DNA of 64,000 nucleotides from Octopus vulgaris (GCA_951406725.2 OX597833.1:62558001-62622000); one strand, 5' to 3'. Positions 1 through 64,000 are shown, counted from the first letter of the stretch. Notes: generated by a model from the sequence alone, not told the origin. Translations and numbers: made by a program.

Positions 1-67
1 ACAATTCATTCACAAAAATTGTACATCATTTTACATATAGAATATATAATTCTACATTCTACACATA

Positions 68-229
68 GGCGCAGGAGTGGCTGTGTGGTAAGTAGCTTGC
101 TTACCAACCACACAGTTCCGGGTTCAGTCCCGCTGCGTGGCACCTTGGGCAAGTGTCTTCTACTATAGCCTCGGGCCGACCAAAGCCTTGTGAGTGGATT
201 TGGTAGATGGAAACTGAAAGAAGCCCGTC

Positions 230-319
<90 letters not shown>

Positions 320-513
320 ATGTGTTTGTCTCCCCAACATCGCTTGACAACCGATGCTGGTGTGTTTACGTCCCCATTACTTAGCAGTTCGGCAAAAGAG
401 ACCGAATAGGATAAGTACTAGGCTTACAAAGAATAAGTCCTGGGGTCGATTTGCTCGACTAAAGGCGGTGCTCCAGCATGGCCGCAGTCAAATGACTGAA
501 ACAAGTAAAAGAG
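68..513 (+). mobile_element. SINE family A (tRNA-derived head, internal (TA)n(TG)n)
   Basis: A box TGGCTGTGTGG, B box GGTTCAGTCCC, CCTTGGGCAAG core-like motif, shared tail ...aatgactgaaacaagtaaaagag; many copies in window. Confidence 0.85.
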
Positions 514-1058
514 TACTTGTCTATAGTTTTACTGCTGGGCTGATGTATATTCTCACTATTCATTCACAAAAATCGTACAGCATTTTACATACAGAATATA
601 TAATTCTACATTCTACACATAGGATATATATGTTTCACAGATGAAGTCAAACATGACTGAAACAAGCTGTCATCACCCTGTAAAACACCAATCTCACTCT
701 TCGCTACATTCTGGATTAAAATTTTAATTTTAATTAAAATTTAAACGTTATTTCCCCCCACATTAACTGACCAGAATTAATTATCCAGACGGTCGGTCTC
801 ATCGCTAACGATGTAATTTTAATTAAACTGTCTTGGCTTACTCCATTTTAGTATGCTAACATTATTATTCTCTGTGAACTGAGCTGTAACATACATCTAC
901 CAAATTAGATAAGAAAACTGATTAATATTAGACAATCTAGAAAGAAAACGATTCATTACATTTGCTAATGTTGTTTATATATATAAAAAACATGTCTATG
1001 TATGATGTGCAAGTATGTGTGTGTGTGTGTGTGTGTGTGTATGTATATATATATATAT

Positions 1059-1257
1059 ACTCTTTTACTCGTTTCAGTCATTTGACTGCGGCCATGCTGG
1101 AGCACCGCCTTTAGTCGAGCAAATCGACCCCCCGGGACTTATTCTTTGTAAGCCCAGTACTTATTCTATCGGTCTCTTTTGCCGAACCGCTAAGTAACGG
1201 GGACATAAACACACCCGCATCGGTTGTCAAGCAATGCTAGGGGGACAAACACAAACA

Positions 1258-1321
<64 letters not shown>

Positions 1322-1476
1322 TACGACAGGCTTCTTTCAGTTTCCGTCTACCAAATCCACCCACAAGGCTTTGGTCGGCCCGAGGCTTTAGTAGAAGACA
1401 CTTGCCCAAGGTGCCAAGCAGTGGGACTGAACCCAGAACCATCTGGTTAGAAAGCAAGCTTCTTATCACATAGTCC
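1059..1476 (-). mobile_element. SINE family A
   Basis: Reverse complement of 68-513. Confidence 0.85.
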
Positions 1477-1910
1477 ACACACGCACACATACATATGTAT
1501 TTATGTATAGTTGTTTTGTTGGAACCAAAAAAAATTCACAAACTCGGGGTTTCACATTTCATATTATCAAACTAGGATGAAATGAAAAGTAGCAACACAA
1601 TACAAATGCGGGTCTAACTTGGTTCACAAGAGCGGAACATTTATGGATGACAAGGAGAGACGTTTAGATAATTAAAGCATTAGAAAAGAGAAAGGGATTA
1701 AATAATAATTTAGAAAATAAAAAAAGAAAAAAAAAGAAAAACAGGCAGTTATATTGTTAGATGAAAAAGAAAAAGAAGAAAAAAAAACTCATTTCAGACA
1801 ATGGATCAGGTGTTATAATTAGAACAACAAACAGATGGACAACATCAACAACTTAAGACAAAAAGCTCGTTATGACAATGATGAAGGGGAACAAGTTGAT
1901 GTGCTTGAAT

Positions 1911-1928
1911 GTGTGTATGTATGTATGT

Positions 1929-1965
<37 letters not shown>

Positions 1966-2358
1966 TATATGTATATATATGCATATATATACATATATGC
2001 ATATATATACATATATGCATATATATGCATATATATATATATGCATATATATATATATATGCATATATACACATATATGCATATATATGCATATATGTAT
2101 ATATATGTATATATATGCATATATATGCATATATATATATATATTCATATATGTACATATATGTATATATATGCATATATATGCATATATATGCATATAT
2201 ACATATATATACATATATATGCATATATACATATATATACATATATATACATATATATATACATATATACATATATATATACACACACACACAGACACAT
2301 ATATATTTATATGTGTATATTTATGTATATATAAATATACACACACACAAACATACAC
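1911..2358. repeat. Compound (TA)/(CATA)/(TGCATA) microsatellite
   Basis: Directly visible. Confidence 0.95.
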
Positions 2359-2958
2359 AAGGGTGTTAGAGAGAGAGGATGGCTGTTATAAATGCAGATG
2401 CAATTGGTGAAAGCATAAAATTAATATGGAGAGATAAGGTTAGAGAGAGAGAGAGAGAGAAGACAAATTGCTTGTATCGTAGTTTCCACACTTGGGACAG
2501 ATCATTAGCAAAACAGTCAACAAATACCAACCAGCATGTTAGTTGAGATCTTAAATGCTGTAAGCACCGACACCAACCAGTTGCTCTACCGGCAGCGAAA
2601 ATCCACAAAGGAATTCTAAATCACCCGTCCAATTAACTGTGTACAGTTTTTAATGAACTTACATCAATCTAATTATAAAAAGGGGATGGGGGGAACTTAC
2701 AAGATTTAGATCTCACATCAACAATATATCTTGCAATAATAAAGAATGTAGAAAAAAAAAAAATATATATATATTTAATTTTGACAGTCAGTGGACCGAG
2801 ACACAACAACGCCGCAAAAATCATGCAATGCTCATTTCCAAATTCCAAAGTTTTTTTTTTTTGTTAATTGCTATTCTCGTTTGCATTGACAAATAAGCAG
2901 ACGACGATGTGAAGGAGGAAGAAGAGGAGGAGGACGTGAGTGTGAAGGGACATCTTAC

Positions 2959-3057
2959 TCTGTGACTCCCTCCTCAGTGGCTGCTTCCTTGTTCTCCTCT
3001 CCAGCTTGTTCTACCTCCTCTTTCTGTTGCTTGTCTGTTAGTAGAGTGGTCTCTTGA
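2959..3057 (-). CDS. NCAM: Acidic cytoplasmic-domain exon
   Basis: Acceptor ttcctcaccatgctag, donor GA|gtaaga; 99 nt, phase 2-2, matching the phase-2 end of the TM exon: SQETTLLTDKQQKEEVEQAGEENKEAATEEGVT. Read-through of the donor gives E-stop. Confidence 0.75.
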
Positions 3058-3544
3058 CTAGCATGGTGAGGAACGGTGGCGCGACGGGACGGCGACGGAT
3101 GGCGGCATTAATGAAATGGCACAAAGAAAGCGAGGGGCAAAGAAATGAATGAACAAGGTCAATGAATTATAATGTCAGTAATGGATGGTGAAAGAGGAAA
3201 AAATGGGGGGAAAAAAAAAAAAATTTTAATCATTAAATAAAAACAAAAAAAACAGACAACAAAAAATAGATGAATAATGGAAGGAAGGAATACAAGAACA
3301 ACAACACAATGACAAAACTACAGAGATTTTTCTTAATATTTCTTTTGATATCAACTGAAAAGGTACTTGGTCCTTTTGAAACCCACCCACCCATGTACCA
3401 CTCCTGCCTGTCTTAAAATATATTTGATTCAAAACATTCCACCATAATTTCACCAAGTTATGTTCTAAACACCAAGCTAACCCTTTCATTGCAATATTTC
3501 TGCTTAAATACACTCCCTTTCGGTTAATTTTGAAAATAATCTTT

Positions 3545-3935
3545 TTTATCTTTTACTTGCTTCAGACTGTGGCCATGCTGGGGCACAGCTTTGAAGAATT
3601 CTAGTTGAACGAATGGACCCCAGGATTTAATTTTTCTTTTTAAAGCCTGATACTCGTCCTATCGGCCATTTTTACCGAACTGTTAATTTACAGGGACGTA
3701 AACACACCAACACCGGTTGTCAAGCAGTTGTGGGAGGACAAGCACAGAAACACACACACACATATATATGTATATACATGATGGGCTTCGTTTAGTTTCC
3801 GCCTACCAAATCCGCTCAAAAAGCTTTGGTTGGTCCAAAGCTATAGTAGAAGACAGTTGCCCAAGGTGCCACGCAGTAGGACTGAACCCAGAACCATGTG
3901 ATTGGGAAGCAAACTTCTTACCACACAGCTAATCC
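3545..3935 (-). mobile_element. SINE family A (older)
   Basis: Diverged but colinear with family A. Confidence 0.7.
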
Positions 3936-6256
3936 TGCTAAGAATTTAGTAAAATAACTTTGGTTGTCATTAAGTTGGTCTTTGGAAAATAAATTCTAAT
4001 GGAAGGTTTTAATTCAGTTCACTTTAAGACAAGAAGTTTGTGTAAGAGAACCATGAGTGGTCTGAGCAGGTTGGTATCAAAAGAAGCAAAAACGGTAATT
4101 TTCTTTTTTTTCTTCTTTTCACAAAATTCTTCCAAACTTTTTGGTTATTTACAAAATAATTGAAACACATCAACAGAGTAGTATTTAATTAAAAAACATG
4201 GACAGGAAACTCGAGCAACTGAAAATTGAAGGACGTGCATATTTTAAAAGTAAACGACGGCTACTAACGAGGAGACGACTTAATTTTGATTCTAACTGAC
4301 AAGTTATTTCATTAAGCATGTCAACGATGAAGCTACAAGCCAGATGACACGCTGACGGGTTTTGCTGCCCAAACAGTGGAGCATCTATTAACACTACAGA
4401 CTTGACAGTACTCTTATCAGTTCATCAAATGGAATTTTGCTTAACCTTTTTAACCCTAATAGACTCTAATAAATAATTCTAATGAAAAGCAACCAGTATG
4501 CTTTAGAAATATGACTGCCACTATATCAAAAGTCCCATTTTACACTTCTGAGTTCTACAGAGATGTGTTCTGTAATATATACAGCAGTAAATGAAATTTT
4601 TTTTTATTAAAATGTATTTATTGAGATTTATCTGGCAAAGAACCCCACCCCCACCCCCAATGCACAGATTTACCATCTGTAAATGACAACAACCTGTGTT
4701 TTCCTTCGAATATTTTATTGAAATTTACATAAAATTATTTAATATAAGTTTAAATAATTGTTGTTATTTTGTTGTGCTTAGAAAAAAAACAAAACAAAAA
4801 AAAAAACTATCAATTTTCTAAATTTTCACAAATATTTAATTTTGAAAAAAAAAAAAAAAGAAAAAAAGGAAAAAAAGAACAAAGAACAACAAAACTTGTA
4901 AGGAGGCACCACATGAAAGGAACTCTGGTGAATTTTCCTATTGTAGATGAAATATTCTGGTGATTGATCTGTAATCAACTTTAGAAAAACAAGCATCTCT
5001 TTGCCAATAAAAATCAATGCAACGTGGAGCTGAAAGCCGATCAGCGAACCTATTGATTCCTACGGCTTTTGTCTAAAAGTGACGACTATAATAACTAAAG
5101 ATTATTATAATGATACTACAACACTTTGTCGTATATACAGATTCCCCTCCTTACGAAATGAACTTAACACTTTGCTTACCAAACACATTTTGCACCAATG
5201 GTCGAATTTTGTTATAAATAATAATAATCATCATCATCATTTAATGTCCGGTTCTATGCTAGCATGGGTGTGATGGTACCACAAGAGCCGGCCAGGCCGA
5301 AGCCTGTACCAGGCATCTGTAACTGTTTTGGCAGGATTTTTACAGCTGGATGCCCTTCCTAACACCAACCACTCAGTAGGCATTAAAAACAAATTCTTTT
5401 GTGATTGTGTGGTAAGAAGTTTACTTCCTAATCACCTTATGTCTTGTTTATTTGCATTTTTTTAGTAGCAGGGGGTCAGTTCCCACTGATCTTTTTATAG
5501 GACCACTGAGACTGGTAGACAGGAACAAAGACCTGGCCTCAATATGTACAAGAGACCAGACTTTGATAAAAGGGTATCGAAGGTGCAAGGTGGTGAGGTG
5601 ACAGGTTAAGTCTACCATCTAAGTATGCCATGGTTGGGTTCTGAAATCAGAAAATAGAGAACCAGAACAAATAGGGTAAGGCATAACCATTCAGTTCTAC
5701 CAAGCCTTCATCTCAGCATGGTACTTTTTCCTTTTTATCAACCCTGAAAATGTGGTGAGAGTCAAAGTATGACCTCAGTGACATCTGAGCACAGAAAGGT
5801 GGAAGAAATAACACAAACTATCCAGTCTGATGCTCCAACAATTCTACCGATTCTCTGCCTGCCATCATCTACCATCATCATCGTTATCATTTAACAACTA
5901 CATTCCATGCTTGCATGGGCTGGATGGTTTGAGAGGATCAGATCATGCTCCAGGGTCTGTTTTTACAAGGTTTCTACAGGCTGGATGCCCTTCCTAACAC
6001 ACCAACCACTTTACAATGGTCTCCTGGATGCTTTTCTCTCCGTTTTTCATTTTTTGGACCCCCAGCACTACTGCGGTTGCCATGCAACTCACCCAATGTC
6101 TTAATATAATACATCAGGTTACAATTGAGGGGTTGGAAAATTATATTAAACTCTCTCAGATCTGGGCCACTAGAGCCTAACTTTACCCTCCAGTTGAGTT
6201 CCTGAGCAAAAAATAATAATAATAATAAACAGCTGCAAATACAGCTCAAAGAGTGA

Positions 6257-6620
6257 CATCATCATCATTGTTTAATGTCCGTTTTCCGCGCTAGCACGGG
6301 TTGGATGGTTCGACCGGGGGTCTGGGAAGCCAGGGGCTGCACCAGGCTCCAGTCTGATCCGGCAGTGTTTCTACAGCTGGATGCCCTTCCTAACGCCAAC
6401 CACTCCGCGAGTGTAGTGGGTGCTTTTTACGTGCCACCTTCACAGGTGCCAGGGGAGTCTGGAATTGGCCACGATCGGTTGGTGCTTTTAACGTGCCACC
6501 GGCACGGAAGCCAGCCAAGGTGGTGCTGGCATCGGCCACGTTCGGGTGGTGCTTTTTATGTGCCACCGACACAGAAGCCAGTCGAGGCGGCGCTGGCATC
6601 GGCCACGTTCGGATGGTGCT
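6257..6620 (-). mobile_element. SINE-like family B ((TGA)n tail, internal gtgccggtggcac subrepeats)
   Basis: Shared ggcgttaggaagggcatccagctgtagaaac...ggacgttaaacgatgatga end; copies at 8551-8700, 9115-9296, 16330-16695, 28536-28767, 54170-54608. Confidence 0.75.
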
Positions 6621-7089
6621 TTGACATCATCATCATCATCGTTTAACGTCCATTTTCCGACAATTGTAGAAAAACTAATGGACAGACAGAATCAGCAGCG
6701 TCTTTTATTTCTACATGTGCTGTTCATTGCCACTTTAACCAGAATCCAGCATGTTTAACCTATTCCTGCTATAATGGGAATACGGCAAGACAAGATTAAT
6801 ACATAAGGAATAGTTAAAGAAGATCCAAAAGTACTGGTTTGCAATCAGTCAATGATTACAAGCCAGAGCTGTAAAATACAACACGCAAACCTGCAAAGAT
6901 GCAGGGTCAAAGGTTAGATGTTTATTATTATCATTATTATTATCATTATTATTCTTGTTTCACACTGACATGAAGGCCATATGAGGATTAGAGAAGCAAT
7001 ATCTTAAAATTTAAAACACAGTTAACAATTTACAAACAGATTATTAGTTAAAATAAATATAAGTGGAAAAGTATTCTCACTCTCTCACC

Positions 7090-7498
7090 ATATGTATATA
7101 CACAAAAAACACATCTACAAACACACACATATATGCATACGTATGTGTATGTGTGTGTGTATGTATGTATGTATATATATAAATATATTGTATATATATA
7201 AATATACACACATATACATATGTATACATATATATATATATATACACACATACATATACATATATACACACATATACATATATACATACATACACATGTA
7301 TGTGTGCGTGTATATATATATATATATTGTATATATATATATACATATACACACATATATATATATACACACACACATACATATACATATATACACATAT
7401 ACATATATACATACATATACATGTATGTGTATATATGTGTGTGTGTATATATATAGATAGATATATATATACACACACATACATACATATACACATAC
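7090..7498. repeat. Compound TA/CA/TG microsatellite
   Basis: Directly visible. Confidence 0.95.
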
Positions 7499-7941
7499 AA
7501 AATATTTTAATGAAATCATAACAGTTTCCAAATGTTTACAATAAAAGAATAACATAATAAACAATTTCTCTGGAAGAACAAAGTGAACATTCAAAGCTAA
7601 AAATATAAACACAAGACAGGAACCGGAGATTTAGCAACGCAATATGGGGCACAACACACACACATACAGTAGCGTGTTTGTGAGATTATATATATATATA
7701 TATATATGGCTAAAACACAAAATAAGAAAAGGAACTTAGCTGAAAATGAGTATGAACAGCAAACCAGGGGAGGGGATTAACTGTCACATGACCAAGCATT
7801 CCTGCACAAAAGGGTCATGGAGTCCTTGCTTATGTGTCTTGGAAAAACCCAAGATAACCTTTTGTCTAGGTAACCTTTAGGTTTGAGACAGATCACACAC
7901 ACACAAACACACATTTTTATATAAACATTATATATATATAT

Positions 7942-8335
7942 TCTTTTACTCTTTTACTTGTTTCAGTCATTTGACTGCGGCCATGCTGGAGCACTGCCTT
8001 TTTTAATCGAGCAACTCGACCCCGGGACTTATTCTTTTGTAAGCCCAGTACTTATTCTATCGGCCTCTTTTGCCGAACCGCTAAGTAACGGGGACATAAA
8101 CACACCAGCATCGGTTGTCAAGCAAACACAGACACACAAACACACCCACGCATATATATATATATATACATATATATATGACGGGCTTCTTTCAGTTTCC
8201 GTCTACCAAATCCACTCACAAGGCTTTGGTCGGCCCGAGGCTATAGTAGAAGACACTTGCCCAAGGTGCCACGCAGTGGGACTGAACCCAGAACCATGTG
8301 GTTGGTTAACAAGCTACTTACCACACAGCCACTCC
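7942..8335 (-). mobile_element. SINE family A
   Basis: Colinear with 68-513. Confidence 0.85.
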
Positions 8336-8550
8336 TAATGTTCTGATATAAAGTGCAACACTAGTTCCCAGTCAAAATGTATAGTAAACCCCCTTCCATA
8401 ACATGGAGTATAGCTGAATAGGTGAGAACATACACTGGGCTTGACAGATAGTACAACTAAATAGCTTGAGTGGATACAGGAGCGTCCAGTTTGGATAACA
8501 GAAGAGAGAAAGAAAGTAAAGTACAGTGGGAGCCAAAATAACCGGAACAT

Positions 8551-8700
8551 TTGGCGTTAGGAAGGGCATCCAGCTGTAGAAACATTGCCAGATCAGACTG
8601 GGCCTGGTGCAGCCTTCTGGCTTCACGGATCCCAGTTGCACTGTCCAACCCATGCCAGCATGGAAAACGGACGCTAAACGATGATGATGATGATGATGAT
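8551..8700 (+). mobile_element. SINE-like family B 3' end
   Basis: Family B tail with (TGA)n. Confidence 0.75.
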
Positions 8701-9114
8701 TTTCTGGTAGCATCAATGCTGTCTTGTATGGCTGGAGGAATTGGAACTATTAGTAGTTGGTGAAATTATTGCAATCTTCAGTTGACAGATCATGAAGAGA
8801 AAGTTCTGTAGCACAAGGAGTGTGGAAAAATATGTTAGAGAAGGATCTCAAAGGAACTAATTTTAACACTTTCCTGGGTCTTATTTTCTGAGAAAATGCA
8901 GTTGATAAGGTGAAACTGACTTGTGACTCGCTATGATTTGAACTCACAACATACAGAAAGCAAACTAAATAAAATTGATATTGCCAGCCTTGCCTATTTA
9001 CCATGTTATGCCAGACTTCACGGTCCATCATAGCATTACGGAGGTCCTGTTGCTGGATGCCTGTGTATCCCTGGAGATTACGTCAGGGTAGGAGAGTGTG
9101 CACCCTACGGTATC

Positions 9115-9264
9115 TCACTACACTCATGGAGTGGTTGGCGTTAGGAAGGGCATCCAGCTGTAGAAACACTGCCAGGTCAGACTGGAGCTTGGTGCAGCCT
9201 CCTGGCTTCCCAGACCCCGGGCGAACCGTCCAACCCATGCTAGCATGGAAAACGGACGTTAAAC

Positions 9265-9296
<32 letters not shown>
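9115..9296 (+). mobile_element. SINE-like family B 3' end
   Basis: Family B tail with (TGA)n. Confidence 0.75.
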
Positions 9297-9297
<1 letters not shown>

Positions 9298-10248
9298 ATA
9301 TAGCTAGGATGATATGTTATTGTCTTTGCCATCTGTATTAAAAACATTGATAAAATAACCACTTTTAGATGAATACAACGACTGAAAATGAAGTATTTTA
9401 GTTCATTCCTTTCAATTTTTGTCATTAAATTTTTACTAAAAAATGCAAAATTATTAAACCAAAAAAAAAAAAAAAACCATAACAAAACAAAAAGAAATTT
9501 TCCTAAAATATGAAATCTTTCTTTAATAGTTTTCTTGTTAACTCCAAGTAATTTATTACAAAGAGCTTCTCCAGTTTATGTACAACAACAACAACAACTA
9601 CTACTACTATTACTACTACTACTACACTATGGCAAAGAATTCTAAATAATTGCATCTGTTTAGAAATCCATGTTTGTATTAGCAAAAGACAGCTGTTGGA
9701 GACGCATGTTACATTATATTAAACATTAACCGATATCTTTTTAAAGAGCGCACGCACGCACACACATACACACACACACACGTACATGCACATGCATGTA
9801 TACACACAGCTTTAATTTTTTTTTTACTGATTTATCAATTAATATCTGCTTCATTGTCAGCTCCCATTCTCCCCACCACTACCACCACACCTGCTGTACA
9901 ACAAGCTCTTAGTCTTTAACCAATTGTATCATTCATCTTTCTGTTATCATCCATCTTATCATTTTCTATTACCATTCATCCTTCGACAATGACACACAGA
10001 CCCCCCACCCCCACCCTCCTCACAACTCATTACTTCACATTACAAACTCATTGTATTCAATGCCCTTTCATGTTTTCCATCAGCCTCAAAGGGAAACTGC
10101 TGAATAAAGAACCCCCTAACCTAATACCGGCCAACCATTTTTCTCTGCTCACTATTCCTGTGAGGGCTTCTGGGGGGTTACAGTACCTCCTCTGTAGGGT
10201 CCTATCAAAAGCAGTAGTCATGATGTATTCCAGCTGGATTCCTAAATG

Positions 10249-10740
10249 TCATCATCATCATTGTTCGACCGTGGTCGAGACAATGGAATTTACTATATTA
10301 CACCAGACTTCACGGTCCATCATAGCATTACGGATGCCTGTATCCCTGGAGATTACGTCAGGGTAGGAAGAGTGTGCGCCCTCTGGTATTGCGAGCAGAT
10401 GGCTTCCAGAGGAGAAGAGTAGAAAATATCTCGTTTTCAGCTCTACAACAATGTCCAGCAAACTGGACTCTTCTACCTTTCACAAGAGATGATACAGGTG
10501 GTAATTTCCCATATATTTGTACTTTGGTTGGTTGACACTTTCACAAGAGATTTTGAGCTCTCGTAAGTTCCACCCGACCGCCTCTCAAGCGTGACCAATC
10601 TAGACAATGGATATTATCCAACCATTTCATTTTTGGTCTACCCCTGGTCTACCCATGTCCCCTGTTGGTTGGCTTGACTTGAAAAATCTATATTGTGATC
10701 CTTCCCTGTGACATTCTAATCACATCTGACACCAACACCA
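10249..10740 (-). mobile_element. RTE-type LINE 3' fragments
   Basis: Minus-strand RGRPKMKWLDNI and LLWKPS..RGR..SYPDVISRDTG..AMMDREVW, ending in (TGA)n; shorter copy at ~9001-9112. Confidence 0.65.
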
Positions 10741-10835
10741 TTATTAAGACCTATAGTGTAGTAGACGTACATCGGTGCTGCAGAAGCAGAAAGAAAAATA
10801 AATAATGGTAAGACTGAAGATCATTGGATACGTAC

Positions 10836-11052
10836 CTTGCACCAGCTTCCACATCCGTGGACTTGTCCTTGGCAGAAGAACCTTTCTTGCAGGTGCTAAC
10901 CAAAAACATTGTAACACCTTTCTCAAACTTGAAGTAACAGATCAAGTCGAGAATTATAAGGATAATTAAGATCAGGGCAATTATCAAACCGGCAACTCCG
11001 CCAGAACTGATGCCAGTCGAAGCAGCAGTTATTGGAACTTCTTTGTTCTCTA
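10836..11052 (-). CDS. NCAM: Transmembrane/juxtamembrane exon of an NCAM/Fasciclin-2/apCAM-family adhesion molecule
   Basis: Acceptor tttcttttctattttag, donor AG|gtacgt; 217 nt, phase 1 to 2. Translation (V/I)ENKEVPITAASTGISSGGVAGLIIALILIILIILDLICYFKFEKGVTMFLVSTCKKGSSAKDKSTDVEAGA. The pattern G-hydrophobic helix-DxxCYF...G..M....C...K.KD.E.G matches my recollection of the NCAM TM/proximal tail (VVDITCYFLNKCGLFMC...KGKDMEEG). Confidence 0.9.
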
Positions 11053-11908
11053 CTAAAATAGAAAAGAAACAAAAAAAAAAAAATTTTCAATTACTGTTAA
11101 AAAAAAAAAATAATAATAATAATCAATATTAACAATGGTCAATGACATAACAATATCAGCAGGGGAAGAAAACATTGAAATTACTATTGTAATATGTTGG
11201 CCTAGTGGTTAGGGTCGTTCGGCTCTTCATCACTGATGTCATGAGTTCAAGTCTTGGACTGGGCAATGTGTTATGTCCTTGAGCAAGGCACTTCACTTCA
11301 CCTTAGTCTAGTCTAGTCTAGTCAGCTGTAAACGTGTACAAGCCAATGTATGGGTGCAAGCCCTCTCTCATATTCTAGCTGCCACCACAGTCTGGATGTT
11401 GTATTGGGCCAACAGTGGGGAGGCTGAAGAAGGGTGTCTATGTCTGTATATCTGACTACACAAGCACCTTAAAACACTTAGCAAAAACATGGTGTGTGTG
11501 TTACTATCAGGTTATACTGACTCGCGGGACACAGCTACCGCTTTAAACAACAGAACAGTTTACACGGGGGTAGGGCCAATGACTTTTATAGGGGGTATCG
11601 GTGAGGTTGGAAGGAAGAAAGGAGATAAACTAAGACTGGACAGTTGGCTTGAATAGGGGAAGGGAGTGCGGGCACAGTTCATAAAAACACCCCCAAAACT
11701 AGAGCTGAGATGGGGAGGAGGTGTATTAAACTGGGAAATAGAGTAAGTTGTCCTCAAGTGGCTTCCTAACAGTTTCCACTAACCAAAAAAAAAAATACTC
11801 ACAAGGCTTTGGTCAGCTTAAGGCTACAGTAGAAGACACTTGCCTAAGGTGATGTGCAGTGGGATCAAATTGAAAAGCTCATAAGTGTAAAGGGAACATC
11901 TTAATTCC

Positions 11909-12110
11909 AGTCTCGCCTGTCTTAACCTCAATGTTACCTTATAGTCTCACCTACCTTAACCTCAGTCTTACTTTTGTTAATGATAAGTCTTATAGTCTCA
12001 CCTGCTGTTAACTTCAGTCTTACCTATGTTAATGATAAGTCATAGTCTCACCTACCTTAACCGCAGTCTTACCTATGATAAAAGTTTTATAGTCTCACCT
12101 GCCTTAATCT
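11909..12110. repeat. Minisatellite, five 34-51 bp units (last partial)
   Basis: Units start agtctc(a/g)cct at 11909, 11943, 11994, 12044, 12091. Confidence 0.8.
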
Positions 12111-12158
12111 TAATATATATATATACACACATATATATATACACATATACATATACAT

Positions 12159-12203
<45 letters not shown>

Positions 12204-12327
12204 AATATATATATATACATATATATATACATATATATATATACATATATATACACACATATATATATATACACACACACACATATATATATATATATAC
12301 ACACACATATATATATATATACACACA

Positions 12328-12361
<34 letters not shown>

Positions 12362-12363
<2 letters not shown>

Positions 12364-12508
12364 ATGGGCTTCTTTCAGTTTCCATCTACAAAATCCACTG
12401 ACAAAACTTTGGTCAGCCTGAGTAGAAGACACTTGCCCAAGGTGCCATGCAGTGGGAGTGAACCCAGAACCATGTGGTTGGGAAGCAAGCTTCTTACCAC
12501 ACAGCCAT
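12362..12508 (-). mobile_element. SINE family A head with expanded microsatellite at 12113-12362
   Basis: Head sequence match. Confidence 0.7.
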
Positions 12509-14167
12509 GTTGGGTTTTTGTGCACAACTGTGGTGTAATTTAGAGTTGTAACATAAAAAAATATATATATCTGAAATAAATATAAGTAATATTTAACACG
12601 AGAGGAAGTAAGTAAACTGGGCTTATATGGGACATTCAATAACATACTAGATGTGTCTTTATTAGTGTTATTTAATGAAAATGTTAATTACTATATTATG
12701 TGGAGATTATAGTAAGCGAAGCAGATAACAGAATGGTTAAGAAATTTAGTTGAATGCATATCCCACGTGAAGAAAAGAACTGTAATGTTTTGAATGAAAC
12801 CCTTTCTTCTGAAGGGGAAATATCAGATAGAGATTAATTGATTCTTTTGAAGTGTCCACTAATGAGAAATTAATAATGTATAATAATCAGTAATTCAGAG
12901 ACATGATGCATTAAAGACCAACTACTAATGTCTTGCTGAGGAGGAAAAAAAAAATTGTAATGTTAAACTTCTTTAGTGATCAATAATGAATAATAATCTA
13001 ATTTGTTAATCAGTGTGTGTAGTGGTGTGTAGGTTGAGGCCATTGACACCTGCATACCTTACTTCAATAATAGTGAGACTGGTGTGGCAAGCACCCAGTC
13101 TGATCATCTACAGGTCAATGACTGCTGCAAAAAGGTTAGGGGGAAGAAACAGGACCCGACCCGAATGTTCGTATCCCACAGGAATCCAAGGACCAGCTAA
13201 TAAATGAGTCAACCCGAAGGAGAGCTGACACCCAGAAGGACCCAAGGACTAGCTGATAGTGTTAAACAGCATGGTGTACCAGTGTTATTATACATGAGCA
13301 TCAAAGGTCAAGGTGGTAGTATCAAACCAGATCATGTAATAAAACAGGTTGCTCGTTTACGGCTAATTAATGATTATGATAAACACAAAGCAGAAAGAGA
13401 GAACGGAAGGAAGACAGCATTTAGTAGACTCCAATAAATAAAATTTCAGCATTAATGAGAAATCTGAGAAAATAAATAGCTTCAGGTAAACATTAAAAAA
13501 CATGAAAACCATGCAATAGATTTAATTAATACAAGGCTCTTAATTACAGAGATGTGTGTGTGTGTGTGTGTGTGTGCGCGTGCATACATACACACAAAAT
13601 TTGATGGCATAAAAGACATACAGGTATATTAGATGCACCTGAATTTCAATAATGCATATTCAGGGGGGGAAAAAATTAGACTTTTTGTGTATTAAAGCAT
13701 TTAATATAGGCCCAAATTTGCATATTGGACCTAGGAAGATTTTTTTTGGTTTTTTTTTGTGGGGTGGGGGACGTTTTATATACCATCAATTACGGCATGT
13801 GTGTGTGTATATGAAGGAAGAAAGATATAAAAGCTGCCAATCTTCGACAACCAACACATTAGATGTTAGTTACTGAAACAATAAATGTTAGCAGAAAACA
13901 GAAAAAGGAAAATGTAAAATACTTTGAAAACAGATTCCACCTCTCCTGTCATCCACATCAACTTGTTTCGTCCCTATCCTCCCTAGTATTTTCATCTTAT
14001 TATAAAGAGTTTTCACCTTATAAAAAAGTTGTCATCTCGTTAAAATAGTTCTCTTCTAATTAAAACAGTTATTTTCCTACTAAAGCAGCTTTTATCTTCA
14101 TATTAAAACAGTTTGCTTCTTATGCCTGACACCATTCACAGCTCAATGGTATGTTTTCTACACCAAG

Positions 14168-14370
14168 AAGGTGGCGAGCTGGAAGAAACGTTAGCACGCC
14201 GGGTGAAATGCTTAGCAGTATTTCGTCTGCCGTTACACTGTGAGTTCAAATTCTGCCGAGGTCGACTTTGCCTTTCATCCTTTCGGAGTCGATAAATTAA
14301 GCACCAGTTATGCCCTGTCCTTGTTTGTCCCCTCTGTGTTTAGCCCCTTCTGGGTAGTAAAGAAATAGGT
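14168..14370 (+). mobile_element. SINE family C
   Basis: ggcgagctgg...gagttcaaattctgccgaggtcgactttgcctttcatcc; B-box-like GAGTTCAAATTC; many copies. Confidence 0.75.
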
Positions 14371-14539
14371 ATGCATTCTACACAAATTGTCAACAAGGAG
14401 GATTCCTCTCCCGCAGCAATTTCAACATTGATGGTCTTCCCACGCTTGTGTACAACACATCTCTATTTTAGCCAATGCCACCCCGAGCACTTGTTTTTGT
14501 TTTGTTAGCCTCCAAGAGGAAATGTTTTTTGTGTTTTAT

Positions 14540-14720
14540 CCCATCCCCTTCCTATTGGTAATTCCTGACCTGGCAGTGTTTCAGGAACGTGTTATCTGTT
14601 TACGAGAAATTGTCCAGGCACGAGATTTCAGTGCCACCCTAATGTCCAAGATGCGGGCAGGATAAAGAAACTATCCTGCACGCGCTTGTACAGTGCACCC
14701 AGCTTTCGGAGATGACCCAG
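14540..14720 (+). mobile_element. L1/Tx1-type LINE ORF2 zinc-knuckle fragment
   Basis: LTWQCFRNVLSVYEKLSRH...CPRCGQDKETILHALVQC (zf-RVT pattern), with an in-frame stop. Confidence 0.65.
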
Positions 14721-15444
14721 CAACAGCCAGTCGGGGCGGCGCCGGCAACGACCACGTTCGGATGGCTCTTTTACGTGCCACCGGCACTGGTATCACAACT
14801 ACAATTTCCATTGATTTTTGAGCGATTTCGATTTTGATTTATAATTAAAATGTATAATTAGAATGAGCAGAAAAGAATCAGATTTGAGCTGAGAGAGATA
14901 GTTAGCAGTACAATTTATTGTAGTACTAAATAAGCAGATAGTATGTTATTGTGTCCCGCAGCAGAAGCCGAATGGAGAAGAAGATAATTATCATTATTAT
15001 TATGATTAATTATAAAATACACAGAGGCATGCTAATAAAAAGCTCTTAAAAATCTGCAGTTGAATAGAAGGAAAAAATCAGTTTATAAAACCATACATAC
15101 ACACATAAACATACATAAAAATATTTCGCAGGTATCTGTCTATATACAGACCTATTCAATATGTTTTATCTGATACTCCGTGCATAGTATTGAAAAGAAA
15201 TCTAGAAATATATATAATGTCCAAACATTTATTTGGAAAAAAATGCAGATGAATAAAAATGGATTTCAACACTAAGAGTTAATGTTTATTCCATTTACTG
15301 TTTTTTGTTTTTAAATTCCACAGACAAATATTTATGAATCTGTAGATTCTTTAGCATTGAGAGAGATTGAGGAAAGCTGCAGACCTAAAAATATATTTTG
15401 ATTTCAGACCAAAACCATGAAAATGAGGATGGTAACAATAATCC

Positions 15445-15856
15445 TTACTGCTATAGGCACAAGGCCTGAAATTTGTAGGGAGGGGGTAAGTTGATCACAT
15501 CAACCCCAGTACTTCCCTGGTACTTAATTTATTGACCCACCCAGGAGGATGACAGGCATAGTCGACCTCGGCGGAATTTGAACTCAGAATAACTAAACAT
15601 TTTGTCAGGCATGCTACTGATTCTGCTAGCTCGCTGCCTTAATAATAATAATAATAATCCTTTCTGCTATAGGTGCAAGGCCTGAAATGAGGAGGGAGTA
15701 GTCGATTACATCAAGCCCAAAGCCCAACTGCTACTTATTTTATTGACCCCAAATGGATGAAAGGTAAAGCTAAACCCGGCGAAATTTGAACTCAGAATAT
15801 AAAAGATGGGTGAAATGCCACCAAGCGTTTTGTCCTTGTATGCTGACAATTCTGCC

Positions 15857-15898
<42 letters not shown>

Positions 15899-16895
15899 GT
15901 AATCCTTTCTACTAAAGGCACAATAATAATAATAATAATAGTAATAAGTTTGGAAGAGGGAGTAAACCGATTACATTGACCCCTCATTTTATCAGCACCA
16001 AAGGGGAGGAAGGGCAAAGTTGACCTCAGCGGAATTTGAACTCAAAATGTAAAGACAGATTTAATGCCATCAAGCAATTAGCCTGGCATGCTAACGATTC
16101 TGCCAGTAATAATCCTCGCAGCTATAGGCACAAGGCCTGAAATTGGGCGGGGGGAGGGGGGAGCTAGTTGATTACATTGACCCCAGTACTCGACTGGTAT
16201 TCATTTTATTGACCCCCGAAAGGATGAAAGGCAAAGTTGACCTCAACGGAATTTGAACTCGGAACATTGAAGACAGACGAAATGCAGCTGAGCATTTTGA
16301 CCAGTGTGCTAACAATTCTGCCACAGAAATCAGAACCAAAATCGAAGTCGATCAACATCAATGGAAATTGCAGCTGTGATACCAGTGCCGGTGACACATA
16401 AGCGAACCATCCGATCGTGGCCGTTGCCAGCCTAGCCTGGCCCCCGTGCCGGTGGCACGTAAAAAGCACCACCCAATCATGGCCGTTGCCAGCCTCGCCT
16501 CCGTCTGGCTGCTGTGCCGGTGGCACGTAAAAAGCACCCACTACACTCACGAAGTGGTTGGCGTTAGGAAGGGCATCCAGCCGTAGAAACACTGCCAGAT
16601 CAGACTGGAGCCTGGTGCAGCCTTCTGGCTTCCCAGACCCCAGTTGAACTGTCCAACCCATGGAAAGCGGACGCTAAATGATGATGATGATGATGAATAA
16701 TCCCTTCTAATATAGGCACTAGGCCTGAAATTTGGTAGTGGGGTAGGGGACTAGTTGATTACATCGACTCCTAAATTACTGGCCCTGAAATGATGAAAGG
16801 CAAAGTAAACCATGACAGATTTTGAGCTCAGAATGTAGCGATGGATGAAATACAGCTAAGCATTTCATTCGGCGTGCTAACGATTCTGCCAGCTC
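15445..16895 (-). mobile_element. Cluster of five co-oriented family C SINEs separated by (AAT)n
   Basis: Copies at ~15445-15640, 15660-15860, 15950-16105, 16120-16322, 16700-16895. Confidence 0.75.
16330..16695 (+). mobile_element. SINE-like family B
   Basis: Long copy with subrepeats and (TGA)n tail. Confidence 0.75.
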
Positions 16896-17309
16896 AATAA
16901 TCTACTATAATAATACTCCTGTATTTTTCTCCGTTACAACATATGAATGAGAAAGGAGGGGGGGTGATAGATGAATAAGGAAGGAAAAGGGTGACAGTAG
17001 ACTGGTTGTGGGAGCGTTTCGACTGTGTGGAAGTGGGATGGTGAACATTCAATGCTGAAAAGAAGAATCAAACAGCATTTCAACTCTGCGTGAGTATATA
17101 TGTGTGTGTGTGTGTGCGAGTGTGTACAAGGGAAATATGTGAATGTTTGTATGTGTGAACCAGCATCCTTTCAGTAACCATGATTGATGTCACATCTCAA
17201 AAGACAACTGTCTTGGTTTGATTTACTAACCATATTTATATATAAAATACTACAATTAGCCATCATTTTTGATGGCAAGGGGGCAGCTAGTAATAATAAT
17301 AATAATAGC

Positions 17310-17350
<41 letters not shown>

Positions 17351-17797
17351 AATGAACGAGACATATTTTTGTAATGGTTCGTTTGGAAGTTTACCATCAA
17401 CTAAATTTTATGATTTTAGTAAAGCTTAATTGAAATATTCTGAGCTGAAAGCTGGGAGAAAGACAGAAAGAAAGAATGGTTAAAATGAAAAAAAAAAAAA
17501 AAGGAAAGAAAGGAAGAAGTTAGGTAACTGCAGATTTGAGTATTGGAGAACCATCAGATCCAGAGCCTGTAAAGTATGGAAGAACAATATGATCAAAAAG
17601 TTAGTAAGAATGGAAAAAAGCATAAATGACAAGAAGATGGTGAGTTAGAGAAATGAAATAAAAAGAAAAAAGATGAAAAACACAGAGAACAAGAATTTGG
17701 TAAGTAAGAACTTCAAACATAGCAAAAGTAAAAGAGAAATATTTGGGTTAGTGAGAGAGAGAACACAAGATCATATATATACATATATATATATATA

Positions 17798-18189
17798 CTA
17801 GCAGTATCGCCCGGCGTTGCTCGGGTTTGTAAGGGAAATAACTATATAAGCATTTTTAGAGATGTAAATATAATAGCCATCTCAATATAGCTAACCACAA
17901 AGGGGGGGGTTACTGTAGCTTTTTACGTTCTGAGATTTAATAATAAATTTTTACAGAGTTACTTCCCTTATATATGCCAAAAATGCATTAAAAATGGGAA
18001 AAATTGATGGTAAATTTTTTTTTTAAATCGTAGACTCATCGTAGACGTGCGCTAATACCCAGAAGGGCTCGATATGAATCACGACTATAATCACGGTTTT
18101 GGCTAAACTGCACCGCAAAATGTGGGAGTAGTTAGGAATCTAAATTGTAGGAGACAGACAGCACACAACCTCACTTTTATATATAAGGA
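17798..18189 (-). mobile_element. Non-autonomous Helitron
   Basis: Minus strand begins TC, ends with hairpin cccgagcaacgccggg then CTAG, inserted between A and T. Confidence 0.75.
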
Positions 18190-18316
18190 TATGTATATAT
18201 ATGAAGGCATGTGGTGCAAGTAAATAGTTAAATAAATCAGGATAGACAGCAGGCATTGAAACAAAGAACTCATCCCTGTGTAACAATGTACTGATAATAA
18301 AAGAATTCATCTGCAG

Positions 18317-18359
<43 letters not shown>

Positions 18360-18510
18360 GCAGACAATCACATTATAGAGGTTAAGATTTAAAGAGAATG
18401 TGCACAACAGAAAATATATTGAACTTACCTGATAGGTAGATGTGTATGTGTCTAATGTATACACATATACACAGAAGTGAATACACTTCCGTGTATGCAT
18501 GTGTGAATAT

Positions 18511-18562
<52 letters not shown>

Positions 18563-18749
18563 CATGCATGTATGTATGTATACATATATATGCATGTATA
18601 AAGCACTCAGTTGAGAAAAGAGGTTACAAGAATATCTTTGTTGGTTGCCAATAGTATCTTACACCAACGACAATACAACTCACCTTTCCTGAAATAACTC
18701 CCTTAACTTGCTCAATGTACATTAGTGATGTTATGGATTGAGATAGAAG

Positions 18750-18795
<46 letters not shown>

Positions 18796-18944
18796 AAGTA
18801 GTTGAATGAATTATCTTAGTATGGATAATTCGGTTAACCAATACCTGGGTAGCAAATTCACGTCAGAAAAACATGGTTGAAGCTACATGCCAAGGGCAGA
18901 GATCACGTGCTTTCATGTGGAAATTTGTGTGTTTTTTTAATACA

Positions 18945-19235
18945 AATAAATGAAAGAATGGAGTTGAACGACGATTTAACAAAATTCCTTTATTCTTGAC
19001 ATATGTTTCGAAGGCTGCATATTCCTAATTTCGAAGGAATTATCGCTATGGGCTCTGTGTGGGCAGTCATCTAAGAGCTTTTGTTCATCTTGATGCTGAC
19101 ATAAGTTCCTTGTTTTTCCTGATGAGAAGGCGGCATAATGCACCCCTTATTCCTTTGAAATTAGGAATATGCAGCTTTCGAAACATGTCGAGAATAAAGG
19201 AATTTTGTTAAATCGTCGTTCAACTCTATTCTTTC

Positions 19236-19243
<8 letters not shown>
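18945..19243. mobile_element. Penelope-like pLTR fragment with inverted partial copy
   Basis: ~95-bp arms 18945-19040 and 19149-19243 are reverse complements; right arm carries the hammerhead 3' half and AATAAA; embedded near (TA)n. Confidence 0.65.
19106..19202 (+). ncRNA. Minimal type I hammerhead ribozyme of Penelope-like element type
   Basis: CTGATGA 19119-19125; stem II GAAGGCGGCATA/TATGCAGCTTTC; GAAA 19180-19183; palindromic ACATGT stem III; GTC site 19187-19189; stem I TTCCTTGTTTTTC/GAGAATAAAGGAA. Confidence 0.7.
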
Positions 19244-19292
<49 letters not shown>

Positions 19293-19295
<3 letters not shown>

Positions 19296-19454
19296 TTTAT
19301 TTAAAAGCAGCAGAAATTCAACAAAACCTGTTACTCGGTGTTCCACGTTCCCGTTCCTCAAACAGTTTTTGCTTTTAAATAAAGCATATTACTCTACCCT
19401 TGGTATTTGAGTACTCTTTTTTCTACCTTGTTTCACATTTATGTGTTTACTCCA

Positions 19455-19509
<55 letters not shown>

Positions 19510-19598
19510 GTTTTTGCTTTTAAATAAAGCATGTTACTCTACCCCTGGTATTTGAGTACTCTTTTTTCCACCTTGTTTCACATTTATGTGTTTACTCT

Positions 19599-19601
<3 letters not shown>
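19293..19601. mobile_element. Second Penelope-like short repeat with tandem partial copy
   Basis: ctttatttaaaagca...tgcttttaaataaag inverted ends; 19366-19455 repeated at 19510-19601 across (TA)n; degenerate hammerhead-like fold on the minus strand. Confidence 0.4.
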
Positions 19602-19642
<41 letters not shown>

Positions 19643-20394
19643 AAACAAGAATAGTGGTGTGGTAGCAAAGTTTGGTTCATAACCATTGGGTTTTGGGTTC
19701 CATCTCACTGCATGGCGCTTTGTGCATAGATTGTCTACTTTTGCTTCAAGCTGGCCAATGAACACCTTCAGTAAAATTGGCAGGTTGAAGTTTGTTTGTT
19801 TGTGTGTGTGTGTGTGTGTGTGTGTTTGAATGTGATCTAGTTTTATTTCAAGATTTCTTGCCAATAGACAAAGAGCCAGTTTCTGTATGTATGCTTTCGC
19901 CCCTCTCTGTTAGGGTGCACACCTTCACACACATGACGAGAACTTCTGCCAACCATATTCAACCACAAGGCTTCGGTCAGCCCAAGCCTATATAGCAGAA
20001 GACACTCGCCTAAGGTGCCACATGGTGTGATTGAACCCAAAACTATGCGGCTGAGAAGCAAGCTTTCTAACCACACAGCTATATTCACATATATCATATA
20101 CATTGTCTACACACATCTATGAATATCCAAAAATCAATAAAAACAACACAGTAAACTTGCTGAGAGGAGTGGAAAAACCAAACATTTCAGAGTGCCTCCT
20201 CATGGAAAAAGTGACAGGAGTGAAATTTAAAAGAAACAGCAGAGTTTCCCGAAGGGACTCTCCAAAATTCTGAAATGTGGGATTTTCCATGTCAAAAGAC
20301 AAATTCACTGCATTCTTTTAATTAATTTTACTAAATACAAGTCTTATCAACATAGACTAACATCAGTCTCTTTGAGGTTTGATTACATATAATA

Positions 20395-20645
20395 ATAAAT
20401 AAATGCGCCCTTTTAAAGCCTAACCAGGCTCATGGGCCTGGTTTTCCAGTTTCTATGGCGTATGTGTTCCCCAGCTGGACAGGGTGCCAGTCCATCGCAG
20501 CGTTATTCATTTTTGCCAGCTGAGTGGACTGGAGCAACGTGAAATGAAATGTTTTGCTCAAGAGCACAATGCATCGCCCGGTTCAGGAATCGAAACCACA
20601 ACCTTACGATCATGATGCTGACACCCTAACCACTAAGCCACGCAT
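20395..20645 (-). mobile_element. SINE family D (tRNA-derived)
   Basis: Minus strand gtggcttagtggttagggtg...ggtttcgattcctg (A/B boxes). Confidence 0.7.
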
Positions 20646-20992
20646 GTCTCCACCTGATTACATATACATACTTACACATCTATATATCCAACTTAACATG
20701 AATGTCAAGTCGGAACACCAAATACTGCAAAAAAGGTACGCACATAGATCATAGCAGAGAAGACTCTCTTTCGTTGAATTGCTAAGTTATGGAGATGTAT
20801 ACACATGAAAAGTTTCTTTCAGTTTCCATCTACCAGATCCACTTACAAGGCATTAATCAGTCCGAGGCTGTAGCAGGTGGAGACACTTGCCCAAGGTTTC
20901 ATGCAGTGGGACTTAACCAGGAACCGTGTGGTTAGGAAACAGACTTCATTACCACACAGCCATACCCTTGCCATTTTATATATATCATCACT

Positions 20993-21345
20993 AGGCATAG
21001 GAGTGGCTGTGTGGTAAGTAGCTTGCTTACGAACCACATGGTTCCGGGTTCAGTCCCACTGCGTGGCACCTTGGGCAAGTGTCTTCTACTATAGCCTCGG
21101 GCCGACCAAAGCCTTGTGAGTGGATTCGGTAGACGGAAACTGAAAGAAGCCCGTCGTATATATGTGTGTGTATGTTTGTGTGTCTGTGTTCGTCCCCGTC
21201 ACTTAGCGGTTCGGCAAAAGAGACCGATAGAATAAGTACTAGGCTTACAAAGAATAAGTCCTGGGGTCGATTTGTTCGACTAAAGGCGGTGCTCCAGCAT
21301 GGCCGCAGTCAAATGACTGAAACAAAATAAAAGAATAAAAGAAAG
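20993..21345 (+). mobile_element. SINE family A
   Basis: Colinear; preceded by an inverted head at ~20810-20970. Confidence 0.85.
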
Positions 21346-21514
21346 AATCATCATCATCATCGTTTAACATCCACCCTCCATGCTGGCATGGGTTGGATAG
21401 TTTCATAGGAGCTGGCCAAGCAGGAGCCTGCAGAAGACTGCTATGTCTGTTTTGGCATGGTTTTTACACCTGGATGCCATTCCTAATGCCGACCATCCAG
21501 TAGAGTGGACTATA

Positions 21515-21708
21515 CTTTTACTCTTTTACTTGTTTCCATCATTTGACTGCGGCCATGCTGGAGCACCGCCGTTAGTCCAGCAAATTGACCCCAGGACTAA
21601 TTCTTTGGAAGCCTAGTACTTATTCTATTGGTCTCTTTTGCCGAACCACTAAGTTACGGGAATGTAAACACACCAGCATCAATTGTCAAGCGATGTTGGG
21701 AGGGACAA

Positions 21709-21770
<62 letters not shown>

Positions 21771-21855
21771 GACGGGCTTTTTTCAGTTTCCACTTACCAA
21801 ATCCACTAACAAGGCTTTGGTCGGCCCGAGGCCATAGCAGAAGACACTTGCCCAA
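21515..21855 (-). mobile_element. SINE family A (head truncated)
   Basis: Colinear with family A. Confidence 0.8.
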
Positions 21856-22003
21856 TCCAACATCCCCAAATCTTGTTAAATGATTTAGCCATAATATTTG
21901 TGTGATCAGACCATGCGAATAATAATGAGTCTAGCATTTTAAGTTTTCTATTTTTGACAATGATTAAACATAAATTTTAATCAAGTATATATATATATAT
22001 ATA

Positions 22004-22051
<48 letters not shown>

Positions 22052-22715
22052 AACACTACGCTCATTATTCTATTAAGAGATGATGAAATGAGCAATGTTT
22101 ATATTCACACAAGAATTCAGTACTGATAGCACAACTGTTACAAGTAACCAATTAAGTTACTGTTAGTAGGTAGAGAGAGAGAGAGAGAGAGAGAGCAAAT
22201 ATTATTGGCAATTTAGTGCTGTGATAATAAATTTCTCTCAAAGAATTAGCAGAATTCAGCATTTTATCACTCCCTTGGTTACAGCGAGGAGCGTTCCAGT
22301 TGATCCCATCAACAGAACAGCCTTCTCATGCAATTAATGTGCATGTGGCTGAGCACTCCACAGACATGTCTAACAACAACCGAAGAGTATTTGATTAGAT
22401 TTTATCTGTGTACTGGTGCAGGGGACAAAGGGGCAGGACAACTCCTTGGATCTTCAGTAACAGAAAGACTTTGTTTAGGTTTTGTGTGTCAGGGTGCTTG
22501 CATCTTAAGGACAATTATTTCACTTCCTACCTTTGACGCAGTCACAGTCAATTGTCTCTTTTGTGTTGGAAATATCAGAAAAGACCAAATTGAGCAGGTA
22601 CCCTTAGAGGACATAGGTAATGCATAATGCCGATCAGGTGAAATGATAATAAGTGTAGCATACAACTTGAGAGAAATTCCTCTCTCTCTCTGTTATACAT
22701 ATACATAAATACGGA

Positions 22716-23640
22716 TGTAGTGGATAACAGCTAGCCTTCAGCCGCCCTTTTGGACCCTGTTGTGTTCACTACTCTGATTGGTTGGTATTGGCGCAATTTG
22801 ATTCTTGCTCTATTGCGTGCCAAGATGCAACCCAACCAATCACAGCCTTCTGATAAGGACACATGAGACAGTCTCTTCTAAACCTCAGTTTGCGCCGACT
22901 GCACCGTATAAAACGCTAGCTTCACACCGTCTTGATGTCTTTCAGTTCCAGACCTTTTGAGGTCTAGCCACTGACCACAGAGGAGACAGCCAGTTCCAGT
23001 GACAATACAACATTCGCCACATGGAGACTCATCAACTTGGTCCAGCAGCATTCAGTGACCTCCATCTCTGTCGCCAGCATTTGTCCTAACATCAACATTA
23101 TCTCTCTCTGTACACAGCAACCAGCAACACTCACACAGGTACTATCACAACACTATTCGTGAATTACTTCACCATGGTTAGCAGCAAATACAACCTGCGA
23201 GAACTCCTGTAACAAGTGACCGGCAGTAGCATCGCAGCCACAACTTCTTATACGACATGTGCCTCAACCGGCTCTGCATTACAGCCACAACTTCTTGATA
23301 CAGCATTTCAACTATCGTGTCCCTTGACTACAAACTGGTATTTATCATCCTTGTGTCTGAACATTCTTCTAACGTCATATTATAGACTCTTTCAATGCTC
23401 TGTACCTAATGCACACACATACACTTTGTTTACATGACAGCCTGTCTATTATTATGTATATATGATGCACACACAGACACACATGTTAACCTATAAAAAA
23501 AATCTTCCCTTAAGCATTCTACCCGGTTGTGTCTCTCTTTTCCTTCTGGCACTTATACTCATTTATTCTCTTCATATATATTGTATTGACCTTGTGATGT
23601 GCAAAGGAGCCGTTCTCGGCACTTTCACTTCGCGCGGTCT
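22716..23640 (+). mobile_element. Possible LTR-like remnant
   Basis: Starts TGTAGTG, contains inverted CCAAT boxes (22786-22841) and TATAAAA (~22907), higher GC; no matching 3' end or TSD found. Confidence 0.3.
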
Positions 23641-23659
23641 CTCTCTCTCTCTCTCTCTC

Positions 23660-24063
23660 TTTTTTACTGTTTTACTTGTTTCAGTCATTTGACTGCGGCC
23701 ATGCTGGAGCACCGCCTTTAGTCGAGCAACTTGACCCCGGGACTTATTCTTTGTAAGCCCAGTACTTATTCTATCGGTCTCTTTTGCCGAACCGCTAAGT
23801 GACAGGGACGTAAACACACCAGCATTGGTTGTAAAGCAATGCTAGGGGTACAAACACAGACACACAAACACACACACATATATATATATATATACATATA
23901 TACGACAGGCTTCTTTCAGTTTCTGTCTACCAAATCCACTCACAAGGCTTTGGTCAGCCCGGGGCTATAGCAGAAGACACTTGCCCAAGATGCCACGCAG
24001 TGGGACTGAACCAGGAACCATGTGGTTGGTTAGCAAGCTACTTACCACACAGCTACTCCTGCG
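23660..24063 (-). mobile_element. SINE family A
   Basis: Full-length copy. Confidence 0.85.
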
Positions 24064-24761
24064 TCGTTTACGTAAGCAAATTACTTTAGCAGCAAATTCA
24101 AAAGAAAATGCTTTGCTTGAAGTCAGAAGTTGTAAGTGATGGAACAAAACAGGTTACTGTTCCACAAGCCAATATTGTTAAGTTATACAACAAATGAATG
24201 GGGGGAGGGGGAGTTGTTTTTTTTATGAAATAAGGGGACATTACAGAATTAGAATTAAAGAAGATCAAAAAAGTGGTGTTGGCATTTGTTTCACTTTTGT
24301 CCCATTTGGTAGCATGGAGCTTGTACTGTCAAAGTGAAAAGAACCTTTCCCTCTTATAATTCAAACAAATTGTTGCACCAAACTTAGAACCCAAATGACG
24401 AAACTGTCCTAAAACAATGAAACAAGTCCTTGAAACAGATTTGATGGTAAGAACCACTTGGTCAACAAAAATTATATGCAGAGAAGGGTGCAGTATGTGG
24501 AAAATGTGCCATGTTTGTATGTATTAAATGTCACGTTGGACTTCATCCTGATATAAGTTTTGAAGCTTACTATCAGAAAAGGTATAAATTGAATGATTCC
24601 CTGTCAAAGTGACTGTTAATATTAATGATTTTTTGGGTAATTTCTTCCAATAAAGAAATGTAAAGCATTTTCTTTATCCTTAAACTCCAATGCCCAGCAT
24701 ATGATACATCATATAAGAATAAAGTGAAAACTGCAAATTTCTTTGTAAAAAAACGAGTACT

Positions 24762-25081
24762 TTAACCCTTTTGTTAATATATTTTTGACCAAAATACACC
24801 CCTCATGAGTTTCAATTAAATTCTAAAATAATCATGAATTTAGGCTTGTTTCATTAAATAACTGTAACTTTTTTACTTATCAATATATTAATGTGATATT
24901 TTCTTCAAAGTTGAAGAAAAATCGATGCCAAAAAAATGTGGAAAAAAATCTCCCAAAATTCACTGAGTTGAGATATCACTTCAAGCAATGTTGGATACTA
25001 TAAGCCAACTATTTACAAAGTGAAATCACATGTTTTAACGAATGTACCAACGAGATTTGGGTTCAAATTTACATTTAAATA
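24762..25081 (-). mobile_element. Further-deleted inverted copy of the piggyBac element at 59527-60815
   Basis: 24762-24900 matches the reverse complement of ~60680-60819 and 24900-25081 matches ~59608-59787. Confidence 0.75.
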
Positions 25082-25574
25082 ACTGGCACGGAGGCAGTCG
25101 GGGCGGCGCTGGCAAAGGCCACGTTCGGATGGTTCTCTTATGTGCCACCAGCACTGTTGCCGCTTTTGATAATATTTTGGTAAATAAATATATTGGTTGA
25201 CTTTATTTTTTTTCTGTGTATTCACTGTATTGTATTGAACAAAATGGTTATGCGACCTACGCTCGTAGTTATCTCTGTTATCTGGCTTGCAGTGAAAAAA
25301 AGTTAGGTGACTCCTGCTGTAGAGGAACACACCCCTTATAATCCATGCAAGGGTGGAAAAATAAGTGTAAAATTATAATGATAATGCTGTTTAATCTTCC
25401 CTCGGTTGACTGCACAATATGCTTATGTGTACAGAATATTAGGTGAGAGGGGCTGATGTGTGAGTGTTAGTTATCTCTGTAACATATGCACACACACTTT
25501 GAATGTGTGACAGAATATAGACTAATTAAACATTAGGAATAACTAGTGTGTGTATGTCATCTCTGTAAGTGCTG

Positions 25575-25963
25575 TAAGTAGCTTGCTAACCAACCACATG
25601 GTTCCGGGTTCAGTCCCTCTGTGTGGCATCATGGGCAAGTGCCTTCTGCTATAGCCCTGGGCCGACCAATGCCTTGTGAGTGGATTTGGTAGACGGAAAC
25701 TGAAAGAGGCCTGTCGTATATATGTATATATATATATGTTTCTTTACTACCCACAAGGGGCTAAACATAGAGGGGACAAACAAGAACAGACAAACGAATT
25801 TAAGTCGATTATATCGACCCTAGTACGTAACTAGTACTTAATTTATCGACCCCGAAAGGATGAAAGGCAAAGTCAACCTCGGCGGAATTTGAAGTCGGAA
25901 CGTAACGGTAGACGAAATACGACTACGCATTTCGCCCGGCGTGCTAACGGTTCTGCCAGCTCG

Positions 25964-26019
<56 letters not shown>

Positions 26020-26233
26020 TTGTGTGTGTTTGTGTATCTGTGTTTGTCCCCCACAAGATCGCTTGACAACCGATGCTGGTGTGTTTACATCCCCATCAAT
26101 TAGTGGTTCGGCAAAAAGAGACCGATAGAATAAGTACTGGGCTTACATAAGAATAAGTCCCGGGGTCGATTTGCTCGACTAAAGGCGGTGCCCCAGCATG
26201 GCCGCAGTCAAATGACTGAAACAAGTAAAAGAG
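25575..26233 (+). mobile_element. SINE family A with a family C SINE (25740-25966, minus) nested in its TA tract
   Basis: Head and tail of A separated by a complete C copy. Confidence 0.8.
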
Positions 26234-26844
26234 TATGCTTTTGATGAGTAATACAACATTGAGAGAGAGAGAATTTATGATATAGCTTTTCTGCAGTCCT
26301 TTCATGGCAAGCACAAAATCTGAGATCTTGGAGTGAACATTTACAGGAGATATTAACAGGAATTTACACCCAGGTTTCCTTAGACTAAGGAACTGCAAAA
26401 AGGCATTAAATGTTGGTCTCATTAATTTTTCCATTCACCAATAAATCCCAAGCATTATGGAAGACTGATGCTGCCTACAGGTTTCTCGTAGGACAGCATC
26501 TTATCACGTTAATGAATAGTTGAAGACTGAGACTAATAAACTTGCTTACATTATTGTATTTAATGGTTTCTCAACCGAAATTGGATTGGGGGTGGGGGGA
26601 CAAATATCTATGAGGTCACTCAAACTGGTGGAAATGGCAACCAAATCACCATCACCCTCAAATCACGCATTATTAAGTGTAAGTATGGAATACTACTCAC
26701 AGATCCACATACTTGAGATTAAACAGATATGTTCCTTGAGGAGCGCATCCTTGCATAGTGTTGTAGAGGGATGTAGAATCTTTGTATAATTGTAAAGAGC
26801 CTAACAGAGATTGGGGGGAGAGGGGGCCTTGTGGACGTGCACAT

Positions 26845-27062
26845 TTAACCCTTTAGTGTTTAAACTGGCCACATCCGGCCCAAATATTTATATTTGAACT
26901 AGCCATATCTGGCCTCTCACACCAAGCCTACATTGACATTCTAAAAATAAATAATCACATCATTGAAACCTCAAAGCTATGAGATAATGCAAGATTAATT
27001 CAAAACAATTTGAGTGAAAAAGTATTACAATTAACAGAATAATCTGAACATTAAAGGGTTAA
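26845..27062 (+). mobile_element. piggyBac-type MITE, family P2
   Basis: TTAA-CCCTTTAG...TAAAGGG-TTAA; homologous copies at 32079, 33585 and 35908. Confidence 0.75.
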
Positions 27063-27309
27063 TATTGGGGCTAGATCCCAAACCTGGATTTTTTTTCTTT
27101 TTTAAGGGGCTGCAGCAAAAAAAAAAAAAAGTCAATTAGAGAAAGATTTATATTTATAGAGGGAATGCTGTTAAGGACTGCTAGAAGGATGCACGAGGGC
27201 CTTGTGCAGCAGCTCTTGAGATCCACAGTTGGGAATCACTGGTACAGAGTCTTGTACACGTGTGTATTGGATTGCTTACTTAATAACCCTTTCATGTATG
27301 TTTTCCAAG

Positions 27310-27519
27310 TCTCTTTTACTCTTTTACTTGTTTCAGTCATTTGACTGCAGCCATGCTGGAGCACCGCCTTTAGTTGAGCAACTCGACCCCGAGACTTATT
27401 CTTTGTAAGCCCAGTACTTATTTTATTGTTCTCTTTTGCCGAACCGCTAAGTAACGGGGACATTAACACACCAGCATCGGTTGTCAAGCAATGCTAGGAG
27501 GACAAACACAGACACACAA

Positions 27520-27551
<32 letters not shown>

Positions 27552-27713
27552 GACGGGCTTCTTTCAGTTTCCGTCTACCAAATCCACTCACAATGCGTTG
27601 GTCGGCCCGAGGCTATAGTAGAAGACACTTGCCCAAGGTGCCACGCAGTGGGACTGAACCTGGAACCATGTGGTTGGTTAGCAAGCTACTTACCACACAG
27701 CCACTCCTGCGCC
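27310..27713 (-). mobile_element. SINE family A
   Basis: Full-length copy. Confidence 0.85.
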
Positions 27714-28387
27714 TAAAATTTCGTAAACGCTTGTAATTTTTCTCTTTTCGCTCAATAAACACGCACAACGCCCGGTCAGGGAATCGAAACCGCGAGTCCT
27801 CTGCCCTAACCATTCAGATTTCAAACACTTGTCAGTAGCTATAAAGGTCAATCCAACTGTGTGATACTTTTACAAGTTTGTTATCAAAATAATAAATTCC
27901 ATCTCCTATGATTCTAGACTAATTCAGAGTGAGAATCTCCTCATTATCACATGCAATTTGGTCATTCTTCTCCAGTCAAGAAAACAAACACGATTTAGAA
28001 ATCATGAAAATTTACCAGCAAATCAAATTCCTGCTTAACCCGAACATATTTTTGTATGAAACCAAATCAGAATAGTTAACACCTCTCACATGCAATATTT
28101 TCTTCACATTCTCCCTTTAAGTAAAAGAAAAAAAATTTAATTATCTTTTTATGTTATCATACCTTAACTGCAACTGAAGGAGAATTGAGGCCAAAGGAGG
28201 GACCAATTTGGCATTAATTACCACAAACGTAACACGAACCAATCCAAACACTAAGTCAGGCTCCAGGGAGAGAGAGAGAGAGAGAGTGCTAATAATCACA
28301 AATCCAGGCTTAATACTAAGCTGAAGCAAAGGAGTTTCTACTTTGTAGGAAGAACAGCTAAATTTTCATCCAACTACACACCCTACT

Positions 28388-28927
28388 ATTTACATTATTT
28401 ACAATTGATGGATATTTGTCCTTATCTTGTTTGTTGTTAACACCACATTTCGGCTGATGTACCCTCCAGCCTTCATCAGGTGTCTTAGGAAAATTTCGAA
28501 CCAGGGTTCTCATTCCTAAGATATTTTCCAATGTTTGCCGGTGGCACGTTAAAAGCACCAACCGATCGTGGCCGATGCCAGACTCCCCTGGCACGTAAAA
28601 AGCTCCCACTACACTCGCGGAGTGGTTGGTGTTAGGAAGGGCATCCAGCTGTAGAAACACTGCCAGATCAGACTGGAGCCTGGTGCAGCTTCCTGGCTTC
28701 CCAGACCCCGGTCGAACCGTCCAACTCGTGCTAGCGCGGAAAACGGACGTTAAACGATGATGATGATTCAGTGACCTGAACAATAACAACATCATCAAAA
28801 AATACCTTAGGAATGAGAACCCAAGTACAAAATTTCCCCAAGACACATGATGAAGGCTGGCGGGTATCAGTCGAAACGTGTTAACAAACAAGATGAGGAC
28901 AAATATCCATCAAATGTAAATAATGTA
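28388..28927. mobile_element. Penelope-like inverted repeat pair with degenerate hammerheads, interrupted by a SINE
   Basis: 28388-28525 is the reverse complement of ~28799-28927; minus copy reads gacac CTGATGA aGGCTG...CAGCC GAAA tgtg gtgtt; SINE at 28536-28767 lies between the arms. Confidence 0.6.
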
Positions 28928-28976
28928 CATAATTCCTCATCTCTGAAATATAGAACTCCACACACCCTACTCTCTT

Positions 28977-29359
28977 CACTCTTTTACTTGTTTCAGTCAT
29001 TTGACTGCGGCCATGCTGGAGCACCGCCTTTAGTCGAGCAAATCGACCCCGGGACTTATTCTTTGTAAGCCCAGTACTTATTCTATCGGTCTCTTTTGCC
29101 GAACCACTAAGTGATGGGGACGTAAACACACCAGCATCGGTTGTCAAGCAATGCTAGGGGGACAAACACAGACACATATATATATACATATATATACGAC
29201 AGGCTTCTTTCAGTTTCCGTCTACCAAATCCACTCACAAGGCATTGGTCGGCCTGGAGCTATAGCAGAAGACACTTGCCCAAGATGCCACGCAGTGGAAC
29301 TGAACCCAGAACCATGTGGTTGGTAAACAAGCTACTTACCACACAGCCACTCCTGCGCC
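28977..29359 (-). mobile_element. SINE family A
   Basis: Full-length copy. Confidence 0.85.
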
Positions 29360-29672
29360 TATCCTACTGTCGGGATAATCACGAATGGAAAACCTTTGAC
29401 CTGCTCAATCAGGACCAGCCTGAGGCTAAATTACATATTAAAAGGTAGTTGTGAATAGAAAACAAACAAAAAAAAAAAAAAGAGAGAGTAGTATTGTTTT
29501 ATAGAGGGTACATACCCACAAAGAATGATCAGTTAAATTAAAGGGAGACGATAAAAACAGGGCTGTTATGTTTGAGATAATAGGACAAGGAATTTACTTT
29601 TTGAAGTATTTATAGATATCAGTCACTTAATTGCACAGGGCCAAGGAGCACTGCATTTTAAAGTGTTTATGG

Positions 29673-29891
29673 CAGTGGTTTTCAACCAGGGTACCCTGGA
29701 ACCTTAGGGTTCCGCCAGTACAGTCCAGGGGTTCTGCAAGAAGTTACAAAATTGCTAAAATCAACAGTAATTTTTAATTCTGCTGTGCAGATATGTGTGC
29801 ATAAAACTATTAAATTATTGCACAGGGGTTCCTCGAGCCAGTTGAATGTGTCCTTGGGATTCCGCTCCAGCAAAAAGTTTGAAAAGCACTG
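29673..29891 (+). mobile_element. hAT MITE
   Basis: TIRs CAGTGGTTTTCAA / TTGAAAAGCACTG with exact 8-bp TSD GTTTATGG. Confidence 0.85.
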
Positions 29892-30673
29892 GTTTATGGC
29901 ATCAAGAACATAGGTATCAGTCACTTGATTGCACAGGGCCATGCTGGAGCACTGCACTGAATGGATTTTAGTTAATTATTTATACTAACCACAGTAGTTG
30001 ACCACATTGCACTGACAAAAGGAGTAGCAAGGTTAAGAATTGTTTTGTAACCGTTAGTTCTGCCTCACAGAATATTGTTAACTTGTACAAAGCTATTTGC
30101 CAAAGCCTCTGGTTGACCAATGCTATGCAAACTGTGCAGAACGCTGATGCACAGATGCAGTTGTGTGTGCACATGCACATCTTCAGTGCGTAATAAGAAA
30201 ATATGTAAACATCAAAAACAAAAAAAATTATACTTTCAAAGTAAAACTGACATTTGTATTTGGTTTTGTTTTTTTTACACTGAAGAACCATGTAAAATTT
30301 GTTTTGCACCAAGGTACAAACACTCCCATGTTGCTGTTACTGTGAGAAAGACAGTTCGTCACTGATTGTCTCATCTCACCCACCACCACCACCTAACACT
30401 AATGATACTGCCCAATGATTTTGACGACATAAATTTTTTTTTTTTAAATCCCCTTTATTGAGCTCTAATTATCAAATGGCTGAGTTCACCTATTATTAAG
30501 CTACCTCTCTTGGCTATTTACACAAACATTCCACCAATCAAATTTCACTAACAAAGCATTAATCAACCTGGAGCTCTTAAAGACAAACACTATCCCATGG
30601 TGCTGTGTGGTAGGATTGAACCAGGAAACATAGTCATGGAGCAAACGCCTATGCAGTGCAGGATACAACTAAC

Positions 30674-30900
30674 TATTTCTTTACTACCCACAAGGGGCTA
30701 AGCACAGAGAGGACAAACTAGGACAGACATAGGTATTAAGTCGATTACTTCGACCCCAGTGCGTAACTGGTACTAAATTTATCGATCCCGAAAGGATGAA
30801 AGGCAAAGTCGACTTCGGCGGAATTTGAACTCACAACATAACGCAGACGAAATACCACTAGGCGTTTCGCCTGGCGTGCTAACGTTTCTGCCAGCTCACC
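30674..30900 (-). mobile_element. SINE family C
   Basis: Colinear with 14168-14370. Confidence 0.75.
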
Positions 30901-31310
30901 AGGATACAACTGTCATCTCCATTATTAATATTTGTACTTTGAATCGTAGATTGCAAAGAGTTTAAGCTTCTAATAAAATGCCTTGCAATATTTGATTCAA
31001 GAAAGGCAGTGAGCTGGCAAAATGCTTTGTGGTATTTTGTCAGTCTTTACGTTCGGAGTTCAAATTCTGCTGAGGTCAGCTTTGCCTTTCATCATTTGGG
31101 GGTCTGAGGGTGGGGGTGTCACTGTAATTGACTTACCCCTTCTTTTGAAATCACTGACCTTCTGCCAAAATTTGAAACCAACATTTGGTTCAACTCTTTA
31201 TATTCCGAGTTCAAATCCTACCCAAGTCATCTCACCTTTCATCCCTTCTGGGTCAATAAGTACCTGTAAAGAATTGGCTGTCAACTACACCCTCCCCCAG
31301 AAATCATGAA

Positions 31311-31684
31311 CTTACTCTTTTACTTGTTTCAGTCATTTGACTGCAACCATGCTGGAGCACCGACTTTAGTTGAGCAAATCGACCCCGGGACTTATTCTTT
31401 GTAAGCCCAGTACTTATTCTATCGGTCTCTTTTGCCGAACCGCTAAGTGACGGGGACATAAACACACCAGCATCGGTTGTCAAGCAATGCTAGGGGGACA
31501 AACACACACACACATATATACGACGGGCTTCTTTTCAGTTTCCGTCTACCAAATCCACTCACAAGGCATTGGTCGGCCTGGGGCTATAGCAGAAGACACT
31601 TGCCCAAGATGCCACGCAGTGGGACTGAACCCGGAACCATGTGGTTGGTTAGCAAGCTACTTACCACACAGCCACTCCTGCGCC
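31311..31684 (-). mobile_element. SINE family A
   Basis: Full-length copy. Confidence 0.85.
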
Positions 31685-31776
31685 TTGTGCGTATGTTAAA
31701 AGCAATTATATCTTCTGTCTTGCTTCAGTCACTGGGCTACGGCCATGCTGGAGTACCACCTTTAAAAGGCTAAGTC

Positions 31777-32684
31777 CAGTGGTTCTCAACCATTCTTTCT
31801 ACTTACAGACCCTTTTGATTACTATCTAATTCTTGCAGACCCTCATAGACCAATGGTTCTCAACCAGGGTCCATATAAGATTTTGTGGGGTCCATGGAAG
31901 AAAATAGTACACTGTGAATCCATAATAATATTTCAAGGGTCCCTGAAAAAATTTCAATTTAAATATATGAATTGGAATGTATTGCAAGAAACAGCTAGGT
32001 TTCTTTCATTCTACATAGTCCAAACTACACAAGGGAATATGTGAAAAAACAAAATAGGAAGTCTGAAAGAAGGTTTTATTAACCCTTTAGCATTTAAACC
32101 GGCCATATCTGGCCAAAAGTATTTCGCCTGTTTTATGTTCAAACTGGCTAGATCTGGTCTTTCACACCAACCCTACAATATCATTCTAAAAATTAACAGC
32201 TACCTCATCAGAATCTCATAGCTACAAGATTAATGCCTGATTAGTTCAAGGAAATGTGGATAAAAAAGGATTAATTTTGGCAGAATAATGCGAACACTAA
32301 AGGGTTAAACTAGTTGTTAAACTAGTTTTTAAACATCAAAAGGCTAGGGGGGAGGGGCCCACCAGAATAAAATAGTAATCAAAGGGGTCCATAGATTAAA
32401 AATGGTTGAGTACCCCTGCTCACTGACATTCAATGTTTAAAAGCTAGTTTCACAATTATTCATTTAAAAATTCTCATTTTGCTTTTTCACACGTTTTCTC
32501 GGGGAGGACATATTTCAGGGACTGGAAACCTGTTGAAGAAAGAAACCTAGCCGTTTCTTCCTGTAGATATGTCTAAAGCAATTTATACCATGGAACCCCA
32601 ATCTATTATTTTTGCTTTTGTGATCTTGAAAAGAATCTTATATGGACATCCCAGGGTCATATGGACCTCGGCTGAGAACCAATG
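31777..32684 (+). mobile_element. Nested older hAT-like MITEs
   Basis: Outer cagtggttctcaacc...ggctgagaaccaatg; inner caatggttctcaacc (31851)...ggttgagtacccctg (~32418), which contains the P2 MITE. Confidence 0.55.
32079..32308 (+). mobile_element. piggyBac-type MITE, family P2 (nested in hAT MITEs)
   Basis: TTAA flanks and CCCTTTAG/CTAAAGGG ends. Confidence 0.75.
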
Positions 32685-33584
32685 GTTTAGTCAAACAAAT
32701 CGACCTCAGTCACTAATGATACTGCCCAATAATTTTGACGACATTAATTTTTTTTTTTAAATCCCCTTTATTAAGCTCTAATTATCAAATGGCTGAGTTC
32801 ACCTCTTGTTAAGCTACCTCTCTTGGCTATTTACACAAACATTCCACCAATCAAATTTCACTAGCAAAGCATTAATCAACCTGGAGCTCTTAAAGACAAA
32901 CACTATCCCATGGTGCTGTGTGGTAGGATTGAACCAGGAAACATAGTCATGGAGCAAACGCCTATGCAGTGCAGGATAAAACTAACTATTTCTTTACTAC
33001 CCACAAGGGGCTAAACACAGAGAGGACAAACAAGGACAGACAAACGGATTAAGTCGATTACATCGACCCCAGTGCATAACTGGTACTTTATTGACCCTGA
33101 AAGGTGGTCGGAGACAAACAATGACACACACGACAGGCTTCTGCATAGTTTCCGTCTAACCAATTCACTCACAAGGCATTGGTCACCCCAGGGATATAGA
33201 AGATGCCCCAAGGTGCTGCACAGTAGAACTGAAACCAAAACTGTGTGGTTGCAAAGCTAGAGCTTCTAAACCACACAGCCATGCCTGAAACTGTGTACTT
33301 CATCATTTATGCTACCTGTATTATTGACAGATAACTTATCTGTTACTATGGAGATTCCCCCCCAAATGCTGAATTTGGAGGAGGGAGAGGCATTAATGCT
33401 GCTTTTGATAAGTTATCAAATGAAACAACAGGTAATTAAATTCTACAAATTAAATAATTGGCTGCAATAAAAGTGTTAATATCATTCATTTACCTCACCG
33501 AAGATAAGGTAAGCAGGCAATCTTCACATGACTGCTCAGCCTGCTTAGAAACAGCAGCTAAAACTCCCTCAAATGACACAGTGT

Positions 33585-33812
33585 TTAATCCTTTAGGATT
33601 TAAAGCAGCCATCATCAAACCCAAATGTTCTGCTTTATGTTCAAACTAGCCAGAGCCAGCCTCTTTTCACACCTCCCCTACAGTATAATTCTAAAAATAA
33701 ATTATCACATTCTCAAAACCTCAAAGCTATGAGATAATGCAAGATTAATTCAAAACAATGTGAATAAATAAGCATTACGTTTGACAGAGTAACCTGAATG
33801 CTAAAGGGTTAA
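33585..33812 (+). mobile_element. piggyBac-type MITE, family P2
   Basis: TTAA flanks; body homologous to 26845-27062. Confidence 0.7.
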
Positions 33813-34114
33813 AGGTTATTATTAATCTTTGGATTGAAAAGAAGGCAGCGGTGGTGGTGGTGGTAGGGGGGTTCAGAGACCTATACAAATGGAAGAAAAT
33901 ATCTTAGAACTCCTGGCACCAAACTTTCACCTAAATTGTAAAGTCAAGAATGCAGTCTATTTAAGCTTGTGTTCTTTTGCTGAGGAGGGGTAATTTCTGA
34001 GGAGGGGTAATTTTGCTGAGGAGGGGAAATACCCAACACTAGAAAAAAGACCCTTCAGAGAGAGGGGGGAGAGAGAGGAGTGTTACATTTTGATAATTAT
34101 AGACACAGATCTTG

Positions 34115-34572
34115 TTCCTTCCTTCTCCAGCCATGCCAGGCTCATAAGGGCCGGTTTCCCAGTTTCAGTGGCGTAGAAATTACCCCACCTAGATGGGACG
34201 CCAGTCCGTCGCAGGATTACTCATTTTTGCCAGCTGAGTGGAACTGGAGCAAGGTGAAATTAAGTGTTTTGCTCAAGAACGCACCGCATCGCCCGGTCCA
34301 GGAATCGAAACCATAACCTTACGATCAAGAGTTGAACACCCTAACCCAGTGGTTTTCAACCAGGGTTCCGCCAGTACAGTCCAGGGGTTCCGCAAGAAGT
34401 TACAAAATTGCTAAAATCGGCAGTAATTTTTAATTCTCCTGTGTAGATATGTGTGCATAAAACTATTAAATTATTGCACAGGGGTTCCTCGAGCCAGTGG
34501 AATGTTTCCTTGGGGTTCCGCTCCAGCAAAATGTTTGAAAAGCACTGCCCTAACCACTAAGTCACACGCCTC
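34115..34572 (-). mobile_element. SINE family D interrupted by hAT MITE
   Basis: Colinear with 20395-20645 once 34347-34555 is removed. Confidence 0.7.
34347..34547 (+). mobile_element. hAT MITE inserted in a SINE
   Basis: Same family as 29673; exact 8-bp TSD CCCTAACC. Confidence 0.85.
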
Positions 34573-35434
34573 CACTAGACACAGATCTGGTTGTGTGGTT
34601 AAGAGCTTTGCTTCATAACCATGTGGCCTAGAGTTTGTCCCCAGTGCATGGCGCTAGAGGCAACGTCGAGTGCTACTACAACCTGGGACAGACCAATGTT
34701 GAACGAGTGGAACTGGTAAGCAGAAAGCGAAAAAAGCCAGTTGCTTTGTGTGTGTGTCTTCCCTTTGTGTTATTGTTTGTATTGCATAAAAACAAGGTCA
34801 CTGTCCGTACGAATGGATGGCATCCTTGGTCACAATCTGCTGGGAAACCATGCCCAGACATTATTGAACTGATAATGGTTCAAAAGATTGGTGGTGGCAG
34901 TGGTGATGAAGAATATTACCTTACTTGGAAACAGGTGAGGATTGGCAGCAGGAAGGTAGAAATTCTGCCTCCGTAAGTTTTGCTGACTGATGCCAGCAGA
35001 GAAAAGCGGCCCTTAAAAATGATGATGAGGAGGAGGATTCTAAAGTTATAATTGAACTTAAAATGCGCATGCGCATGTTAAAACCAAATAAATGACTGAG
35101 TCGCCAATGGTGAGTGGAAAAGCTCAACCTGCAAGAAACAACAGCCTAATCACAGGCACCAGGATGGGAAGGACGGACACAGATGAATCTCGTGTTTTGA
35201 TGGTGAGGATTAAATTGTTCAATAAATGAATGAGTAAATGGCAGAGTATTCCACAGACATGTAGCCATAACACAATTTTCAGACAAAATCGGTACGATGG
35301 AGTATGACAAAGTCACAGCTTTGGCTCAATGAATACATCCTGTCCAATAAGCTAAGTTTCGAAAAATCCAGTTTCACCCACGAAGTATATGTTGTCCCCT
35401 TATTTTTCTATAATCCTTAGCAGATTATAGAAAA

Positions 35435-35806
35435 CTAGCACTATGACCCGGCGTTGCCGGATCATAGTGCTAGTGCATGCATATACAGCTGCATGCATGT
35501 GCACATACATGTGAGTACTGTCCAAATCTCTGACCAATCACATACAGGTAGCTGGCATTCCAATTGGCGTATCAAGTTTCGGGCATTTTGATTGTGTTTT
35601 GGATAAAAAAAAATTCACAAAAAAGTCACTTCTATTGATTTTTTAATGGCTTTGCGGGGTGACTGGAGAAATGTAAAGATGTGCACGACAACCCTTGGAC
35701 GGTTTTGAATGACCATAGAAAGTGCGAGCCCACTAACTGAAAAATTGTGGATTTGTATAAAGAACACACACACACAGAGACATTTTGTCGTTTATATATA
35801 TAGAGA
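35435..35806 (-). mobile_element. Non-autonomous Helitron
   Basis: 5' TCTCTATATATATAAAC, 3' hairpin ccggcaacgccgg then CTAG, A|T target site. Confidence 0.75.
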
Positions 35807-35907
35807 TGACATTCTCTGAAGTTGACATGCAGTGAGGTTGAACCAGAGACTATGTGGTTATGAAGCAAACTTCTTTATCATTTGGTGGCTTACATACTAT
35901 TACAACC

Positions 35908-36135
35908 GTAACCCTTTACTATTCAAACTAGCCAGATCCAGCCAAAATAGTCCACCTGTTTTATGTTCAAACCAGACAGATCCACCTCCTCACACCTACC
36001 CTACAATGTCGTTCTAAAAATAAACATACACTCCATCAAAATCTCAAAGCTATGAGACAGTGCGTGATTGATTCAAAGTAACGAGAATAATTAAGCATCA
36101 CATTTGACAGAGTAATCTGAATCCTAAAGAGTCAA
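35908..36135 (+). mobile_element. piggyBac-type MITE, family P2 (diverged)
   Basis: Body homologous to other P2 copies; ends eroded. Confidence 0.6.
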
Positions 36136-36387
36136 GATGAAAAATAAGGAGAGGAGGGGATACATTAGGGAGTGTAGCTGGGGGAAACAAAGTAAAAAAA
36201 AAAATATTCCAAACCAAATACCAGTACACACAGACAGGTCAGTACATCATCATCCTCATCATCAATGTTCGTTGTCCATGCTGGCATGTGTTGGACAGTT
36301 TGACAGGAGTGGGCAAGCTGGGAATGCTGCACCAAGCTCCAATTGTCCATCTCGGCATGGCTTCTATGGCTGTATGCCCTTCCTAAT

Positions 36388-36805
36388 ACCTATTTCTTTA
36401 TTACCCACAAGGGGCTAAACATAGAGGGGACAAACAAGGACAGACATAGGTATTAAGTTGATTACATTGACCCCAGTGCGTAACTGGTACTTAATTTATC
36501 GACCCCGAAGGGATGAAAGGCAAAGTTGACCTCGGCGGAATTTCAACTCACAACGTAACGACAGACTAAATACCTATTTCTTTATTACCCACAAGGGGCT
36601 AAACATAGAGGGGACAAACAAGGACAGACATAGGTATTAAGTTGATTACATCGACCCCAGTACGTAACTGGTACTTAATTTATCGACCCCGAAAGGGATG
36701 AAGGGCAAAGTTGACCTCGGCGGAATTTGAACTCACAACGTAACGACAGACTAAATACCGCTAAGCATTTCGCCTGGCACGCTAACGATTCTGCCAGCTC
36801 GCCGT
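36388..36805 (-). mobile_element. Family C SINE with tandemly duplicated 3' part, inside a family B remnant
   Basis: 36388-36570 repeated at ~36571-36757. Confidence 0.75.
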
Positions 36806-36999
36806 CTTCCTAATACCAACTACTTTACAGAGTGTACTGGGTGCATTTTAGGTTGCGCCAGCTGGGTCTGAGCAGGCTTAGAAGAATGTGTGGTGGTGGT
36901 GGTGGTGGCGGCAGGGGGAGAGGAAAAAGCTAAACAACAAATGAATAAAAAGACGTTTAGGAATTAACTACAGAAATTCGCAGAAAAAAAATTAAAAAT

Positions 37000-37061
37000 T
37001 AAAAATAAAAACCAAAAATGAATCTGTAAACTGAAAATTTTATTTTTTTAATTTATTTATT
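37000..37061 (-). terminator. Polyadenylation signal cluster
   Basis: Minus-strand AATAAA at 37061-37056, 37057-37052 and 37044-37039, followed by tttttggtttttattttt. Confidence 0.45.
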
Positions 37062-37394
37062 CTTTCCAAAGTCTTTGACAATGTTTAGATTTTACCATGA
37101 CATTAATTAACTTTGCTGCGTAACAAAAAAAAAAAAAAAAAAAAAGCATCCGTGAGAGCTGATTTAAGTAGTTGAATCCCTTTCAAATAACACTGCTCCC
37201 TAATTAACCCAGACAATAATATTAACAGTTCCTAATTTCGGGTGGGGCTTGTATTAGAAACAATTCTTGGATTATTTGTGTAATCAGTTCTATTTTACCA
37301 AAACATGAAAACAGTCAACAGAATATTAAAGGTAAATTTCTAACAAAGATATCACAAAAGAAAAGTATTCAAAAAATAGAACTGTGTATGGTGT

Positions 37395-37920
37395 ACATAC
37401 ATATACACATTACACACCCAATATACATGTGTGCATACATATATATATACACACACACACACACACCTATGTATATAATATATATATATATATATATATG
37501 CGCACACATACAAACATTTAGTTGTATATGGATATACACACGTGTGTGTGTGAGAGTATATATATACACATATATATATATATATACATATATACATACA
37601 TATACACACATACAAACGTGATTGTATATGGATACACACACACGTGTGTGTGTATATATATATATACACACACACACACATATATACATACACACACATG
37701 TATATATACATGGATACACAAAATATACAAATGTATACCTACGCACACATGATATACATATGTAATGTGCATGCAAATATGTATAAAGCATGTGTGTATA
37801 TACCTGTTTAGTGCCTGTTACAAAATGCTGTTGCTCGTTTATTTAAACAGTGGTTCTCGGCAGACTTTTGCAATAATAAAGAAAGCAAAACACATATACG
37901 CATGTGTGCACACACAAACA

Positions 37921-37955
<35 letters not shown>

Positions 37956-38255
37956 ATATATGACATATGATATATGACATATGATATATATGACATATGA
38001 TATATATATATATGATATATATGACATGATATATATATATGATATATATGACATGATATATATATATGATATATATATGATATATATGATAGATATATAT
38101 ATGATATATATGATAGATATATATATATATGATATATATGATAGATATATATATATATATGATATATATGATAGATATATATATATATATGATATATATG
38201 ATAGATATATATATATATATATGATATATATATATGTATGTATATATGTATATAG
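37395..38255. repeat. Compound microsatellite plus atatgatatatatga(c/t)a minisatellite
   Basis: Directly visible; higher-order units at 37950-38230. Confidence 0.9.
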
Positions 38256-38795
38256 CGTAATGTATTTCTTGGCACCATTGGTGAATCTGACGAAATAATA
38301 TAGGATGGCAGTATAGATTGGAAAGGATCAGCTACCTTCTGGGTTTCAGAATATTTAGGAACAAAATTCGAACAACAGAACATGAAAAAAAAACATTAAC
38401 AAGATAAAGAGAAAAACAGAAGAAAAAAAAAAAAAAAAAAAACTCTCAGAATGCTTAAATTCCAACTAGTAAAAAAAAAAAAAAATTGGTGAATCTCAAG
38501 AAGGATACCCTCAAAAGGAATGTAAGAAACACTAAATGTCTGAGTGTGTGTGTGTGTGTTTGTACATACACACACATCTTGAAAGCCAATAACTCACACA
38601 CTCGCGATAGAAATGTCTTGCTATTTTATGCTTTCTAGATGCCTGAATGAACACACAGAAGCAAGATAATCAGAAGAGCAACAGTGTGAATCACATTCGC
38701 TTAAACCAAATAAACTTTTACATATATTACGTACAGTTTTTCCATATTGCACATCCAGGCATGTACCTGAGTGGGTGTATGTATATGTGTGTGTG

Positions 38796-38831
<36 letters not shown>

Positions 38832-38964
38832 AATTAAAGGATCACTCAATACCTTTCAGTAGAGCACAGGCTGGTTTTTACATGGAAACGGTAGACAGTT
38901 ACTTCAAAGTTTTGGGTATGCAGCCTTCACCAGAAGGTCAACCTGCACCATGTGAAAATCATAC

Positions 38965-39013
<49 letters not shown>

Positions 39014-39293
39014 CATACACACCTACATACACACACCATTTAATATGCATAGGATTTAAATGCAAGCTAGAACTGGTCCCATGTCTCTGATAATACAATG
39101 GTCAGACAAACTTGTATAGCATGGCATGTACTTGCACGCAATCATTCAGACTGAAAAACAAGCTTCTTCAACCACTCAATTTTCAGCGGCATGAAACAAA
39201 TAGTAGCTTTCTTTTAAATCTTGACTGTATTAAATTCTCTTACTGCACATAATACTTTTTTTCTGTTGATCCCACCAATAACAGAACAGTACC

Positions 39294-39348
<55 letters not shown>

Positions 39349-40305
39349 GAGTGTGTATGTATGTGTATTCATATAAATATATATATAGTATGAGTGTGTA
39401 TACGTATACATATATACGTATACATATATATATACATATATATACACACATACACACCAATAAGATGTAGAACACTACAAAGAACTTTGTTTCAAATAGT
39501 GTGAAATGAATGGAATGTTACTAAACTTTAAAGCTCCCATTTTTACATTATATACATTTACAATACACCATTGAAACCTTAAATACTGGCCATTGTGTGT
39601 AAGCACATTACACTGAAGACAAACACTTTTCGATTGGCAAAAAAAAAAAGAAAAAGGGGGGGCTTCATTAAGCATCCAAATCAGAGATGTGACGCAAACT
39701 CTTTAATGCGTAACAAAATAAAAAAGTTTGGAGTGGGATATTTACCTGCTAAATTAGTTGTCCTTTTTCTCACCTTTTATTCATAGCAAAGAATTAAAAT
39801 ATGAAGAGTGAACACAGACACACACACACACTAGATAAGAGAAAACTATGGAAAGTAATAAAAAACTTGAGACAAACAATAAGCAGAATCGAGAATTTCC
39901 TCACAGCTACGAAGCTAGTAAAAGTATAACCCTTTGAATCTGCAAATGCACTTTTACCAGGCTTGATTTTGGTTGATATTATATCCCTGGAAGACACAAG
40001 TGGTGGTGGCCACAGAGTTTCATTCTTACAGCTGATAATGAGGTTTCTGCTAATCAGCAATTTATAAATGCAAATCTATGAAAGCACTTGCTTCTACACC
40101 TTCTAGGTTTATGATCAAATGAAACCACACCCATTAAAATGTACTTACAAGTTCAAAAGGTTAAAGTGTCTCTTTCCTACAATTCGGAATAGATTTTGAG
40201 AAAAATTATTAAATGAATTTGATTGTAAGTTGTAAGAAAAAAACAAAAAATAAATATGAAGCACCTTCATCCACCATCCCAATTCCAGAACAAAATGGTC
40301 TAGAG

Positions 40306-40524
40306 CAGTGCTTTTCAACATTTTTCCTGGAGCGGAACCCCAAAGAAACATTCCACTGACTCGAGGAACCCTTGTGCAATAATTTAATAGGCTTATGCAC
40401 ACATATCTGCACAGGAGAATTAAAAATTACTGCCGATTTTAGCAGTTTTTTAACTTCTTGCGGAATCCCTGGACTGTACTGGTGGAACCCTAAGGTTCCA
40501 CGGAACCCTGGTTGAAAACCACTG
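40306..40524 (-). mobile_element. hAT MITE within the putative 3'UTR
   Basis: Same family, opposite orientation; exact 8-bp TSD GTCTAGAG. Confidence 0.85.
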
Positions 40525-41831
40525 GTCTAGAGAAACCTTCAAGATTTCTGTTTAAATGAAATCAATGCAGATATTAGGTGGCAGTTGTAGAATTGGTTAA
40601 ATGCTAAGACCTTTTAAATATGGGAGTCAAAAGCATTTAACTAGACCGAAAACTAACAAAATGCTGAACAGGCCAAGACAAGTCTTGCAGAAGAAAAAAA
40701 GATTTTAATCCTTAAAATATACAGGCGTCAACAACTACAAAAAGCATTAATGTCTGTTGTCTGTGTGTCCAACAGACGTTATAAAACTGCCAACAAATAA
40801 TGATTATGATATTGAATTCACCAATTTTTTTTTTTTTTTTTTTTCCCCCACCTTTTTTAATTATTAGTAAGAAATCTAATTGGCTTCACAGAACTAACAT
40901 GGAACGTCTCAAGTGAACAAAAGCCCTGCCTTAGCCATCTTTCATTACCAGGGACAGGCAGCGTCCGCAATTAATAGGTTTCTAAGATTTTAGCATATCC
41001 TTAAAATCCTATAAAATGTTTTAGCGCGAAGGCCGCGGCCATGCTGGGGCACCACCGCTGTATAAAAAAAAAAAAATAAAAGCAAACTGTGACGACGAAT
41101 CCTGAAGAATGATGAAAGGTGACAGAAATGACAGGTACAGAAAGAAGCCTGCACTACAAGAAACAGTTAAGACACTATGAATGGAACAAAACAGAACTGT
41201 TTACTAACCAAACTACAAACAAAAAAGATCTTTTTTTTTCTTTTTTAAATAGAAATGCGAAGATAAAATGCGAAGACAAAAAAAAAAACAAAAAAAAAAC
41301 TATGGAAATGATCATAAAATGAAAATACAAAATCATGTTTACCAGACTTAAAAAACGGAAAATGAAGGAGAGAAAAGTAGAATGACTTAAAATTTTGATT
41401 GTGTGTGTGTGTATATAATTTAGTAATTGTAACTTTTAAGGTTCCTAGGTACATGTCCACACATGCACAGACACAATCATAGTTGAAAATACTTTTCATA
41501 ATACCTTTCAAACCAGTTTGTGGTGACCCTGTTGCTTTCCTAAATTCTAACTGTTGAACTTGTTTTTTTTTTTTTGTTTTTTTTCCTGCAAAATAATACC
41601 TCCCGCCAACTCTCTCACTCTCCACCCCACTCAATCTTCCTTTATATGGCTATTGCTGAGCATTAGTCTGTAAGTGTGTGTATATATATATATATATATA
41701 TGTATGTATATACATGTTTAATCATACCAAAGGGAAATGGAATTTAATTAAATTTAAAATATTCAATCAAAATTTACATTTCCAGTGGTCTAACGTGCAA
41801 AAAAATTAGTCAAGAAGACTATATATTAGTT

Positions 41832-41927
41832 ATACGATATAGTGCAAATTTATACACATAAGGGATCTACTTATGGTGCTCACCCCAAGTAGATTCCTTA
41901 TCTGTATAAATTTGCACTATATCGTAT
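41832..41927. repeat. Near-perfect 41-bp-stem hairpin
   Basis: atacgatatagtgcaaatttatacacataagggatctactt vs aagtagattccttatctgtataaatttgcactatatcgtat, two mismatches, 14-nt loop. Confidence 0.9.
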
Positions 41928-44126
41928 GTATATACATGTTTAGTGTTCCCTGGGCACCGACAGGCAATACACAGAATAGCAGGAGACCGACTTGACCACA
42001 ATAATATACATACGCACACACACATATATATGCACGTATGTATGTATGTATGAGGGAATGCAAGCCAACAACACTGTCAATAAACACAAAGGAACCAAAC
42101 CAATTTTAAGCAGCAGGCATCATCATCATCACCATCATCATCAGTCATAAGGCAAAAATTGAAAGAATAAATGTTGATATAAGGCAAAACCTTTCAGGTA
42201 AATAATATACTTTATTATTATTATTATTATTGGAATAGCAAATTGTTTGATTTATGCTGCAGAATAAGTTCATGTCCATTATATAATCACATTTTATTAC
42301 GATTTATTAAAGATGTCACGATAAGCTAATCAACCAATAAACAGTGCTGTACAGGTTGTTTATATTTTTTAAAAAAATGAAAAACAAACAAAAAAAAAAC
42401 CCAAAAAGGACAGACATAAATGACAAAAGATTTATACAAGTTATTTGTGTGTGTGTGTGTGTGTGTGTCAGTAGGGTGAAAGAATATTGCAAATTTTTTA
42501 AAGCATATTGCCAGTTATAACAGCTTAGGAGTTTAATGCTTTTCAACTGTTGTTTTTTTTAAATAAACTAAAACTAATTCTTTAATTATCGAAAACAAAA
42601 TGTTAAAGTGCAACCAAAAATAATATATACATCAAAGAGTGATAAATAGGCAAAAGAAAAGAAAAGGGGGGAAAAAAAAACATTTTTCTGTTCATTTATG
42701 CATGTAAAAAAAAAAACAAAAAATATATCCAGCAATCTAGGAAGAATCACATAGTGATTATCTGTTAAAATATTTCTAAAACTTATTAAAAATCTGTAAA
42801 TACAGTAATCCCCACACACCCCAGTAAGTCAGTCTAAAAATTATAACAGATGACTCCAATAATAACTAGCTAAGCCACAGTTTTAAAAATCTCAAATAAT
42901 TTTTCTTTTACAAAAATAAATGTACACCCCACCCAATAACAATAAAAAAAGAATATTTTTTGTTCTTTTTTTTGTGTGTTGTCAAAGTTTTCTAATACTA
43001 ATCTAAAAGATTAAAATTAATCTTGGAAGAAAAAAAAAAAAAGAAAGGAAAAAAAACTCATTTCACTGAAATTTTTTTACATAAATTTTAAAAAAAAAAA
43101 ATTTTTTTTTTTCTGATTTTTAAAAATGAGTATCTTTATATCATTGGCTTATCTTTTTCAGATGCATTATTTGAAAATGTCATCTAAGGAATTCAGCACC
43201 AACTTAGGCAGTACCATAAGTACAAAGAAACGAAAGACTAGAAAGCTGAGTTTTAGGAAATTTAAAAAAAAAAAAAAATAAAAAAAAATAAAAAAGACCT
43301 TAAAAGAACAAAGAAGCTATATCTAAAAGGAGGTACAAATCGTTAAAGATAATAGCCAATCTAATTAAAACCATTAACATTAACGGCCAGAAAATAAAAG
43401 AGATCAAATAGAATGTATTTTTGTTTTGTTTTTCTTTTCTCTCTCTTTAAATGTAATTAGAAGAAATTTTAGCATTGGACTTGCGATATATTTGGTATTC
43501 CATATACACAGAATCATACAAACATTGACCAAATAGCTTCTATTTACAAAAAACACACACTTTCAGTTGAGTAAGGGAGTTAGCACTTGAGACAGTATTC
43601 CAATACCTATTATAATTAATGACTTAATAAAGCTATTGATTGATTTTTTTTGTTTGTTTTTAATGGAAGGGAAGATTAGCTGATAAGATTTTTTAAACTT
43701 AGGCTTTTTAGAGGGGTTTTTTTTTTTTCAACTTGACATGAATGACTAGATCTGGGAAAATATGAAAACATGTAGCAGAAAAAAAAAAATAATAATAAAC
43801 AAGTGAACAAAAACAGAACTTAAGATTAATTTTTTTTTTAAATGATATAAAAACAGAACCTATAAGTTTGATTTTGAAGGAGTGACTTTTATGATTTTTT
43901 TTTTCTGTTTTTTTTTTGATTTTTTTTTTTAAGTCTATAAGATTTACACTGAAATTTAAATATTTTGTAATTGTTTGGTTTGTTTGTTTCTGATTGAAGG
44001 GGGGACAAGAACACTGAACATCTCAAAAAAATCAAGCACTGTGCTGTCATTAAATATTTCTAACTCTGGAGAAAGACATGCCTTCAGAGATTCATGCTTG
44101 TACAGTCATTTTTATATATATACATA

Positions 44127-44195
<69 letters not shown>

Positions 44196-46727
44196 ATATA
44201 TATATATATACACCAGGACCAGTTCGCCTTCACCCCACACCCCTCTGCCACAAGCCTAAGATGTTCAACAAACAAAACAAAAAACAGACACACACACGCG
44301 CACAAAAAAAAAATAGAAAACAAGTAGAGGCTGTCGTAGGGTGAATTATGATGATAAAAAGACACTCAAGGAATTATTGATGGTTGAATCCATTAGCAGA
44401 AACAACTAAACTTCAAGTGTACCATAACAACTCCCAAAATGCATAACAGAAGGATAGAGGTGAGTGGCACTTCCTAAACATAAGATGAATTATATATATG
44501 TATGTATTTTATTTTTAATAGCCTCCAATGGAACTAATCAGGGGGGGAAAAAGGTTTTAAAACCCACAAGAATACAAACATTTAAGTCATTTTAAATAGC
44601 TAATAATGTTTGTTTGTTTGCCTTTTTTTTTATTATTATTAAACAAAATAAATATAAGCAACTTAAAACCTTCCAGAATATTATTATTATTATTATTAAT
44701 AACTGATAATCGTCGTAATTTTGGAGAATAAGCTTCTGCAATTAATAATTGTATATGATGAAGTGTAATAATAATAGATTTATAACCTTGTAGTAGTAGT
44801 AGTAGTAGTAGTATTAATTGTATTAATGCCAAAGATAATAGTCACTCAGTCAGACAGAAGTATCAATTTCCATCCCTTGTAAACTGGTGGCTGAATTCAA
44901 GTTTCCTAAATTAAAATGATGAGACTTATAAAATTTATGAAGGCAGTGATTTTAAAAAATTCAACAGGTATACTACTAATTACATTGTAGAGACTATATT
45001 TACATACCTGATGCTATTGTCAACATCAACAATCACTTCCAAGCATAACCGAAAAAAGCAGGTAAAGAAAGAAAATCAGGAAGGGGTGGAGAAATAAAAG
45101 CTATTTTAATACCATAGAAGCTGATTTTTAAAAAATATGAAATAAGCAAAACTGAAGGATTTTTTTTTTTAAATACTTGCCTAAGACTTGAGAATTTAAA
45201 AAGAACAGAAAAATTTTATACTTAAATTGGATAGGGAGGGGGTTACACTTTGGAGTAAGATAGTTAATTGAGGAATATTTTGTTGGTTTGGAGAGATTTA
45301 AGGAATGGTTGACTAGGTTTACTCAACTTTTAGAGATAGAAGAGAAAAATGAAATGAAAGAACAGAAAAATAAACCTCACCCACCCAATGGTGAAAAATA
45401 TACATTTGCAGAGAGAGAGAGAAGAGAGAGAGAGAGATGGGAGGGGATTTAAAATAAATTATAATAGTGTTGTGTAGTAATAGATCAAGCACTGCAGAAA
45501 AAAAAATAAAATAAAGTAAAATAAATTTGCTATGCACACTTCACCAACTGAGCCAAATTATATCAGGGAATGTGTAATGCCAAACTTAATAATAGGATGC
45601 ATGTGGGAGCATATGTACATACATACACACACACACACACACACATATACATATATGCACACACACGCACGCATACATACATATACACACAGGTACGCGC
45701 TCTCAAACAATTATGAAAATTCATTTTCATTTATTATTATTATTAGTTTTTTTGGTGGGGGGGTGGTTTGTTCTGGTCACCCTAACTCAAGTGGCTGCAC
45801 AATGGAGAGAGAGAAGGGGGGAGAGAGAGAGAAAAAAAAAGATAAAAATGAACTTTCACTCTTGTAAGAAGTTGGGAGGGAGAGGGGGGAGAGAGAGGGA
45901 GAGGGAGTGGACAACATCCGACCCCCTCTCCTCGTGACCTCCCCCCCCGTTCTCTTTCTCTCCAGTTTTAGAAAGTTTGAGTCATGACAGCTTTACTGAT
46001 TGATTTAATCTGGGGGGGAGAGGGGGAGAGAAAAAAAAAAAAAAAAAAAGAAGGTTCCGAGAGTCTCTACACAGTCCAAGAGAATTCTTTAACTGTTACT
46101 GAAAGATATCAATCCTCCACAGGGTAACATGATGGAGGCACAAAATGTGTGCACATAGGAGCTGAGCTAAGCTTTTTATTTAAAAACTTTAAAAAAGAAA
46201 AAGGTCCTTAAAAAAAAGGTCTTGCTTCAATTTCCAAATATTGTAGTTCTTTCGACTTTTTAAAATAATGAATGTTCATTCCACACACTTGCATTTGTTT
46301 TTTGATTTTTTTGATTTTTTTTCTTTCACTGATATTACTGGAGTAAAGTCTTGTTTGTTTGAGGTTGTTTTTTGTATATATATTTTTTTGTTTTGTTTTT
46401 GGTTTGAAATATTTTCCTCCTCCTCCTCCTCCTCCTCCTCCAACTTCCTTCCAGTCAAACACATTGATGTTGTTTTGTTGGCATCTTGTTTTGTTTGTTT
46501 TTAGGTTTGTTATTTTTTTTTTCCTTAAAAGTTTTTTTTTTTCTTTAAGTGATTTGGTGCCTTTTTTATAATTTTTTTTCCAATTTTAATAGAAGGGGGC
46601 AAAAGAAACACAGCAGGTGGGCAAACGGGCGGGCGGATAGGCAGGCGGGCGGGCAAACGGGCACGGGAGGCTGTCTTTCATAATTTTTTTTTTTTTGTTG
46701 TTGTTTTTGTTGCTGTTATTTTTAAAC

Positions 46728-46834
46728 TCAGAGCAGTGCCAGCAGACAACACAAGAAGGCATTCACTGCCATTAACAGGTGAGAATTGCAGTTGAAAGAT
46801 GCAGTGGAATCCGTTATTCGACTACCCGTGTCCA
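46728..46834 (-). CDS. NCAM: Alternative terminal exon encoding a GPI-anchor-like signal (GPI isoform of the same gene)
   Basis: Acceptor tttatttctgttcttttcag; phase-1 start like the TM exon; (V/M)DTGSRITDSTASFNCNSHLLMAVNAFLCCLLALL-stop: small residues, spacer, hydrophobic C-terminus and no tail. GPI and TM isoforms are established for NCAM, Fas2 and apCAM. Confidence 0.8.
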
Positions 46835-47880
46835 CTGAAAAGAACAGAAATAAACAAGTAAAAATGGGCAGGATTTATTGAAGATCTTTCGGCTTAATTA
46901 TTATTATTACTACTATTATTACTATTAATAATAATTATATTTTTAGAACTTAGAAACAAATGTGTTCAATATATATATAGATATAAGATAAAGGATGAAT
47001 AGTGGAAGGGACGGGGCGGGGGAGGAATCGGGGCAGTGAAGGTAGATGTGGACTCAACATTCATTTAAAAATACTTTTGAAATACTTTCTTAAAAGACTA
47101 ATAATTAGCAAAGACAATTGAAATTATTAAAGCAAAAAATGAAGATTGCAGATATTTCTAAAAAAGTAAAAAGCAAATTTCCAGAGGAAAAAATTAAGTA
47201 ACTTCTGTAATTGTTAAGCTATTGGATGTGTAATAAACAGCAGTAATTAAAATCAACAAAAGCTTCACCTTATATGATATTAAAAAGGTTCTTATATATA
47301 TATATAACAAGACCGAAAAAAAAAAAAAAAAGAATTTGAAGGAAAAAGTTGATAGCACAATAAAGCAAGAACTATTTTTGGTATTGAGTGCGTTGTTTAA
47401 ACGGCCTTTGTTTTAAATCTGAACAGAAACTAAGATACTGAGATTAAAAATTATTTTTACCAGCTAAATAAATAATATACATACATATGAAAACAATGCC
47501 TTATGTGTTACTATAATCATTTAACAAAAAGTCTGTTGATTAGACAATTTCAAATTGTACCAAAAATTATTAATTCTATTTAGTACTGGTCTGCATTATT
47601 ATTTAGGCCATTTGGTATGAAACAGAATTTCCTATAAGCATTTCCATTCTTATTCCAGATTTAAAGTATTAAAGAGAAATTTTTAATCTAAAAAGCAGGA
47701 AATTCTAAACTTGAAAATAACATTGCCATAAATTTTAAATAATTCAGCAAATTAGAAATTTAATTATTAAAATTAACCAGCTGATTTAATAAGAATTAAA
47801 ATAGAAGACTTATCGATGGCATTATACAGTATCAATAGAATTAGCTGAATAAAATGACTCCCACTAGTTTATCAATAATA

Positions 47881-49360
47881 CAGGGTGTAAGGGTATTTGA
47901 GGACAAGTATCAGTATGTTACTCTCTTCAAACCAAAATGTTTATATTTCTTTCAGATGTCCCACAGCAAATAAAATGCTAATACAAGAAATGAAAAGACA
48001 TGCAGTCATTGTTGACGTGTTTTAGAAATTGTCCAACACTTGAAATGCTACAAGAGCTTTTGTACATAAAGTGTGGATGAGGTTAGAAGCCTCACACAGG
48101 AATGTTTCATCTTGGACATTCATTCACCCACCACAATTAATCCAACAGGTTGAAAATGATGAGCCCCAGAAAAATCAATGAGGGCCATTGTTGAAGAACT
48201 TCAGGAGTTGGATTGGACTATCAGTAATGTGGGCACATATGGAACAATTTGATACATGTCCTATGTACTGAGTAAACACCAATTTATTTGTACAAAGACT
48301 CAAGAAAACTGACCAGCATCAAGCAGTTACTTAAGGTGTAAAACCCTTGCAAACATGGCTTGTTTTGGTATTGGTAGAGATTTTTCTCATCAGAGATGAA
48401 CCAAAAGTCTAACAGGAGAAACAATATATGGTTATGTATAGACCCTTCAATGTTCCTAGAGTTGACGCACACTAAATTTCCAGCAACTGAAATGATTTTA
48501 GGAGTTGCGAATTATGAAGGTCATGTTGTGTCATTTCACATCTTTCTATGTCTTTAGAATTAATGATGTTGATTATGTAGAGGTGCTGGAAAAGGTTGTT
48601 AAACCCTGGACGGTTGAAGTACGTAGTAGAAGGCCATATGTGTTTCAACAAGACTTAACACCCACATAACCCAAGAAAGGGTTATGATCACATAACTCCA
48701 AACTCCTGGCCTCCAAACATGCCAAATTTGAATTCTATGGATTACTATGTTCAGAACATCACTGAAAGGAGACCAATCAACACCCTTACAATGCTATAGC
48801 TTCACTAAAGACCACCATTGTCCAAGTGATGTCAAATAAGGACCATTTAGTGCAAGAATTCAACAATTCCAATCCCACTTTGCAGCCATCAATGAAATTG
48901 TAGCAATAACCATTTTAGCCATTTTTCAACTGAGCATAGATAAATATGTATTTCTGTAATCTTTGATTTATGTTTCTTACAGCGGTTTAAAGGACACGAT
49001 TAAAATATTCAACATACATGTTATTAATATAGCGTTTCATGCATATATGTCTATATGATGTTATAACTGTAGTTAGGGTTTTAGGTATAATGATAACACT
49101 TGAGTATAAGTGACGTTGAATCATTATATTCTCCCTTACTCAGAGAAAGGCCCAAATAAATAATATAACCTAAGAGAAAGCTTAAGGTAATAAAACGAAA
49201 ACCGCCGTAAAGTAAAAAGTAGATTCATAGAATAATGTTATAAATTAGCTTTATTAAGAACATGTGTAGACATTTTTATTAAAATACATTTGGTTTTTGC
49301 TAGGTTTAGAGTTGTTTCATTAAATTACCACATGTGTCCGCAAATACCTCTTGCACCCTG
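47881..49360 (+). mobile_element. Degenerate Tc1/mariner-superfamily transposon (maT/DD37D-like)
   Basis: TA-flanked TIRs cagggtgtaagggtatttgaggaca / tgtccgcaaatacctcttgcaccctg; transposase remnants KPW..RPYVFQQD (~48601-48654) and WPPNMPNLNSMDYYV (~48707-48751). Confidence 0.8.
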
Positions 49361-49564
49361 TATTTCAGTAACTGATTCGTTATTTGATCTTACAAATGTG
49401 AACCTCACCCCATGACTACCATCTTCACCTCCTATCTGGTTTATTCTGCCATGTTGACTAGGTCTCGGACTAGTGACAACATGAAATTGTGCACCTTGCC
49501 AACAAGGACAAGGCTAGTAGAGATGTGATAACAACATCTAGAGATTTTCAATAAACACAAATCA

Positions 49565-49792
49565 TTAAACCTTTCATTACCAACCCGGCTGAAACCGGCT
49601 CTGGCTCTGAGTACAAATGTCTTATTTTCATAAGTTTTGAATTAAAATCTTCCACCAAACCTTAGCCACAATTTATGTTCCTAACACTAGCTTAATGATA
49701 ACTATGTTATTTTACTAAATTCTTTGTTATATTTAAAATAATTGGAAGAAACACAGAGCATCTCAAAATAAATACAGTAACGAAAGGGTTAA
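49565..49792 (+). mobile_element. piggyBac-type MITE, family P1
   Basis: TTAA flanks, ends ccttt.../gtaacgaaaggg; near-identical to 59062-59290. Confidence 0.75.
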
Positions 49793-51439
49793 AGAACTGC
49801 TTTGTAATATAGGCACAAGGCCCATAATTTTTTCTTGGGTGGGTGGCTGGGTGGGGTAGTCGAGTACACTGATTCCAGTACTTGATTGGTACCTGGAGGG
49901 ATGAAAAGCAAAGTTGACCTCAGCAGAATTTGAACTCAGAATGTGAAGCAATTACTTTATATTTAAGGCACAGAGCCTGAAATTTTGAGGGAGAGAATTT
50001 AATTACATTGATTTAAATGCTCAACTTATCATATTGCCCCTGGAGGGATGAAAGGCAAAGCTGACATCAGCAGATTTGAACTCAGAATGTTAAACAATAA
50101 CCCTAATAACATTATTACTGTAACTACTTAAAAAATATATTGATAAACAGAAATGTTTTTTTTTTTTAATTCTTTTTCTATTTTAGTTAAGGGAGAAAAA
50201 CATTTAACAACACTAAACATTAATAAAATTTGAAGGGCTTTCCTGTAGAAACACTAATATCTAATAATGATGGGGTGAACTGAACTTCCGACTCTGAAAA
50301 TTAAATCTTTATCTCTCTGTATATATACATACATCCTATTAAACATATTAAATCTGCATTTCATAATAATACACAATTAATTAATTCTAAATCTAAAACG
50401 AGACCCTGTGGGAAAACAAAAGACAAAACACACACACACTGAAGGGAAAAGCAAATAAACCATGTGAAAAAGCTTCTCAATGACATTTATCCTTACTCTT
50501 ATTAGAAATCATTTTGAAAATTAAATACCAAATTGCCTGAGGTAAAATTACAATTTTCTTAATTATTAAACCAATGTCATGGATATTTCCAAATCTAATA
50601 GCTTGTGCCTCCGTTCTGATCATTGTTATCAAGGCTCTTATTCCTCCTGAATGTGGACTTACATCTGATGTAACGTAATGGTTTCACTCATTAACAGTTA
50701 ATAACTAAATTATCTCAGGTAGACCATCACACAGGTGTACACAAATTCCTCCAAATTAACATTAAATAAATGAAAAAAAGAGCTTATAAATTTAAACATA
50801 AATTACACAGAGACAATCTAAATGAGCGTGTGTGTTTATATATCTGCACAAGTCAAATAGTACAGCCGAGATAGTCATTGAAATAGATAAAAACTCATGA
50901 AATGATAACAATTATAATAAATAGTACATACATAGGTCATTAATAAACATCACAGCAACAGTTATTTGATTTTGAAAGTGGTACTAAGAATAAGGTAAAA
51001 CCTGGTCTAGAATGCTCAGGTGCAACAAGTACTTGCTAACAAGGATAGAAAGTGGTGCATGGCTGCTACTACTACTACTACTACTACTGCTGCTGCTGCA
51101 ACTACTAATGGCTATGTGTATGGGGAAAACTATACTAGTAGATAAAGGAAAATATAGTTGGGATTCAAGTGTTGGTCTAATACTACTAGGGTCTAAAGGG
51201 ACTTGAAGCTAAAAAGTTAACAAAAACCAAAACAAAAAAATGTGTGTTGGCATGTGTGCATGTCTGAAAGCAAAAATAAAACCAAGAAATAAAATAAAAT
51301 ATGCAGGTGAATACACACACGCATTTTATTTATATATATATATGCACCTACACACACGCACACAACATTTAAAATAAAATGGAATAACTTTTGTAAACTT
51401 TGTTTTTTAGCAACATAACATAGCTATAATTAATGATTT

Positions 51440-51636
51440 CAAATTTTGGCACAAGGCCAGCAGTTTCAGGGTAGGGGGGGAAAAGTTGATTACATCAACC
51501 CCCAGTGCTCAACTGGTACTTGTTTTATCAACCCCAAAAGAAGGAAAGGTAAAGTCAACCTGGGTGGAACTTCGAATGTAAAAACGGACAAAATGCCGCT
51601 AACATTTTGTCCGGCATGCTAACGATTCTGCCAGCT
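51440..51636 (-). mobile_element. SINE family C
   Basis: Diverged copy; others at ~49800-50090 and 55890-56100. Confidence 0.65.
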
Positions 51637-52952
51637 ATAATCAATAAAAATTAACTTGTCTTAAATATAGTGGTTACTTTAAATGTGTAACACTGTGACA
51701 ACAAAACAAAAGCTAGTTAGCTAATTATAGATTGTGATTGTACACTGGTTGGATTGATTTAATTAGCTACATTAACATAAGCCAATGAAAACCCCACTCT
51801 AACACAGGTGACTGATTCGACAGAGGCAGGATTTGACCTCTTTAACTGATAAACCTCACTGTGCCATCTCAACCACTTCCAACATTGACACTGTATTACT
51901 GCAGGTAATACCTCTACATGGTCACTAGAAATAACAGCTAAAGTCTCTCAAATTATGCCCTATTGTCTTAATGGGAAGATATAACCATAACATTCACATA
52001 ATTAAGAGCAAAATGGTTACAGCTGGCTGGATCAAGATTAACCTGGGACTAGATTAACAAAAGGCTTCAACGTTAACCCTTTTGACACCAACCATCTTGA
52101 GACCGCTTATTTTAAAATGATACTTCCATAGAAATTACATGCTAATTTATACTCCAAAAACCATCCTAACAACAACCAAATTACTTGACTAAATTCATCA
52201 AAATCAGTGTATTTCAAATGAAACAAATGGGTTGAAGTATAGAGGAAGGACGTTAAACACTGAATGAGATTTTAGCTCAGTACCTCCAGTCGACTATAAA
52301 CAGTGCTACATGTTTCAAATTACAGTTTAGAGATCAACACCTGTGCTGGTGATTATTTTATCAAACATGCTAGAAGGATCTCGGCAGGGTTTCAAATGAC
52401 AACGGTGCAGTCACTAATAAGTTCCACAAGGGATGCTCTACTACTAAATCCTTTCTAACCTGAAGCATTTCCAAGGTTGCCGTCATTGGAACTGCACCTT
52501 CAGAGTGCTACACTAAAATTTAACTAGTTGATATTTTTCTTTTTTTTCTTTTTTCTTTTTTGTACTTGTTCATTTTTAATTTACTTTTACTAATTATGGT
52601 TACAGAAAACACCAGAATAACAAATTACAAAGTGGTATTTTCACAGCAAAAGAATATATTTCTTTCTCGTGAATTAATGAATAAATAAATTTTAAAAATC
52701 CAGAAGACACTGCTAAAATTGAACCATGGTAGATGTGTAACAATATAATTATATTACTGAAACCACAACCCCTAAAATAGTATGTGGGTGTAAAAATCTT
52801 GACAGTGAATAGAAAACAAAATGAAATGTAGAGAATATAGCATAAATGTATAATTAAATCCTTTAGGTGTATAAAAAAATACATAAGTATATAGAGTCTG
52901 TATAAACAAGAAATGAGAAAGAAATACATTGAACTAGTTCATAAATATACAC

Positions 52953-52976
52953 CTACCACGACATTAGTAAAATAAA
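52953..52976 (-). CDS. Candidate 24-nt microexon (xYFTNVVV)
   Basis: Branch-like GCTAAC at 53013-53008, long T-rich tract, gatcag acceptor; frame-preserving donor AG|gtgtat is weak and a competing gtaggt donor would give 20 nt. Confidence 0.35.
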   Translation of the reverse strand, partial: FILLMSW

Positions 52977-53131
52977 CTGATCAAAAACAAACAAAAAAAA
53001 AGACAGAGTTAGCGTGAGATTAATGTAAGAAGTTTTGAAAGAGAAAAGAGAGAGAGATGAAGGATAAGCAAGAGACAAGCAAATGGCAAACTAAGTGTAG
53101 AATCGAAGAGGAAAATAATAATGATATGCTA

Positions 53132-53167
<36 letters not shown>

Positions 53168-53990
53168 TGCACTGGATGAAGACCCATTAGATGAAGCTTT
53201 ACATAAACTCATGCTGCTTCTTAATGTTTGGACTAAATGAAAAAAAAATTCTTGATACTAAGTAAAATATAAACTATTGTATATGTGTATGTATGTATAC
53301 ATACATATACGCATACACACACATTTGTGTATACACTCTCATACACATTTGTGTATACACTCAGACATATGAATCCAAAGCAAAAATGGAAACAAACCTA
53401 ATAAAACATCCAATTTTACTAACTTTGAAAGACTTGCAAAATGTCAAAAAAAAAAATTTAATAATGAGCAGTAATTAATTACTATATCATTTAGAGTTAC
53501 ACGGCAAAACTGAACTCAACGTGTTATGTATGATAGAAATTATATTAATAATCTCAACCGAAAACAATGTTAGAAATTGGTTAATTCACTCTTTGTATAA
53601 TAGCACCACTTTCAAGTGTTAGTACTTCTCTGGGAAGTATTCTATAAACACCAAAGTCCACCTGGGTATAATTGAATGTAATAAGGTATTTGTACTCAGT
53701 TTCCACAAGTAGTTTCTCCCAGACACAGACACCAAGTTTGCATGGGTCTTGTCAAGTAAATTTCACCTACAAGGCTATAGTCATGCCAAGGCTATGTGCT
53801 GTACAAACAAAGTCACACAACTAAAACTTTACAGCTGACACAGGGGGGGGGGGAATTTCTAAGGTTTGTTTCACCTCTAAAATCTTGACATTTCAATATG
53901 TTGTTCCGTATTTACAGAATGAAATGTGCTTATTCAGAGTAGAGTTTTCCCACAAAGCCCAACGATATCAAATCTATTTTAAATACTTAC

Positions 53991-54020
53991 TTTCTTGAGC
54001 TTTTGGGGGTCTGATTCTGT
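53991..54020 (-). CDS. NCAM: 30-nt in-frame microexon (DRIRPPKAQE)
   Basis: Acceptor tgtctgcttgccctgttag with two TGC motifs, consensus donor A|gtaagt, phase 1-1, no stop, in frame with flanking exons. Confidence 0.6.
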
Positions 54021-54169
54021 CTAACAGGGCAAGCAGACATTATCAATAGAAACAGTTACGCCTATATTCTCAAAGAACAAATGCATTTAGCTTATATTCT
54101 AACTACCTTCACCTCTACTAGGAACTGATTCAAATATCTGAAGTTATAACAGTGTTTTGATTTGTTATC

Positions 54170-54608
54170 AAAATCGAAGAATCAAATCAAATCGAAATCA
54201 ATCCACATCAATGGAATTTGTAGTTTGTGGTACCAGTGCCGGTGGCACATAAGAGAACCATCCGAACGTGGCCGTAGCCAGCACCGCATCGACTGGCCTC
54301 CGTGCTGGAGGCACGTAACAAACACCATCCGATCGTGGCCGTGCCAGCCCTGCCTGGCCTCCGTGCCGGTGGCACGTAAAAAGCACCATCCGAGCGTGGC
54401 CGTTCGCCAGCCTCGTCTGGCACCTGTGTCGGTGGCACATAAAAAGCACCCACTACACTCACGGAGTGGTTGGCGTTAGGAAGGGCATCCAGCTGTAGAA
54501 ACACCGCCAGATCTGACTGGCCTGGTACAGCCTTCGGGCTTCCCAGACCCCAGTTAAACTGTCCAACCCATGCTAGCATGGAAAGCGGACGTTAAACGAT
54601 GATGATGA
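54170..54608 (+). mobile_element. SINE-like family B
   Basis: Longest copy, four subrepeats, (TGA)n tail. Confidence 0.75.
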
Positions 54609-55486
54609 CTCCAGTGCTTTTTAAACAGGTTACAACAAGTCAACTGTTTTATAATTAAAGCTTTCTTCACTGCAGCTTAGTAATTATGTTGTTGTAGGTT
54701 CCATTAGAAGAAAGGAGAAATATATTTTATCAAATCACATACCTAACAGTAGAAAATAACAGGAAGGCAACACATCAGTGTCATGTACCCCAGTATAACA
54801 AAACAAGGAGCTACTATTAAACATTGCTACATCTCTCAGTCCATCAGCCCCTGAGTGCAAGGAAATGACTAGTGCCTGTACTTAAAAATTAAGGGAATTA
54901 TCTGAAATTATCTGTGAATCTAATCCCATCAGTATTACTGTCAGCTGATCGAGGACCAAGGCCCTTCTTCATTTGACACTTTTCACTTGAAACTTCATCT
55001 TTGCCCCCAAGCCATCCATCATAATTAAAATCTAAAATTTGAAAGCAATTTACATTTTTCTCATATCCCTTTAAATGTGTCGAGTCGCGTTAAGTTCATG
55101 GTTGAAACATTGAGGGGAGGGAGGGTGTGGGTGAACACAGAACAACACCTAAAAAATACACTATCTGCAAGTAGACATTAGTAAACAGCCAAATTCTATC
55201 TTTATTCTGTCTGATCAATGTTTAGTTGGACTGGATTTTCACATGGAATTTACCAATTCCCACTACATGAGATATTCAGATAGTCAAAAGTGAAGCTTCA
55301 AAATTCCCAGAGGGGGGAAGAAAAAAAAACAGGAATATGGCCTGAATAGGTTAAAGAATTGAAGAGGAAGTCTCTCTGAGGGGAGAAGAGAATATTCACA
55401 AGGGGCTAATGCTGAAAGCATTTCAATTAAAATTTATAAAAAATGAACTCAAAGACTTCTCAAACCTGAAAATGTTGAAACAGTTT

Positions 55487-55517
<31 letters not shown>

Positions 55518-56119
55518 AATTGGTTCTCTATCATCGACTGGGCCCAACATTCCCAAATAAATTCTCTCCACTTCGAGCACAACTTCAACATCATTAGAAA
55601 TCAACCAAGATCAATAACCCAGACAACTGCCTCTTCTTCCTCCTGTCTTTCACTGACAATCTATCAACCTCTTTCTTCATGGTCATCCTGTACCTCTTTT
55701 ACAGGACCCATATTCTCTACAGCAAGCGGTGTTAATGGTGCTGTTGTTAGTTGACCAACAACACTTACAGGGTCCAAACTTCCCAAAATTATTTCTTTCT
55801 AAACATATTTTTTAGTCCAATGTTCTGCTGCATGGAATGTAAAGTAATTTTCTATATTCCTTAATAATAATAATAATAATAATAATGTTTCAAATTTTGG
55901 CACAAGGCCAGCAACTCTGAGGGAATGGGGTAAGTTGTTTACACCAGCCCCAGTGCTTCACTGGAACTTATTTTATCATCTCTGAAAGGATCAAAGGCAA
56001 AGTTGACCATACCAGAATTTGAACACAAAATGTAAGAACAGATGAAATACCACTAGGCATTTTACCTGGCATGCCAACAATTCTACCACCTCACTGCCTT
56101 AATAATAACAAAACTATGT

Positions 56120-56645
56120 TCTTTGGAGTACGGGATTCAAGCCGCTTCTCCTTATCTCTTCAAAGACATACATCATCTCGAAATAGTTCAGAAGCTGGCT
56201 ACCTGCATGGTTCTTGGTCTCAAGAATTTGTCTTATGAAGAAAGGCTGAAGACGCTCGACCTTTATTCTCTAGAAAAATGACGCCGTGGTGATCTCATTC
56301 TTGCTCACAACATCATAAGCAGAAAGTGTAACCTCTCGAAAGAGCTGTTCTTCACTCCTGCTCCAGAACGTTGGCTGCTGGGTCACACCGAAAAGCTCTA
56401 TCTGAGACGATTTCATCTCAATCGAAGGAGAGGGGCTTTATCCGTCCGGGTTGCGGATCCGTGGAATAAGCTGCCAGACGAGATAGTGAAGATGCCGACG
56501 ACCGCTCGGTTCAAAGTCTCCCTTGACCACAAATGGCCTGAACTCTTTGCATGAACACCACCCTGTACATAACTCCATGTCCCCCTACATGGCCTTGCTT
56601 TTTGCTTTTTGAGCCAAAAAATTAACCTAACCTAACCTAACCTAA
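56120..56645 (+). mobile_element. CR1/L2-group LINE 3' fragment
   Basis: LEYGIQAASPYLFKDIHHLEIVQKLAT..LKNLSYEERLKTLDLYSLEK*RRGDLI, typical CR1 ORF2 C-terminus, with (AACCT)n tail. Confidence 0.85.
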
Positions 56646-57005
56646 AGCAAAGCAGTTTTGTACATTCTTCAGTTAATGTTCTGCAACATGGAATATAAAG
56701 TACTTTGCGGTATTCCTCAGTTCAATGTTCTGCTACATGCCACCCCACCACCAGCGCAATACAGTACGCCTAATATCAATATGCCAATATGCATCAGACA
56801 AGGTTCATGTTTTGGTCATAGATCTGTTTAGCCACAACTGACTGGCAGAACTCGAAAGCATCAAAAACTTAAAAGAAGATATCAATTCAATTTTTACACA
56901 AGCTGTTGTCTCCTCAGCGAAACAAAAAGATCCTCAAATTTGCCTTCTATAATACATGTCCAATCCAATTATACTTGCACAAACAAATTTGACCCAGCAT
57001 CACTA

Positions 57006-57043
<38 letters not shown>

Positions 57044-57046
<3 letters not shown>

Positions 57047-57434
57047 CGCAAGAATGGCTGTGTGGTAAGTAGCTTGTCTACCAACCACATGGTTCCAGGT
57101 TCAGTCCCACTGCGTGGCACCTTGGGCAAGTGTCTTCTACTATAGCCTCGGTCCGACCAAAGCCTTGTGAGTGGATTTGGTAGACGGAAACTGGAAGAAG
57201 CCCGTCATATATATGTATATATATGCGTGTGTGTGTGTGTGTGTGTGTTTGTCCCCTAGCATTGCTTGACAACCGATGCTGGTGTGTTTACGTCCCCGTT
57301 ACTTAGCGGTTCGGCAAAAGAGACCAATAGAATAAGTACTGGGCTTACAAAGAATAAGTCCCAGGGTCGATTTGCTCGACTAAAGGCGGTGCTCCAGCAT
57401 GGCCGCAGTCAAATGACTGAAACAAGTAAAAGAG
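57044..57434 (+). mobile_element. SINE family A
   Basis: Full-length copy between (TA)n tracts. Confidence 0.85.
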
Positions 57435-57463
57435 TATATATATATATATATATATACACATAC

Positions 57464-57495
<32 letters not shown>

Positions 57496-59061
57496 CAATG
57501 ACAGTCACTAAAGCAATGTGAAAACTGTTTATAAATTTTTAGTTTAAATCTTTCAAAAAGGTCATCGTTTTCACAATTTCCCAAAAGACGGAAGATATAA
57601 AACCATTATCAGCATACTGCTGCCATGATGTATGATTCAAAAAACACAGAAGGGAGGAAGGTGGGCGGGACAATTGTTTGATTATCAGATTGTAGACTGA
57701 TACTGTGTCTAGTTTCTGGGTCAGAGTAGACTGTCTTTTTTAACATAATGATGAAATATATCTAAACTATCAAACACACAATCTAAATCACATTTCTCTT
57801 TCCCTCCCTCTCATCAAACCCAAATGATTCCTAGATTCGAGAGAGGGGGGGTGCAAGAGAATAAGAGGGCAAGTGAGAGAGATTGCTATTGGCTGCACCA
57901 TCGTTAACATTATGTCCTTAAAATACAGAAAAGTTACTGCTCATGATGATGATTATGATGATGATGATGATGATGAGTGACTGACTTAACCAGATGTCAT
58001 TTACAATAAATGCTTGTGTCAAATGTAAATTGCTCCATTTTCTCAGAAATAATAGCTCTTTGACCTTACAGATACCTAAAATTCCCACCAGAAGGTGAGT
58101 AGCAGAAAGAGGAAACAGAGAAAGGAAGGAGTAAGAGAAGAGAAATAAACACCATCACCACCACCACCACCGCCGTCTGCCCACACAATGTAAGATTTAA
58201 GTGAAAATTAAATCATCCCCAGCCCATCGTTGATTGCAAGTTAGAAGTGTTGTATTGTTGGAAGTTAGAAGTGTTAGAAGACAGAGGAAGAGAAGTGGTA
58301 AAATAATAGAAAGTTTGGTTCATGACAACTTTGTTAGAGGACAAGGAGGAGGCGGAGACCGTGTGCCAAGTTAGCGGGGAAGGTGGGAAGGGATATACTT
58401 TGGAAACTAGATTCAGACAAGGCCACTACCAAAGATTCTAGCAAGTCAGTGTTACAACAGAAAATGGCATCATTATTTCTAATAAGGCTAGAAACAGTAG
58501 TGGGAGGAGAGTGGAGGTCGGTCAATACAATTGACCATCCTCCAACCCCCCAACCCCCACTGCCCTAAACCAATACTTGACTGGCAGTTTATTTTAGTGA
58601 ACCTCGAAAGGATGAAAGGCAAAGCTGATTTCCACAGGATTTGAACACACAGAAAAAAAAAAAATTTTTTTAATTAAGAAAAATGTGGAGAGCAGAAAGA
58701 GATACTGCAATGCTCTAATGATTCTTCCAATCCATTGTTGGAAAAACAACAGGAGTTTTAGTAGAAGAGGATTTGAAACATTTGCAAGAAAGAGAAAAGT
58801 TTTGACACACACATTACACATATATGTTACACATATGCAGCTTTCAGAAAAGAAAATGTTAAATATTCAATAAATGGTCAAGGCATTGCCCATGAAATGT
58901 AATTTGTGACAAGAGCAACCGTTTGATTTCATACATAAGATATACCATATTTGCCTGCATATAAAACACACTTCTATTTTAAAAAAAGGTAATTTGTGTG
59001 TGTGTGTGTGTGTGTGTATGGGGGATTTAGTATGTTTCATCATACATTACTGAAAGATATC

Positions 59062-59290
59062 TTAACCCTTTCAATACCAACCCGGCTGAAACCGCCTCTG
59101 GATCTCTAGTACAAATGTCTTGTTTTCATAAATTTTGAATTAAAACCTTCCACCAGACCTTAGTCACAATTAATGTTCCTAACACCAACTTAATGATAAC
59201 GAAGTTATTTTACTAAATTCTTTGTTATATTTAAAGTAACTGAAGGAAACGCAGAGCATCTCAAAATAGATACGGTAACAAAGGGGTTAA
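59062..59290 (+). mobile_element. piggyBac-type MITE, family P1
   Basis: TTAA-CCCTTT...GGG-TTAA; homologous to 49565-49792. Confidence 0.75.
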
Positions 59291-59526
59291 AGTGGTTTTG
59301 TAGGGGGAAAAGGTATGATTGTGTGTGCACGTAAATATGATGCTGTGACAGTAGAATGGAATAAAATATGAAACCATATATGTAACATGAATAAACGATG
59401 TTCTGTAAGTATTTCAATTTTTTTATATTGTCATCAACACACTACACACAGCTGACAGACAGGCAGATGGAAGTTCAACATTCCTTTCACCTTTCATTCA
59501 GACCAATTTAAAAGAAAGTTTCTCAA

Positions 59527-60815
59527 CCCTTTCGTTACTAACCCGGGTCGTACCCAGCCGAAAAAATTTTTTGTTCATAATACCAACCCGGTTGAGAGAA
59601 CCTATTGTTATTTAAATGTAAATTTGAACCCAAATTTCGTTGGTACATTCATTAAAACATGTGATTTCACTTTGTAAATAGTTGGCTTATAGTATCCAAC
59701 ATTGCTTGAAGTGATATCTCAACTCAGTGAATTTTGGGAGATTTTTTTCCACATTTTTTTTCAGCATCGATTTTTCTTCAACTTTGAAAATGAATAGAAG
59801 TTTCATGTTATCAAGCATTGATTCCGAATTTAAAGCTTTTTGAACGGAAAATAGGGAGATATCGAGAAAAAGAATGAATGAGGTCTTAAAGCATGTGGTG
59901 TACAATAATGAATAGATATTTTTTTATCCGTTAACCGAAAGCAGCGATTCCGAAGAAACAAAGCGGCAATGGCGACAGCAAAGACAATTTTACATCGGAA
60001 TGAAGTAAAAAACTTTTAAAATGTTTTTATTAGGAATTTTTCTGAGGAGATAGTTTATCTATAGTCTTTCTTAGGAAGCGAAACCATTAGACTATTTTTT
60101 TTTAGTATGCTTGTTTGGAGCGATCACTGTGGAAGCAAACTGTTTCGCAGATTGTAAACAAACACGAAATGGGGGATCAAAATTCGGAAAATTTGTGAAG
60201 CAAAATACTAAGTACTGCAGTGGATTTAGTTTTTATACAGGGAAAATAATGTTAGTCGGCATGGCCTAGGGAACGATGTGGTCTGGAATTTATCACTTCC
60301 ATACCATAACCAGGGCCATATATTATTTTTTGACCTATTTCTTTAGATCGGTCAAACTTGCGGTGGATTCCAGTATTTCAGTTTATTCCACCTTTATGGT
60401 ACACCCATTGTGCATTAAATTCAACTGATAAATCTAGTGATGTGCACAATTCTTCTTTATCAAAATTTTGTTGCATACCCATTTGAATATTAGCTGATGA
60501 TTCATTTTCTATGGTAATGTTTAAACAAAATTTTAATATTTTTACCTTTTGCTCAATTTAAAATGTTAATATTTTTACCTTTTGCTCAATTTACCTGGAT
60601 TTACCTGTAATTAAAGTCACTTTGAGACAAAAGTTATGCAATAGAATTGATTAAGAACCCTTTCTTTTAATTATGTTCCAAATATCATATTAATATGTTG
60701 ATAAGTAAAAAAGTTACAGTAATTTAATGAAACAAGCCTAAATTCATGATTATTTTAGAATTTAATTGAAACTCATGAGGAATGTATTTTGGTCAGAAAT
60801 ATAGTAACGAAAGGG
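59527..60815 (+). mobile_element. Internally deleted piggyBac transposon
   Basis: TIRs CCCTTTCGTTACTA / TAGTAACGAAAGGG, TTAA at right end; frameshifted transposase remnant KWGIKIRKICEA..KYCSGFSFYTGK..GLGNDVVWNL..NQGHILFFD (~60165-60335). Confidence 0.8.
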
Positions 60816-62185
60816 TTAAGTAAAATGTAAATCCCATATCAGGTGAGTTATATTTGCTGAGGAATGAGATAGGAAAGGATGAGACTTTACCATTTATAAC
60901 TGCTGACTTGCTGTAAGCAATTTCCCACAAGTTTGTGATATTTTGGCCAGTTTTCAATATTTTATGGGTAACAATTATCATGCCCAGCAGACTTATGCTC
61001 ATTAAGTTTCCTAGCCTACAACACACAGAGCCTTCCATACATAGTATGACTGCATTAGATGCAGAGCAATTTTTTTTCATATATTTACAACTAGAAAACT
61101 GCATCTTTACACACTGGCAAATATGGTATACACATACACGCAATTCTAACAACCCAAGCAAATGTATAACAACAGCATTGAATAACAACCCTCATGATTT
61201 TGTTACTGATGAAAAGAATTTTAAGTGAAACGGAGACATTTAAAAATACAGGTAGTAAATATGTACACAGTTAGTGAGAAACTAAATATTAAAAACAAAA
61301 AGAAAAACATACAAAAAATAAAAGAAACAGACAAACAAGACAGACAGACAGACAAAGAAAAAGAACTGAGCCAGACATGCATAACTATGATTATCATCAT
61401 CATCATAGTAGTACAGATGAAGTAGAACATTAATATGAAAGTTCATTCGGTAAATGTTTAATTTGTCAAGAGATTGATTGGAGAGAAACATCACAAGTCA
61501 AGAGAGTAAGCAATGATTAATAATAATAATAATAATCATAATAATGATAATAATAACAATGACATGATCAAATCAGCAGTGAAGCCACAATTGAGAAATT
61601 TCATTATCAATACATTATATTCGCCATTTAAATAAAAACAAAAAACAAAAAAGAAAAATAAAAGGGTCAGAAAGAAAGTCAAGAAATATTTAAGACAGTT
61701 CAATAGCTGAAATCATTAAAAATGAAATCTTACTCCTATCATTAGTGAGAAAATGTGGGGGAGGCTGGAGTCACAAGAAATCATATACACACACACGTGT
61801 GTGTGTATGTGTAGAAGATTGATGATGCAAGGACTGCATAAACATATCAGAGAGAAGTCAGAATTTATTGGTTGGACCAAATAAGAAACGTGAGAGAAAA
61901 TGAGCGTGTGAAATAGAAAATCAATGATTAATAAAACTGTAGTTAGTGTTGAGGAGAAAATTGACGAATCCAGGGATTGATTAATTGGGAAGACAAAAAA
62001 TGAGAGAAAAAAGCTTCTTTTCGAGTGGACAAGGAGAAACAGGATGAGACGAAGTATCACTGTCTAGAGAGAGAGAGATATATATTTTACAACAGTAGAT
62101 AAAAAGTTTGAAAATATTAAAAAGACAGATAATTTTAAGTAGATGTGGTTTCAGCATGCAAAAAAACAATGTAACAGCTTTTCAC

Positions 62186-62299
62186 CAGTGGTCACTGAAG
62201 TTACAACTTTGGTCACAGTGACAGCAATGCCACTTGTTGTGCTAGTACTGATACCAGTAGGGTTCCTAGTAGAAGGGCTCATAGTGGTAAAATACGGAT
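62186..62299 (-). CDS. NCAM: Ser/Thr-rich mucin-like stalk cassette exon
   Basis: Acceptor ctttattttttgcgcag, donor G|gtgaaa; 114 nt, symmetric phase 1-1; xPYFTTMSPSTRNPTGISTSTTSGIAVTVTKVVTSVTT; joins in frame to the GPI or TM exon. Confidence 0.7.
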
Positions 62300-64000
62300 C
62301 TGCGCAAAAAATAAAGGGTTTTAACATGTCACTAAAATTGATTCATCTATCTTGAAGATGCGAGATGCCGAAATGTTAGAGATGGCAGAGAGAGAGAGAG
62401 ATAATAGGGGAGGGGGAAAAAAAAAAGAAAAATAATAATACCAGCTAAGGATTACTAACGTGAAATTGGGTACTATAAAATATTAAAAACAAAATATTAC
62501 GATTTCAATGGAAAGTTGAACAAAAAAAAAAAAAAATGCATGCGTAAAAAAAAGTAAAACCCAAGTAGACCAAACTTAAGGGTTTTTGTAGATTTAAAAA
62601 ACAAATATCAAATAGAAAACAACTTTCAAAAAGTTCATCCCAGTGTCGGAAAGGTGCAATGGCAGACTTGAATGGCTAAAAGCAAAAGGGCTTCCGTCTA
62701 TACTGATAGAGATGACGTCTTGAGAACATTCATTGGTGTTTATAGAGAAATGTCTGTGAATGAGCATGTGTATATAATTATTGACACGTACATCAATGAT
62801 GCGGATGTTACAGGGGACAGTAGACAGAAGGCTACCACATTTGGCAGGGGATCAGGAATTGCAAGCCCTAGAAGGAGCTATGCTACTAGAGATAGTGCTA
62901 ACAGGACATAAGGTGCTTGGTCAACTCCAGCAGGATCACCCGAGCGAAGTGTGTTTGATTTCTGAAAAACACCAAAACATCTAACAACCCCAGAAAACAT
63001 CATTGATGATATATGTGTACAGGTGTATCACAGGATGATGTATGGAATATATATACATTTCAATATTGGACTTATATGTATATATAATAATAAATATCCA
63101 TCATGAAATTCAAATAAATATTAAAAATGAAGAAAAAACATATTTTCTTACATCATTAACATTTGAATTTCAAACAAGTATAGTAAGTCCATTATTGAAA
63201 GATATTCAATGATTATTTCAATAAATCCTTTTAAATTTTAAATATTCTACTTTATAGATTTCTTATGATGTGAAATATGACAAAAAAAACTTTTTACTCC
63301 CTAGTTAATCAGTTTGCATCTTTTCCATATTGAGTTTCTAAATTACAGTTTGTATCTTAAAACATTCCAATACATTCCCATTGCAATTTATATTGTGTGT
63401 GTGTATTAACAAGGATAACAATGGCTTCATGTAGGAAATTTTGTGAGATCCATGTAGTCTCATCCAACATGCATGCCAATAAGCAATATTCATAAGTGGA
63501 AATATTGAAAAATTAAGGAATTTCACTATAATGAGACCAATAGTAGCATTGATAATCCAAAAATAAATATATTTATCCAACAAATGCAGTGTTGAGCACT
63601 CAAAGGGCCATTGTCAATACAAGGTGAATGAGGGACCTCAAAGCTTCCCCCTTCTTGAAGTGTTCAGAGGTTAAAGTATGAAAGACTGGGCAGAAACAAA
63701 TTTCTCGCTGTTGAAGAGGTACATAGCTACTCCACATTATATAATGATGATTGGGAGTAATTAGGGTAGAGCTAGAACTGGGAGATAAAGGTGGTGGGGG
63801 CAGACAGAAGAAAGGAATGGTAGGGAGTTTGAGGTTGGAAGAATATAAGGAGAATGAGGGACGATTAGAAAGGGCTGGAGATGAATATAATGAATGGTAA
63901 ACAAGGGTTGAGGTGTGGTTTATGATAAATATGAGTTGGAAGGTGGTGGAGAATAGATGGCTAAAGATTGGTTAGGGTCAAGGGGTGGATGTGAATAGTG

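Follow-up and report, generated by a model that had tools for sequence, protein, structure and literature searches.

Alternative transmembrane and predicted GPI-type ends, stalk cassettes and an optional tail exon in an octopus gene of the NCAM/Fas2/apCAM family

Does a single octopus adhesion gene offer its product a choice of membrane anchors, and are stalk, anchor and cytoplasmic tail combined independently of one another? The question is raised by a 64,000-nucleotide stretch of Octopus vulgaris DNA (hereafter ‘the window’), in which an initial annotation made from the sequence alone had seen phase-1 symmetric cassettes feeding two competing exons of an NCAM/apCAM-like gene: a terminal exon with a GPI signal and, some 36 kb further on, a transmembrane (TM) exon followed by phase-2 tail exons. 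The window contains the 3' portion of a minus-strand Octopus gene belonging to the NCAM/Fas2/apCAM family, and we added 160 kb of flanking DNA to map the gene’s exons (Table 1).

The family call of the initial annotation is borne out. A domain search of the gene’s protein finds five I-set/Ig_3 and two fn3 stretches in the ectodomain, and the database names are NCAM2-like. The TM-exon peptide, for which a protein search had been proposed, has NCAM2-like proteins and not another family as its best matches: it is 100% identical to O. vulgaris and O. sinensis proteins named neural cell adhesion molecule 2 and 99% identical to an O. bimaculoides protein, with NCAM2-like names in all three matches, all from Octopus. 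A wider search with the same peptide returned 16 matches, of which the four that are both full-length and named are three NCAM-like proteins and the query itself, one further full-length match carrying no name. When the full-length protein is used as the query, five of five matches are NCAM2-like or fasciclin-2 (four octopod NCAM2-like proteins and one beetle fasciclin-2, which aligns at 28% across residues 86–831). Among PDB entries, NCAM2 structures are colinear with the octopus protein over residues 15–298 and 313–701; contactin-1 and Robo2 score slightly above NCAM2, but over short stretches, and where the alignment is colinear along the full length, the best relatives belong to NCAM/Fas2. 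Conversely, the two best genome matches of a Lineus NCAM2/Fas2-like protein are both at the octopus NCAM locus, in a search whose stricter first look may have missed other loci. The base of a nine-row homologue tree is unresolved, its rows including neither a proper outgroup nor apCAM.

Table 1. Exons and candidate exons of the gene, in the order of transcription
Feature	Position	Strand	Remarks
Last FN3 exon	window coordinates 81421-81223 (L003:7421-7223)	-	ends in phase 1; upstream of window
Stalk cassette A, 27 nt	L003:6638-6612	-	phase-1 symmetric; upstream of window
Stalk cassette B, 30 nt	L003:3867-3838	-	phase-1 symmetric; upstream of window
Stalk cassette C, 63 nt	L003:1435-1373	-	phase-1 symmetric; upstream of window
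Stalk cassette D, 39 nt	L002:5546-5508	-	phase-1 symmetric; upstream of window
Stalk cassette E, 114 nt	62186..62299	-	phase-1 symmetric; AG/GT flanks; open frame
30-nt candidate cassette	53991..54020	-	AG/GTAAGT ends; open frame; unsupported, possibly a pseudo-exon
Alternative last exon, coding part	46728..46834	-	phase-1 acceptor; predicted GPI-addition signal and stop
3' UTR of GPI-type form	44500..46727	-	from contigs and AATAAA positions; 3' end of candidate span approximate
25-nt exon	28090..28114	-	in O. vulgaris model CAI9737963.1 only, with cryptic donor 46767
TM exon, 217 nt	10836..11052	-	phase 1 to phase 2; TM helix and juxtamembrane tail with the family’s D-x-x-C motif
T99, optional cytoplasmic exon, 99 nt	2959..3057	-	phase-2 internal cassette
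Three further tail exons	L012:5528-5490, 2645-2582, from 1157	-	complete the TM isoform; C-terminus SKES

The exons run from the last FN3 exon through five stalk cassettes (A to E), the GPI-type terminal exon and the TM exon to T99, beyond which the tail continues in three exons outside the window. The 114-nt cassette that had been proposed, E, is real; the earlier reading, however, lacked A to D, which lie upstream of the window. Since all the stalk cassettes are phase-1 symmetric, any subset of them keeps the frame into either anchor. Counterparts of A, B and C are present in Argonauta, B is acidic and carries three tyrosines, and E, identical to its O. bimaculoides counterpart at 25 of 40 aligned positions, is 49% Ser/Thr and, as judged by this composition, likely to be O-glycosylated. 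The TM exon, which has a single match in the genome, starts 35,782 nt past the acceptor of the GPI-type exon, and the predicted phase-2 tail is likewise there, in the form of T99 and the exons that follow it. The genome-derived chains reproduce database proteins: the chain that starts at exon 2, passes the last FN3 exon and ends in the exon at 46834 equals the O. vulgaris model CAI9737964.1 exactly from residue 23, and the TM exon joined to T99 and the tail exons gives the last 149 residues of O. sinensis X7.

A few observations concern other parts of the map. A 6-nt piece of the first Ig domain (L006:3380-3375, minus strand), with a strong pyrimidine tract, is a microexon candidate and the sole fit in a 10-kb intron for the two residues by which O. 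sinensis X1 and X2 differ. The intron just before cassette C (L003:1455-1436, minus strand) translates as GSSIIS and the Argonauta model has GPSIIS, a likeness that reflects either a conserved acceptor or a longer Argonauta form of the exon. Interspersed repeats of high copy number, over which the summed contig depth is very high, occupy approximately 49500–50050, 51400–51650, 54200–54600, 56000–56600 and 57200–57600 of the window, and the frames at 56057–56554 give the impression of a retrotransposon fragment.

The proposed GPI-signal exon holds up as a phase-1 terminal exon with a stop. By rules of our own rather than a trained predictor, it is predicted to encode a GPI-addition signal: omega candidates (DST/STA) 25–26 residues from the C-terminus are followed by a polar spacer and a hydrophobic end whose last 16 residues are uncharged (mean KD 2.65), with no cytoplasmic tail. 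Could the short isoform made with this exon be secreted, or retained in the ER, instead of being GPI-anchored? Its hydrophobic end is modest (the best 19-residue KD is 1.84, as compared to 3.30 in the TM helix), the GPI call is rule-based, and Drosophila FasII-B is described in excerpts of PMC12847815 as having no clear TM or GPI anchor. Set against this are the small-residue omega candidates with their spacer and uncharged terminus, the conservation of the exon in O. bimaculoides (32 of 34 residues identical) and the fact that, in excerpts of PMC2132711 and PMC12847815, GPI forms are the family norm; we consider a secreted or ER-retained product highly unlikely, and the GPI-type end remains our reading. 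Downstream of the stop, AATAAA is found at 46180, 45735, 44634 and 44513; contigs containing the exon match to 46452 and then for ~380–430 letters more, extending beyond the AATAAA at 46180 and reaching a low-complexity tract near 46050.

How often each end is used, and with which cassettes, can be read from 28 database proteins (13 from O. sinensis, 12 from O. bimaculoides representing 12 of 13 cluster members, two from O. vulgaris and one from Argonauta), all of them predicted models rather than validated proteins. Twelve have the GPI-type C-terminus, 15 the TM C-terminus and one another; together with the contigs described below, this substantiates the proposed competition of two ends for shared upstream exons, and one gene thus has alternative GPI-type and TM C-termini. 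The independence of stalk, anchor and tail fared less evenly. Cassettes A, C and E do occur with both anchors (six GPI-type and eight TM proteins for A, two and six for C, three and two for E), as does B (two and one), whereas D is found with the TM end in seven of seven proteins, and E, present in five proteins, is never accompanied by B, C or D (0/5). As distant exons may go unphased in gene models, these counts neither prove nor refute independence. Whether the structure was already annotated, which the initial annotation had left open, can be answered with yes: the RefSeq models of O. sinensis (X1–X13) and O. bimaculoides (X1–X12) include both ends and most of the cassettes. They contain cassettes A–E and the tail exons, T99 being in O. 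sinensis, under no name other than ‘neural cell adhesion molecule 2’. Neither of the two O. vulgaris models, on the other hand, has any cassette, and one of them fuses the GPI-type exon to the TM exon.

Transcript evidence comes from contigs of public runs (of the 20 rows, 14 are RNA by guess and none is on record as such), six sets of which we compared with the window; such contigs drop rare variants. In three of four runs (X2, X5 and X12) contigs match 46452–46834, leave the genome at 46834 and continue off-genome for 2674, 2274 and 29 letters, respectively, and the long unbranched contigs of X2 and X5 suggest samples in which the GPI form is dominant. For the 46300–62400 interval the alignment lists 32 pieces, the GPI-exon contig of X10 not being among these 32, and the best 15 of 366 joints are all repeat-related: interspersed repeats mask exon junctions there, those of E and of the 30-nt candidate included, which counts neither for nor against these exons. 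In four of four runs there is a contig that matches nothing but the TM exon. In X14 the loose end of this contig at 10836 corresponds to the opening 28 nt of T99, which demonstrates the junction 10836>3057, one of the four that had been proposed as checks; in X8, X10 and X12 the contig is 247 nt long and carries 29 letters ahead of the acceptor and one past the donor. We simulated de Bruijn contigs under nine splice models, assuming k=31. Models with one shared upstream exon for both anchors and with T99 both included and skipped give exactly this 247/29/1 geometry, and also the 29-letter overhang of the X12 GPI-exon contig. Three of the nine fit and differ just in the upstream exon (the last FN3 exon, A or the 30-nt candidate), so the geometry cannot name the shared exon; the six that fail include TM-only, T99-always and the fusion of CAI9737963.1. 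From the contig geometry we infer that, within a sample, a common upstream exon is joined to either anchor, and that T99 is both included and skipped. A retrocopy as the origin of the spliced contigs is unlikely given the single TM match in the genome.

The cassettes that the initial annotation had placed closer to the anchors did not fare as well. Its 30-nt exon is in none of the 28 proteins from four species, an absence that constitutes the main evidence against it, and in all five proteins with E this cassette joins the GPI-type or TM exon directly; three of the four proposed junctions (62186>54020, 53991>46834 and 53991>11052) rest on this exon. Its splice signals are a perfect GTAAGT donor and a weak acceptor (-1.6), and it ranks 58 among 2985 open symmetric phase-1 AG..GT candidates in a 70-kb stretch, in which the supported cassettes rank 2, 4, 9, 29 (D) and 119 (E). 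Since D and E bracket its rank and the acceptor of the real exon T99 scores lower still (-2.6), the score neither supports nor excludes the candidate. We tried and rejected the idea that it is a repeat fragment: it has a single match in the genome. For the model as originally drawn, with a real 30-nt exon preceding either anchor and free combination of stalk, anchor and tail, one can cite the GTAAGT donor, the open frame, the single-copy DNA, the lower T99 acceptor, the compatible contig geometry and the presence of A, C and E with both anchors. This is outweighed by the exon’s absence from every protein, the direct joining of E, the 57 better-scoring candidates, the TM-only use of D and the separation of E from B, C and D, and we judge the full model unlikely. 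As to the ‘possibly 24 nt’ cassette, which had been given without coordinates, the window holds no valid one, the top candidates being without protein support. What comes closest among annotated exons is the one of 25 nt at 28114-28090, which goes from phase 0 to phase 1 and is in one of the 28 proteins; a 24-nt version of it would follow GG, not AG.

The protein in question, CAI9737963.1, would have the GPI-type exon serve also as an internal exon that continues, from donor 46767 through the 25-nt exon, into a TM protein. The C-terminus of the model can be reproduced from the genome with GT/AG ends and the acceptor of the 25-nt exon scores 9.9, which is what can be said for such a form. The donor, however, scores -0.1, no second protein among the 28 has the arrangement, the 272-nt TM contig that it predicts contrasts with the 247 nt observed in three of four runs, and the break predicted at 46767 is absent, GPI-exon contigs being unbroken in the three of three listed. 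The fusion is therefore extremely unlikely as a regular product: CAI9737963.1 (46834-46767 and 28114-28090 fused to the TM exon) is probably wrong, and the 25-nt exon is likely a gene-model artefact or a rare form.

We thus return to two alternative ends. Exon boundaries, phases and frames are established, both ends occur in the proteins of three Octopus species, and spliced contigs are observed at both acceptors, as is the junction of the TM exon with T99; that the gene’s transcripts are spliced either into the terminal exon at 46.8 kb, yielding the predicted GPI form, or past it into the TM exon at 11 kb is highly probable. The choice would likely be a competition between splicing and intronic polyadenylation. 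If the acceptor at 46834 is used, translation would stop after 35 residues and the transcript would likely end at a poly(A) site of the following intron; if the exon is skipped, the spliceosome would go 35.8 kb further to the TM exon. Under either anchor, the five stalk cassettes (27, 30, 63, 39 and 114 nt) may alter the length, charge and likely the O-glycosylation of the linker. As in Fas2 and apCAM, the GPI form would serve adhesion without a cytoplasmic tail, and coupling to the cytoskeleton and trafficking would belong to the TM form.

How does this architecture compare with that of relatives? In vertebrate NCAM the MSD sits between the FN3 domains, whereas the octopus cassettes follow the second FN3 domain. 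Vertebrate NCAM1 and NCAM2 otherwise resemble the octopus gene in having GPI and TM isoforms and small optional extracellular exons; according to PMC2120321, exons 12A-D (MSD) of vertebrate NCAM are found with each anchor class. Aplysia apCAM, as excerpted from PMC2132711, has the same five Ig and two FN3 domains (the apCAM sequence itself was not aligned) and is alternatively spliced into one TM and two GPI forms. For Drosophila Fasciclin 2, excerpts give five TM and two GPI forms (10.64898/2026.05.24.727532) that, as in octopus, differ at the C-terminus, along with an optional PEST+/- exon in the cytoplasmic tail and a PDZ-binding motif at the end of the TM forms (PMC12847815; 10.64898/2026.05.24.727532). 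The Lineus and beetle homologues also have sets of TM and short hydrophobic-end isoforms. As Lineus, beetle, apCAM, Fas2 and NCAM show the same kinds of end, the octopus architecture is the family’s ordinary one. A study of octopus NCAM isoforms was not found by title or abstract start, in a search outside which most subscription journals lie.

The cytoplasmic tail is where octopus departs from these relatives. In excerpts of PMC4810158, apCAM uptake is limited to the TM form and controlled by a MAP kinase motif in its tail, whereas the octopus tail, with or without T99, has no S/T-P site (the MAPK consensus), nor has that of Argonauta, as compared to five in the Lineus tail. With a single proline in the octopus tail such a site arises in 18% of shuffles, and its absence is not in itself improbable. 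Without the site, the apCAM trigger does not carry over to octopus, which weakens the link to apCAM-type plasticity suggested at the outset. Differences from Fasciclin 2 are seen as well: the octopus tail ends in SKES, not a class-I PDZ end, and T99, although acidic, is without proline and hence not a valid PEST region. Nowhere in the octopus tail did we find one, in what is a weak test: the same routine also finds none in beetle Fas2 tails.

T99 itself is present in seven of 15 TM proteins and absent from the 12 O. bimaculoides proteins (12 of 13 cluster members); it is identical to its Argonauta counterpart at 28 of 32 residues, the corresponding figure for the ectodomain being 399 of 722. 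Read-through of its donor (window 2959-2955) meets a stop at once, possibly an alternative short ending of the tail. In the neighbouring TM exon, the one contig difference, at 10940 in run X10, is synonymous, and no A-to-I-type changes are among the listed contig differences. Inclusion of T99 forms S-Q-E-T-T-L-L across its upstream junction, the only LL in the tail, and the S-Q/D/E-x-x-x-L-L spacing has this one match, exclusively in T99-containing tails, in both Octopus and Argonauta. A dileucine pattern of this kind occurs in 1.8% of 20,000 tail shuffles, the pattern having been chosen after the sequence was seen. The same SQxxxLL spacing characterises the phospho-dileucine signal of CD4, which binds AP-2 once phosphorylated (excerpts of PMC5680300 and PMC4114066); the CD4 spacer is, however, basic and PKC-phosphorylated, while that of octopus is acidic and hydroxylated. 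As a candidate, the motif made by T99 could be an endocytosis signal that is switched by splicing.

To a specialist the GPI-versus-TM switch is no surprise, being the family norm and already present in RefSeq models; the fresh lead is the optional T99 with its candidate CD4-like motif. In excerpts of the preprint 10.1101/2025.09.04.672712, polysialic acid escaped detection in both tissues sampled from cephalopods, retina and optic lobe (n=1 for each), which makes a spacer role of the stalk cassettes worth testing. One could speculate, and we hold this to be rather doubtful, that octopods lost the MAPK site behind learning-related apCAM uptake and replaced it with the CD4-like phospho-dileucine switch of T99: splicing would set which neurons pull the adhesion molecule off the synapse, and the five stalk cassettes would tune adhesion distance where polysialic acid does not. 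For research on cephalopod learning, the analysis provides the exact exon structure of what is likely the counterpart of apCAM and identifies one O. vulgaris gene model as probably wrong, and the MAPK-uptake rule of Aplysia cannot be assumed in octopus. If true, T99 as an endocytosis switch would be a different solution to the learning-related removal of adhesion.
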